In this document: positions 1 through 64,000 of the stretch, piece by piece
Position numbering within the stretch: the stretch's first letter is position 1
Layout of the letters: each line of letters opens with the position of its first letter
Source: Ranitomeya imitator
Lineage: Eukaryota
DNA length: 64,000 bases
Assembly (NCBI RefSeq): GCF_032444005.1
Contig: NC_091291.1
Span: forward strand, 25,172,001 to 25,236,000
Direction: 5' to 3'
Program-made: the position numbers and the translations under genes
Notes under the pieces: model-generated
Database searches by the model: none
The model's input: only the letters and a program-made list of their open reading frames with translations
What the model was told of the DNA's origin: nothing

Positions 1-8
1 ACACTTAC

Positions 9-155
9 GATCATATCCATCAGTGTTGCACAAGTCTCCAGTGCAGCAATTCACATAAAATCGATATTTAACACGTTCAAGGAATCCTGAACCCTGAAGA
101 CCACAAATAGATTCGTTGGCACAGCCTTTATATATCGACTTAAAATAATGTCCAT
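9..155 (-). CDS. Gene A exon 3, two-domain three-finger protein (SPF/PLI-gamma/PINLYP-like), second half of LU domain 1
   Basis: ag/gt-bounded 147-nt phase-1 exon, manually translated: (D)GHYFKSIYKGCANESICGLQGSGFLERVKYRFYVNCCTGDLCNTDGYD. Has the LU-domain CC-x4-CN signature. Exons 4-5 lie left of the window. Confidence 0.95.
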
Positions 156-239
156 CTATTAGAGAAGTAAATAGACATGATGAAACCTGAATTGAGGTGG
201 TGATACTTTTGTTTAAAGGAAGAGTTGAGTTTTTCTCAC

Positions 240-353
240 CGATGTAAAAGTATTGGCAGACGGTCATACATCCAGCTGCGAGACATTCAATCTCAGACAC
301 ATTACATGTGGTGGAGTTATAGGACACACCCGACATACATCTATGGGAAAACA
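240..353 (-). CDS. Gene A exon 2, first half of LU domain 1
   Basis: tttccag| ... |gtgag, 114 nt, phase 1-1: (V)FSHRCMSGVSYNSTTCNVSEIECLAAGCMTVCQYFYI. Confidence 0.93.
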
Positions 354-1040
354 CTGGAAACAAGAGGTGACAATCCAATAATATTAAATTGAAACAATAA
401 AAAAGGGGAATTCAAGTGAAAAGGGGAATATTTTAGTTGAGAACCATATTTTTCATATTTGTAGTCAACGAGACTCGAGATGAGCTTTAAGTCTCACTTG
501 TACTTTATTGAAACTGACCCTTTCTTTTTTTTTAGAAATATCTCTTATAGGGCATGGTTTTACTCCAAAAAATTTCACAAGTGTATCATTTTTTTACATA
601 ACCCACAATAAGGTAACAATATAATGTCTCAGGAAAATATCTTGATGCAAAACTTTAATTGGACACTTAACTGAGCGAAAAGTTTCAAGCAAGTCAAGTT
701 AGCTTTCGAGTTACATTATGGTAGTGACTGATGTAAGAAGCTGTTACCTCTATAAAACCATCTTGAAAGATGTGAATCTATATGGTCACATCAGTAGGCA
801 AAGGAGAAGTGAATCCTGTATTATTTGGGGGGCCCATTTTTTAATAGTCTAATTTTTCCAAGAATTGTTTCCATATCTGGCTATGGCTTGATGTCACCAC
901 ATTAGCCAGAATGATTCAGAATTTGTATTTCACATTAGCAAATACTTGCTGAAAATGAAGGAGAAACAATGCATTAAAGTTGCCGACACTTCTCGGTGAA
1001 CTATGTGTATATGCTGTCAACGGACTTTCTCTAGTCTTAC

Positions 1041-1092
1041 CTGAGCCGACAAGAGCAGAGATCACGCAAAGCAAAGCGACCAGGTTCTTCAT
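1041..1092 (-). CDS. Gene A exon 1, signal peptide
   Basis: Kozak ccaccATG, MKNLVALLCVISALVGS, then a gtaag donor at phase 1. Confidence 0.93.
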
Positions 1093-1156
1093 GGTGGATG
1101 ACTGGTGGCTTCTCGGATTCTCTTCTGCTCGTCCTGTTGTCTGTACACCGGGATCA

Positions 1157-1163
1157 TATAAAT
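1157..1163 (-). promoter_or_regulatory. TATA-like box of gene A (paralogous TATTTATA at 22470-22477 and 41250-41257)
   Basis: (C/T)ATTTATA about 65 nt upstream of the ATG, at the same position in all three paralogues. Confidence 0.5.
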
Positions 1164-1714
1164 GCTCTACGGAAAGGTAAAGAAACTACTGTGCTATGGG
1201 ATAGATGGAGTCTATCCTATGGCACCATGGCACGCCATTATTTGCAAAGAAAATTCTCCTCTCGGCAAATGTTAAAGTTCTGGCACAAAACAACAATGAC
1301 GTGATGATGATGAGTCCAGAATATCTGTCAATTTGATCTTGCCAAAAAGAGAATGCCGTGTCTTGTTTGTTCTTGTGCAACTTTTATTATCTTAAAATAT
1401 CCCAAGGAAATGTATTTGGGTGAATTTATTTGGTTTGTGTGCACAAGCTTCTTATTCTTGACTTTCAGAAATAAATTTCCAATAATGAACAATATTTTTC
1501 TTTTTTTATTCAAACAGCTCCAAAATCCTGGTCTGATTAATTAAGAAAATAAATTCTGGAGGAAATTACTGAGCCTTGGGCACTATAGGTTGTGAAAGTT
1601 TATGGAATGAAAAGTGGCACCAAGAGGATGTAGAATAAGTATATTATTTTTAAAAAGTTACTCAAAGGTTACAAAAAAAAAAAAAATAGGCATGAAATGG
1701 GAAGTAAAGAGGCC

Positions 1715-1757
1715 ATACAACATGTTTCGATGCCGGACCGGCGTCTTCATCAGGTAT
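1715..1757 (-). ncRNA. Minimal type I hammerhead ribozyme motif (Penelope-type)
   Basis: Minus strand ATAC-CTGATGA-A-GACGCCG-GTC-CGGCATC-GAAA-CATG-TT-GTAT. Intact CUGAUGA/GAAA core, stem II with one mismatch, palindromic AACATGTT stem III, GUU cleavage triplet, 4-bp stem I. Confidence 0.7.
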
Positions 1758-2399
1758 CATCAGATTAATTGTTATACTTTTAATCAGATTCTAGCTGTTT
1801 TTCTGATACATAGCTTAGATTGGGTTTATCTACTGTAGTGATTGTGATATTGTTCCATTGCTCTTTTATTTTTTTTATTATTTAAAGTCCTTTTGTGCTG
1901 TGTTTATTCGCAAAAAAAAAATACAAATCTGCAGAAAATATGGACGATAAAATGCAGGTTGTTAAATTTGAAAGTGTCTGTCTCTGAAAGGGAAAATTAT
2001 ACCTCAAATTAATAATTAAAACATGTTTCTAACTGTCTTCTGTGTTTTTACTTTTTTACATTTAGTTTTTTTTGGGATGTTTACACAACTTAAAAGTTTA
2101 TATTTTTCAAAATATTTATCAATATGATGATGTCCGTAAAGCGCGGTGGAATATGATGGTCCTATATATACAAAGCATAATAAATAAATAAATATATGAG
2201 TATATTAGAAAATGTATTTTTTAGGCATCAATCCACTTCCGATGTTACTTTTAGATGGGTATAAAATATAAAACCATCCCACAACCCCAAAAAATAAATC
2301 ACTGTAATTTAATAAATTACCGTACACTTATTGTCGATCCCATAGGAGCTGTCATTCACAACGTACCTCGGACACAGTGAGTGGTGGAATGGTGACAGT

Positions 2400-3130
2400 A
2401 AGGAGAACCACCCCAGGAATCCTTCAATGGAAGGCTCTAACCAGACAAAGGGCTCTCAGGGCTCAAGCTCTTATCCAGGATCCCTACTCTGAGCCATATC
2501 CCCTTCAATGGATGAGATACTGGAGAGAATTAGGGATTTTTGAGAGTCCACAATCTTATGTACCTCGTATTCTAAACTGTCAGAAACCGGAGGACACAGG
2601 AATGAGGGAGACAAAACCGAAGAGGGAAACTCCTTTAGCAGTGATCTGTGGAACACATTCGGGATGCAAAAACATATAAGAAGTATTAATCTAAAGGCCA
2701 CTGGTTTAAGTACCTCCAAAATCTCATCCAGGCCAATAGACTAAGAATCCAACTTCGCTGATGGCGCTTTCAACTGAATTATTTTTGAAGACAACCAAAT
2801 TTTATCACCTGCTTTGAACATGGGATCTGCCAAACGTTTCCTATTGGCCTTCCATTTTTGGTGAAATATCTTTTCTGAACCTCTCTCCAGACATCCACAA
2901 GTTTCTGTATGTTGACCTCTACTCCAGGAAACATAGAACTCAATATAGAGAATTGACAAAAATGGAGATGAAAACCATAATTACAAAAAAAAAAGGTGCG
3001 GTTCCAGTAGACTGGATAACCTGGCTGTTAAAGGCGAACTCAGCAAGAAGTAAAATTGAGGACCAGTCACCTTGCTGACCCGCTACGAAACACCTTAAAA
3101 TTTGTTCCAACAACTGATTTTTCCTTTCTG
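2400..3130 (-). mobile_element. Degraded Ty3/Gypsy chromovirus fragment (integrase C-terminus + chromodomain)
   Basis: ORF fragments FKAGDKIWLSSKIIQLK and YEVHKIVDSQK resemble the integrase tail and chromodomain of the fuller elements in this window. Confidence 0.75.
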
Positions 3131-3165
3131 TCTGACCATTGGTTTCAGGGTGGTAAGCATTTTAA

Positions 3166-3550
3166 CCCCTTCCTGACATGCGCCGTACTAGTACTGCTCT
3201 GCGGGAACTACGTTCCCGCAAACCGCAGTACTAGTACGGTGGCACAATCTCGCGGCCGCACCGCAGTGATCATGTGCTAGTGTCAGCTATATATGACAGC
3301 TGAAACCTCGCAGCAATGCCCAAGATCAGGGCTAGCCCCGATCGTGGGCATTTAACCCCTCTGATGCCGCTGTCAGTAGTGACAGCGGCACAGAGAACAA
3401 TCGCGCAGGGAGGGGGCGATCGCGTTGGTTCAGTGGTCCCCATAGAGACCTTGGCTTCAAAATGGCCGCGGGGGGACTTCTGGGTCCTTCACTGAGGTGT
3501 CTTGGCGGCACCTGCTGAGATCAGGCACTGTCACGCCTCCTACAGTGCCT
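3166..3550. mobile_element. Truncated TTAA-flanked non-autonomous DNA element (piggyBac-like MITE)
   Basis: Starts ttaa|ccccttcctgac, with an internal second ttaaccccct and GC-rich palindromes. No matching right end found. Confidence 0.45.
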
Positions 3551-3551
3551 G

Positions 3552-4880
3552 TCAAATTGCTGAAATGTTCCCTCCATGACAGGTAACAAATTGTTTAGCA
3601 GCCATAGAGATATTCTTATTCCCGATATTAAAATTACCAATATCTCTTAAATGTTCAGATACTCTAGTTTTCAACTTTCTTGTGGTGCATCCGACATATG
3701 AAAGTCTGCAATCCAAACAATTGATTTTGTATACCACATTTTTAAAGTGACAATTAGTAAATTCTTTTATATGATAACTTTTAGAGTTGTCTGAGTTTGT
3801 GAATGTTTTACCCACTTGGCTGGATGCGAAAGTACTGCAAGCGGTAGTGCAGCACTTATAGAACCCCTTGGACTCCAGCCAAGTTTTAGATGCGGGTTTG
3901 GATACAAAAAGGCCTGGAGAAATCAAATTACCAATAGTGGGGGCTCTCCTAGCCACCACATTGATGCCATCCCTCAGTATGCTAGATGACATATCATCTT
4001 GCTGTAATATTGGTAATCGCTTCTGGATAATATTTTTTTAGCACTAAATTGAGGGCTAAATTGTAGGCATTCAAAAGGTTTTATCTTTCTCGTCTCTTTA
4101 TTCTGCTGGTTAGGAATGCTCGGTATTAGTAAACTTTCTCTTTCTTTACCTTCAACTATACCTCGAGCTCTTTCTAAACACCATTTTGGATATTTGCGCC
4201 TACTCAATCTCATCTCCAAATTATTAAATTCTGTATTTTTATCTGCTTCCCTGCTGCAATTTCTCTTGATTCTTATATATTCCCCCACTGGTATAGATTT
4301 TATTGTGTGTGCCGGGTGACTACTTTTGGCATGTAGGCCAGTGTTCCCACTGATGGGTTTAATGTTCGTTTTGCTATTAATGATCTCACCATCAATTCCA
4401 CTCAACTCTAAATCTAAGAATGAGATCACTTGTCATATTTATGGGTAAATCTAATTCCAAATTCATTCCTATTGATGTATTCAATAAATTTTGGTATGGT
4501 AGATACACATCCGCCCCAAATGATGAAGGTGTCGTCAATGTATCTACCATACCAAATGAGATCTGCAATAAAAGGATTATCCTCAGAGTAATTAAATTTT
4601 AGTTCCCAATATGCCATAGCAAGGTTTGCTAAAGATGGGGAGTACTTAGCCCCCATAGGCACTCCTGTTTTCTGCACATAAATCACATTATCAAAGGAGA
4701 AAATATTGTGTTTTAGAAGGAAAAACGTCACCTGTAATGCAAAATCAATCAAATCTTGTGACTACAGACCAGACTTATTTAAATGAAATTCAAGAGCTCT
4801 CATAGCCAAATCGTGCGGTATGCACGTATAAAGGGACACAACGTCACAACAAAGCCACGAGAAATTACTATGCCAGGTTT
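3552..4880 (-). mobile_element. Penelope-like retroelement, frameshifted RT + GIY-YIG endonuclease
   Basis: RT motifs CDVVSLYTCIPH, GVPMGAKYSPSLANL, RYIDDTFIIW and FLDLEL. GIY-YIG region VVYKINCLDCRLSYVGCTTRKLKTRVSEH. Split over 4 frames. Confidence 0.92.
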
Positions 4881-6504
4881 TTTTTTTACACCCTTCCCCA
4901 GTGCATAATAAGGAACATTTAATTTGCAACAAACAATTTACAAGCTTTAGAAATGTTTTGTTAAGCACGAAAAAAGGTTCCCCTGATTGGCCGAAATGCG
5001 TTGCGTTTTGCAAAAAGATATTTATTCCCTTCAGACCTTTAAATAATTTTATCAATTTTATTTTGAACTACTTCTGTTATTATTTTTCATTTTTCCACTC
5101 CAATAAAACCTTTTCCAGCCTCAGGTTGACTAATGGATGAGTTGCACCATTGAGCTAGTTTTGCTATAGTCTTTTGACGAATTGTTCACAGAAGGAAATT
5201 TTCTACTTGACCCAATACATCCCGAATGACGTTGACGACCCAACTGTTGGGGATCCAGGAGACATTGACTGAAACCCACACGATCACATACATTGCAAAG
5301 AAAGAGGAAAAAACGGAGTAACCATGAACGACAGGAATAGAATAAAAGACAAAGTTTTTTTAATAAATACATAAAAAATACAGAAAAATATCTCCGGTAT
5401 CTTCTGTGGAGATATGTGATTAGTTGTCAATGATGGAAGATACCATGATGAAAATAAAATTCCTGTGTATCCCATTATTATCCATGGATTTTTTTGACTT
5501 TTCTGGAAGCTTATTTCTGTGCGGCTCTGCTTATGTCTGATACTCTCTCTCTTTTTTAAGGTTTTATATGTCAAATAATTGTTCAATAAATATATTTCCT
5601 TTATACTTTGGGCTTGTTCTCCAATGCTTTCATACGATTTTGTAGCTGACTAAAGCAAATTACTGAGATACTTATCCAGCACATTGATTGCGCCCATTAA
5701 CCTTTTCTCTTCCAATTTTAAGGAGTAAAAAATAGTTTCATCATTAACCTGCTTATGTGATTATTACATCCCACAAGCTCAGATCTTCACAGCCCCATAG
5801 AACAAAACGCATTGTGGATTGTAGTGCCAGTGTAATTGCTTCTGACCAAATCATCTTTGCAATTTTTGCATCTGGCAATTTTCACTTTACAATAATCTAC
5901 TGTTAGGGCTAGCGGAACGCACCAAATATAAGACAGATAGTGTATGGTGCGTTCGCAGCCCGGGGTCCACCGTGCAGAGATGGAACCTGCTGCTAAGTAA
6001 TGACGGACTATATGGCGGTACTCATAAGTATACACACGTGGGTTAAACTTCACCCAGCGTGAAGGAAGCGATCCTGTTGCGTCACAGGATCGCGGTACCG
6101 CACATAGAAGATGATCAAGTAGTCAGCGAACTCAACCCCAACTAGGATTGAAGTCCGATTAGACCCTTGCTGGCACAACACCGCAACTGGGTGTGTAAGG
6201 AAGCAGAATAACAATATTAGGGCACAAGAGTGCATGCGGTGCCGCACTGACGAACGCCACTAACCACCCAGGCTTGGGTAAGGAAAGCACAGAGGAAGTG
6301 CACGGCGCCGTACTGGCGGTCACAGCAACTGGACGCTGTAACGTGTGATTAGTGCTGTAGGATAAGTCGGGCGCTAGATAGCAACCATACACCTTCCGCG
6401 AACAGACATTCAATAGGGAAGGGGTATCCAAGGACGACTTGCACTCACAACAAACACACGTAAGCAAATGTACACTAGTGCATGGCCGTGCGGTCATGCG
6501 CAGT

Positions 6505-9500
6505 TTATATAGTTGCAGCACAGGAAGTGGCCACAGAAACTTTGCCCTTCCAAGACCTGCCAAGAGGACCAATGGAATGTGCTGCAGAGCCTGAGCACAT
6601 GACCCTCGATCTCCAACGGGAGATCTTGCCCTGGGCATGCTCAGTGTGTGCAGACAAGGACTTAGTCCCAGAGAAGTCCGCTCGCTGCTGACCAGCACTG
6701 GCTTTAATGGCAGAAGCTGAAGAAGCAGCAGTAACTCTCTGTACAGAGTGAGACTGAGCAAGACGCTGGGACCGACGTCCATGCTGAGCAGACTCCACTG
6801 CGGCTGGATAAGAATGGGAGACCGCAGCGGAGATGGCCCGAGATTCCCCCTGTGCAAAAGCGGGAACTCGAGACCTAACATTACCCCCCCTCCTAGCCCC
6901 CCCCCCCCCTCCTTGGGCCTCGCTACGCTCGAAGGCAGCAATGAGCTGTGGGGCTCGAATGTTTTCAGCAGGCTCCCATGACCTGTCCTCTGGGCCATAA
7001 CCCTTCCAATCCACCAGATAGAACTTTTTGCCGCGTACCACCTTGCACCCCAAAATAGCGTTCACCTCGTAATCGTCCGTAGACGAACCCGATGTCCCGG
7101 CAGATGACTCGGAAAACCGGGACATGTATACGAGTTTCAAGAGGGACACATGAAAGGTGTCGGTGATACCCAAGCGTGGAGGAAGAGCCAAACGGTAGAC
7201 CACAGGATTAACCTGTTCGAGAACCTTGAAGGGACCCAAGTAGCGAGGAGCAAACTTAGTGGACTCAACTCGCAGCCTGATGTTACGGGCGGAGAGCCAC
7301 ACCAAGTCGCCAGGAGCAAAGGTCGGAGCGGGGCGCCGATGAACATCGGCGGAGGACCTCATTCTCTCCTTGGAGGCCCGAATGGCATCCTGCGTGCGGT
7401 CCCAAATGTCCCGTGCCTCCACAGCCCAGTCTGCCACCCTGGAGTCAGCAGAAGACACAGGCATGGGCACAGGAACACGCGGATGCTGGCCGTAATTTAG
7501 GAGGAATGGAGTCTGACCGGTGGAGTCGGCTACGGCATTGTTAAGTGCAAACTCTGCCCACGGTAGCAAGGATGCCCAGTCATCCTGCCTGGCAGAAACA
7601 AAATGTCGTAAATATGTGACCAAGGTCTGGTTGGCCCTCTCTACCAACCCATTCGTCTCGGGATGATATGCCGAAGAGAGATTCAACTCAATACTGAGTA
7701 GACGACAAAGCTCTCTCCAGAATCGAGACGCAAACTGGGGACCCCGGTCACTAGCAATTTTGTCTGGCATACCGTGTAGGCGAAAGATATGCTTGACGAA
7801 CAAGACAGCCAACGCCCGTGCAGAAGGTAGCCGTGGAAGAGGCACCAAGTGCACCATTTTGGAAAAATGGTCGGTGATCACCCAGATAATGGTGCAGTTA
7901 CGAGACTTGGGTAAGCCCACCACAAAGTCCATCCCGACCATCTCCCAGGGCCTGTCCGCCACCGGCAGAGGAAAAAGCAAACCAGCTGGCCGTTGCTGAG
8001 GAGTCTTGTTCTTGGCGCAAGAGACACACGCCCGAACATACTCTGCGACATCACGAGCCATATGCGGCCATCATACGTCCTCGCCAGTAACTCAGATGTC
8101 CTTTTAGTACCAAAATGTCCACCCACCCTGGATGAGTGTGCCCAAGAGAGAACCTCCGGTCGCAAATTGGATGGAACAAAAGTCTTGCCCGGGGGCACAG
8201 ACTCTAGCGAAACTGGGGCCACAGTTCTCAAGCTCTCGGTGGGGACAATAAGCCGAGGCTCCTCCTCCTCCTCCGCAGATGACACAACGGAGCGAGAGAG
8301 AGTGTCGGCCCGAATGTTCTTCTCCCCAGAAAGAAAATGGAGGGTGAAATGAAACCGGGAGAAGAATAAGGACCATCTGGCCTGGCGAGAATTCAACCGC
8401 TGGGCTGTCTGCAGGTACACCAAATTTTTATGGTCTGTGAAGACTTGGAAGGGAAAACATGCTCCCTCCAAGAGATGTCTCCACTCCGAGAAAGCCAACT
8501 TCATGGCTAGCAACTCCCTGTCCCCGATGGAATAATTCCTCTCTGCTGGCGAGAAGGTCTTGGAGAAAAAGAAGCAAGGATGCTTCCGACCTTGAGCATC
8601 CTTTTGGAAGAGGACTGCTCCAGCACCAACAGAAGAGGCATCCACCTCCATGATAAATGGCTTATCAACATCGGGGCGATGTAGGATGGGAGCGCTAGCG
8701 AAGTGTAACTTTATAGAGTTAAAGGCCTTGGAGACCTCCTCAGACCACAATTTGGGATTCGCCCCCTTCTTGGTGAGGGCAACCAAGGGAGCTACCAAAG
8801 TTGAGAAGTGCGGAATGAACTGGCGATAATAATTAATGAACCCCATAAAGCGCTGCACCGCTTTAAGAGAATGGGGTTCCTGCCAGTTCATCACAGCCTG
8901 TAGTTTGGCAGGATCCATAGCCAATCCCTGGGCAGAGATGATGTAGTCTAGGAATGGTAAGGACTCCTGCTCAAACATACACTTCTCCAACTTGGCATAG
9001 AGGGAGTTTGCCCGTAGAAGGTTGAAGACTTTGCAAACATCTCTCCGGTGGGAGTCAATATCTGGAGAGTAGATGAGAATATCATCCAGATAGACTACGA
9101 CCGAGGTGGAAAGCATATCCCGGAAGATATCGTTCACAAAGTCTTGGAAAACGGCTGGGGCATTACAGAGCCCGAAGGGCATCACCAGATATTCATAGTG
9201 CCCATCCCTGGTGTTAAAAGCCGTCTTCCATTCGTCCCCCTCACGGATGCAAATCAGGTTGTAAGCACCCCGCAGATCTAGTTTAGTAAATACCCTTGCT
9301 CCCCGAAGCCTATCGAAGAGCTCAGATATCAAGGGCAAAGGATACTTATTTTTAACGGTGATAGCGTTAAGACCCCTGTAGTCTATGCATGGATGCAATT
9401 CCCCATTCTTCTTCTGCACGAAGAAGAGCCCTGCCCCAGCAGGTGACACTGACTTCCTAATGAATCCTCTTGCCAGATTTTCCTGGATGTACTGTGACAT

Positions 9501-11024
9501 TGCCTCCGTCTCCGGGAGAGATAGCGGATAGACTCGACCCCGGGGAGGCTCAGCACCAGGAAAGAGATCAATAGGACAGTCATAGGGGCGATGGGGCGGA
9601 AGGATCTCCGCCGCCTTTTTGGAGAACACGTCTGCATAAGACCAATACTGCTTGGGGAGAGAGGAAAGATCTGCGGGTACCTCTGTAGTAGCAACCTGAA
9701 CGCACTCTCTCTGACACCTACCCCCACAAGATTCACCCCATCCCAGGATTCTGCCAGAGGACCACTCGATATGAGGAGAGTGGTACCGTAGTCAAGGTAT
9801 TCCCAACAGGACCTCATCAATTCCCTCTGGAATGACGAGCAGAGATATAATCTCCTGATGAGATGGAGACATGGACAGAGTAAAAGGGATGGTCTGGTGT
9901 GTTATCTGTGAGGGCAGTGTCGACCCATTCACCACTCGTACCGTTACTGGTTGAGCTAGCATAACCAGGGGTATTGCGTGACGTTGGGCGAAGGCAGAAG
10001 ACATAAAATTGCCCTCCGCCCCAGAATCCACGCAGAGCTCTACCGATTTGGAGAATGAGCCTATAGTAATTGTCCCCTTAAAGGACAATTTAGAGGCAAA
10101 CGTCGCCGTGTCTAGTGTACCTCCACCTACTACCACTAGACGCTGACGTTTCCTCGACCGCTGAGAACATCTGGTGGCTAGATGTCCTGACTGCTGGCAA
10201 ACATGACAGACCTTGAGTGCACAAGCGGTCCGAGACTTAGATCCCGCTTGTGTCACTTCCCTGGCCTCATGTGACTCAGGAACCAGGACCGGAGATTCCA
10301 GAGGTTTGGCGAAGGTAGGAGCCAGCCGAAACCTCTGCCTACACTGGGCTCGCTCTAACCTCCGCTCGTTAAAACGGAGGTCAATTCGAGTGTAGACAGT
10401 TATTAGCTCCTCCAGTGTGGCAGGAATCTCCCTAGTGGCCAGAGCGTCCTTAACGTGGTCAGCCAGGCCCCTCCAAAATATGGGGATAAGAGCTTTATCC
10501 GACCAATCCAGATCAGAAGCTAAAGTGCGGAATTGGACGGCAAAATGACTGACCAAGGACTCACCCTGAGTTAATGCCAGCAGTTGGAGCGCAGTATCAT
10601 GGGTGACTTGAGGTCCTAAAAAGACCTGTTTCAGAGTGCTCAGAAACAGCGGAGCACTCTGCACCACATGATCACCACGCTCCCACAGCGGCATAGCCCA
10701 TTCCAACGCCCTGTCCGACAAGAGAGACACTATAAATCCCACCTTAGCCCGCTCTGTGGGAAAACGTGCAGCCAGGAGCTCGAGGTGAATAGAGCACTGA
10801 CTCACAAATCCCCTACAAAACTTGCTATCACCAGAAAATTTTTCTGGCAGCGGGAGGCGAGAAAATGTCGGACCAGGGGTGGCAATGGACAGGGTTGCTG
10901 CAGCCACGCTAGCAGCCTGTACAGCAACTGCGGTAACATCCACAGCTGAGGTTGCGCTCTCAAGAGCCGCCAACCTACCCTCCAGCTGCTGGATATACCG
11001 CAAGGATTGCTGTTTGTCCGTCAT
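6505..11024 (-). pseudogene. gag-pro-pol (RT, RNase H, integrase, chromodomain) of element 1
   Basis: CCHC knuckle CHVCQQSGHLATRC, protease VDSGAEGNF, RT YLDD, integrase GMDFVVGLP and chromodomain YEVNAIL...[13 protein letters not shown]. Disrupted by TGG>TGA at 9792-9794 and a 1-nt deletion near 8073. Confidence 0.95.
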
Positions 11025-11040
11025 TACTAGCCAGACCCTG

Positions 11041-11051
11041 GCGCTAGTGTA
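11041..11051 (-). promoter_or_regulatory. Self-priming primer-binding site of element 1
   Basis: TACACTAGCGC is the exact complement of GCGCTAGTGTA (11623-11633), which starts 30 nt downstream of the LTR TATA box TATATAAA (11656-11663). Confidence 0.85.
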
Positions 11052-12165
11052 ATGTTAGGGCTAGCGGAACGCACCAAATATAAGACAGATAGTGTATGGT
11101 GCGTTCGCAGCCCGGGGTCCACCGTGCAGAGATGGAACCTGCTGCTAAGTAATGACGGACTATATGGCGGTACTCATAAGTATACACACGTGGGTTAAAC
11201 TTCACCCAGCGTGAAGGAAGCGATCCTGTTGCGTCACAGGATCGCGGTACCGCACATAGAAGGCGAGCAAGTAGTCAGCGAACTCAACCCCAACTAGGAT
11301 TGAAGTCCGATTAGACCCTTGCTGGCACAACACCGTAACTGGGTGTGTAAGGAAGCAGAATAACAATATTAGGGCACAAGAGTGCATGCGGTGCCGCACT
11401 GACGAACGCCACTAACCACCCAGGCTTGGGTAAGGAAAGCACAGAGGAAGTGCACGGCGCCGTACTGGCGGTCACAGCAACTGGACGCTGTAACGTGTGA
11501 TTAGTGCTGTAGGATAAGTCGGGCGCTAGATAGCAACCATACACCTTCCGCGAACAGACATTCAGTAGGGAAGGGGTATCCAAGGACTACTTGCACTCAC
11601 AACAAACACACGTAAGCAAATGTACACTAGCGCATGGCCGTGCGGTCATGCGCAGTTTATATAGTTGCAGCACAGGAAGTGGCCACAGAAACTTTGCCCT
11701 TCCAAGACCTGCCAAGAGGACCAATGGAATGTGCTGCAGAGCCTGAGCACATGACCCTCGATCTCCAACGGGAGATCTTGCCCTGGGCATGCTCAGTGTG
11801 TGCAGACAAGGACTTAGTCCCAGAGAAGTCCGCTCGCTGCTGACCAGCACTGGCTTTAATGGCAGAAGCTGAAGAAGCAACAGTAACTCTCTATACAGAG
11901 TGAGACTGAGCAAGACGCTGGGACCGACGTCCCTGCTGAGCAGACTCCACTGCGGCTGGATAAGAATGGGAGACCGCAGCGGAGATGGCCCGAGATTCCC
12001 CCTGTGCAGAAGCGGGAACTCGAGACCTAACATCTACCTCATTTAACCAACGTTTGCAGCTTGTAATTATCTGGCTAATCTTTGCGCCTTTTAATAATCT
12101 AGTGCGGTTGACTATTCTTATGATATTTAATTATCCCTGCATGCTAGCACCTAATTATTCATCTA

Positions 12166-12934
12166 CAGTGTTGAGCGATACCGTCCGATACTTGAAAGTA
12201 TCGGTATCGGATAGTATCGGCCGATACCCGAAAAGTATCGGATATCGCCGATACCGATATCCGATACCAATACAAGTCAATGGGACACCAAGTATCGGAA
12301 GGTATCCTGATGGTTCCCAGGGTCTGAAGGAGAGGAAACTCTCCTTCAGGCCCTGGGATCCATATTAATGTGTAAAATAAAGAATTAAAATAAAAAATAT
12401 TGATATATTCACCTCTCCGGTGGCCCCTGGACATCACCGCGGGTAACCGGTAGGCTTCTTTGTTTAAAATGAGCGCGTTTAGGACCTGAGGAATGACGTC
12501 GCGGCTTCTGATTGGTCGCGTGCCGCCCATGTGATCGCCACGCGACCAATCAGAAGCCGCGACGTCATTCCTCAGGTCCTAAATTCCTAGAATGAGGAGT
12601 TTAGTGCCCGAGAATGACGTCGCGGCTTCTGATTGGTCGCGTGGCGGTCACATGGGCGGCACGCGACCAATCAGAAGCCGCGACGTCATTCCTCAGGTCC
12701 TAAACGCGCTCATTTTAAACAAAGAAGCCTGCCGGTTACCCGCGGTGATGTCCAGGGGCCGCCGGAGAGGTGAATATATCAATATTTTTTATTTTAATTC
12801 TTTATTTTACACCTCACTATGGATCCGATACCGATACCCGATACCACAAAAGTATCGGACCTCGGTATCGGAATTCCGATACCGCAAGTATCGGCCGATA
12901 CCCGATACTTGCGGTATCGGAATGCTCAACACTA
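12166..12934. mobile_element. Non-autonomous hAT element
   Basis: TIRs (c/t)agtgttgagc...gctcaacacta and 8-bp TSD TTCATCTA. Empty site at 33641-33648. Confidence 0.92.
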
Positions 12935-13023
12935 TTCATCTATTAATTATCTGATATATTAGTGCTGCATTACTAATTCATAGTATTTATTTCAGTATGA
13001 GGAGCAAATGTTATTAGTACTTG

Positions 13024-14980
13024 TGTTAGGCATCGAGTTCCCGCCGGTGCACAGGGGGAATCTCGAGCCATGTCCTCTGCGGTCTCCCATTCATCCCCAG
13101 CTGCAGAGAAGCCTGCTCTGCAGACAGATTGGTCCCAGCGTCTTGCTCAGGCTAATGCTGTGCATTTGGTTGCTGTTGCCTTTCCAGGTTCAGCTAAAGC
13201 AACTGGATCGCCCCCGTAGGGCAGTGGGGTACTCTGTACCGGGTCCTTTGGTTCTCAAGAGGGATGTCACGGTGGCTGACCCGGTCCGTGGCCCTAGGGA
13301 TGTCCGTTATAAATGGGAGAAAGGTCTTTAAAGGGATAATGTTCGTGACGCCACCTGTGGTATTCGGTCAGGGTGACCGACGCTGCTTAGGGGTCCGCTG
13401 GGGTGATGTTATGAAAGCTAGATGGTTTACCTTCCCACAGGCGAAGTATGTCCCCAGGGCTTCCCAGTGTATAGATGGTGGATGGTGTGAAGCGCTGTGA
13501 ATAACGAGGACACAAGGTTGCAGTCTCTTTACCTTTTTACTGAAGGCTTCAGCATCCACAGTCCAGAGCACCAGATCACAGGGTAGGCAGAGTTTGGACG
13601 GTCTGAAGGCAAATCCAGAGTCCCCTTATCCAGGTGGAAATCAGTAGCCTTCCTCTAGTGCCTGGATGTTGTAGTACCTTACTGCTGAGCTTCTCATAAG
13701 GTCCTCACAACTGTGGTAGATGTTCTAGATGTTATGTCTTTCTCTGTGTCCCCCAGATGGATAGGAACAACCCCTTTGACTGATGGCCTGATGCTTTTTA
13801 CAGGAACTCTAGCATGCCCCAGCCCCCACAAGATGCCACCGTGCCTCCTGGGTATAGGTCGGGCAGGTAACGTGGAATTATCTGTCCTGCCAGTCTCTGA
13901 AGCAAGGCTTGGAGACGATTGCTCCCTCGGTATTCTGGCTACCGGATTCTGTGCCTCAGAAGGAAGCAGCCTGCTCCTGGCTGGTCTCCCTCTGATATTC
14001 CTCTCCTGTGCTCTGCTTTCCTGCACACTCTCTGCAATATGTTCTCTTCCCAGGAGCTGTAGCACTACAAGCCACAGAGCTCCTCTTCCTCTGTCTTCCT
14101 GACAGGAACTGAACTCTGAACCCCTTTTCCCTCCAGATCAGGATGTTTTATAGGAGAGTTCACCTAAAACAGGCTTAGAGTTCCCCCTTCTGGTCTGGAG
14201 TGTGAACATGTTGCATGCATATTGTTTACCTGGTAAAGAGATTTCCTTTATTGCCTTCAGATGTAACATCACTCCCCCTGGTGGAAGAATTACATTACTG
14301 CAACGACCAGAACCCTGGGGCGCTGCATTTCAGCATTGGTCTGCGGCGGGCAGATGCTCCTGGGACTAAGTTCTGCTTTTCTCCATCTGAGTATGCCCGT
14401 GAGACAACCGCTCATTGGTGGTTGGAGGTCACATGCTCAGGTCCTCAGATTGGGCCATCAGCAAGGTCCCGGAAGGCTGTGGCTATAAAAGGATTGCATG
14501 CCGTGAGCTAGAATATCCTATATTCGTGGTGTGTGTATGCAAGCGTGTATGTCTCAGGTGAAAGCTCCTAATGACCCCTACCCTCTGGTTGTGTATGTGA
14601 ATTGGGCGATTGGAGTCAGAGACAGCGCCTAGTAGTGGCATTGCCTGTACGCCACTGTGCACTCCGTCTGCACTCCACTGTAGTTAGCGTCAGTTTGGTG
14701 TTCGCCTGTGTGACGCTGTGCACAATCTGTGTGCTAAATCCGCTAGTTAGCGTGAGTTAGTGGCGACCGCATGTGCGCCAAATCTCATAGTTTTCCTTGG
14801 TTAGTGGCGTTCGCCAGTGTTGTGCCGCATGCACTCTGTGCGCTAAATATAATTAGCAGTTCTGTGAAGTAACAGGGCTCGTTACAGCACACACCGGGTG
14901 ACCGTTAACCCTTGTGGGTTTGGTACTGTACCGCCATATAGTTTCCTCCATTACCGAGCAGCAGTTAAGATATCTGCACC
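13024..14980 (+). mobile_element. Truncated solo LTR of the sushi-like family, interrupted by another LTR
   Basis: Starts TGTTAGG...GAGTTCCCGC like the element 1 LTR. The uninterrupted paralogue is at 33730-34582. Confidence 0.8.
13204..14327. mobile_element. Nested solo LTR of a different Gypsy family
   Basis: TGGATCGCCCC...GGGGCGCTGCA imperfect inverted termini. Absent from the paralogue near 33907. TSD not clean. Confidence 0.75.
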
Positions 14981-15045
14981 GATTAATCTTACATATTTTC
15001 ACCTTCTATAAAATGACGGAGAGACAGCACATTGCATAGTGAGCA

Positions 15046-15118
15046 TTTATTGAAGTGTTCAGATAATCACATATTAAAATAAATCTTAAGAACTCATCAG
15101 AACAGTGTTGGTTTTATT
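15046..15118 (-). terminator. Candidate poly(A) signals of gene B (paralogues at 34647-34652 and 34704-34709)
   Basis: AATAAA on the minus strand at 15113-15118 and 15046-15051, downstream of the stop codon and conserved in gene C. Confidence 0.5.
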
Positions 15119-15374
15119 TCAGTATTCTGAGCAGTTTATGGGTTTACAGATTTTAGCTAGACCAATGTTATACAATTTATAGCTCCTGGGATACTACAAC
15201 TACCAGCATAGCAGACATGAAGAATGTTACACCTTCCTAAAAAAATGTTTTGTTTACATCTAAATCTTTAATAAGGTCCCTCAACTCCCATATGCAAAGC
15301 TAAGAAATAATATGGAACATGTTTATACCTTATTTCCTTCTATAATATTTGTGATTCAAAAAATCTGAACAAAA

Positions 15375-15541
15375 TCAATAGATTGAAGGTTTATTCATCA
15401 AGTCACTCAATTTTATGGAAGGAACATTACAGTTCAGGAAAATTCTTTTTTTTTCTGTAAGCGCGATACAGCTGTCAAAGTTTACTTTGCAGACAACGTC
15501 ATTAGCACAACCTTTAGAGGAAAATTTCTTACTTGTGACAC
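15375..15541 (-). CDS. Gene B exon 5 (end of LU domain 2 + C-terminal tail, stop)
   Basis: ctacag|, (G)VTSKKFSSKGCANDVVCKVNFDSCIALTEKKRIFLNCNVPSIKLSDLMNKPSIY*. No GPI or TM tail, so predicted secreted. Confidence 0.93.
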
Positions 15542-15709
15542 CTGTAGGCAGAAAAACAACATAAACCATTAGAAAAAAATGTTGTACTAGCAAAATTCTA
15601 ATTACTTCATGCAGATACATTTCTTTAAAACACTATTACATGCTTTATTTTTATTGTATCTGCATTGGGTAATACAATGTCGTCATCCTTTAAGAAATAT
15701 TTTGCTCAC

Positions 15710-15859
15710 CAAAAACTATTAATTCCGCCCTATACTCAAAACATCTGTCCATGTCTCCAGTGCACTCCACCATGTGGTGACCCTTACATTCTTCCACAGT
15801 GTCCGTACAGTAGGCGGATGGACATAGTTTACCATTTGGTGTGGGATCATCTTTAGGAA
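15710..15859 (-). CDS. Gene B exon 4 (LU domain 2)
   Basis: 150-nt phase 1-1 exon: (L)PKDDPTPNGKLCPSAYCTDTVEECKGHHMVECTGDMDRCFEYRAELIVF. The NGxxCP motif is typical of PLI-gamma/SPF domain 2. Confidence 0.95.
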
Positions 15860-15929
15860 CTGGAGAAATAAATACAATTGTTTACAATAAATATTACATA
15901 GATAACAATCAGGTATAGATTAGTATTTA

Positions 15930-17292
15930 CCATATATAATCGAGTATAAGCCGAGACCCCTAATTTTGCCACAAAAAAACTGGGAAAACATATTGACTCA
16001 AGTATAAGCCTAGGGTGGGAAAGGCAGCAGCTACTGCTAAATGTCAAAAGTAAAAATAGATGCCAATCAAAGTAAAATTAATTGAGACATCAGTAGGTTA
16101 AATGTTTTTGAATATCCATATTGAATCAGGAGCCCCATATAATGCTCCATACAGTTCATGATGGGCCCCATAAGATGCTCCATACAAAATATGCCCCATA
16201 TAATGCTCCATAAAGTTCATGATGGGCCCCATAAGATGCTCTATATAAAAATATACCCCATATAATGCTGCATAAATGTTAATAATGCCTCATAAGATGC
16301 TCCATATTAAAATATGCCCCATATAATGCTGCATAAAAGGTTAATGATGGCCCCATAAGATGCTCCACAGAAAAATATGCCTGATATAATGCTCCATAAA
16401 GGTTAATGATGGCCCCATAAGATGCTCCACAGAAAAATATGCCCCATATAATGCTCCATAAAGGTTGATGGACCCATAAGATGCTCCATGGAATAATATG
16501 CCCCATATAATGCTCCATAAGATGCTCCAAAGAATAGTATGTCCCATATGCTGCTGCTGCGATTAAAAAAAATGACATACTCACCTCTTGTTGCTGGGGG
16601 AGAGATGCCGGTGTCCTGAGTAGGTGGGGACACCGGCATGCTACGGGGGACAGGAGCTGGTGTCGCTGCTGGCTCAAGCCCCCGGCACTTGCGATATTCA
16701 CCTGTCCCTGTTCCACCGCCGCACGCCGCTGTGTCTTCCGTGTCTCTGTAGTGACTGCTCAGGCAGAGGGCACGCACTAAACACGTCATAGTGCCCTCTG
16801 ACCTGAACATCACAGCCAGAGGATGACACAGCCCGGCAGTGGACCGGGTACAGTTGAATATCACATGGCTGACCCTCCCCCATCATACTCACCCCATCCT
16901 GGCGCGGTCGGTCCCTGCTTCTCAGATGGTCTCTGGTGCCGGCAGCTTGTTCCTGTGTTTAGCAGTCACAGGGTACAGCTCATTAAAGGAATGAATATGC
17001 GCTCCACGCCTATGGTTGTGGAGTCGCGTCTGTATTCATTACTTTAATTAGCGGTACCATGTGACCGCTGAACACAGGAACAAGCTGCCGGCACCAGAGA
17101 CCATCTGAGAAGCAGTGACGTGCAGAGACCGCGTCATGAGGGGATGAGTATGATGTGACAGCCGCCACTCCTGCTGCTCCCCTTCCCCCACCGACCCCCT
17201 GGGACAATGACTTGAGTATAAGCCGAGAAGAGAGGCACTTTCAGCCTAAAATAATGGGCTGAAAATCTCGGCTTATACTCGAATATGTACGG
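15930..17292. mobile_element. Tc2/pogo-like non-autonomous DNA element with internal ~30-bp minisatellite (gene B intron 3)
   Basis: TIR of the form ccgtatatactcgagtataagccga, TA flank. Paralogue at 35834-37101. Confidence 0.85.
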
Positions 17293-18252
17293 AAAGTTGT
17301 AAAAAAAACCTTTGGAAATTTGTAAAGAAAAAAATGTCATGTGTGTCACCATTTTTCGAGAACCGTAACATTTGGGGGGCTGTGTGAGAGCTTATTCATT
17401 TTTTTCTGCTAGCGCTGTTTACCAATCCAATTAATTTATTTTATATTTTGATAGATTGGACTTTTCTGAATGCAGTGATACTACACATGTATACTTCTTA
17501 TTTTTTTTAATTGTTCTATTTTTAATGGGGCAAAATAAGAGTGATCATCAACTGACATCTGGTTGTCATGACAACCTATCTGCGCCCCCCCTCCCTGAAA
17601 ATGTCATGGTTGTGCCAATGGGAGCTTGGAATGATGCGCCCCCTGACGGCGTCTGTTAAATACCGTTGTCAGAAAATGACAGCAGGATTTCACAGGATAA
17701 CAGCCACGGCCAGAGCTCTTATCCATCCACGTCTGTTAAAGGCACATCATGGCTGATTAAATCAGCCATCATGTGAGAGGAAAGATACGAGCTCGCCATG
17801 CAAGAGGACATCAAATACAGAGAGTCAGCATATGACATACAAGTAAGTCAAAGAACGTGAAAAGGTTAAACTTGAGAGGTATCACCTACAAGAATAACGA
17901 GGTCTGTACAGCATTTCAATCTCCAAACAAGAATGTTCCCACACCGGATAAATGGAAGAAGACTTGAAACAAAGTTTCTTGGAGGACTGCAAAACTTTTT
18001 AGTTAAAAAGGGTTAGTTCAGAGTTGGGGTGGGCATAATTCTTGTTTTTGTATTAATGCTACGAGTCTCAGCCAGATGACAAATCTCCTGACCCAACCAG
18101 CCTTGTCTCCGTCTAGGAATCTGTTGTTTTGGGTCACAAGACCAGTGTTCAAATAGGTATGGTCTCTATATTGCCCTGTAAATTAGCACATTGACTGGGA
18201 TTTACTCATTAGTCAAATATTACCCTACGATAAGCGACAACTTGACACTTAC

Positions 18253-18399
18253 GATCATATCCATCAGTGTTGCACAAGTTTCCAGTGCAGCATTTCGCAT
18301 AAAATCGAACTATAACACGTTCATGGAATGCTGAACCGCGCAGACCACAAATAGATTCGTTGGCGCAGCCTTTATATATCGACTTAAAATAATGTCCAT
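18253..18399 (-). CDS. Gene B exon 3
   Basis: (D)GHYFKSIYKGCANESICGLRGSAFHERVIVRFYAKCCTGNLCNTDGYD, canonical splice sites. Confidence 0.95.
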
Positions 18400-18483
18400 C
18401 TGTTAGAGAAATAAATAGACATCATGAAACCTGAATTGAGGTGGTGATACGTTTGTTAAAAAGAAGAATTGAGTTTTACTCAC

Positions 18484-18597
18484 CGACGTAAACAAATTGG
18501 CAGACGGTCATACATCCGGCTGCGAGACATTCAATCTCAGACACATTACATGTGGTGGAGTTATAGGACACACCCGACATACATCTATAGGAAAACA
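18484..18597 (-). CDS. Gene B exon 2
   Basis: (V)FSYRCMSGVSYNSTTCNVSEIECLAAGCMTVCQFVYV, canonical splice sites. Confidence 0.95.
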
Positions 18598-18848
18598 CTG
18601 GAAACAAGAAGTTACAATCCAGTAATATTAAATTGAGACAATAAAAAAGGGGAATTCAAGTGAAAAGGGGAATATTTTAGGTGTAATGAGAATCATGGTT
18701 TTCATATTCGTGGCCATCGAAACCCGGACATTTGTCATTGCTAACAATTTGATCCAATAATACCGTAAATTCTTGACTTTTCCATATCAAGAAAATGTGG
18801 ATGTTCTTCAAGTCCCACTTATACTTTATTGGAAATGACCTTTCTTAT

Positions 18849-21800
18849 CCTGGTCCTCCTCACCATATTCCCACAATCATTTCTACCTCCCATCCACGCT
18901 CTATCACAAACTTCCGTAACCTCTCTAACCTTATACCCATTCACCCAGCCCCCGCTTCCCCAGTCCCACTAACAGGAGCTCTGTGGAACGCTCGCTCTGT
19001 CTGCAACAAGCTTTCATACATCCATGATCTTTTTGTTACTACCAAACTTTCTTTCCTCGCTATCACCGAAACCTGGCTCACCCCTTCTGACACAGCCTCC
19101 CCTGCTGCACTCTCTTACGGTGGCTTCCACCTTTCCCACACACCCCGCCCCAGCAGCAAACATGGCGGAGGAGTTGGCTTTCTCCTGTCAGATAACTACT
19201 CCTTCACCCCAATCCCACTGCCACCCTCTGTTACCCTCCCTTCCTTTGAGGTGCACTTTGTGCGCATCTACTCCCCCACCAACCTCCAACTGGCTGTCAT
19301 TTACCGCCCCCCAGGGCCAGCCACCACCTTCTTTGACTACTTCACCACCTGGCTACTTCATTTCCTTTCTGCGGACATCTCCACTATCATCATGGGCGAC
19401 TTCAACAAACCCATTGACACTTCCCTCTCAGCTGACACTAAACTTCTAACTCTCACTTCGTCCTTCGGCCTCAATCAATGGTCTTCTGCAGCCACTCACA
19501 AAGACGGTCACACACTGGACCTCATCTTCACACGCCTTTGCTCTCTATCTAACCTTTCTAACTCACCTCTTCCACTCTCTGACCACAACCTTCTCACATT
19601 CTCATCTCTCTCCACTCCATGTCTACAATCCCCACCCCACAAACTTTCACACCCTCGCAGAAATCTTAAACATCTTGACCTACATTCATTCTCTGAATCC
19701 CTCCTCCCTCTCACAAACATAAGTTCCATACACAATGCGGATGACGCTACCACTCTATATAACACCACAATAGCTGTAGCTTTGGAATCTGCTGCCCCAC
19801 TTACACATACCAAAGCTCGCAAAATCAACAGACAGCCCTGGCACACCAGCCTGACCAAAGAACTGAGGCGAGCTTCCAGGGCTGCTGAGCGCAGATGGAA
19901 AAGATCCCACTCTAACGAGCACTTCATCGCATTCAAACAGTCCCTCACTACTTTCAAGACCACACTCGCCACAGCTAAACAAACCTACTTCTCATCTCTC
20001 ATATCCTCTCTGTCTCACAACCCTAAACAGTTATTCAACACCTTCAATTCTCTCCTCCGTCCCCCAGCACCTCCTCCCTCCCCACTTATCTCCACTGAAG
20101 ACTTTGCCTCATTTTTCAAGCAGAAGATTGATAGCATCAGAGACAGTTTTGGTCAACAACCCCCTGAGCCCTTCCTCCCGATTTCCCAGCCCTCCACCTC
20201 CAAAACCAACTTCTCCACCATTACAGAAGATCAACTCTCCACTCTACTCTCAAGATCGCATCTCACCACCTGTGCACTTGACCCGCTCCCATCCCACCTC
20301 ATCCCAAACCTCACCACAGTCTTCATCCCAACCCTAACCCATCTCTTCAACCTATCACTAACAACTGGTGTTTTCCCCTCAAGCTTTAAACATGCCTCCA
20401 TCACACCTATCCTCAAAAAGCCTTCTCTTGACCCATCCTCTGTATCTAGCTATCGCCCTATATCACTTCTCCCCTATGCCTCCAAACTACTGGAACAACA
20501 CGTTTACCTTGAACTGTCCTCCCATCTCTCTTCTTGCTCCCTCTTTGACCGCCTACAATCTGGCTTCCGGTCACACCATTCCACTGAAACTGCCCTAACT
20601 AAAGTCACCAATGACCTCTTAACCGCCAAGAGCAAGCGACACTACTCTGTCCTCCTCCTCCTCAACCTGTCGGCTGCCTTTGACACAGTGGACCATTTCC
20701 TATTATTACAGACCCTCTCATCCCTTGGCATCACAGACTTGGCCCTATCCTGGATCTCATCATACCTAACAGACCGGACATTCAGCGTCTCCCACTCACA
20801 CACCACCTCCTCACCTCGCCCTCTATCTGTCGGAGTCCCACAAGGTTCAGTCCTCGGGCCCCGGCTCTTCTCCATTTACACCTTTGGCCTGGGACAGCTC
20901 ATAGAATCTCATGGCTTTCAGTATCACCTCTATGCTGTCGACACACAGATCTACATCTCTGGACCAGATATCACCTCCCTTCTAACCAGAATCCCTCAAT
21001 GCCTGTCCACTATTTCATCCTTCTTCTCCGCTAGATTTCTGAAACTTAACATGGACAAAACAGAATTCATCATCTTTCCCCCATCTCACGCAACCCCCCC
21101 AACGAACCTATCCATTACAGTAAATGGCTGCCCACTCTCCCCAGTCCCACCAGCTCGCTGCCTCGGGGTAATCCTTGACGCTGATCTGTCCTTCAAACCA
21201 CATATCCAAGCCCTTTCCACTTCCTGCCGACTTCAACTCAAAAATATTTCACGAATCCGTTCATTCCTCAACCATGAATCTGCAAAAACCCTAGTCCATG
21301 CCCTCATCATCTCTCGCCTTGACTACTGCAACCTCCTGCTCTGTGGCCTCCCCTCTAACACTCTCGCACCCCTCCAATCTATTCTAAACTCTGCTGCCCG
21401 ACTAATCCACCTGTCCCCCCGCTATTCCCCGGCCTCTCCTCTCTGTCAATCCCTTCACTGGCTCCCCATTGCCCAGAGACTCCACTACAAAACCCTAACC
21501 ATGACGTACAAAGCCATCCACAACCTGTCTCCTCCATACATCTGTGACCTCGTATCCCGGTACTTACCTACACGCAACCTGCGATCCTCACCAGATCTCC
21601 ATCTCTACTACCCTCTTATCTCCTCTTCCCACAATCGTATACAAGATTTCTCTCGCGTATCCCCCCTACTCTGGAACCCTCTACCCCAACATATCAGACT
21701 CTCACCTACCATCGAAACCTTCAAAAAGAACCTGAAGACCCACCTCTTCCGACAAGCCTACAACCTGCAGTAACCACCGATCGACCAAACCGCTGCATGA

Positions 21801-21935
21801 CCAGCTCTATCCTCACCTACTGTATCCTCACCCATCCCTTATAGATTGTGAGCCTTCGCGGGCAGGGTCCTCACTCCTCCTGTACCAGTTATGACTTGTA
21901 TTGTTTAAGATTATTGTACTTGTTTTTATTATGTA
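18849..21935 (+). mobile_element. L2-clade LINE (APE endonuclease + RT), 5'-truncated, in gene B intron 1
   Basis: ORF open to 21773 with TETWL, GDFN, SDH, YRPISLL and QGSVLGP motifs. Absent from gene A and gene C intron 1 (empty site near 40158). About 90 bp of host intron is missing at the junction. Confidence 0.96.
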
Positions 21936-22353
21936 AAAAATATGTATAAATATCTTGATGCAAAATTGTAATTGGACTCTAAACTGAGTGAAAAGTTTCA
22001 AGCAGGTCAAGTTAGTTATCATTTTACAATATGGTAGTGCCTGATGTAAGAACCTGCTTCCTCTATAACAACACCATGAAAGATGTGAATCTATATGAAC
22101 ACATCACTAGGAAAAGAAGAAGTGAATCCTGCATTATTTGGGAGCCCATTTATTAACAGTCTAATTTTTGCAACAATTTTTTCCAAATCTGATTATGGCT
22201 TGATGTCACCACATTATCCAGAATGATTCACAATTTGTATTTCACATTAGCAAATACTTGCTGAAAATGAAGGAGAAACAATGCATTAAAGTTGCCGTTC
22301 ACTTCTCGGTGAACTATGTGTATATGCTGTCAACGGACTTTCTCTAGTCTTAC

Positions 22354-22405
22354 CTGAGCCGACAAGAGCAGAGATCACGCAAAGCAAAGCGACCAGGTTC
22401 TTCAT
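22354..22405 (-). CDS. Gene B exon 1, signal peptide
   Basis: ccaccATG, MKNLVALLCVISALVGS|gtaag. Joined exons give 630 nt, 209 aa. Confidence 0.95.
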
Positions 22406-22942
22406 GGTGGATGACTGGTGGCTTCTCGGATTCTCTTCTGCTCGTCCTGTTGACTGTACAAAGGGATCATATAAATACTCTTTGGAAAAGTAAAGAAACT
22501 ACTGTATTATGGGATAGATGGAGTGTATCCTATGGCACCATTGCACGCCATTATTTCCAAATATTCCCTGCAGGAAATTCTTCTCTCAGCAAATATTAAG
22601 TTCTGGCACAAAGCAACAATGACGTGATGGCTGTTACAATGAAGAGTCCAGAATATCTGTCAATTTGATCTCGCCAAAAAGAGAGATTTTGTTTTTGTGC
22701 AACTTTTATTATCTTAAAATATCCCTAGGAAATGTATTTGGGTGGATTTATTTTGTTTGTGTGCACAATCTTCTTATTCTTGACTTGACTTTCAGAAGTA
22801 AATTTCCAATAATGAACAATATATTTCTCTTTTTTATTCAAACAACTCCACAATCCTGTAGAAAACCAAAAAAGGAAAAGAGAGACTAATTATCCAAAAT
22901 AAAACATAACAAACTTTATTAATCACATAATTAAAAGCACCA

Positions 22943-22945
<3 letters not shown>

Positions 22946-22983
<38 letters not shown>
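22946..22983. repeat. (TA)n microsatellite upstream of gene B
   Basis: About 19 TA units. Only about 4 units at the paralogous site near 41735. Confidence 0.95.
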
Positions 22984-22993
<10 letters not shown>

Positions 22994-23111
22994 TGCAATC
23001 AATGACAAAAGCTGAAGAGTGTGGAACATTGGTGAAAGTAGCACCCAAACCCTGACAAAGATGGGGTTTATATATATGGTGGATGGGGGACCCATGAAAA
23101 TAGCAGCGTTA

Positions 23112-24198
23112 GGCTAAGTACACATTAGCGTATCTGTGCGCGGCGTGTCATCCGCATGCGCAAACGCATGCAAATGCATGGTCACGCTGCGTTTCTATCC
23201 ACATGAGCTTACGCATGACGCAAAAAAATGCTGCATGTATTTGCGCTTGTATGTGTTTTTGCATGTGTTTGCGTTTTTTCTGCACATGCGTTCGAAATTT
23301 CCATGAATTTTGTTTATGCGGCAAACGCTGTCCCAGGAAAATTTCTTTGACAAAAGCCACACACAATGGGTGTGTCTCATTGGATTTCTGCATATATAGA
23401 CCCTACACAGATTAAATCCTCGTCTTTTGCTGCTGTATCCAGCTGCAGGATGGATCCTGGCCTGGAGAGCTTCTATCGTAATCCGGATTTGTCAATGAAA
23501 TTGGCTTTTGCTGTGGCTTGTGAAGAAGAAAGGAGAAGAGAAAGACAGAGAAGACGTTGTCATCGCTACTGGCAATACCCCATCGTTGAAGTCTGAGAGA
23601 GCCTACCACTCGTTGTGCACCAAGCTGCGTGAATTCCCAGAGAATTTTTTTGAATACACAAGGATGTCGGAACAGAGCGTTGATGACTTGCTGCAACTAG
23701 TGATGAGCGAATATACTCGTTACTCGAGATTTCTCGAGCATGCTCGGGGGGTTCTCCAAGTTTTTTTTAGTGCTCAAAGATTTATTTTTTCTTGCCGCAG
23801 CTGAATGATTTACATCTGTTAGCCAGCATAAGTACATGTGGGGCTTGCTTAGCAACCAGGCAACCCCCACATGTATTTATGCTGGCTAATAGATGTAAAT
23901 CATTCAGCTGCGGCAAGAAAAAATAAATCTCCAAGCACTAAAAAATACTCGGAGGACCCCGGAAAATGCTCGAGAAATCTCGAGTAACGAGTATATTTGC
24001 TCATCACTAGCTGCAACGTGTCCGAGGATCCATCAGCAGGCAGGACACACAACTATGTCAAGCAATTCCTGCTGAGGAACGTCTTCTGGTGACCCTAAGG
24101 TGTATAATTTTGAAAAACAAACACATGTTGTTAGTATTATTGTTAGAAAACACATGCACTTATTTTTTTTCCATTTGACAGATTACTGGCTAAATGAG
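23112..24198 (+). mobile_element. PIF/Harbinger transposon remnant (transposase N-terminus with an intron)
   Basis: tta|ggctaagtacaca terminus. Degraded YWxxP...YHSL..LREFPENFFEYTRMS...AIPAEERLLVTLR|intron|LLA. Paralogue at 41865-42969. Confidence 0.75.
23698..24009. mobile_element. hAT MITE (palindromic)
   Basis: TIR tagtgatgagc...gctcatcacta, 8-bp TSD GCTGCAAC. Shared with the paralogue at 42458-42774. Confidence 0.92.
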
Positions 24199-25287
24199 TG
24201 TTAGAGGTTGAGTAACTGCCTCTGCACAGGGGGAATCTCAAGCCATCTCCTCAGCAGTCTCCCATTCTTCTCCAGCCAGAGTGGAGCCTGCTCAGCAAAG
24301 ACATCGGTCCCAATGTCTGGCTCAGCCTGATACTGTGCGGATGGTTTGTGCTGCTTTCCCAGGCTCAGCCATTGTAGCCAGTACTGGTCAGCGGCAAACA
24401 GACGTCTCTGGGACTAAGTCCTGCTTTTTCCCTTCTGAGCATGCCCACGGTAAGACCTCTCATTGGAGGTCAGGGTTCACATGCTCAGGTACTGCTGCAG
24501 CTCCCATTGGTCCTCTAGGAAGGTCCTGAAGTTGCTCTGGTATTGTAGCAGCTTCCATTGGTCCTATAGGAAGGTCCTGAAGCTGCTGTAGCTATAAAAG
24601 GTTTGCATGGCCACACGGCCATGCGCTAGTATCACTTCATGTTATGAGCTTGCTATTTGTGGTCGCGCCTGTATGTGGATAGGGTTTGGCTGAAATAAGC
24701 CCCTAGAATACCGGCACCTCCGGTGAGGAGTTTGTATGTATGTATTCAGGTCCCCGGCTGAAATAAGCCCCTAGAATACCGGCACCTCTGGTGAGGAGTT
24801 TGTATGTATGCTTCTCTGTGTGCGTGACCACTGACTGCCATCAGCTCAGCAGTTAGCTGTGTTCCTCTGTGACGATAACAGGGCACAGCGTGTTCTTTTC
24901 AGTGCGACTCAGTGAAGTAACTGAGTTCACTTATACCGCCTTATAGTGCCGTCATCTTCTAGCAGCAGGTTCTCTACTGCCCGATGGACCCCGGGCTGCA
25001 ATCGCACCAATTATAACATCTATACTAAACTTGGTGCGTTCCACCAGTCCTAGCATAATACTAGCGCCAGGGTCTGGCTAGAAAATGGCGGAAGATCAGC
25101 ATCTATAGCAGTACATCCAGCTACTAGAGGGTAGGTTGGCGGCCCTTGAGTGCACAACCTCAGCTGTGGATGTAACCGCAGTTGCTGTTCAGGCTGCTAG
25201 TGTAGCTGCAGCCAGTTTGTCTTCTGCCACCCCTGCTCTGACTTTATCCCGTCTCCCACTACCAGACAAGTTTGCTTGTGACAGTAA

Positions 25288-25943
25288 AGGTACCTTTACA
25301 CATAACGATTTCGTTAACGATATCGTTGCTTTTTGTGATGTAACAACGATATCGTTAATGAAATCGTTATGCGTGACAGCGACCAACGATCAGGCCCCTG
25401 CTGGGAGATTGTTGATCGCTGGGAATGATCAGGACCTTTTTTTAGTCGCTGATCACCCGCTGTCATCGTTGATTTGGCGTGTGTGACGCCGATCCAGCGA
25501 TGTGTTCACTGGTAACCAGGGTAAATATCGGGTTACTAAGCGCAGGTCACCGTGACGTCACCGCTGTGCTCTGCTTTACGGCCGGCCGGCGCTGACACAG
25601 TCAGAGCGGGAAGCTGACGCCGGGGGACGTGACAGACATCGGAATGTGAGTATGTAGTGTTTTTTTTTTTTTTTTACTTTTACAATGGTAACCAGGGTAA
25701 ATATCGAGTTACTAAGCGCGGCCCTGCGCTTAGTAACCCGATATTTACCCTGGTTACCCGGGGACTTCGGCATCGTTGAAGACAGTTTCAACGATGCCGA
25801 AGTCTTTCTCCTCATCGTTGGTCGCTGGAGAGAGCTGTCTGTGTGACAGCTCCCCAGCGACCACACAACGACTTACCAACGATCACGGCCAGGTCGTATC
25901 GCTGTTCGTGATCGTTGGTAAGTTGTTTAGTGTAACGGTACCT
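25288..25943. mobile_element. Harbinger-type MITE in gag of element 2
   Basis: aggtacc...ggtacct termini, TAA duplication. Empty site in the paralogous gag near 44055. Confidence 0.88.
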
Positions 25944-26720
25944 TAAGCTATATCGGGGATTCGTGAACCAGTGCACCATACATCTAGAGCTTCTGGCTGC
26001 ACATTTTCCTATGGAATGGGCTAAGGTGGGATTTATCATATCCCTTTTGTCGGGCAGGGTGTTGGAATGGGCTACGCCGCTGTGGGAGCCTGATGATCGT
26101 GTGGTGCAGAGTGCTCCTCGCTTCCTGTACACTTTGAAACAGGTCTTTTAGGACCTCATGTCACCCACGGTATGGAGCTCTAACTGCTGGCAATTACACA
26201 GGGTTCGTCCATGGTCAGCCAGTTCGCCGTCCGATTCCAGACTCTGGCAATAGAGCTGGAGTGGCCGGATAAAGTCCTTATTCTGGTGTTCTGGAAAGGA
26301 CTGGCAGACCATGTGAAGGACGCCTTGGCCATCAGGGAGATTCCTGCCACACTGGAGGAGCTCATTACAATCTCTATCTGCATTGACCTCTGTTTTAACG
26401 AGCGGAGGTTACAGCGGACCCAGTGTAGGCAGAGGTTCCAGTTGGCTCCTACCTTCGCCGGCCGTCTGGAATCTCATGTTCAGGCGTCCGACGCCCATGA
26501 GGTCATGGAGGTTTCTCGAGCGGGACCTAAGTCCCGGGCCGCTCGAGTACCCGTGGTTTGTAATATTTGCCAACAGTTAGGACATTATGCCAATAAATGT
26601 CCTCAGCGGTCGGGAAACGTTCGCATCTAGTAAGCATTGGAGAAGGTTCACTAGACACAGCGGCATTTTCCTTCAAGTTGTCCTTTAATGGGACAATCTC
26701 TTTAGGCTCATCCACTCTAA

Positions 26721-27089
26721 GGCTATGTGCACACGTTGCGGATTCTCTGCGGATCTGCAGTGTTTTTTGCGGTGCAGAAATGCTGCAGATCTGCAATTGA
26801 TTTACAGTACAATGTAAATCAATGAGAAAAAAAAAAGCTGTGGTTTAAAAGAAGTAGCATGTCATTTCTTTTTTGCTAATCTGCAGCGTTTTTGTACCTA
26901 TTCCATTATAGAAATCCGCAGGGGTAAAAAATGCAGCAAATCCGCAAAAAAAGCGCAGCAAAAACGCACAAAAAATACTGTGGATCCGCACAAAAAAACG
27001 CAACAAATCCACAGCTGCTCTTTCTGCCAGTAGAGGCAGAATCCACACCAGAAATTCCTAAGGCTAATCCGCAATGTGTGCACATAGCC
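26721..27089. mobile_element. Harbinger-type MITE in the protease region
   Basis: ggctatgtgcacac...gtgtgcacatagcc, TAA TSD. The paralogue starts at 44833 and is truncated near 45120. Confidence 0.88.
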
Positions 27090-27264
27090 TAACAGTTGAG
27101 CGTTGTGTGGACTCTGGAGCAGAGGGGAATTTCATGCCCTCTGCCTTCGCTCAGCGCCACGACTCACCAAACCGGTGACGGTTCAAGTGGTAAATGGGTC
27201 GACACAGCCCTCACACATCAGACCATCCCTTTCTCATTATCTATGTCCCCTTCCCATCAGATTA

Positions 27265-27679
27265 GGGTACCGTCACACAGTGGCATTTTGATCGCTACGA
27301 CGGCACGATCCGTGACGCTCCAGCATCGTAACAATATCGCTCCAGCGTCGTAGACTGCGGTCACACTTTGCAATGTACGACGCTGGAGCGATAATTTCAT
27401 GACGTATGTGCGATGTAGAAGCCGTTGGTTACTATGCGCACATCGTATACAATATCGTGCACACCTTTGTTACACAATGCGATCATGGCGCCACAGCGGG
27501 ACACCAGACGACGAAAGAAAGTTTCAAACGATCTGCTACGACGTACGATTCTCAGCGGGGTCCCTGATCGCAGGAGCGTGTCAGACACAGCGAGATCGCT
27601 GGAACGTCATGGATATATCGCTGGAACGTCACAAATCGTGCCGTCGTAGCGATCAAAATGCCACTGTGTGACGGTACCC
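27265..27679. mobile_element. Harbinger-type MITE
   Basis: gggtaccgtcacacagtggcattttgatcgc inverted termini, TTA TSD. Confidence 0.9.
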
Positions 27680-29918
27680 TTATCTCTCTTCTTGTCATTC
27701 CCGAGGGAATAGACGAGATACTGCTAAGAATACCTTGGCTCCGTTTCCACTCCCCACATATTGAGTGCACCACCATATTGGGTTGGAGTGAATCTTGTAA
27801 GGGCAGATGTGTGAGGGAGTCCGTTCAGGTTTCCACTACAGAGATACCCGCAGATCTTACTTCCCTTCCCAAGTGTTACTGGTCCTATGCAGATGTGTTC
27901 TCCAAGAAGGCTGCGGAGACCCTTCCGCCTCACCGCCCATATGACTGTTTTATTGCCCTCATGCCTGGAGCTGAACCACCTCGGGGACGGGTCTATCCCC
28001 TCTCTCTCCCGGAGAAGGAGGCTATGTCCCAATACATCCAGGAGAATTTGGCAAGAGGGTTCATTAGGAAGTCAGTGTCCCCCGCAGGGACGGGGTTCTT
28101 TTTCGTGCAGAAGAAGAACAGAGAACTACGTCCATGCATAGATTACAGGGATCTTAACGCCATCATTGTCAAGAATAAGTACCCATTGCCCCTGATATCT
28201 GAGCTCTTCGATAGGCTACGGGGAGCAAGGGTATTTACCAAATTAGATCTGCGGGGTGCTTATAACGTGAGGGGGACGAATGGAAGATGGCTTTTAATAC
28301 CAGGATGGGCATTATGAATATCTGGTGATGCCCTTTGGGCTCTGTAATGCCCCAGCCATTTTCCAAGAATTTGTGAATGACATCTTCTGGGATATGCTCT
28401 CCACCTCGGTCGTAGTCTATCTGGATGATATACTCATCTACTCTCCAGATATTGACTCCCACCGGAGAGAGGTTTGCAAGGTCTTCGGCCTCTTACGGCC
28501 AAATTCTCTTTATGCCAAGTTGGAAAAATGTGTGTTTGAGCAGGAGTCCTTGCTTTCCTTGGTTATATCATCTCTGCCCAGGGATTGGCTCTGGATCCCG
28601 CCAAGCTACAGGCTGTGGTGGACTGGCAGGAACCTCATTCTCTCAAAGCGGTGCAGAGATTTATGGGGTTCATCAACTATTATTGCCAGTTCATTCCCCA
28701 TTTCTCAACTGTGGTAGCTCCCCTGGTTGCCCTCAGCAAGAAGGGAGAAAATCCCAAATTGTGGTTGGAGGAGGTCTCCAAGGCCTTCCTCTCTGTCAAG
28801 TCACATTTCGCTGGTGCTCCCATTTTACATCACCCCGATGTAGATAAACCATTTATCATGGAGGTGGATGCCTCTTCCATCGGTGCTGGAGCAGTCCTCT
28901 TTCAGAAGGATGCTCAATTTCAGAAGCATCCTTTCTTCTTCTTTTCCAAGACCTTCATACCGGCAGAGAGGAATTATTCCATCGGGGATAGGGAGTTCCT
29001 AGCCATGAAGTTGGCCTTTTCAGAGTGGAGACACGTCCTGGAGGGGGCACGCTTTCCCTTCCGAGTTTTCACCGACCACAAACAGTTGGTGTATTTACAA
29101 ACCGCCCAGCGGCTAAACTCTCGCCAGGCCAGATGGTCCCTGTTTTTCTCCCGGTACCACTTTACCCTCTATTTTCTCTCCTGGGAGAAGAACACTCCTT
29201 GGTGTCATCAGAGGAGAAGGAGAGAAGGAACATCGGCTTATTGTCCCTTCAGAGAGCCTGAGAACTGTGGCTCCGGTTTCGCTAGAGTCTGTGACCCCAG
29301 GCAAGACTTTCGTTCCATCTAATTTGCGACCAGAGGTTCTCTATTGGGCTCACTCGTCCAGGGTGGGTGGACATTTTGGGACCAAGAGGACATCTGAGCT
29401 TCTGGCAAGGACGTACTGATGGCCGCATAAGGCCCATGACATCGGGGACTATATTCGGGCGTGTGTCTCCTACGCCAAGAATCAGTCTCTTCGGCAATGG
29501 CCTGCTGGGCTACTTTACCCCCTGCCGGTGGCAGACAGGCTCTGAGAGATGGTCGGGATGGACTTCGTGGTGGGCTTACCCAAGTCTTGTAGCTGCACCG
29601 TTATCTGGGTAGTCACCGACCATTTTTCTAAAATGGTGCACTTGGTTCCGCTTCCATGGTTACCTTCTGCATGGGCCTTAACGGTGTTATTCATTAAACA
29701 TGTTTTCCATCCACATGGCATGCCTGACAAAATAGTCAGTGACTGCGGTCCCCAATTTGCGTCTCGGTTCTGGAGAGAGCTCTGTCATTTACTCAGCATT
29801 GAGCTGAATCTCTCTTCTGCATACCATCCCCATATGAATGGGTTGGTAGAGAGGGCCAACCAAACTCTGGTCACATACCTGTGACATTTCATCTCCGCCA
29901 GGCAGGATGACTGGGCAC

Positions 29919-31133
29919 TAGTGTTGAGCATTCCGATACCGCAAGTATCGGGTATCGGCCGATACTTGCGGTATCGGAATTCCGATACCGAGATCCGATA
30001 CTTTTGTGGTATCGGGTATCGGATACATAGAGATGTGTAAAATAAAGAATTAAAATAAAAAATATTGATATATTTACCTCTCCGGCGGCCCCTGGACTCA
30101 GCGCGGGTAACCGGCAGGCTTCGTTGTTCAAAATCAGCGCTTTTAGGACCTGAGAATCACGTCCCGGCTTCTGATTGGTCGCGGGCCGCCCATGTGACCG
30201 CCACGCGACCAATCACAAGCCGCGACGTCACCGCAAGCTATTAACGCACTCATTTTTGAAAAATGAGCGCGTTAATGACTTTCAAAGACGTAGCGGCTTG
30301 TGATTGGTCGCGGCCACGCGACCAATCACAAGCCGCGACGTCACCGCAAGCTATTAACGCGCTCATTTTTAAAAATGAGCGCGTTAATGGCTTTCAAAGA
30401 CGTAGCGGCTTGTGATTGGTCGCGTGGCCGCGACCAATCACAAGCCGCGACGTCACCGCAAGCTATTAACGCGCTCATTTTTAAAAATGAGCGCGTTAAT
30501 GGCTTTCAAAGACGTAGCGGCTTGTGATTGGTCGCGTGGCCGCGACCAATCACAAGCCGCGACGTCACCGCAAGCTATTAACGCGCTCATTTTTAAAAAT
30601 GAGCGCGTTAATGACTTTCAAAGACGTAGCGGCTTGTGATTGGTCGCGGCCACGCGACCAATCACAAGCCGCTACGTCTTTGAAAGTCATTAACGCGCTC
30701 ATTTTTAAAAATGAGCGCGTTAATAGCTTGCGGTGACGTCGCGGCTTGTGATTGGTCGCGTGGCGGTCACATGGGCGGCCCGCGACCAATCAGAAGCCGG
30801 GACGTGATTCTCAGGTCCTAAAAGCGCTGATTTTGAAGAAAGAAGCCTGCCGGTTACCCGCGCTGAGTTCAGGGGCCGCCGGAGAGGTAAATATATAAAT
30901 ATTTTTTATTTTAATTCTTTATTTTACACATCCCTATGGATCCCAGGGCCTGAAGGAGAGTTTCCTCTCCTTCAGACCCTGGGAACCATGAGAATACCTT
31001 CCGATACTTGATGTCCCATTGACTTGTATTGGTATCGGATATCGGTATCGGCGATATCCGATATTTTTCGGGTATCGGCCGATACTATCCGATACCGGTA
31101 CTTTCAAGTATCGGACGGTATCGCTCAACACTA
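29919..31133. mobile_element. Non-autonomous hAT element (same family as 12166-12934) in the integrase of element 2, with an internal 112-bp palindromic array
   Basis: tagtgttgagc...gctcaacacta, 8-bp TSD CTGGGCAC. Repeat units start at 30205, 30318, 30430, 30542 and 30654 (the last is inverted). Confidence 0.93.
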
Positions 31134-33729
31134 CTGGGCACATTTGCTATCATGGGCGGAATTTGCTTTGAACAACGCCATAGCCAACTCCACCGGGCAG
31201 ACACCATTCCTCCTTCATTACGGCCAGCATCCGCGTGTCCCTGTGCCCATACTCGTGTCATCCACCAATTCTAGGATGGCAGATTGGGCGGTGGAGGCAC
31301 GCGACATTTGAGACCGCACACAGGATGCCATCAGGGCCTCCAAGGAGAGAATGAGGGTTTCTGCCGATGCACACCGGTGCCCTGCTCCAACCTTTGCTCC
31401 TGGCGACTTAGTGTGGCTATACGCCAGTAACATCAGGATGTGAGTTGAGTCCACTAAGTTTGCGCCTCGTTACATAGGCCCTTTCAAGATTCTGGAACAG
31501 GTTAACCCTGTGGTCTACCGTTTGGCTCTTCCTCCACACCTAGGTATCACCGACACTTTTCATGTATCCGTCTTAAAGCCCATCTATATGTCCCAGTTTT
31601 CTGAGTCATCTGCCGGGACATCGGGTTCATCCACAGACGAGAACGAGGAGAACTCTCTCTTGGGGTGCAAGGTGGTACGTGGCAAAAAGTTCTATCTGGT
31701 GAACTGGAGGGGTCACGGCCCAGAGGACAGAACCTGGGAACCTGTGGAGCGCATTCGGGCTCTGCTACTCATTGCAGCCTTTGAACGTAGTGAGGCCCAA
31801 GGAGGAGGGGGCCCTAGGAGGCGGGGTAATGTTAGGTGTCGAGTTCCCGCTGCTGCAAAGGGGGAATCTCAAATCATGTCCTCTGCAGTCTCCCATTCTC
31901 CTCCAGCTGCAGTGGAACCTGCTCAGTGGATACGTCGGTCCCAGCGTCTGGCTCAAGCTGATACAGTGCGAATGGTTACAGCAGCCTTTCCAGGCTTTGC
32001 CTTTGTAGTCAGCACTGATCAGCAGCAAGCAAGCCTTTCTGGGACTAAGTCCTGCTTTTCCCATACTGAGCATGCCCACGGGATGACCTCCCATTGGACA
32101 TGCTCATGTCCTCTTGCGGCTCCTATTGGACCATCAGGAAGATCCTGGAGCACTACTGCTATAAAATATTTGCATGGCCGCTCGTCCATGCGCTAGTGTA
32201 AACTGATTTACTTGTGTGTGTAGATGAATGCCTGTTGATGGATGAAAGCTCCGAATCATTCCTATCCTTAGTGTTGTTGCCTGCTCGCGAATGGTGGAAG
32301 CTACCTAGCGACAGACAGTGCTACTCTGCACATCCTGCACACAATTCAGCATCTCTCAGCAGCGACCACCAGTGCGGCGCCGTACGCTTTCTGGGCCCTG
32401 GTCAGGGTGGTTAGTGGCGTCCGCCAGTGCGGCGTTGTACGCACTCTTGTGCGATAAATTATTATTATTAGTTCAGTTCTACCCCTGACATCACAGTAAC
32501 GATGTCATGAATAAGAGGTCTGGAGGAACTCATTCCCCGTGTCTTGGGACAGAGTTCTGTGACCCTTTACTTGCGCTCTCTCAAAGCCACGAGAAATTAC
32601 TATGCCAGGTTTGTTTGTTTTTCACCCTTCCCTAGTGCATAATAATATTTATTCCCTTCAGACCTTTAAATAATTTTATCAATTTTATTTTGAACCACTT
32701 CTGTTGCTATTATTTTTCATTTTTCCACTCCAATAAAACCTTTTCCAGCCTCACGATGACTAATGGATGAATTGCACCATTGAACTAGTTTTCCTATATT
32801 CTTTTGACGAATTGTTCACATAAGGAAATTGTCTACTTGACCCAATACATCCTGAATGACGTTGACGACCCAACTGTTGGGGACCCAGGAGACATTGACT
32901 GAAACCCACACGATCACATACATTGCAAAGAAAGAGGAAAAAATGGAGTAAACATGAACGACAGGAATAGAATGAAAGACAAAGTTTTTTTAATAAATAC
33001 ATAAAAAATACAAAAAAATATCTCCGGTATCTTCTGTGAAGATATGTGATTAGTTGTCAATAATGAAAGATACCATGATTAAAAAATTCCAGTGTATCCC
33101 ATAATTATCCATGGATTTTTTTTACTTTTGAGGAAGGTTATTTCTGTGCGGCTCTGCTTATGTCTGATACTCTCTCTCTTTTTTAAGGTTTTATATGTCA
33201 AATAATTGTCCAATAAATATATTTCCTTTATACTTTGGGCTTGTTCTCCAATGCTTTCATAAGATTTTGTAGCTGACTAAAGCAAATTACTGAGATACTT
33301 ATCCAGCACATTGATTGCGCCCATTAACCTTTTCTCTTCCAATTTTAAGGAGTAAAAAATAGTTTCATCATTAACCTGCTTATGTGATTATTACATCCCA
33401 CAAGCTCAGATCTTCACAGCCCCTTAGAACAAAACATATTGTGGATTGTAGTCCCAGTGTAATTGCTTCTGACCAAATCATCTTTGAAATTTTTGCATCT
33501 GGCAATTTTCACTTTACAATAATCTACCTCATTTAACCAACATTTGCACCTTGTAATTATCTACCTCATCTGGCTAATAATCTAGTGCGGTTGACTATTC
33601 TTATGATATTTAATTATCCCTGCATGCTAGCACCTAATTATTTATCTATTAATTATCTGATATATTAGTGCTGCATTACTAATTCATAGTATTTATTTCA
33701 GTATGAGGAGCAAATGTTATTAGTACTTG

Positions 33730-34582
33730 TGTTCAGCGTCGAGATCCCGCTGGTGCACAGGGGGAATCTCAAGCCATGTCCTCTGCGGTCTCCCATTCTT
33801 CACCCAGCTGCAGAGAAGCCTGCTCAGCAGACACATTGGTCCCAGCGTCTAGCTCAGGCTAATGCTGTGCATTTGGTTGCTGTTGCTGTTTCAGGTTCAG
33901 CTAAAGCAACCAGCATTGGTCAGCGGCGAGCAGACGCTCCTGGGACTAAGTCCTGCTTTTCTCCATCTTAGTATGCGCGTGAGACAACCGCTCATTGGTG
34001 GTTGGAGGTTACATGCTCAGGTCCTCAGATTGGGCCATCAGCAAGGTCCCGGAAGGCTGTGGCTATAAAAGGATTGCATGCCGTGAGCTAGAATATCCTA
34101 TATTCGTGGTGTGTGTATGCAAGCGTGTATGTCTCAGGTGAAAGCTCCTAATGACCCCTACCCTCTGGTTGTGTATGTGAATTGGGTGATTGGAGTCAGA
34201 GACAGCGCCTAGTAGTGGCATTGCCTGTACGCCACTGTGCACTCCGTCTGCACTCCACTGTAGTTAGCGTCAGTTTGGTGTTCGCCTGTGTGACGCTGTG
34301 CACACTCTGTGTGCTAAATCCGCTAGTTAGCATGAGTTAGTGGCGATCGCATGTGCGACGCCGCTCGCACCCAGTGCGCCAAATCTCATAGTTTTCCTTG
34401 GTTAGTGGCGTTCGCCAGTGTGGCGCCGCATGCACTCTGTGCGCTAAATATAATTAGCAGTTCTGTGAAGTAACAGGGCTCGTTACAGCACACACCGGGT
34501 GATGGTTAACCCTTGTGGGTTCGGTATTGTACCGCCATATAGTTTCCTCCATTACCGAGCAGCAGTTAACATCTCTGCACGG
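33730..34582 (+). mobile_element. Truncated solo LTR (paralogue of 13024-14980 without the nested LTR)
   Basis: Colinear with 13024-13203 plus 14328-14980. Confidence 0.8.
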
Positions 34583-34964
34583 TTTAATCGTACATATTTT
34601 CACCTTCTATAAAATGACAGAGAGACAGCACATTGCATAGTGAGCATTTATTGAAGTGTTCAGATAATCAAATATTAAAATAAATCATCAGAAATATATT
34701 GGTTTTATTTCAGTATTCTGAGCAGTTTATGGGTTTACAGATTTTAGCTAGACCAGTGTTATACAATTTATATCTCCTGGGATACTACAACTACCAGCAT
34801 AGCAGACATGAGGATGTTACACCTTCCTAAAAATAATGGTTTGTTTACATCTGAATCTTTAATAAGGTCCCTCAACTCCCATATGCAAAGCTAAGAAATA
34901 ATATGGAACATGTTATACATTATTTCCTTCTATAACATTTGTGATTCAAAAAATCTGAAGAAAA

Positions 34965-35131
34965 TCAATAGATTGAAGGTTTATTCATCAAGTCACTCAA
35001 TTTTATGGAAGGAACATTACAGTTCAGGAAAATTCTTTTTTTTTCTGTAAGCGCGATACAGCTGTCAAAGTTTACTTTGCAGACAACGTCATTAGCACAA
35101 CCTTTAGCGGAAAATTTCTTACTTGTGACAC
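34965..35131 (-). CDS. Gene C exon 5
   Basis: (G)VTSKKFSAKGCANDVVCKVNFDSCIALTEKKRIFLNCNVPSIKLSDLMNKPSIY*. Confidence 0.93.
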
Positions 35132-35300
35132 CTATAGGCAGAAAAACAACATAAACCATTAGGAAAAAAATGTTGCACTAGCCAAATTCTAATTACTTCC
35201 TGCAGATACATTTCTTTAATACACTATTAAATGCTTTATTTTTATTGTATCTGCATTGGGTAATACAATGTCGTCATCCTTTAAGAAATATTTTGCTCAC

Positions 35301-35450
35301 CAAAAACTATTACTTCCGCCCTATACTCAAAACATCTGTCCATGTCTCCAGTGCACTCCACCATGTGGTGACCCTTACATTCTTCCACAGTGTCCGTACA
35401 GTAGGCGGATGGACAGAGTTTACCATTTGGTGTGGGATCATCTTTAGGAA
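35301..35450 (-). CDS. Gene C exon 4
   Basis: (L)PKDDPTPNGKLCPSAYCTDTVEECKGHHMVECTGDMDRCFEYRAEVIVF. Confidence 0.95.
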
Positions 35451-35833
35451 CTGGAGAAATAAATACAATTGTTTGCATTAAATATTATCATTTACATATG
35501 ACTCACGGTCAAAAAGATATGTTCATATAATTCCATTATGTTGCTACTTTTTTTATAATTTTGGCTCCAGTCCTCTACCATGTAAATACAAAGTAGGAGC
35601 CAAACAACAAGCATAATTCTCTTCTTCCAAAAGATATAGCATTTTTTTTTATCATTATAGCCACATAAAGCTTGTTTTTTGTTAGATGAGTTGTACTTTT
35701 GAATGACATCATTCATTTTACCATGTGACGCACTGGAATGCGGGAAATAAAATTGCAAGTGTGTTGAAAATACAATATGATTCACAGGTCAATACAATTA
35801 CACAGATAACAATCAGGTATAGATTAGTATTTA

Positions 35834-37101
35834 CCGTATATACTCGAGTATAAGCCGAGACCCCTAATTTTGCCACACAAAAAACTGGGAAAACGTATTG
35901 ACTCGAGTATAAGCCTAGGGTGGGAAATGCAGCAGCTACTGCTAAATTTCATTAATAAAAATAGATACCAATAAAAGTAAAATTAATTGAGACATCAGTA
36001 GGTTAAATGTTTTTGAATATCCATACAGTTCATGATGGGCCCCATAAGATCCTCCATACAAAAAATTTGCCTCATAGAATGCTGCACGGATGTTAATAAT
36101 GCCTCATAAGATGCTCCATATTAAAATATGCCCCATGTAATGCTGCATAAAAGGTTAATGATGGCCCCATAAGATGCTCCACAGAAAAAATATGCCCGAT
36201 ATAATGCTCCATAAAGGCTAATGATGGCCCCATAAGATGCTCCACAGAAAACTATGCCCAATATAATGCTCCATAAAGGTTGATGGCCCCATAAGATGCT
36301 CCATAGAATAATATGCTCCATATAATGCTCCATAAGATGCTCCAAAGAATAATATGTCCCATATGCTGCTGCTGTGATAAAAAAAAAAATGACATACTCA
36401 CCTCTTGTTGCTGGGGGAGAGATGCCGGTGTCCTGAGCAGGCGGGGATACAGGCACGCTATGGGGGACAGGAGCTGGTGTCGCCGCTGGCTCAGGCCCCC
36501 GGCACTTGCGATATTCATCTGTCCCTGTTCCACCGCCGCACGCCGCTGTGTCTTCCGTGTCTCTGTAGTGACTGCTCAGGCAGAGGGCACGCACTAAACA
36601 CGTCATTGCGCCCTCTGACCTGAACATCACAGCCAGAGGATGACACAGCCCAGCAGTGGAACGGGTACAGGTGTATATCACATGGCTGACCCTCCCCGTC
36701 ATACTCACCCCATCCTGGCGCGGTCCCTGTTTCTCAGATGGTATCTGATGCCGGCAGCTTGTTCCTGTGTTCAGCAGTCACAGGGTACCACTCATTAAAG
36801 GAATGAATATGCGCTCCACGCCCATGGTAGTGGAGTTGCGTCAATATTCATTACTTTAATTAGCGGTACCATGTGACCGCTGAACACAGGAACAAGCTGC
36901 CGGCGCCAGAGACCATCTGAGAAGCAGTGACGTGCAGAGACCGCGCCAGGAGGGGATGAGTATGATGTGACAGCCGCCACTCCTGCCGCTCCCTCTCCCC
37001 AGCCGACCCCCAGGGACAATGACTTGAGTATAAGCTGAGAGAGGCACTTTCAGCCTAAAATAATGGGCTGAAAATCTCGGCTTATACTCGAGTATGTACG
37101 G
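35834..37101. mobile_element. Tc2/pogo-like element (paralogue of 15930-17292)
   Basis: ta|ccgtatatactcgag...ctcgagtatgtacgg|ta. Confidence 0.85.
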
Positions 37102-38035
37102 TAAGTTGTAAAAAAAAAACCTTTGGAAATTTGTAAAGAAAAAATGTCATGTGTGTCACCATTTTTCGAGAACCGTAACATTTGGGGGGCTGTGTGAGAG
37201 CTTATTCATTTTTTGTACCCTGATAACATTTTATTACAATGTTGCAGTTGTAAAAAACAGAATTCTGTCCTTTTTATTTTTTTTTCTGCTAACGCTGTTT
37301 ACCAATCCAATTAATTTATTTTATATTTTGATAGATTGGACTTTTCTGAATGCAGTGATACCACATATGTATACTTCTTATTTTTTTTAATTGTTCTATT
37401 TTTAATGGGGCAAAAGAGTTGTGATCATCAACAGACTTCCGGTTGTCATGATAACCTATCTGCGCCCCGCCCCCCTGAAAATGTCATGGTTGTGTCGATG
37501 GGAGCTTGGAATGATGCACCCCCTGACGGCGTCTGTTAAATGCCATTGTCAGAAAATGACAGCAGGATTTCACAGGATAACAGCCACGGCCGGAGCTCTT
37601 ATCCATCCACGTCTGTTAGAGGCACATGATGGCTGATTAAATCAGCCATCATGTGAGAGGAAAGATACGAGCTCGCCATGCGAGCCGACATCAAAGACAG
37701 GAAGTCAGCATATGGCATACAAGTAAGTCAAAGAACGTGAAAAGGTTAAACTTGAGAGGTCTAACCTACAAGAATAACGAGGTCTGTACAGCATTTCAAT
37801 CTCCAAACAAGAATGTTCCCACACCGGATAAATGTAAGAAGACTTGAAACAAAGTTTCTTGGAGGACTGCAAAACTTTTTAGTTAAAAAGGGTTAGTTCA
37901 GAGTTGGGATAGGCATAATTCTTGTTTTTGTATTAATGCTACGAGTCTCAGCCAGATGACAAATCTCCTGACCCAACCAGCCTTGTCTCCGTCTAGGAAT
38001 CTGTTGTTTTGGGTCACAAGACCAGTGGTCAAATA

Positions 38036-39462
38036 CCGTATATACTCGAGTATAAGCCGAGATTTTCAGCCCAAATTTTTGGGCTGAAAGTGCCCCTCTC
38101 GGCTTATACTCGAGTCAATGTGGGTGGCAGGGTCGGCGGGTGAGGGGGTGAGGGCGCTGAGGTATACTTACCTAGTCCCAGCGATCCTCGCGCTGTCCCT
38201 GCCGTCCCACGGGCTTCTGTGCTGCAGCTTCTTCCCCTCTTCAGCGGTCACGTGGGACCGCTCATTAGAGATATGAATAAGCGGCTCCACCTCCCATAGG
38301 GGTGGAGCCGCCTGTTCATTCCTCTAATCAGCGGTGCCGGTGACCGCTGACAGGAAGAGCTGCGGCACCGAAGACCAGGCAGAGGGACAGCGCGAGGATC
38401 ACCAGGACTAGGTAAGTATAGCATATTCACCTGTCCTCGTTCCAGCCGCCGGGCGCCGCTCCATCTTCCCGGCCGGCGCCTCCATCTTCCCGGCGTCTGC
38501 GCTCTGACTGTTCAGGCAGAGGGCGCGATGACGCATACAGTGTGCGCGGCGCCGTCTGCCTGATCAGTCAGAGCAGAGATGCCGGGAAGATGGAGGCGCC
38601 GGAACGAGACGCCGGGAGCTGCAATCAAGGGAGGTGAGTATGTGGTTTTTTTTTTTATTGCAGCAGCGGCGGCAGAGATTTCTATGGGGCACAATGAACG
38701 GTGCAGAGCACCGTATATGGCACAGCAATGGGGCACAATGAACGGTGCAGAGCATTGTATATGGGGCACAGCTATGGGGCACAATGAACGGAGCAGAGCA
38801 CCGTATATGGCACAGCAATGGGGCACAATGAACGGTGCAGAGCATTGTATATGGGGCACAGCAATGGGGCACAATGAACGGAGCAGAGCACTGTATATGG
38901 CACAGCAATGGGGCACAATGAACGGTGCAGAGCACCGTATATGGCACAGCAATGGGGCACAATGAACGGTGCAGAGCACTGTATATGGCACAGCAATGGG
39001 GCACAATGAACGGTGCAGAGCACTGTATATGGCACAGCAATGGGGCACAATGAACGGTGCAGAGCACCGTATATGGCACAGCAATGGGGCACAATGAACG
39101 GTGCAGAGCACTGTATATGGCACAGCAATGGGGCACAATGAACGGTGCAGAGCACTGTATATGGCACAGCAATGGGGCACAATGAACGGTGCAGAGCACC
39201 GTATATGGCACAGCTATGGGGCACAATGAACGGTGCAGAGCACTATATGGGGCACAGCTATGGGGAAATAATGAACAGTGTAGAGCACTATATGGCACAT
39301 CTATGGGGAAATAATGATCTATTTTTATTTTTGAAATTCACCGGTAGCTGCTGCATTTCCACCCTAGGCTTATACTCGAGTCAATAAGTTTTCCCAGTTT
39401 TTTGTGGCAAAATTAGGGGGGTCGGCTTATACTCGGGTCGGCTTATACTCGAGTATATACGG
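38036..39462. mobile_element. Second Tc2/pogo-like element, specific to gene C intron 3, with a 44-bp minisatellite (about 38690-39310)
   Basis: Perfect ccgtatatactcgagtataagccga TIRs and TA TSD. Empty site near 18165. Unit atggggcacaatgaacggtgcagagcactgtatatggcacagca. Confidence 0.92.
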
Positions 39463-39561
39463 TAGATATTTTCTCTATATTGCCCTGTAAATTAGCACAT
39501 TGACTGGGATTTACTCATTAGTCAAATATTACCCTACGATAAGCGACAACTTGACACTTAC

Positions 39562-39708
39562 GATCATATCCATCAGTGTTGCACAAGTCTCCAGTGCAGC
39601 ATTTCGCATAAAATCGAAGTATAACACGTTCATGGAATGCTGAACCGCGCAGACCACAAATTGATTCGTTGGCACAGCCTTTATATATCGACTTAAAATA
39701 ATGTCCAT
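39562..39708 (-). CDS. Gene C exon 3
   Basis: (D)GHYFKSIYKGCANESICGLRGSAFHERVILRFYAKCCTGDLCNTDGYD. Confidence 0.95.
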
Positions 39709-39792
39709 CTATTAGAGAAGTAAATAGACATGATGAAACCTGAATTGAGGTGGTGATACTTTTGTTAAAAAGAAGAATTGAGTTTTACTCAC

Positions 39793-39906
39793 CGACGTAA
39801 ACAAATTGGCAGACGGTCATACATCCGGCTGCGAGACATTCAATCTCAGACACATTACATGTGGTGGAGTTATAGGACACACCCGACATACATCTATAGG
39901 AAAACA
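39793..39906 (-). CDS. Gene C exon 2
   Basis: Identical in nucleotide sequence to gene B exon 2. Confidence 0.95.
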
Positions 39907-40582
39907 CTGGAAACAAGAAGTTACAATCCAGTAATATTAAATAGAGACAATAAAAAAGGGGAATTCAAGTGAAAAGGGGAATATTTTAGTTGTAATGAGA
40001 ATCATGGTTTTCATATTTGTGGCCATCGAAACCCGGACATTTGTCATTGCTAACAATTTGATCCAATAATACCGTAAATTCTTGACTTTTCCATATCAAG
40101 AAAATGTGGATGTTCTTCAAGTCCCACTTATACTTTATTGGAAATGACCTTTCTTATAGAGCATGGTTTTATTCCATAAAATTTCACAAGTGTAGTATTT
40201 TTTACATAACGCACAACACGGTAACAATATGTCTCTAAGTAAATATCTTGATGCTAAATTGTAATTGGACTCTAAACTGAGCGAAAAGTTTCAAGCAGGT
40301 CAACTTAGTTATCATTTTACAATATGGTAGTGCCTGATGTAAGAACCTGCTTCCTCTATAACAACACCATGGAAGATGTGAATCTATAGGAACACATCAC
40401 TAGGAAAAGAAGAAGTGAATCCTGCATTATTTGGGAGCCCATTTATTAATAGTCTAATTTTTGCAACAATTTTTTCCAAATCTGATTATGGCTTGATGTC
40501 ACCACATTAGCCAGAATGATTCAGAATTTGTATTTCACATTAGCAAATACTTGCTGAAAATGAAGGAGAAACAATGCATTAA

Positions 40583-41055
40583 TGCAGTCAAAGAACAAGA
40601 AGAAATGCGGCACTCACCCAATTGTAGCTGTGTAATTCGTGAGCTTTATTGGAAAAAACTATTTAATACATCCGTCAGGACATCAGGTATGCAGGAGGGT
40701 GCGGTAATGGAGTACGGACGATGGCCGTTTCGCGTCTGGACTCGTCGAAGCACTTATCGTGCGAAACGGCCGTCGTCCGTACTCCATTACCGCACCCTCC
40801 TGCATACCTGATGTCCTGACGGATGTATTAAATAGATTTTTCCAATAAAGCTCACGAATTACACAGCTACAATTGGGTGAGTGCCGCATTTCTTCTTGCT
40901 CTTTGACTGCATTGTGGATCTTGTTTGATATTTTATGCAGAGCACCATATACCCACAGCTTTCGTGACACCTGCTATTCAGCTGTTCTCTATTAGTCCTG
41001 CTCAGTGGAGCTCGTATTCCTCTAGTGCCGTCCTGTTCCTCTACATTCTTTGCCG
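40583..41055 (+). mobile_element. Penelope-derived pLTR insertion with 5' inversion in gene C intron 1
   Basis: 15-bp TSD GAAACAATGCATTAA at 40568-40582 and 41056-41070. About 153-bp inverted arms at 40581-40733 and 40761-40913. Hammerhead-like motif at 40737-40778, AATAAA and a GTGAGT donor. Absent from genes A and B. Confidence 0.82.
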
Positions 41056-41133
41056 GAAACAATGCATTAAAGTTGCCGACACTTCTCGGTGAACTATGTG
41101 TATATGCAGTCAACTGACTTTCTCTAGTCTTAC

Positions 41134-41185
41134 CTGAGCCGACAAGAGCAGAGATCACGCAAAGCAAAGCGACCAGATTCTTCAT
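41134..41185 (-). CDS. Gene C exon 1, signal peptide
   Basis: MKNLVALLCVISALVGS|gtaag. Joined exons give 209 aa. Confidence 0.95.
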
Positions 41186-41864
41186 CGTGGATGATTGGTG
41201 GCTTCTCGGATTCTCTTCTGCTCGTCCTGTTGACTGTACAATGGGATCATATAAATACTCTTTGGAAAAGTAAAGAAACTACTGTATTATGGGATAGATG
41301 GAGTATATCCTATGGCACCATTGCACGCCATTATTTCCAAATATTCCCTGCAGGAAATTCTTCTCTCAGCAAATATTAAGTTCTGGCCAAAGCAACAATG
41401 ACGTGATGGCTGTTACAATGAAGAGTCCAGAATATCTGTCAATTTGATCTCGCCAAAAATAGAATCCCGCGTCTTGTTTGTTTTTGTGCAACTTTTATTA
41501 TCTTAAAATATCCCTAGGAAATGTATTTGGGTGGATTTTTTTTGTTTGTGTGCACAATCTTCTTATTCTTGACTTGACTTTCAGAAGTAAATTTCCAATA
41601 ATGAACAATATATTTCTCTTTTTTATTCAAACAACTCCACAATCCTGTAGAAAACCAAAAAAGGAAAAGAGTGACTAATTATCCAAAACAAAACATAACA
41701 AACTTTATTAATCACATAATTAAAAGCACCAGTGTATATATACAGATGCAATCAATGACAAAAGCTGAAGAGTGTGGAACATTGGTGAAAGTAGCACCCA
41801 AACCCTGACAAAGATGGGGTTTATATATATGGTGGATGGGAAACCCATGAAAATAGCAGCGTTA

Positions 41865-42969
41865 GGCTAAGTACACATTAGCGTATCTGTGCGCGGTGTA
41901 TCATCCACATGCGCAAACGTTTGCAAACGCATGGTCACGCTGCGTTTTAATCCACATGAGCTTACGCATGATGCAAAAAATGCTGCATGTGCATGCGCTT
42001 GTATGTGTTTTTGCATGTGTTTGCGTTTTTTCTGCGCATGCGTTCGAAATTTCCATGAATTTTGTTTATGCGGCAAACGCTGTCCCAGGAAAATTTCTTT
42101 GACAAAAGCCACACACAATGGGTGTGTCTCATTGGATTTCTGCATATATAGACCCTACACAGATGAAATCCTCGTCTTTTGCTGCTGTATCCAGCTGCAG
42201 GATGGATCCTGGCCTGGAGAGCTTCTATCGTAATCCGGATTTGTCAATGAAATTGGCTTTTGCTGTGGCTTGTGAAGAAGAAAGAAGAAGAGAAAGACAG
42301 AGAAGACATTGTCATCGCTACTGGCAACACCCCATCATTGAAGTCTGAGAGAGCCGTGGAGCCTACCACCCATTGTGCACCAAGCTGCATGAAATCCCAT
42401 AGAATTTTTTTTAATACACAAGGATGTCGGAACAGAGCGTTGATGACTTGCTGCAACTAGTGATGACGATGAGAGAATATACTCGTTACTCGAGATTTCT
42501 CGAGCATGCTCGGGGGTTCTCTAAGTTTTTTTTAGTGCTCAAAGATTTAGTTTTTCTTTCCGCAGCTGAATGATTTACATCTGTTAGCCAGCATAAGTAC
42601 ATGTGGGGCTTGCTTAGCAACCAGGCAACCCCCACATGTATTTATGCTGGCTAATAGATGTAAATCATTCAGCTGCTGCAAGAAAAAATAAATCTCCAAG
42701 CACTAAAAAATACTCGGAGGACCCCGGAAAATGCTCGAGAAATCTTGAGTAACGAGTATATTTGCTCATCACTAGCTGCAACGTGTCTGAGGATCCATCA
42801 CCACGCAGGACATACAACTATGTCAAGCAATTCCTGCTGAGGAACGTCTTCTGGTGACCCTGAGGTATTTAATTTTGAAAAACAAACACATGTTGTTAGT
42901 ATTATTGTTAGAAAAGACATGTACTTATTTTTTTCCATTTTCTGTTTGACAGATTACTGGATAACGGAG
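41865..42969 (+). mobile_element. Harbinger remnant with hAT MITE at 42458-42774 (paralogue of 23112-24198)
   Basis: Colinear with 23112-24198. Confidence 0.75.
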
Positions 42970-44832
42970 TGTTAGGGGTTGAGTTCCCACCTCTGCACAG
43001 GGGGAATCTCTAGCCATCTCCTCAGCAGTCTCCCATTCTTCTCCCGCCGCAGTGGAGCATGCTCAGCAAAGACATCGGTCCCAATGTCTGGCTCAGCCTG
43101 ATACTATGCGGATGGTTTTTGCTGCTTTCCCAGGCTCAGCCATTGTAGCCAGTACTGGTCAGCGGCAAGCAGACGTCTCTGGGACTAAGTCCTGCTTTTT
43201 CCCTTCTGAGCATGCCCATGGTAAGACCTCTCATTGGAGGTCAGGGGTCACATGTTCAGGCACTGCTGCAGCTCCCATTGGTCCTCTAGGAAGGTCCTCA
43301 AGTTGCTCTGGTATTGTAGCAGCTTCTATTGGTCCCATAGGAAGGTCCAGAAGCTGTTGTAGCTATAAAAGGTTTGCATGGCCACACGGCCATGCGCTAG
43401 TATCACTTCATGTTATGAGCTTGCTATTTGTGGTCGCGCCTGTATGTGGATAGGGTTTGGCTGAAATAAGCCCCTAGAATACCGGCACCTCCGGTGAGGA
43501 GTTTGTATGTATGTATTCAGGGCCCCGGATGAAATAAGTCCCTAGAATACCGGCACCTCCGGTGAGGAGTTTGTATGTATGCTTCTCTGTGTGCGTGACC
43601 ACTGACTGCCATCAGCTCAGCAGTTAGCTGTGTTCCTCTGTGAGGCTAACAGGGCACAGCGTGTTCTTTGCAGTGCGACTCAGTGAAGTAACGGAGTTCA
43701 CTTATACTGCCATATAGTGCCATCATCTTCTAGCAGCAGGTTCTCTACTGCACGATGAACCCCGGTCTGCAATCGCACCAATTATAACATCTATATTAAC
43801 TCGGTGCATTCCACCAGTCCTAGCATAATACTAGCGCCAGGGTCTGGCTAGAAAATGGCGGACGATCAGCGTCTACAGCGGTACATCCAGCTGCTAGAGG
43901 GTAGGTTGGCGGCCCTGGAGTGCACAACCTCAGCTGTGGATGAAACTGCAGTCGCTGTTCAGGCTGCTAGTGTAGCTGCAGCCAGTTTGTCTTCTGCCAC
44001 CCCTGCTCTGACTTTATCCCGTCTCCCACTACCAGACAAGTTTGCTGGTGACAGTAAGCTATGTCGGGGATTCGTGAACCAGTGCACCATACATCTAGAG
44101 CTTCTGGCTGCACATTTTCCTATGGAATGGGCTAAGGTGGGATTTATCATATCCCTTTTGTCGGGCAGGGTGTTGGAATGGGCTACGCCGCTGTGGGAGC
44201 CTGATGATTGTGTGGTGCAGAGTGCTCCTCGCTTCCTGTACGCTTTGAAACAGGTCTTTTTAGGACCTCATGTCACCCACGATATGGAGCTCCAACTGTT
44301 GGCAATTACACAGGGTTTGTCTATGATCAGCCAGTTCGCCGTCCGATTCCAGACTCTGGCAATAGAGCTGGAGTGGCCAGATAAAGTCCTTATTCCAGTG
44401 TTCTGGAAAGGACTGGCAGACCATGTGAAGGATGCCTTGGCCATCAGGGAGATTCCTGCCACACTGGAGGAGCTCATTACAATCTCTATCCGCATTGACC
44501 TCCGTTTTAACGAGTGGAGGTTACAGCGGACCCAGTGTAGGCAGAGGTTCCAGTTGGCTCCTACCTTCGTCGGCCCTCTGGAATCTCCTGTTCAGGCGTC
44601 CGACGCCCATGAGGTCATGGAGGTTTCTCGAGCGGGACCTAAGACCCGGGCCGCTCAAGTACCCGTGGTTTGTAATATTTGCCAACAGTTAGGACATTAT
44701 GCCAATAAATGTCCTCAGCGGTCGGGAAACGTTCGCATCTAGTAAGCATTGGAGAAGGTTCACTAGACACAGCGGCACTTTCCTTCAAGTTGTCCTTTAA
44801 AGGGACAATCTCTTTAGGCTCGTCCACTCTAA
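42970..44832 (+). mobile_element. 5' LTR (42970-43825) + gag + start of protease, paralogue of element 2
   Basis: Open 295-aa gag at 43855-44742 with CNICQQLGHYANKC. GGGAAAC slippery site at 44724-44730. Confidence 0.92.
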
Positions 44833-45139
44833 GGCTATGTGCACACGTTGCGGATTCTCTGCGGATCTGCAGTGTTTTTTGCGGTGCAGAAACGCTGCAG
44901 ATCCGCAATTGATTTACAGTACAATGTAAATCAATGAGAAAAAAAAGCTGCAGTTTAAAAGAAATAGCATGTCACTTCTTTTTTGCGAATCTGCAGCGTT
45001 TTTGTACCTATTCCATTATAGAAATCCGCAGGGGTAAAAAATGCAGCAAATCCGCAAAAAAAAGTGCAGCAAAAACGCACAAAAAATGCTGTGGATCCGC
45101 ACAAAAAACGCAACAAATCCGAAGAAACACACAAAAAAA

Positions 45140-48100
45140 AGTCATAGTTTTAAAGATGAAACACTTAAACCAAGAACAATCAAGACTACTTACACACCGT
45201 CTTTCCACCTCATGAACTCGGGCCCGACGACCCTGGGAAGAATCATCACCCAACTGCTCCGGCTGTTCAGCACCTTTTCCTGAGGAGTTAATTCTTTGTG
45301 TAACCAAGATGTTCAACTCATTCATGGAAGGTTCTCCCATTCCAAACACTTTATCACATTCATTCTTGAATTTAATTCTAAAGCTTGAAGGAACAGCCCT
45401 GGATTGCTCTTATTATCACCCTATAGCCTCATTAAACTCAGATTTAAAAATATTTACACCCATGTTGGCTAACAGGTTTAATTACCCCAACTTAGTAATA
45501 AAGATCAGGTAGGCCTTGTGCCTTTTCGCCAAGGAGGGGACAACATTAGAAGGGCGATAGATTTGATTGATTGATGCATCTAATAAAAGTAAAGCGCAAA
45601 CCCTCATTTTGAGCCTTGAAGTAGAGACGACTTTTGACCATCTTAATTGGTCGTTTTTGGTAACTTTGGTGCTTTTCTTATAGCATTAAAGGCACTTTAT
45701 AGATCCCCTTCGGCCTCAATTAAGCTACCTTTCCATATTTCCCCTAGTTTAATCACCTCGAATGGCACACAACATGGTTGTCCCCTTTCTCCCCTTAGAT
45801 ATGTAATGTGTACTGAGCCCTTGCAGAGATGATTCAACAAAATCCTAATATTTCAGGGGTGGAAATATAGGGTAAAATATTTAAGATATCACGTTTTGCT
45901 GATGACGTTTTGTTGATCATCACTAAGCTCTACACAACACTGCCTAACCTGATGGATACATGAAAAAAAACATTTATCGAGGTATAAATTAAACATCCCC
46001 AAGATGGAAGCCTTACTCTTAAATATTCCTACTAGTACTTTAGAACAATTAATAACAAACTTGAAGTTTAGGTGGAAAACTGAAGCCATTAAATATTTTG
46101 GGGCTAATTTGTCCTCTTCCTATAATAACCTATATAATAACAGCTACCCATCTCTCTTCGGAGCACTCAAGGGGCTACTAAATAAATGGATGCCACTCTC
46201 AGTAAAAATGTCTCTTTTTCCCAAATTAATTTATTATTTGGAGACTCTTCCCATCAAGGTCCCTGTGGGGGAAATTAGGTGCCTACAAGCAGCTATAATG
46301 AGATTTATTTGGAACGATAGACAACATAGAATCTCCAAACAAGTTCTCAACTCTCATAGATCACAAGGAGGTCTATCAGTCCTGGATACCATTAAATACT
46401 GTTGGGTGGTTCACTTATGAAGGATTAAGTTGTGGATTTCATTATGGGCTCACAATAAATGGACCAAAAAGTTATGGTTGGCCCCTATGTACCCTAATTC
46501 CCCTCTATCATTTACTCTATTGGGCCTTATGCAGTTTACAAGAGAGATTTGGCTCTCATTTATGACACTTTTCGGTCTGGCTTCTCCTCGTTCTCCAGTG
46601 ATATCCTTCCTTTATCAACCCTTGATCCCAAATAGCTCAGAACCAAAAATGATCCATCCATGGATTTCCGCAGGACTATTTAGGTATTCAGATTCGGTTG
46701 ATAGGGACACATTGGAGGTTCTCTTGATCGATTTTATTAAATCAAAATTTTCTATAATCAATTGTTTTTGCAATATGTAAAACATCTAGCATCTTCAATA
46801 TATGTGGCTCAATGAGTGTTTCTCAACCCAATGGAATTTGATAAGTTACGCGGATGGGGTCCGTCAACTAAGCGCATCAGGTATCTAAAGGATTATAAAG
46901 GTCCATCAACTAAATGCCTTATATCAGATATCTATAGGATTATAAAATTTACTCAGATGGATCCTCAGTCGAAACACGTCTATATGATTAAATGGGAATC
47001 TCTCCTTGGAAAGGAGCTGTCCCCCCAATATTGGTAGGACATTTGGGACAAAGCGGCCAAATCCTGCATTTGTACCTTATGTAAAGAGAACCAGTGTAAG
47101 ATTTTAATGTTTTGGTACCACAACACAGAGCTTCTTCATAAATTGAACCCTCAGTTTCCAACTATTTGCTGGCACTGTGGTTTAGCATCTGTCTCTCAAC
47201 ATCACATCATCTGGTCTTGCCCTGGGTTGGCAGGATTCTAGAAATAGGTGAATGTCTTAATACAAAATGTTCTGCTTGTGGAAGTTGAGCTGGACCCTGA
47301 TATCTATCTACAAAATATTTCTCCTAGAGGGATGGGGAAAAACTCATCTAATGTCATGGTCCGTTCCAGGGTTTAATCCTGTCTGCTCTTTTTCTGGGTG
47401 GATCATGTCAAGGGTTAACTTTGCTCTGCTTCATTCTGGGTTCAGATTTGCTATTTATCTCCTATGCATCCTGCTGGCAGTGTCAGCTATAGTTCTGCCT
47501 TCGGGATTTGAACCTGACTCCGGTAGCTCTTGATTTGTCCTGCTGTGATCCCTGACTTGCCCTGTGTCTGTTGACTCCCTCTGTCTGCCCTTTTCCCAGT
47601 GTTTCCCTGTTTTTTGGTTTTGATTCTCTGGTTTCTGACTTGGCTTGTATTCGGACTCGCTTCTGCCTTCTGACTTTGTCTCATCTGCTTCTGACAGTTG
47701 CTGAACCTCCTGGCTTGTCCCTGACCACGTGTACTGCTGATCCCTTTGGTACTTTTGCCTCTGATTGTTTTTTGACTCGGCTTGTCTGACCACTCTCTCA
47801 CTACTTGGTGGCGTCTGTGCTGCTACTCTGTGGTGCTTCTGTGTACGCAGTCTCACTTCCCTAACAAAGCTCCCTCTGGTGGAGGTTGCGTTATACTGCA
47901 CTGCAGCAACATGACATCTAAATTATTATTGCGTTTATTAACTGGAGAACGGTGTTTGATCGCTCTCCAATGGATAGAGACCACTCCTCCCTCTTCACAA
48001 AACTTATTAAATAGAATAGGTGATATTCACAGGAAGGACTATGAAAGTTTTAATGGTGGACCAATTTGATGTTAGCTGAGCCAACTGGGATTATTTTTAG

Positions 48101-48450
48101 GCTCAAAATAATAGCAAGGACCTTTTTGGACTGCTATACCCCTTTTCCCACACCTTAATGTGTGTTTATCTCATCTTTTGTTTGTTGATTGTTGAATAAG
48201 AATTCTGAAGTGAATATGTGAATGGGGTTTGTTTATTATGGTGTTTAGTTTAACTATTGTAAAGGCTTATTGGAACTTTTATTGTCATACCATGCAGTAT
48301 GCCTTGATCCCACTAGACGGAAATGTTTCCCAACACTTCATCCTTATTGTCCTCCATCTTTACTGACATTCCATTATGTTTGTCAAAATGTGAATATTTC
48401 ATGCTTATTTTGATAACTAAAAATGTGCAAAATTCAATAAAAAATTACAG
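45140..48450 (+). mobile_element. Degraded L1-clade LINE ORF2 and 3' end
   Basis: YHPIASLNSDLKIF, GTQHGCPLSP and FADDVLL motifs across broken frames. AATAAA and an A-rich end near 48435. Confidence 0.85.
47352..47916. mobile_element. Solo LTR inserted in the L1
   Basis: TGTCAT...ATGACA termini, 5-bp TSD TCTAA. Confidence 0.9.
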
Positions 48451-48464
48451 TAATTAAAAAAATT

Positions 48465-50290
48465 CTTCAGTGAGAGCTGCTCGTAGGATTGCTAGAGAGG
48501 CAAATCAGAACTAGAGATGAGTGAACTTTTTCGGAAAATGTTCATCAATCTCAAATTTGGCACGAAGGTTGTGTATTCAGATTCTTGTTTGGATTCCTGA
48601 GCATTTTTCTAACAATCGGCAAAGTTCGGTAAATTATCAAGTTTTCACTATTGCTTTTGTTAGGACTTTGGCTAGGATAGTGGTGTTATATGATGAGCTG
48701 GGGAGACGAGAGGATGTATTTGCTTAGGGGCAGCAATGAAGAGAGGTCAGAGGAGCGGCGGACTATTATTCTTTTTTTTAATTAGCTTAATGTGTGGAGA
48801 TTACGGCAGCCAATCAGGGTTTAGAAACCATCCACAGTGTCCAGACACAAGAGCTTGTGTCATTGGCTGCCGAAATCACATGTCCCTCTCCATATGAAAA
48901 GTGGACATGGAGCTTTGGCGCCATTTTGTGACTGTAACAGCGCAGCGAGGCTGCTGCTACAGCAAGTACTCAGAGAGTTAGCTAAGCGGTATATTGTCAG
49001 AAAGTTCAGATAGATAGGATCCTGTGTCAAATCAACCTTCCAGCATATAAATCTTTTGTGCTAATTCTGTGGTCCAGACACACTTTCTCAGCAAATAGTG
49101 ATTGTTCATTTAGTGACAGGTGACTTACATCTGTGGGCCTAAGGTTGTGAAGCAGCAGGTTACAAGAGAGGAAGGGTACATACAACATGAGTGGGAAAAA
49201 GTGAGGTCGTGGTGGAAAAGGGAATAGGATTGGTATTTGAGGAGTACGTGGGGTAGGTGGTAATGATTCTGAGAGCTCTACTGAACAAACACCATCTTGT
49301 CCTATCCAAAGCCCACTGACAACATCTGTTACTGGACAGACTACTTGACTCCCTTTCTTTGGCAGCCACACAGCGGTACACCTTGTAGATCATTTTTCGC
49401 AATGTGGAGACTCCAAGTTGGGTTGTCATCTGGTGGGTTGCCGGTAGTGGAAGGGGTCTTAGAGCACCAGGCCTACACCTGTCACTCTTCCACCTCTTAC
49501 TGATCAATTTGTAAGCTAGAAATGCTGGGCCAGGCCCTGTCCCATCCATCCATGCTGTGTCATTATAAAATTTCTACTGAGCGTCAATTGATGCCACTTT
49601 TCCTGGTGTTTGCACCTAACTTTTGGAAATGTTTGGACTCCAAGTGTCCCCTGACGGTGTTTTCGATGCGGTTGGTTTTGCCTCCCATCGAATTCAATGG
49701 GGTTTAGATAACTTTGGGGAACTGTTCGAGGAACATCAGAAAGTTCGCTGAACCGTCTAGAATCGAACCTTAAAAGATTAGTTTATCTCTAATCAGAACC
49801 TCTGCTTGACTTCACAAGACCTTCAGAAAAATTTATCAGACTCTGGAGTTGTGGTACATTGTTCTACTGTTCAGAGACAAATATGGCCTTCATGGAAGAG
49901 TCATCAGAAGAAAACCTCTCCTGCGTCCTCTCCATAAAATTCAGCATCAGAAGTATGAAAAGATCTAAACAAGCCTAATGCAGTTTGAAAACAAGTTCTG
50001 TGGACCAATGAGGTTAAAATAGAACTCTTTTCCACCATGATCAAAAGTATGTGGGATGGAAGAGGGCACAGAATTTCAGGAAAAGAACATCTCGCCAACC
50101 ATTAAGCATGGACGGATCCATTATGCATTGTGGATGTGCTACAGCCAATGGCAAAGGGAACATTTCACGGGTAGAAGAAAGAATGGATTTAAAGAAATTT
50201 CTTGATGGAAACATCACATCATCTGTAATAAAGCTGAAGGTGAGAAGAGGATGGCTTCTACAAATGGATAATGATCAAAACACTGCCTCC
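48465..50290 (+). mobile_element. Old degraded Tc1 transposase remnant
   Basis: Remnants of the HTH region, of the LWTDExKIELF and KHGGGSIM motifs, and LQMDNDQ, in broken frames. Interrupted by a hAT element. Confidence 0.7.
48512..49791. mobile_element. Non-autonomous hAT element
   Basis: tagagatga...ttatctcta termini, 8-bp TSD ATCAGAAC. Confidence 0.85.
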
Positions 50291-50292
50291 TA

Positions 50293-51889
50293 CAGTGCCT
50301 ACAAGTAGTATTCAACCCCCTGCAGATTTAGCAGGTTTACACATTTGGAATTAACTTGGCATTGTGACATTTGGACTGTAGATCAGCCTGGAAGTGTGAA
50401 ATGCACTGCAGCAAAAAAGAATGTTATTTCTTTGCTTATTTTTTTTTTTTAAATTGTGAAAAGTCTTTTCAGAGGGTCATTTATAATTCAACCCCTCAAC
50501 CCACCAGAATTCTGTTTGGTTCCCCTAAAGTATTAAGAAGTAGTTCAGGCACAAAGAACAATGAGCTTCACATGTTTGGATTAATTATCTCTTTTTCCAG
50601 CCTTTTCTGACTATTTAAGTCCCTCCCCAAACTTGTTAACAGCACTCATACATGGTCAACATGGGAAAGACAAAGGAGCATTCCAAGGCCATCAGAGACA
50701 AGATCGTGTTGGGTCACAAGGCTGGCAAGGGGTACAAAACCCTTTCCAAGGAGTTGGGCCTACCTGTCTCCACTGTTGGGAGCATCATCCGGAAGTGGAA
50801 GGCTTATGGAACTACTGTTAGCCTTCCACGTCCTGGACAGCCTTTGAAAGTTTCCTCCCGTGCCGAGGCCAGGCTTGTCCGAAGAGTCAAGGCTAACCCA
50901 AGGACAACAAGGAAGGAGCTCCGGGAAGATCTCATGGCAGTGGGGACATTGGTTTCAGTCAATACCATAAGTAACGTACTCCACCGCAATGGTCTCCGTT
51001 CCAGACGAGCCTGTAAGGTACCTTTACTTTCAAAGCGTCATGTCAAGGCTCGTCTACAGTTTGCTCATGATCACTTGGAGGACTCTGAGACTGACTGGTT
51101 CAAGGTTCTCTGGTCTGATGAGACCAAGATCGAGATCTTTGGTGCCAACCACACACGTGACGTTTGGAGACTGGATGGCACTGCATACGACCCCAAAAAT
51201 ACCATACCTACAGTCAAGCATGGTGGTGGCAGCATCATGCTGTGGGGCTGTTTCTCAGCCAAGGGGCCTGGCCATCTGGTCTGCATCCATGGGAAGATGG
51301 ATAGCACGGCCTACCTGGAGATTTTGGCCAAGAACCTCCGCTCCTCCATCAAGGATCTTAAGATGGGTCGTCATTTCATCTTCCAAAAAGACAATGACCC
51401 AAAGCACACAGCCCAGAAAACCAAGGCCTGGTTCAAGAGGCAAAAAAATCAAGGTGTTGCAGTGGCCTAGTCAGTCTCCTGACCTTAACCCAATTGAAAA
51501 CTTGTGTAAGGAGCTCAATATTAAAGTCCACATGAGACACCCAAAGAACCTAGATAACTTGGAGAAGATCTGCATGGAGGAGTGGGCCAAGATAACTCCA
51601 GAGACCTGTGCCGGCCTGATCAGGTCTTATAAAAGACGATTATTAGCTGTAATTGCAAACAAAGGTTATTCCACAAAATATTAAACCTAGGGGTTGAATA
51701 ATAATTGACCCACACTTTTATGTTTAAAATTTATAAAAATTTAACTGAGCAACAAAACTTTTTGGTTTGTAAAATGTATGCATCTGTTAATAAATCCTGC
51801 TCTTGTTTGAAGTTTGAAGGCTCTAACTTATTTGCATCTTATTAAACCTGCTAAATCTGCAGGGGGTTGAATACTACTTGTAGGCACTG
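50293..51889 (+). mobile_element. Near-intact Tc1 (DD34E) transposon with IR/DR ends
   Basis: About 46-bp perfect TIRs and TA TSD. Inner direct repeats near 50485 and 51691. Transposase from ATG 50661 to 51684 with WSDE, KDNDPKH and SPDLNPIEN. One +1 frameshift in the A7 run at 51442-51448. Confidence 0.97.
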
Positions 51890-51891
51890 TA

Positions 51892-54800
51892 TGTGCAAGA
51901 ATATAACTACTATATTGCTGCCCCATGTACAAGAATATAACTACTATAATACTGCCCCCATGTGCAAGAATATAACTACTATAATACTGCCCCTATGTGC
52001 AAGAATATAACTACTATAATGTTGCCCCCTATGTACAAGAATATAACTACTATAATACTGCTCCTATATACAAGAATATAACTACTATAATACTGCCCCT
52101 ATGTACAAGAATATAACTACTATAATACTGCTCCTATATACAAGAATATAACTACTAAAATACTGCTCCTATGTACAAGAATATAACTACTATAATACTG
52201 CACCTATGTACAAGAATATAACTACTATAATACTGCTCCTATGTACAAGAATAGAACTACTATAATACTGCCCCTATGTGCAAGAATATAACTACTATAA
52301 TGTTGCCCCCTATGTACAAGAATATAACTACTATAATACTGCACCTATGTACAAGAATATAATTACTATAATACTGCTTCCTATGTACAAGAATATAACT
52401 ACTATAATACTGCCCCTATGTACAAGAATATAACTACTATAATACTGCCCCCTATGTACAAGAATATAACTATAATACTGCTCCCATGCACAAAAATATA
52501 ACTACTATAATACTGCACCTATGTACAAGAATATAACTACTATAATACTGCTCCTATGTACAAGAATATAATTACTATAATACTGCTCCTATGTACAAGA
52601 ATATAACTACTATAATACTGCCCCTATGTACAAGAATATAATTACTATAATACTGCTCCTATGTACAAGAATATAACTACTATAATACTGCCCCTATGTA
52701 CAAGAATATAACTACTATAATACTGCTTCCTATGTACAAGAATATAACTACTATTATACTGCTCCTATATACAAGAATATAACTATAATACTGCTCCCAT
52801 GCACAAGAATATAACTACTATAATACTGCACCTATATACAAGAATATAACTACTATAATACTGCTCCCTATGTACAAGAATATAACTACTATAATACTGC
52901 TCCTATGTACAAGAATATAACTACTATAATACTGCTCCCTATGTACAAGAATATAACTACTATTATACTGCTCCTATATACAAGAATAGAACTATAATAC
53001 TGCTCCTATGTACAAGAATACAGCTACTATAATACTGCCCCTATGTACAAGAATATAACTACTATTATACTGCTCCTATATACAAGAATATAACTATAAT
53101 ACTGCTCCCATGCACAAGAATGTAACTACTATAATACTGCCCCTATGTGCAAGAATATAACTACTATAATGTTGCCCCCTATGTACAAGAATATAACTAC
53201 TATAATACTGCTCCTATGTACAAGAATACAGCTACTATAAAACTGCCCCTATGTACAAGAATATAACTACTATAATACTGCCCCCTATGTACAAGAATAT
53301 AACTACTATAATACTGCCCCTATGTACAAGAATATAACTACTATAATACTGCTCCTATGTACAAGAAAATAACTACTATAATACTGCCCCTATGTACAAG
53401 AATATAACTACTATAATACTGCTCCTATATACAAGAATATAACTACTATAATACTGTTCCTATGTACAAGAATATAACTACTATAATACTGCTCCCTATG
53501 TACAAGAATATAACTACTATAATACTGCCCCCTATGTACAAGAATATAACTACTATAATACTGCCCCTATGTACAAGAATATAACTACTATAATACTGCC
53601 CCCTATGTACAAGAATATAACTAGTATAATACTGCCCCCTATGTACAAGAATATAACTATTATAATACTGCCCCTATATACAAGAATATAACTAGTATAA
53701 TACTGCCCCCTATGTACAAGAATATAACTACTATAATACTGCCCCTATGTACAAGAATATAACTACTATAATACTGCCCCTATGTACAAGAATATAACTA
53801 CTATAATACTGCTCCCTATGTACAAGAATATAACTACTATAATACTGCCCCCTATGTACAAGAATATAACTACTATAATACTGCCCCTATGTACAAGAAT
53901 ATAACTACTATAATACTGCCCCTATGTACAAGAATATAACTACTATAATACTGCTCCTATGTACAAGAATATAACTACTATAATACTGCTCCCTATGTAC
54001 AAGAATATAACTATTATAATACTGCCCCTATGTACAAGAATATAACTACTATAATACTGCCCCTATGTACAAGAATATAACTACTATAATACTGCCCCTA
54101 TGTACAAGAATATAACTACTATAATACTGCTCCTATGTACAAGAATATAACTACTATAATACTGCCCCCTATGTACAAGAATATAACTACTATAATACTG
54201 CCCCTATGTACAAGAATATAACTACTATAATACTGCCCCTATGTACAAGAATATAACTACTATAATACTGCTCCTATGTACAAGAATATAACTACTATAA
54301 TACTGCCCCCTATGTACAAGAATATAACTATTATAATACTGCCCCTATATACAAGAATATAACTAGTATAATACTGCCCCCTATGTACAAGAATATAACT
54401 ACTATAATACTGCCCCTATGTACAAGAATATAACTACTATAATACTGTCCCTATGTACAAGAATATAACTACTATAATACTGCTCCCTATGTACAAGAAT
54501 ATAACTACTATAATACTGCCCCCTATGTACAAGAATATAACTACTATAATACTGCTCCCTATGTACAAGAATATAACTACTATAATACTGACCCTATGTA
54601 CAAGAATATAACTACTATAATACTGTACCAATGTACAAGAATATAACTACTATAATACTGCCCCATGTACAAGAATATAACTACTATAATACTGCCCCCT
54701 ATGTAGAAGAATATAACTACTATAATACTGCTCCTATATACAAGAATATAACTACTATAATACTGCTCCTATGTACAAGAATATAACTACTATGATACTG

Positions 54801-55125
54801 CTCCTATGTACAAGAATATAACTACTATAATACTGCTCCTATGTACAAGAATATAACTACTATAATACTGCTCCTATGTACAAGAATATAACTACTATAA
54901 TACTGCCCCCTATGTACAAGAATATAACTATTATAATACTGCCCCTATGTACAAGAATATAACTACTATAATACTGCCCCCTATGTACAAGAATATAACT
55001 ACTATAATACTGCCCCTATGTACAAGAATATAACTATTATAATACTGCTCATATATACAAGAATATAACTATTATAATACTGCTCATATATACAAGACTA
55101 TAACTACTATAATACTGCTCCTATC
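51892..55125. repeat. 35-36-bp AT-rich satellite array (about 90 units)
   Basis: Unit TATGTACAAGAATATAACTACTATAATACTGC(C/T)CC(C). Confidence 0.98.
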
Positions 55126-55540
55126 TTATATACTATATGTATACATATACAAGTGAGTTACGGATGTGTAGTATGAAGGTAAATAACGTCACATTTACAC
55201 CAGTTTCTGTAACTTTATTTGTTTGCACCAGGGTCACCAACATGAACATTTGCTTTCATATTATACACAGTTGGTTTGTACTGTATGAACATGTGAAATC
55301 TATATCACAATAATAATAATAATAATGTTATGTAGTTTACCGGAGTTTACATCAAGCGATAAGTTACAGAATCTCTTGGGTTTGGGATAGGAGGGAAACG
55401 GAAAGACACAAGACGAATAGTTTTAAAAAGAGGTTGTTCCTCCATTGTTTTCAATCTGTAAAATTATTTTATGTTCAAGGTGGCGCTTGCAAGAGATTTC
55501 TTGCTAGGAAATATGTATCACATTTTGACTTCAAGCACAG

Positions 55541-55734
55541 CCAGAGCTGCATTCTAAATTCTGCTGTTAGACAAGAAGACTTTTCATCTTTTACACCTGA
55601 TGGTTCCATATTTGTATACGCCTTGTTTTGCTGTTGAATTGCGTGATATGAAACCTCAGCTAAACTGTTAGAGCTGTGTCTCGTCACCATATGCTGTGGC
55701 GATGTAGGCAGCAGAATCTAGAATGCAGCTCTGG
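55541..55734. mobile_element. Small hairpin MITE
   Basis: 21-bp inverted termini ccagagctgcattcta(a/g)attc. Confidence 0.6.
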
Positions 55735-56754
55735 AGTCATTGGAGCTTAAGACACGTACTAATTCAGGGTCAGTACAAGCAAGTATTGTTTGTAAAGTTA
55801 CATTGTGTGCAGATTCAAAGAAGGAAAATACAATCCAAATTCAGAATTTTGTACAAAGGATCTATTAGAAATTCCTAATATGAACTTAATATATGAATTA
55901 TCAGATGAAGATGTCGACAAAACCTCTAAAACCAAACCTGAAGCTACAAAGCTAAATTATAAAATTCTGCTTTTCCACAATCACCACTAGAGGGAGCTGA
56001 CTGCATACAGTGTTAATATTGGGTTCAATGTAAATGTTGTATACAATGAGGTAGTAAGCTCCCCCTAGTGGTGACTGTAGGCATAAAGAATTGAATAATT
56101 TAGCTTTGTTTTAGGATATTTGAGCTCGGACTTCTATAGGTAAATAAAAAAATTAATTCAACTTCAAATGTAACTCTCAGGAAAGTAATGGGCGAGATAA
56201 TTTATTTATTGGATCTATTATTTAGGTAAAGCTGCGATGTCCTCCTGCCGCCATCTGCAAAATCTTCACGGAACTTCTTTCTGCTTCATTTGTTTCCCTA
56301 CTCCCTTAATATCCATCACCCAAATGTGGATTTATAGCTACTGGAAACTAATACAAAGTCTGTAACAGGTCCCTACTCTCTGTATACTAGGTTTAATACT
56401 GATATACCTAGCAATGGGGTCCCTGGACCCCCTTAGCTGCTATCCTGGGCGACAGGTGGGTCTGCAGTTTTATCTGCAAATCATTCATAATATTAAATAT
56501 ATTTCAAAGGAATGTCTTTAATCAGTAAATTACCTATTGTATAAAGAAGGTTTTGTTGTACATGTATTTTTTTTAAATTAGCTGTGGGTTTTATATATAT
56601 TACATTCCATATCAATAAAATAGGAATCTTGCAATTTTGACACAGGACACTGGAGCAATATTGGATGCATACTTCCTGTTCTTTCAGAAAGAGTTTTCAG
56701 GAGTCTCATTATCATCAGAGGCAGGATTGCAATGCCTGATTACAACTTTACATA

Positions 56755-58075
56755 AAGTAGATAACACAGGATACATCATTCACAATAGGTGATGTCACAG
56801 CTCACCTCCTCCTCCTGTATAATGACTGATAACACCTCTATATACAGTAGATAACACAGGATCCACCATGCACAATAGGTGATATCACAGCTCACCTCCT
56901 CCTCCTGTACAATGACTGATAACACCTCTATATACAGTAGATAACACAGGATCCACCATTCACAATAGTGATGTCACAGCTCACCTCCTCCTCCTCCTCC
57001 TGTACAATGACTGATAACACCTCTATATACAGTAGATAACACAGGATCCACCTTTCACAATCGGTGATGTCACAGCTCACCTCCTCCTCCTGTACAACGA
57101 CTGATAACACCTCTATATACAGTAGATAACACAGGATCCACCCTTCACAATAGGTGATGTCACAGCTCACCTCCTCCTCCTGTACAACGACTGATAACAC
57201 CTCTATATACAGTAGATAACACAGGATCCACCACTCACAATAGGTGATGTCACAGCTCACCTCCTCCTCCTGTACAATGACTGATAACACCTCTATATAC
57301 AGTAGATAACACAGGATCCACCACTCACAATAGGTGATGTCACAGCTCACCTCCTCCTCCTGTACAATGACTGATAACACCTCTATATACAGTAAATAAC
57401 ACAGGATCCACCTTTCACAATAGGTGATGTCACAGCTCACCTCCTCCTCCTGTACAATGACTGATAACACCTCTATATACAGTAGATAACACAGGATCCA
57501 CCATTCACAATAGGTGATGTCACAGCTCACCACCTCCTCCTGTACAATGACTGATAACACCTCTATATACAGTAGATAACACAGGATCCACCTTTCACAA
57601 TAGGTGATGTCACAGCTCACCTCCTCCTCCTGTACAACGACTGATAACACCTCTATATACAGTAGATAACACAGGATCCACCACTCACAATAGGTGATGT
57701 CACAGCTCACCTCCTCCTCCTGTACAACGACTGATAACACCTCTATATACAGTAGATAACACAGGATCCACCCTTCACAATAGGTGATGTCACAGCTCAC
57801 CTCCTCCCCCTGTACAACGACTGATAACACCTCTATATACAGTAGATAACACAGGATCCACCACTCACAATAGGTGATATCACAGCTCACCTCCTCCTCC
57901 TCCTGTTCAATGACTGATAACACCTCTATATACAGTAGATAACACAGGATCCACCACTCACAATAGGTGATGTCACAGCTCACCTCCTCCTCCTCCTGCA
58001 CAATGACTGATAACATCTCTATATACAGTAGATAACACAGGGTCCACCATTCACAACAAGTGACATCACAGTAAC
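56755..58075. repeat. 90-bp minisatellite (about 14.5 units) with variable (CCT)n, probably carried by a T2/Kolobok-like element (about 56507-58338)
   Basis: acaggatcca recurs every 90 nt. Degenerate inverted termini aaaggaatgtc...attacc and ggtaat...cattcgcttt flank the array. Confidence 0.9.
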
Positions 58076-59840
58076 CTGTGCACACGCTCATTAGATGCTT
58101 CACTATAAATGACAGGGTCTGAATGAGTCTAGTGCTGCTAATGTACGTGTACATTTACTGAAACAACAGGAAGTAAGAATCTTAAAAGACCGAGTTGCCT
58201 TTGTGGGAAGTGCAAGATTTCTATTTTTGGAGGGTTTAATACAGATCATGTTAAGAAAAAAAAAAATCTGAAAATGTTTAAAAATATAGTTAACATAAAA
58301 AACAATTTAGGTAATTTTCTGGTGACACATTCGCTTTAGAGCAGTGTTGGAATTTACGTACTGAGAATAAATATTCTGTTGTGGAAAACATTTAACAAAA
58401 ACTTGTCAATTGGGAAAAAATAAATCTAAAAAAAAAAAAAAAAAATCCAGAGAGATCAACGACAAATCACATGGCAATCGCTTTATAAAACAAGATACTT
58501 TCATTGAAGGTTTATTGACCCTTCAATTTTATAAAAAGTGACGCTTTCAAGGTCGAATGGACGGGAAACGAATATCATTTTGAAAAAGTTCCTGTTACTG
58601 TGTATAACATGTATTTTACAATTATTAGATTTTCTAACTCAACCGCAGAAATATCATTAAGGTTTTAGTAACGATTGAAAAATAAAGTTTTTTCTTTATT
58701 TAGATTTAGGCAACTATGCTCAGGAAACCGGCGTTGACAGCATTTCGGCATTAATTGGAGTCCAGGGGGCGGCACTCTGCATAAATTAGGGAGTAAAGCT
58801 TAATATAAATAGAGTAGGAGAGAGAACAGCGCCCCCTGTATGGTTAGATGAAATAATTGGAGGATATTTGGGGGAAAAATACGGGAAATGCTTTAGATTT
58901 AGTAGAAAATCTCTGGCATAGATTGCACATGACACACGTAGCGAGTCCGCCTGGATACACAGGCTTCTGAATAGATGAAACGGAGCCACAAATAATAATT
59001 CCCAGAGTTATGGACTCATCAGGTTTATCAGATCCAGCACACATTAGCTTTTTTTTTTTTCCCCCCCGAAAACTAACAGCACAAAAGATTGTGGGTAGAG
59101 AAGAGATGGAACCATAAAACGTAAGACGACAGCTCGAAGCTCGCCCACTCCTTCTGACACAACTGGCGCCATTGCCTGGAGTCGATCCATCCAAGAGTCT
59201 ATCCGGCCAAGCAATCAATAACTATGGTGGGGGGAGAGTGATACTTAGAGGATTATTGCTAAAATACAGAATCGCTAACTAAAATCCAATGTATATGGAC
59301 AGCCCACAGGAAGTCATACAGTATAGGTGCGTAAATTTGCATGTAGAAGAGGAAGTTTGCCAAAAAAAAGGAAGTTGGGATTTTCCTTTGTTCTCAAGGG
59401 GCGGGGCTTTTGGAATCATAAAAAAACAATATTTATAAACATGAGTATACTATTGTAAACAATATAATATTTAAGTCCATAGATGTCATGTGACCACAGC
59501 AACCAATTAACTACTGACTTTAGTTTTAGTAAGGAATACTAGAACCTAGCCTTGGCTCTTTCCTTCCCTCCATTGTAAATCAGACCAATCAAAATGTTCC
59601 CTCTTCCTCACTGCAGCTGCATCTCCCTCCTCCCTCCTCATTTTATGTACAGATCTGTACAAATAAAACAATAAGTACACTTTAAACAATATAATGTATA
59701 TGCCTAAAATCTGCTTCAGGAAAACGCATCTCTTCTTCTTTTTCTTTTTTTCAATCCTTTGAAATTTTGGAGATTCATTTTTTTATGATCGTGGCCAGAC
59801 GTTGGGTCAGTTGTGTTTTGTGCTGTTAGATAAGTGGCCG

Positions 59841-60005
59841 TCATTTCACCCGGATTTCCGCGTAGTCAGTCAGCTCCTCGGGGGAGGTGTAGATGTCCAT
59901 TACACTTTTCTTTGTAAAGTCAATATTTGCATACTCAGAGTCCACGGTTGGTTTTTGCTTCCTCTTGCTCAATAGGATTCTTTCCGAAATACTGAGAAAT
60001 CGGTT
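59841..60005 (-). CDS. Terminal exon of an ITIM/ITSM inhibitory receptor (CD33-related Siglec-like)
   Basis: ttgtgtcttag|, phase 0, 165 nt: NRFLSISERILLSKRKQKPTVDSEYANIDFTKKSVMDIYTSPEELTDYAEIRVK*. SEYANI fits the ITIM consensus and the C-terminal TDYAEI fits an ITSM. Confidence 0.75.
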   Translation of the reverse strand, partial: NRFLSISERILLSKRKQKPTVDSEYANIDFTKKSVMDIYTSPEELTDYAEIRVK

Positions 60006-60617
60006 CTAAGACACAAAGTAAAAAAAGATTAAATTACAAAATTCATGCAGTGAACGTATGGAAACAAGGTAACTTAGTAGTGAAAACTGGAGATGAGCAG
60101 ACCAGGTAAAATACTAATTCACCTGATTTTCTCAGGAAATTTGATTTGTGAAGACATTATTCTTTGTGAATTTAATGCCCTTATTGTGTTCTGGGGAGTC
60201 TCAAGACGTAAAATGTAAAAAAAAAAATAAAAGTCTTATACTGACCTCACCACTCACCTCTCCAGCCCCTCCACTACTCACCAGCACCTGTCCAGTCCTA
60301 CAACATCTTCTAATGTCCTGCTGCTGGCATTGGAATCATCAAGCCTCTCACACTGTGCTGGACTTCTGGCTATCATAGTACCCAAGAGGATTTGACGCAG
60401 GCGTGGAACTTCAACGACATCATGACCCCACAACGCGCGTCGTAATCTTCCTGTTCGCATCCACCAAATACTCCCAGGCGTCATGACAGCCAAGAGCTTG
60501 GCATGTTGTGTGAAATTGAAGAATTCCATTGTGCTCAGCGGTGAGGAGCTGAGGGGATGGAGAGGTGAGTGGTAAGTTAAGTCTAAGTATTTTTTTTTTT
60601 TACCTTTCGATGGCCAA

Positions 60618-61167
60618 TGTCACACCGCAGCTATGCAGGTAGATGCACACTCCACTAGATGGTAGTAGAGTGGAGGGAAGTCTGCAACACTTGCCAGAGC
60701 AGACCTGCAGCGAGGCCACCAACAGGTGGCAATAGGATAGTCAAAAAAGCCGTGTCAAAACCAGAAGAGTAACATAGTGCAAATGGGAAAATAAACTCAG
60801 AGTCAGAGTCACACCAGAGGGTCAATACCAGACGGAAGCAGAAGTAACAAGAGCAAAAGACAGAGTCAGGTCAGAGACAAAGCCGAGTCAAGTACCAGAG
60901 AGTCCAAACACAAAGGGAAAACATTGAGTCGGAACAGGGGAAGGTGAATGAGCAGACACGGGAACAGTCAGGAATCGCAGCAGGACAAATTAGAATATAA
61001 CCAGAGTCAGCTACTCGTGCCGTAGGCATAAGCTATAACTCACACCACATGCAGGATTCAGCGGAGATATATAGCAAACCTGAGACCAGACTGAGGCTGA
61101 GAAAAGTTAGCCCCTGACATGATCAGAAAGGGAAGACAGGACTCAAAACCCGGTCTGGATCATGACA
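60618..61167. mobile_element. Degenerate solo LTR in the receptor intron
   Basis: TGTCA...TGACA termini, imperfect flanks (gccaa/cccat). Confidence 0.55.
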
Positions 61168-61371
61168 CCCATCATGGTTCAGAAAAATGATAGCATTTTG
61201 CTGAATCCATATGTAAGCAAATTTCAGAAAATCCTCATTTTGGTGAATGATATTTGTAAAATTTGAGTAGAATTTAATTCCACCCCAGCTCCACTGTAAA
61301 TATCAACAGCCATTTAAAGTCTAGGAAATATAAGAATACCGCTCCACCCAAAACTTTTCAGAAGTTATGAC

Positions 61372-61440
61372 CTTCTTGCTTAGGTAGTAGGTGCTCTCCA
61401 CTGAATTCTTAGGGGGGATGCTGCTTGTTTGCTCCTTTTC
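61372..61440 (-). CDS. Candidate internal cytoplasmic exon of the receptor
   Basis: 69 nt, phase 0-0, open (EKEQTSSIPPKNSVESTYYLSKK). Weak acceptor and weak gtcata donor. Confidence 0.35.
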
Positions 61441-63687
61441 CTAACTTCCAAAAATTGTATTCGGAGCAGCACCAAATCCTATCCTAACCACAAATATTTG
61501 TCATTGAATTTCCAAACATTTTTACACATATTTTATAAAACACATTTCATAATCATTTTTTACGAATAATTATAAACTCTTACAAAATATTATGCTGTGA
61601 ATTATACAATCAATATAAAAATACAGTAACGAGACATCACAATATTTGCACAAGAATCCAAAGTAAAATTTCAATGGAAGTTAACATTTTTTTTTTTTTA
61701 GAAACCAGGACCCACAAGACAACTTCTTTCAGTTGAAAAAAATACTGGCAAAACATTAAAACATTAATAGGGGAGAAGCAATCAGAAGAAGACATTTTTA
61801 AAACATTCTTAAAAAAAAATACTATATTGGGAAGAATGTTTTTGGTCCAGAAAACCTACCAATCTAAGCTTGAGCCAGAGCACATAGGCTAAAAGAGGAG
61901 TATTAAAAGTATCAGGAAAAAAAATAGTCCAAATTTGTTTAAAAGTTGGCAATTTAGTGGGCAAAAACTTTTAGCTCCTATCCACTGACTATGCGAGAAA
62001 TGTTAGACTGGTCAGGGTTCAACCAAAGCACCATCAACAATCAATAGTATGGGTGATCCCATTCTCCCGACCCTCCTGTGGATCAGTTTCAAAGGTTTTC
62101 AATTTTTCAAAGGAGCAGCAGAGCTTACGCTCTACCGCTTTTGTGGCTGGGAAGGTCAAGGACCATCCAAACATTAAAAATTAAAATAATTAAGAAAAAA
62201 ACTTGAAATTTTTACTAAGCATGGTCATACCACTTACGAAGCAGGCCTCACATACCATAGTGGTGGTCTATGAACTTCCAAAGGGGCCAGTGGAGTAGTT
62301 CGAAATGGGTTGACCCTATCTCTCCTTTGCATGAACCAGAAAAGACTTTTCCTTACAAGAACCATAAGAAAAGGGTCAAAAGGTCCCTTTTCTTCTATAC
62401 GTGACGGGCCATCCTGGATGAATGTCATGTTGGCTTCTACTGTCATCACTAGGAAGGCGCCATGTCCTAAATCCCTGACAGCTAATTCTGCTGTCCATTT
62501 CTAATCACTTCTTCCCTACACAGAAAGTCATAAATTCATTGTTAACACATATACAACAAAGTACGTACCTTTTGTATCATTTTACCTCCACCGCACAGAT
62601 CTCTCCTGACTGTTGAAGAAGGTATATTAGTGAATGTTACATGGTGGGTCATGATATTAGTTAAAAACACATGGTGACTCATGGCATTAGTTAATAGTGT
62701 ATGCTTTATCAGATTTGCCATAGAACAAGGTAGACCCAAATATATTCAAAAAACTTGTGGTTTGGTCCAACATTCTATCAAGGGGTCACCTGAATTATTA
62801 CAAACGTTGGTCCACTTACATCATATATTGGTGCATGGTTATGTTTTATTTGTAGTTTTCAAAAGTTTCAAAAAGTTCTTAAAATGTTCAGCTAAGAAGT
62901 CTAGGCGGCACTTCAATGCCTTGAAAGAAAACACTGAACTCCTGTAATCCTATATGGGTCCAGAATTGAAACCAGATCTGGGACCCTATCACCCAGGGTT
63001 CAGAACTTCTTACGGGTTCCAGCATTGGTTGGAGTCTCAGTTCTGGGGCTGGACTTTTTCACCCAGGGGCGTAGCTACTGGGGTGTTCAAATTTTTCCTC
63101 TGCCTTCACCTCTAATCGGCACAGCATTCAAATGTCCCCAAAAGGACATGGAAGTTGTAATGATTCCACTCTTAGACCACCATTTATTTGACCTTCATCA
63201 TGGAATTGGCAAGGGTTCCATTTTTGGATCCCCAATTTATTTGACCTTGTTCATGGAATTGCGGAGGGTTGCACTCTTGCCCCCTCACCATTTATTTTAC
63301 CTTCTTTGTGGAATCGGTGATGGTTCCACTCCTTGGACCCAAATTTATTTGATCTACTAGCTGACCTAACTGACTTAGGAAAACCTGGAGAACCAAGTAT
63401 TAGAAACAGCTACAATGTAGGAGAAAGTTATGGGTCTCATTATTCCCCCCAACTATTCCATCCTTCATTGCATTGACTAACACTATCAAATTTACATCAA
63501 AATGGGCATTGAGGGAAGATCTGGGGCAATTATTAAAAGTGTCCCATGATTGGGGATGCAAATGTTGTGAGGTACGATATTACTTTGCCCATAATACTGT
63601 GCAAAATATTTATCTCCAAAAATCTATTTTACTCAATAATAATAGAAAAAAAAATTTTAAATGGAAAAATAAAGAATTTTATCTTAC

Positions 63688-63781
63688 CTCTATTTTTCCT
63701 AATTTTTTCTTGGACCCATCTCCACTGTATGACGGGGAGGTCTCTGTCTGGATAAAGCTGGAACTTTCTGTTACGCTCTTC
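63688..63781 (-). CDS. Candidate first cytoplasmic exon of the receptor
   Basis: ctttgtgccatag| and a strong |gtaaga donor. 94 nt, phase 2-0: (R)KSVTESSSFIQTETSPSYSGDGSKKKLGKIE. This matches the post-TM exon phases of CD33-related Siglecs. Confidence 0.6.
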
Positions 63782-64000
63782 CTATGGCACAAAGTCAAGT
63801 ATGGTAAATTTATATTAAAAATGTCGCTAAATTATAAAAAATGATGTGGAAATCTCCAAAACTTTAAGGGGGCAACGTTCAGGAAAATTGTTGTCCCTTC
63901 CATCTAGAGATTGCAGGAGGTCTCAGTGTACAGAAACCCAACAATAAAAAAGTAAAAAATATGACATATTTAATCTCCATTTTTGAGCTCCAAACCAAAA

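Follow-up and report, generated by a model that had tools for sequence, protein, structure and literature searches.

Three genes, here called A, B and C, lie in tandem on the minus strand of the window, i.e. the whole 64,000-nt stretch of Ranitomeya imitator DNA that was analysed (Table 1). Genes B and C are intact as predicted, each having an uninterrupted coding sequence of 630 nt for a protein of 209 aa; exons 4 and 5 of gene A lie beyond the left window edge. The original prediction of five exons of 52/114/147/150/167 nt, separated by phase-1 introns throughout, was reproduced to the base by an exon scan and assembly, and all introns of the three genes have GT-AG borders and a polypyrimidine tract ahead of the AG. 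The statement that the ORF list misses these genes because they are spliced holds for a bacterial-style ORF list. In gene C, the intron between exons 2 and 3 is 84 nt and that between exons 4 and 5 is 169 nt. A tblastn search found no further array copies within the window; at least six two-domain three-finger (2D-TFP) proteins map to one 373-kb contig of the older assembly, with three genes in 41 kb here.

Table 1. Positions of genes, protein domains and mobile elements in the window
Feature	Position	Strand	Details
Gene A, partial	9..1092	-	exons 1-3: 1092-1041, 353-240, 155-9
Ty3/gypsy chromovirus	5898..12038	-	between genes A and B; LTR pair (5898-6885 and 11050-12038) and ORFs
Gene B, complete	15375..22405	-	exons 22405-22354, 18597-18484, 18399-18253, 15859-15710, 15541-15375; 209 aa
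LINE ORF2, intact	18795..21773	+	gene B intron 1, antisense to the gene; 992 aa, endonuclease and reverse transcriptase
Gene C, complete	34965..41185	-	exons 41185-41134, 39906-39793, 39708-39562, 35450-35301, 35131-34965; 209 aa
LU domain 2, gene C	34965..35450	-	exons 4 and 5; 9 Cys, then tail and stop codon
LU domain 1, gene C	39562..39906	-	exons 2 and 3; 10 Cys
Signal-peptide exon 1, gene C	41134..41185	-	17 codons + 1 nt; exon 1 of A and B the same with 1 nt difference

Intron 1 measures 3,756 nt in gene B and 1,227 nt in gene C, the former being enlarged because of the LINE insertion. The chromovirus between genes A and B has LTRs that are 98.7% identical and ORFs for gag/protease, RT-RNase H and integrase-chromodomain, and constitutes spacer sequence of the array outside the genes.

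Spliced transcripts across the predicted junctions are present in public data. Contigs from the runs X1, X5, X15 and X19, which stem from four studies, join 35131 to 35301, 35450 to 39562 and 39708 to 39793, corresponding to introns 2-4. Exon 1 is backed by the 58-nt loose end of a contig at 39909, the first 30 letters of which match 41137-41166 exactly. The spliced contigs have depths of 50-530, and the depth of unique intron-1 sequence is close to zero in the same four runs. B-type bases occur in the spliced contigs at 35416, 39619 and 39662, and the mRNA pool contains the B type as well as the C type. The locus is not "hidden", as had been claimed, since all three proteins are already in RefSeq and UniProt. 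The gene C protein is XP_069597014.1 (P0036), with 100% identity over 209 aa, and the gene B protein is XP_069597012.1 (P0071), which has the four diagnostic residues of B and whose gene span of 7,031 nt equals 22405-15375. The window translation of gene A is identical to residues 1-104 of XP_069598966.1 (P0070; gene span 2,934 nt), which UniProt names 'Sodefrin-like factor'. The automatic names given by NCBI are of the type 'phospholipase A2 inhibitor ...-like'.

The encoded proteins have the predicted signal peptide, two LU (Ly6/uPAR, three-finger) domains and three N-glycosylation sequons, and lack a GPI or transmembrane signal. The signal peptide is the only hydrophobic segment (residues 1-20, N-terminal); a hydrophobicity scan of the protein revealed neither a GPI nor a transmembrane signal, the C-terminal tail not being hydrophobic. 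All three sequons, NST(30), NVS(35) and NES(69), are situated in LU domain 1, and the mature mass is approximately 21 kDa. In A, B and C, each LU domain is split across two exons with phase-1 introns, an arrangement that is general for the 2D-TFP family. LU domain 1 has lost the canonical second cysteine, which is replaced by Gly, has gained a cysteine at residue 50 and ends in a CCxxDLCN motif. LU domain 2 contains an extra cysteine at residue 179 and is followed, after its last cysteine, by a hydrophilic C-terminal tail of 17 residues. The total of 19 cysteines (10+9) is odd. The family framework is present, including the CCxxxxCN that closes domain 1, and 12 of the 14 columns that are invariant across 58 relatives are cysteines. 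The number of cysteines is labile among dendrobatoid paralogues, ranging from 16 to 22 per mature protein.

Membership of the SPF/PLI-gamma/PINLYP (2D-TFP) superfamily, as originally proposed, is borne out by fold matches. The AlphaFold2 model (pLDDT 85.7) consists of two beta-rich (LU) domains; its best Foldseek matches, which span the full length, are PINLYP, RoBo-1 and snake PLI-gamma, with TM-scores of 0.60-0.71 at 17-24% identity. About twenty snake PLI-gamma subunits in Swiss-Prot, together with PINLYP, match over the full length (TM 0.55-0.68). The best matches among solved structures are uPAR, TEX101, C4.4A and CD177 (Foldseek E 3e-6 to 4e-4, identity 12-20%), and the PDB yields no match at sequence level. 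Full-length P0036 scores 16.8 bits against the Pfam UPAR_LY6 profile, below the cut-off of 24.8, whereas the close relatives P0001 (28.0), P0008 (31.8) and P0034 (30.8 bits) pass it; the loss of the second cysteine probably lowers the score of P0036. The exon 3 piece alone gives weak matches to UPAR_LY6, PLA2_inh and Toxin_TOLIP.

[quoted passage not shown] They share 44% identity with Plectrohyla SPF C, but 17-24% with PLI-gamma and PINLYP. Plectrohyla SPF C (UGY75777.1 among Plectrohyla SPF A-C), the nearest named protein, has been assigned to the beta clade (PMC8613984). In the tree, A, B and C form one clade (SH-aLRT 100) with three R. variabilis sequences, D. tinctorius and Anomaloglossus, and this dendrobatoid clade is nested in an anuran radiation that includes Plectrohyla SPF C. 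The 56-row amphibian clade around A/B/C excludes the frog PINLYP-like protein P0098 as well as the PINLYP-like proteins of fish, with a support of 95. The tree was built without salamander alpha or beta SPFs, snake PLI-gamma or mammalian PINLYP, and the beta-clade placement thus relies on one named frog SPF and the literature. Identification as a PINLYP orthologue was rejected in view of an identity of 19-20% with the mouse and human proteins and the position of P0098 and the fish proteins outside the A/B/C clade (support 95). The orthologues in D. tinctorius and R. variabilis comprise 209-210 aa and that in Anomaloglossus 202 aa. In the sampled set the subfamily is confined to dendrobatoid frogs, and the 17-residue tail, the lost second cysteine and the 19 cysteines are its marks.

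The claim of a recently expanded array stands for B and C and fails for A. The proteins of B and C differ at four residues (98% aa identity) and their introns are about 95% identical; they are a young pair. R. variabilis has an orthologue of each of the A and B/C types in the tree, and the split between A and B/C is older than that between R. imitator and R. variabilis. The dN/dS ratio is 0.27 for B versus C, based on only 4 synonymous and 4 nonsynonymous changes, and 0.64-0.85 for A versus B/C in exons 1-3, where substitutions are very few. The 26 differences between A and C cluster in residues 52-55, 76-91 and 153-189 and spare both the signal peptide and residues 92-152.

It is near certain that A, B and C are, at the molecular level, spliced and expressed tandem genes for secreted two-LU proteins without a membrane anchor. 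SPF-family protein pheromones are the best-understood chemical signals of amphibians, and poison frogs are a leading model of courtship and parental care in which chemical cues have been little studied. The evidence as a whole is probably best explained by an expressed SPF-type tandem array, the predicted N-glycosylated secreted products of which act as ligands of the signal type. Like other members of their branch, the proteins would be released into skin or gland secretion, and their variable finger loops may engage, in another individual, a receptor or other binding partner, so that each secreted protein would be an extracellular ligand and serve as a proteinaceous chemical signal between individuals. 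A role in courtship or social signalling specifically can be put forward only tentatively, by analogy with other dendrobatids, in the male glands of which SPF expression is raised (PMC12617036). Finger swelling is known from no Ranitomeya species, the genus being outside the histological sampling, and specialised mucous glands disappeared either once, in the Dendrobatinae ancestor, or separately in each of the two dendrobatines examined, the reconstruction being ambiguous (PMC8819055). Both points lower the prior for a male hand-gland pheromone.

That the genes are instead intact-looking, non-functional duplicates or pseudogenes might be suspected from the presence of young duplicates in a transposon-rich locus and from the dN/dS ratio of A versus B/C. 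This explanation is effectively refuted, however, by open exons and canonical splice sites throughout, by well-covered spliced transcripts of the B type as well as the C type next to almost unread intron sequence, and by the orthologues in D. tinctorius, R. variabilis and Anomaloglossus. A PLI-gamma-type inhibitor or toxin binder, which would circulate (liver or plasma) or sit in skin and neutralise phospholipases A2 or other toxins in the manner of snake PLI-gamma, is suggested by the full-length structural matches to snake PLI-gamma and PINLYP, by the automatic NCBI names and by ESM Atlas neighbours that bear PF02988 PLA2_inh. PLI-gamma is oligomeric, and an odd number of cysteines could allow oligomers linked by disulfides. 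Yet the sequences are far closer to a named frog SPF than to PLI-gamma or PINLYP, PLA2_inh is unreported for the full protein at E<=1 and reaches 17.7 bits against a cut-off of 22 with the exon-3 piece, and the clade lies within a set of SPF-type paralogues from anurans, with a separate frog PINLYP-like protein outside it, which makes an inhibitor unlikely.

A stronger rival to a signal-type ligand, if still an improbable one, is a 2D-TFP that neither signals nor inhibits, for example a protein of mucosal or skin defence, one with a task in development or in a particular tissue, or a family member that has no specialised role and drifts amid fast gene turnover. No role is known for many of the amphibian 2D-TFPs, and expression of some has been seen in embryos, eyes or regenerating tissue (PMC11659521), the majority of 2D-TFP transcripts in Hyloxalus show no gland bias (PMC12617036) and no male hand gland is known in Ranitomeya (PMC8819055). 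Furthermore, the family varies greatly in its cysteine pattern, and the fact that four or more unrelated studies contributed runs with transcripts suggests a commonly sampled tissue rather than a rare gland. Against this stand the persistence in four dendrobatoid species of an intact subfamily whose stem is long and well supported, the intact and spliced ORFs, and a dN/dS below 1 for B versus C. Redeployment of the dendrobatoid subfamily from courtship to another task has a small probability as well. Chemical communication between parents and tadpoles or in tadpole detection is known in Ranitomeya, and the proteins might provide a water- or skin-borne cue in it; alternatively, they might act as binders in the handling of sequestered toxins. 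Such a change may follow from the fact that the subfamily, with its one unpaired or inter-domain cysteine, has been kept and is still duplicating in Ranitomeya and Dendrobates, two genera in which male hand swelling is known in no species.

Published work already covers tandem arrays of 2D-TFP genes in frogs and the SPFs of dendrobatid glands, and the locus adds a description and not a new kind of system; it supplies exact, transcript-verified models for three paralogues and defines a dendrobatoid-specific subfamily. Compared with the anuran beta-clade SPFs (Plectrohyla SPF A-C and the SPFs of dendrobatid finger and arm glands), A, B and C likewise encode secreted two-LU-domain proteins in the size range of about 190-210 aa and belong to a multigene family that expands in tandem, and with Plectrohyla SPF C they share a full-length alignment and a tree radiation. 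They differ in having 10+9 cysteines with loss of the second one of domain 1, compared to the typical 10+8 (PMC8613984), in the additional tail past the last cysteine, and in a host genus without a known male gland. With snake PLI-gamma (Elaphe quadrivirgata PLI-gamma A/B; Crotalus CNF) and mammalian PINLYP they have in common the two-LU fold over the whole length (TM 0.60-0.68), a signal peptide, the absence of a GPI anchor and, where domain 2 begins, a conserved P-N-G, but the low identity, the unmatched PLA2_inh profile and the separate frog PINLYP-like gene set them apart. The receptors uPAR, TEX101, C4.4A and CD177 also contain tandem LU domains, but are GPI-anchored or membrane-associated and have 2-4 domains, whereas the proteins of the A/B/C type are anchorless. 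Finally, chromosomal 2D-TFP arrays have been described on Nidirana daunchina chromosome 11, Xenopus tropicalis chromosome 7, Rana temporaria chromosome 10 and others (PMC11659521). The array described here resembles them in its tandem-duplicated paralogues packed on one chromosome, but comes from a dendrobatid, a family from which that study had no genome, and consists of a subfamily that is dendrobatoid-specific in the sampled set.

The three minus-strand genes A, B and C were recovered by a scan for cysteine-rich phase-1 exons of the originally predicted lengths, bounded by AG...GT, complemented by a separate search for the terminal exon, and all exons returned were identical to those of the claimed five-exon models. 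The DNA is vertebrate and free of assembly gaps in the window, with minus-strand copies of the signal-peptide exon at 41185, 22405 and 1092. Splice donors are GTAAG or GTGAG throughout, with acceptor AGs following pyrimidine tracts. Genes B and C are indeed complete and uninterrupted, each with an open CDS of 630 nt encoding 209 aa, and their proteins differ at four residues; gene A shares 88-89% identity with B/C over its 104 in-window residues. No additional gene copies were detected in the window by tblastn. The anticipated signal peptide was found as the sole hydrophobic stretch of the protein, the C-terminal tail being hydrophilic, in agreement with a protein without GPI anchor or TM segment, and the three expected N-glycosylation sequons lie at N30, N35 and N69.

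The genes had been described as hidden, but all three are already present in the public RefSeq annotation. A search of the 48-aa exon-3 translation against 1.84 billion representatives matched a 212-aa frog protein, from which word-index searches reached the database protein P0036, identical to gene C (100% over 209 aa). [quoted passage not shown]

Genes, mobile elements and repeats in the window (positions in nt)
Feature	Coordinates	Strand	Description	Basis
Gene C	41185-41134, 39906-39793, 39708-39562, 35450-35301, 35131-34965	-	XP_069597014.1, 'phospholipase A2 inhibitor and Ly6/PLAUR domain-containing protein-like [Ranitomeya imitator]'	exons: exon scan; accession: cluster look-up and sequences
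Gene B	22405-22354, 18597-18484, 18399-18253, 15859-15710, 15541-15375	-	XP_069597012.1; database gene span 7,031 nt (22405-15375)	exons: exon scan; accession: cluster look-up and sequences
Gene A	1092-1041, 353-240, 155-9, then past the left window edge	-	XP_069598966.1 / CAJ0947460.1; UniProt name 'Sodefrin-like factor'; gene span 2,934 nt	exons: exon scan; accession: cluster look-up and sequences
LINE ORF2	18795-21773	+	intact, 992 aa, endonuclease and reverse transcriptase; intron 1 of B, antisense
Ty3/gypsy chromovirus	5898-12038	-	A-B spacer; LTRs 98.7% identical; gag/protease, RT-RNase H and integrase-chromodomain ORFs
Degraded, TE-invaded copy of the same Ty3/gypsy family	~24000-32200	+	B-C spacer
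~113-bp repeat	30200-30760		within the degraded retroelement
~45-bp tandem repeat	38560-39320		intron 3 of C; self-match offsets 44, 90, 134, 180, 224
Satellite-like array, ~35-bp period	51890-55124		3.2 kb, upstream of gene C
Satellite-like array, ~90-bp period	56730-58077		1.3 kb, upstream of gene C

Transcription was assessed by placing contigs of four public sequencing runs from four different studies (X1, X5, X15 and X19) on positions 34960-40959. The spliced transcripts expected over the predicted junctions of gene C were observed, with contigs joining 35131 to 35301 (169 nt skipped), 35450 to 39562 (4,111 nt) and 39708 to 39793 (84 nt), corresponding to introns 4, 3 and 2. The skipped segments have CT..AC ends on the plus strand, equivalent to GT..AG on the minus strand. 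Furthermore, a loose end of 58 nt at the acceptor of exon 2 opens with 30 letters that exactly match 41137-41166 in exon 1, so that intron 1 is supported as well, through a loose-end match and not a placed junction. An origin of the transcript exon 1 from another paralogue was ruled out, as an exact search matches the window's own exon 1. Contig depth is 50-530 over exons and approximately zero over unique intron-1 sequence (39960-40959) in the same runs, and the data are therefore RNA-type. Contig variant bases at 35416, 39619 and 39662 have the gene B form, and run X5 carries the C form across most of exon 3 (39591-39692), demonstrating that mRNAs of both B type and C type exist. In the same studies, small RNA-like runs also contain around half of the words of the gene A exon 2-3 region, and gene A is likely expressed.

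The family relationships were examined in a maximum-likelihood tree of 60 proteins, without salamander sodefrin precursor-like factors (SPFs), snake PLI-gamma or mammalian PINLYP; word-index homologue searches yielded frog and fish sequences only. A, B and C are joined by three proteins of R. variabilis and one each of D. tinctorius and Anomaloglossus in a clade with SH-aLRT 100, carried on a long stem. Within it, B and C are sisters (support 94) beside one R. variabilis orthologue (support 99), and gene A is sister to a different R. variabilis orthologue (support 92). Paralogues from dendrobatoids and other frogs make up the large radiation in which the clade is nested; this radiation includes Plectrohyla SPF C, in agreement with the proposed SPF-like membership. 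A Dendropsophus PINLYP-like protein and fish PINLYP-like proteins fall outside the radiation (support 95). Among proteins with curated names, Plectrohyla sodefrin precursor-like factor C is also the closest by sequence (44% identity); it is a lip-gland SPF, assigned by its authors to the beta clade, for which 10+8 cysteines are typical (PMC8613984). The sequence comparisons lead to the conclusion that A, B and C would be SPF-type paralogues, and neither PINLYP orthologues nor close PLI-gamma relatives. Their molecular identity is near certain; their assignment to the beta clade is indirect, being based on published work and a single named frog SPF.

Self-comparison reveals a repeat unit of ~19-21 kb, with the B and C copies 94-96% identical outside exons. 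Across all introns, B and C agree at 3,125 of 3,284 aligned bases (95%), and identity rises to 98% around exons 2-3. The flank upstream of gene B (22991-27010) is duplicated upstream of C at 41744-45120 with 95-96% identity, and the duplication unit thus takes in several kb of 5' flank together with any promoter; a fourth gene copy after the duplicated flank was not found within the window. In the coding sequences, eight of 630 positions distinguish B from C, four synonymous and four non-synonymous (dS 0.030, dN 0.008, ratio 0.27), and A compared with B/C over exons 1-3 gives a dN/dS of 0.64-0.85, all of these values being derived from small counts. Full-length A and C show 26 differences, concentrated at residues 52-55, 76-91 and 153-189, with none in the signal peptide or at residues 92-152.

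Intron sizes of B and C are unequal because of insertions. The LINE of gene B intron 1, apparently inserted recently, has no counterpart in gene C, and the ~45-bp tandem repeat of gene C is absent from intron 3 of gene B (2,393 nt vs 4,111 nt in C). This repeat is also the source of long spurious cysteine-rich minus-strand ORFs, and its contig depth in RNA-type runs is very high.

Downstream of the signal peptide, the proteins contain 19 cysteines. The canonical second cysteine of the first three-finger (LU) domain is replaced by glycine (gene C residue 26, ~39879-39881), and new cysteines occur at residue 50 in domain 1 (~39807-39809) and residue 179 in domain 2 (~35053-35055). The tail past the last cysteine ranges from 10 residues in Anomaloglossus to 17 in the proteins of Ranitomeya and Dendrobates. 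Orthologues in D. tinctorius and Anomaloglossus share the loss of Cys2, the new cysteines and the tail; one R. variabilis paralogue has neither new cysteine. Across 58 sequences, the mature proteins contain 16-22 cysteines, and raw counts suggest that the Cys2 loss and the two new cysteines co-vary; a tree-controlled test gives a median p of 0.5-1, with too few independent pairs for any significance. The sequence changes hint at a free thiol or at a disulfide that is rewired or links the domains, the inter-domain disulfide being a lead only.

An AlphaFold2 model from the 58-sequence alignment (mean pLDDT 85.7) consists of two beta-rich domains, and its matches among solved structures are uPAR, CD177, TEX101 and C4.4A. 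Full-length matches among Swiss-Prot models include mouse and human PINLYP, rat RoBo-1 and ~20 snake PLI-gamma subunits, with TM 0.55-0.71 and 17-24% identity for the two-domain matches. At the sequence level, Pfam UPAR_LY6 scores 16.8 bits on the full protein vs a cut-off of 24.8, which close relatives exceed, and PLA2_inh does not appear among the hits of the full protein at E<=1. Single-exon translations match Pfam only on exon 3, all below threshold, and a phmmer search of PDB sequences with the full protein returned no match at E<=10. The similar fold and the automatic database names make up the whole case for a PLI-gamma-like inhibitor role, which appears quite improbable.

The genes thus encode a secreted, glycosylated two-domain three-finger protein, with transcripts of B and C type, and the protein is kept intact in four dendrobatoid species. 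SPFs serve as courtship pheromones in salamanders. Furthermore, several frogs, among them the dendrobatids Hyloxalus, Leucostethus and Epipedobates, show SPF upregulation in male glands (PMC12617036). By analogy, the A, B and C proteins might act as chemical signals, a possible but tentative reading. Finger swelling is known in no Ranitomeya species, a genus outside the histological sampling, and specialised mucous glands were lost in the Dendrobatinae ancestor or independently in the two dendrobatines studied (PMC8819055). In Hyloxalus, the majority of 2D-TFP transcripts are without gland bias (PMC12617036), and no function is known for the greater part of amphibian 2D-TFPs (PMC11659521). Taken together, these observations argue against a classical male-gland role. 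Some other or unspecialised role for the proteins is rather unlikely.

Literature searches found no published work on the A/B/C locus or on Ranitomeya 2D-TFPs. Eight frog genomes have been reported to carry tandem 2D-TFP arrays concentrated on a single chromosome (PMC11659521), and dendrobatid SPFs were described earlier from transcriptomes (PMC12617036). To this, the present analysis adds a correct, transcript-verified account of a further locus of this kind, the cysteine pattern and tail of which are modestly unusual.

Follow-up and report, generated by a model that had tools for sequence, protein, structure and literature searches.

Gene structure and copies

Three minus-strand genes, designated A, B and C, lie in the window (the whole 64-kb stretch of Ranitomeya imitator DNA that was analysed) and were found with tblastn using exon 2 of gene B as the query. 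Their products are XP_069598966 (XP_069598966.1, P0091; gene A), XP_069597012 (XP_069597012.1, P0092; gene B) and XP_069597014 (XP_069597014.1, P0008; gene C), and the exons given in Table 1 match these proteins, exon by exon in the case of P0008. The database names are 'phospholipase A2 inhibitor and Ly6/PLAUR domain-containing protein-like' at NCBI and, for the gene A product, 'Sodefrin-like factor' in UniProt. Through introns and flanks, B shares 94-98% of its sequence with C; A is less close to these two, at 88-92%. [quoted passage not shown] The proteins are assigned to the SPFs on their domain architecture and database names, in a sequence set whose outgroups were fish proteins.

Table 1. 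Positions in the window of the three genes, of the codons discussed and of neighbouring features.
Feature	Position	Strand	Remarks
Gene A (P0091 / XP_069598966.1), 5' part	9..1092	-	Exons 1041-1092, 240-353, 9-155; remainder outside the window
Gene A Gly26	328-330	-	Codon as in gene B
Gene A Cys34	304-306	-	Codon as in gene B
Gene A Cys50	256-258	-	Codon as in gene B
Gene A intron 2	156-239	-	84 nt, between the domain 1 exons; no in-frame stop
Gene B exon 1	22354..22405	-	Signal peptide MKNLVALLCVISALVGS and first base of codon 18
Gene B exon 2	18484..18597	-	Domain 1, first half (finger 1 up to the finger 2 tip); AG/GT sites, phase 1
Gene B exon 3	18253..18399	-	Domain 1, second half; closes with CCTGNLCN
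Gene B exon 4	15710..15859	-	Linker and first half of domain 2
Gene B exon 5	15375..15541	-	Second half of domain 2, no CCxxxxCN; includes stop codon
Gene B Cys23	18581-18583	-	TGT; followed by Met, Ser, Gly26
Gene B Gly26	18572-18574	-	GGT; canonical LU Cys2 position
Gene B Cys34	18548-18550	-	TGT; canonical C3, usual partner gone
Gene B Cys41	18527-18529	-	Codon read
Gene B Cys46	18512-18514	-	Canonical C5
Gene B Cys50	18500-18502	-	TGC; four residues past Cys46
Gene B Cys179	15468-15470	-	TGT; extra cysteine of domain 2 (NFDSC)
Gene B exon 5 A-run	about 15440-15455		GAAAAAAAAAGA; equivalent run in gene C; encodes K-K-R stretch
LINE open reading frame	18795-21773	+	992 aa, intact; within gene B intron 1, opposite strand
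Gene C (P0008 / XP_069597014.1)	34965..41185	-	Exons 41134-41185, 39793-39906, 39562-39708, 35301-35450, 34965-35131
Gene C Gly26	39881-39883	-	Codon as in gene B
Gene C Cys34	39857-39859	-	Codon as in gene B
Gene C Cys50	39809-39811	-	Codon as in gene B
Gene C intron stretches of very high contig depth	35805-36142, 38002-38170, 38678-38846, 39185-39522		Seen in all four runs

Each gene has five coding exons with intact reading frames, and all introns are GT-AG and in phase 1. Within each domain the intron falls at the tip of finger 2 (in domain 1 the exon 2/3 boundary is V55|D56, the predicted tip being 56-57). LU genes are laid out with a pair of exons per domain, split at the tip of loop 2 by phase 1 introns (PMC6600238), and the models of A, B and C show the same arrangement.

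Contigs from four public runs belonging to four studies align to gene C with joints at 39793/39708, 39562/35450 and 35298-35301/35128-35131; the joint ends are CT..AC and the letters of exon 2 are unaltered. These runs are of uncertain kind, with tissue and sex given as codes, and were used as a basis for splice joints and not for expression level or strand. At the differences from gene C that were listed (L86V and two silent changes) the contigs carry the states of gene B. It follows that a B-type mRNA containing Gly26, Cys34 and Cys50 is made, and that it is spliced as modelled.

Several other features of the locus were observed. Intron 2 of gene A contains no in-frame stop whereas its counterparts in B and C do, which is probably chance; its retention, if real, would lengthen the tip of finger 2 by 28 residues. 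One R. variabilis protein (P0005, isoform X2) skips exon 3, ie the second half of domain 1 (39562-39708 or 18253-18399 here), and no joint of that kind was found among the contigs listed for gene C from the four runs. The gene C intron stretches of very high depth attract many partial or multiply fitting contigs, and look like repeats or transposon fragments present in high copy in the genome or in expression. The reading frame within intron 1 of gene B carries Exo_endo_phos (E = 4e-10) and RVT_1 (E = 2e-30) domains. The K-K-R stretch of exon 5 is longer by one Arg in P0096 (210 vs 209 aa), a protein taken from an older R. imitator assembly; this could be an allele or a difference in homopolymer length.

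A large family with fast turnover, and a LINE lodged in an intron of gene B, could be taken to mean that the unusual cysteine pattern described below is a product of decay, or of faulty assembly or annotation in non-functional copies. We find that scarcely credible. The frames are intact and every splice site is GT-AG in phase 1; the contigs from the four studies are spliced, leave exon 2 unaltered and match gene B at the differences listed; and the same codons recur in the three copies and in orthologues from three further species, which keep Gly26, Cys34 and Cys50. The initial annotation had already argued against decay, and the genes are indeed functional, expressed SPF-type genes. Its argument for selection from the presence of the pattern in three copies, on the other hand, carries no weight, because copies so nearly identical across their introns inherited the pattern together and are not independent evidence.

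Cysteine pattern of the products

The initial annotation described a loss of the second LU cysteine (C2) to glycine and an extra cysteine shortly after the fifth (C5), both common to the three paralogues. Direct reading of the codons bears this out. The first part of domain 1 of gene B reads Y-R-C23-M-S-G26-V-S-Y-N-S-T-T-C34-N-V-S-E-I-E-C41-L-A-A-G-C46-M-T-V-C50, with Gly26 at the canonical Cys2 position and Cys50 four residues past Cys46, and the same codons were read in A and C. When 85-90 homologues are aligned, Cys46 falls in the column of canonical C5 and never varies, whereas position 50 does vary, so Cys50 is the extra one, as had been claimed. The total for domain 1 is ten, also as first counted, and is made up of nine of the ten LU consensus cysteines plus the non-consensus Cys50. 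The domain closes with the CCxxxxCN motif, which is CCTGNLCN in B and CCTGDLCN in A and C. The canonical LU pairing on which the annotation relied, 1-5, 2-3, 4-6, 7-8 and 9-10, is confirmed by PMC6600238; with Gly26 in place of C2, the 2-3 pair leaves Cys34 without its usual partner. Two N-glycosylation sequons, N30-S-T and N35-V-S, flank Cys34.

Domain 2 has nine cysteines (C117-PSAY-C122, C129, C137, C144, C166, C172, NFDS-C179 and C192-N), ie C1 to C7 and two others. C8, C9 and C10 are absent as a motif, and the domain ends in FLNCN, with no CCxxxxCN. Cys179 is an extra cysteine that had been overlooked. The mature protein is consequently 10+9, a total of 19, and since this is an odd number at least one cysteine must be unpaired. 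Three cysteines, Cys34, Cys50 and Cys179, fall outside the 18-cysteine core of the beta-SPFs, and at most two of them can pair together. Of the compensated exchange first proposed, therefore, the loss of C2 and the gain of Cys50 stand, but the one-for-one closure does not, given 19 cysteines of which three are non-core.

Distribution of the cysteines in the family

About 90 relatives were retrieved with a domain 1 query (window:10-354:-, gene A, stop-free through intron 2) and two follow-up searches. Nearly all are dendrobatoid, from Anomaloglossus baeobatrachus, Dendrobates tinctorius, R. imitator and R. variabilis; the remainder come from a few other hyloid frogs and three fish outgroups. 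The full-length set comprised 66 proteins (63 frog, 3 fish), for which every cysteine column of the alignment was tabulated. Mature cysteine numbers are odd in 35 of the 66. An additional cysteine occurs at position 49, 50 or 54, in strand C of domain 1, in 30/63 frog proteins, and together with the odd totals this suggests that free thiols are tolerated, or covalent multimers formed, in this pheromone-like family. Four members are 11+9, with extra cysteines at 50+171 (P0032 and P0039), 54+178 (P0011) and 49+163 (P0038), and with that composition they could be fully paired only through an interdomain bond.

In the pairing originally put forward, Cys34, whose partner Cys2 has gone, forms a disulfide with the new Cys50 that ties finger 1 to finger 2. 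Such a bond would replace the staple of loop 1, and Cys179 would be left free or engaged between molecules. C2, at position 26 or moved to 28, is present in 42 of the 63 full-length frog paralogues and Cys50 in 21. The full-length proteins include every combination of the two: C2 without Cys50 in 35, both in 10, Cys50 without C2 in 11 and neither in 10. The raw odds ratio for C2 loss against Cys50 is about 3.9 (35/10/10/11), in the direction that a Cys34-Cys50 bond predicts, and the eleven-cysteine forms with intact C2 and Cys50, such as P0020, are plausible stepping stones towards it. The combination of residues seen in A, B and C recurs in Engystomops P0073.

The association does not survive when relatedness is allowed for. 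On a maximum-likelihood tree built after removal of the variable cysteine columns, no fewer than 16 changes are required for Cys50 and no fewer than 8 for C2. Of 13 independent contrasts in Cys50, about 10.6 showed no difference in C2, and an independent-pairs sign test on the 63 frog paralogues gave no significant link between Cys50 and C2 loss (median p 0.6-1). Cys50 has been gained and lost largely independently of C2 across the family, and at the family level it does not serve specifically to make good the loss of C2. The null sign test and the number of changes mark position 50, together with the nearby positions 49 and 54, as a hot spot for cysteine gain and loss. Individual proteins tell against a Cys34-Cys50 bond as well. 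Cys50 coexists with an intact C2-C3 pair 10 times and is present with both C2 and C3 absent twice (P0049 and P0062), while Cys34 stands without a candidate partner in domain 1 in at least five full-length paralogues (P0009, P0012, P0013, P0016 and P0022).

Elsewhere in the family C2 has shifted from 26 to 28, two residues along strand A (P0040, P0044, P0050 and P0052 vs P0055, P0058, P0066 and P0067), and intermediates with both Cys26 and Cys28 exist. This appears to be a clearer compensated shift of a cysteine than that from 26 to 50, for which it provides an analogue.

The orthologues of A, B and C form a clade of ten proteins with support of 100/100: P0001 and P0100 (Anomaloglossus), P0007 (Dendrobates), and P0008, P0091, P0092, P0093, P0094, P0097 and P0009 (Ranitomeya). 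Gly at position 26 and Cys34 are retained in 10/10, Cys50 in 9/10 (P0009 has Ser) and Cys179 in 7/10, being missing from P0100, P0097 and P0009. Cys34 and Cys50 have therefore been together since before the aromobatid-dendrobatid split, and Cys179 is more labile. The joint retention of Cys34 and Cys50 in nine members from three genera, with Cys179 lost at least twice, is what a bond between the first two would lead one to expect. However, 54% of the columns of the mature alignment are invariant in the clade regardless, which makes co-retention at two sites weak evidence; and in P0009, within the clade itself, Cys34 persists after the loss of Cys50. The best evidence for the bond comes from three clean 10+8 proteins, in which Gly26 is accompanied by Cys34 and Cys50 as the sole non-core cysteines: P0097 (R. 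imitator), within the clade, and P0017 and P0041, outside it.

The joint absence of Cys50 and Cys179 from P0009 was considered as a sign of a 50-179 bond. It is a weak one, because P0097, the R. imitator orthologue of P0009, keeps Cys50 without Cys179, from which it follows that the losses in P0009 were sequential.

A bond between Cys34 and Cys179 across the domains, with Cys50 free, is one of the three pairings possible in a 19-cysteine protein, and P0016 (9+9) has Cys34 and Cys178 as its only non-core cysteines. We nevertheless regard it as highly unlikely, as Cys179 was lost three times in the clade with Cys34 kept each time and the geometry lends it no support.

Predicted fold and position of Cys34 and Cys50

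Against a Pfam gathering score of 24.8 bits for UPAR_LY6, P0008 scored 16.8 bits and even the canonical P0033 only 24.5 bits, and P0092 gave no match. When single exons were searched, exon 3 gave weak matches to UPAR_LY6 and PLA2_inh (the latter with E = 0.013, below cut-off) and exon 2 alone gave no Pfam match. A profile search against solved structures returned uPAR as the best match (E = 1e-6). The AlphaFold2 model of P0008, made with 25 homologues, had a pLDDT of 77.8 and a pTM of 0.71 with six strands per domain, and Foldseek matched it to uPAR, TEX101, CD177 and C4.4A with probability 1.0, TM about 0.5 and identity of 14-22%. A three-finger fold is accordingly predicted for the product of A, B and C. 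The model of P0033, a canonical 10+8 paralogue, had a pLDDT of 85.1 and a pTM of 0.78.

The DSSP strands of domain 1 are alike in P0008 and P0033 (A 20/21-29, B 37-41/42, C 45/46-55, D 58-67, E 76-81, F 84-93/94). The swapped protein is thus modelled with the same strand layout as the canonical one, its domain 1 being less confidently predicted (70-82 vs 88-91 in ten-residue blocks), which tells against a Cys34-Cys50 bond. Residues 27-29 are strand and 30-36 coil, and strand A is longer than strand B, so that A must have D as a further partner. In LU domains the edge of the sheet is formed by strand E (PMC6600238), and with A paired to D and F antiparallel to C, the order of strands would be B-A-D-C-F-E. 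In that order, which is reasoned from strand assignments and not measured on coordinates, three strands would separate Cys50 from Cys34, which would lie on the hairpin at the sheet edge. Counted from the bonded pair Cys23 and Cys46, residue 26 is three positions on and residue 50 four, so that their side chains would point to opposite sides of the sheet. As the strands concerned are not adjacent in a canonical sheet, a Cys34-Cys50 bond, if formed, would need finger 1 to be displaced from its usual place.

Weighing these results together, we consider a genuine non-standard disulfide linking finger 1 with the central strand of finger 2 possible but doubtful. It would have arisen stepwise, Cys50 being gained first on an eleven-cysteine intermediate and C2 lost afterwards. 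Were it true, it would have had more than one origin in hyloid frogs, namely in the clade of the window genes, in P0017/P0041, in the P0014/P0031 clade and in Engystomops P0073.

Comparison with known three-finger proteins

SPF subfamilies are distinguished by their cysteine patterns, alpha being 8+6, beta 10+8, gamma 10-12+8 and sigma 11+9 (PMC11659521). The proteins described here resemble the beta-SPFs in having a signal peptide and two tandem LU-like domains, the first ending in CCxxxxCN and the second lacking it (PMC8613984, PMC8904931), and in belonging to large tandem gene families in frogs. They differ in that typical beta-SPFs are 10+8 with C-x-x-C in domain 1 (PMC8613984), whereas here C2 is Gly, there is an extra cysteine past C5, and domain 2 has nine cysteines. 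With the sigma-SPFs of Nidirana daunchina, Plectrohyla and Boana (PMC11659521) they share an extra cysteine in each domain, a likeness seen in the counts; sigma-SPFs have 11 cysteines in domain 1, whereas these have lost C2 and are 10+9, an odd total. Up to 10 bonds are predicted in sigma-SPFs (PMC11659521), and ten bonds in an 11+9 protein require one between the domains.

The 2-3 bond is frequently deleted in LU domains, and non-standard bonds are sometimes added elsewhere (PMC6600238). It is the bond most often lost, as in the elapid 8-Cys toxins, medaka Bouncer A and the ectodomains of BMPR2 and ACVR2 (PMC6600238), but in those cases both cysteines have gone, whereas here only C2 is missing and C3 is kept. 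The closest structural matches to the predicted model, uPAR, TEX101, CD177 and C4.4A, are mammalian, GPI-anchored proteins whose N-terminal domain lacks bond 7-8 and not C2. Likeness to snake PLI-gamma, the phospholipase A2 inhibitor whose name NCBI gives these proteins, goes no further than the weak exon 3 match to PLA2_inh noted above, which is below cut-off.

Long-chain alpha-neurotoxins have a fifth disulfide in loop II, formed by two extra cysteines in a C-x3-C arrangement. The same spacing occurs here at the start of finger 2 (CMTVC), but the first cysteine of the pair is the invariant canonical C5, so there are not two extra cysteines in the loop. A local Cys46-Cys50 bond of that style was considered and is ruled out, because Cys46 is needed for the 1-5 bond. 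Among the relatives, P0024 of Anomaloglossus has the sequence CQFFC with two extra cysteines at 50 and 54 (C-x3-C, finger 2) and an even total of 12+8, which is reminiscent of the neurotoxin disulfide.

Amphibian pheromones of the three-finger class are known to depart from LU consensus connectivity. In plethodontid modulating factor (PMF) the pattern is altered despite canonical spacing, and in the SPF of Desmognathus ocoee both domains were found by experiment to be altered (Wilburn et al. 2022). By analogy, several bonds in domains 1 and 2 of the present proteins might differ from the consensus, and CCxxxxCN, the anchor of bonds 7-8 and 9-10, is missing from domain 2. The parallel is incomplete, since those patterns were mapped by experiment and the pairing here is only predicted, and since PMF kept its cysteine positions. 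In domain 1 only one of the ten consensus cysteines is missing and the spacing, CCxxxxCN included, is canonical, and the predicted six-strand layout and the Foldseek matches are those of standard LU proteins. We therefore judge wholesale rewiring to be unlikely.

A proposed open set of non-core cysteines

The explanation we place first, and to which we give about an even chance, is that the core bonds are kept, that the 2-3 staple has gone, and that Cys34, Cys50 and Cys179 form an open and labile set in place of a closed compensation. The core bonds of domain 1 would be 23-46, 41-67, 73-92 and 93-98. The staple of loop 1 would simply have been lost, as it has been many times in LU domains, and the three non-core cysteines would be evolutionarily labile and not party to a one-for-one exchange, with position 50 repeatedly gaining and losing cysteine whatever the state of C2. 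The ten proteins in which Cys50 stands beside an intact C2-C3, and the ten in which C2 and Cys50 are both absent, agree with this; the composition of P0097, P0017 and P0041, being just what a Cys34-Cys50 bond predicts, does not. Stepwise loss and gain of cysteines has been described across the SPFs (Wilburn et al. 2022).

Within the open-set explanation the leading specific pairing, held only tentatively, is a bond from Cys50 to Cys179 over the domain interface. It would be comparable to the extra bond of the sigma-SPFs and would leave Cys34 unpaired between its two N-glycan sequons. Against it, Cys50 outlasts Cys179 in the clade (9/10 vs 7/10). This pairing and the Cys34-Cys50 bond carry roughly equal weight. 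What remains of the weight of the open-set explanation goes to all three cysteines being free or in intermolecular bonds. Free thiols are unusual in secreted proteins.

Significance for the SPF family

No description of the Gly26/Cys50/Cys179 (10+9) pattern was found in the literature, and the proteins are on record as automatic annotations only. It is a new variant of cysteine pattern in a family known for shifting its cysteines, a modest addition and as yet an unproven one; a neatly rewired disulfide is possible. Many SPFs are expressed in the finger and arm glands of dendrobatid males (PMC12617036).

The SPFs, whose subfamilies are told apart by cysteine pattern, are the best-studied protein pheromones of vertebrates; yet to our knowledge the disulfides of only one SPF have been mapped by experiment. 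The present cluster provides a natural series, running from canonical 10+8 forms through eleven-cysteine intermediates to clean 10+8 swaps, 10+9 proteins and forms with the orphan cysteine only. It can serve to ask how disulfide patterns move within a three-finger scaffold, and whether free thiols or covalent dimers occur among the members with an odd number of cysteines.
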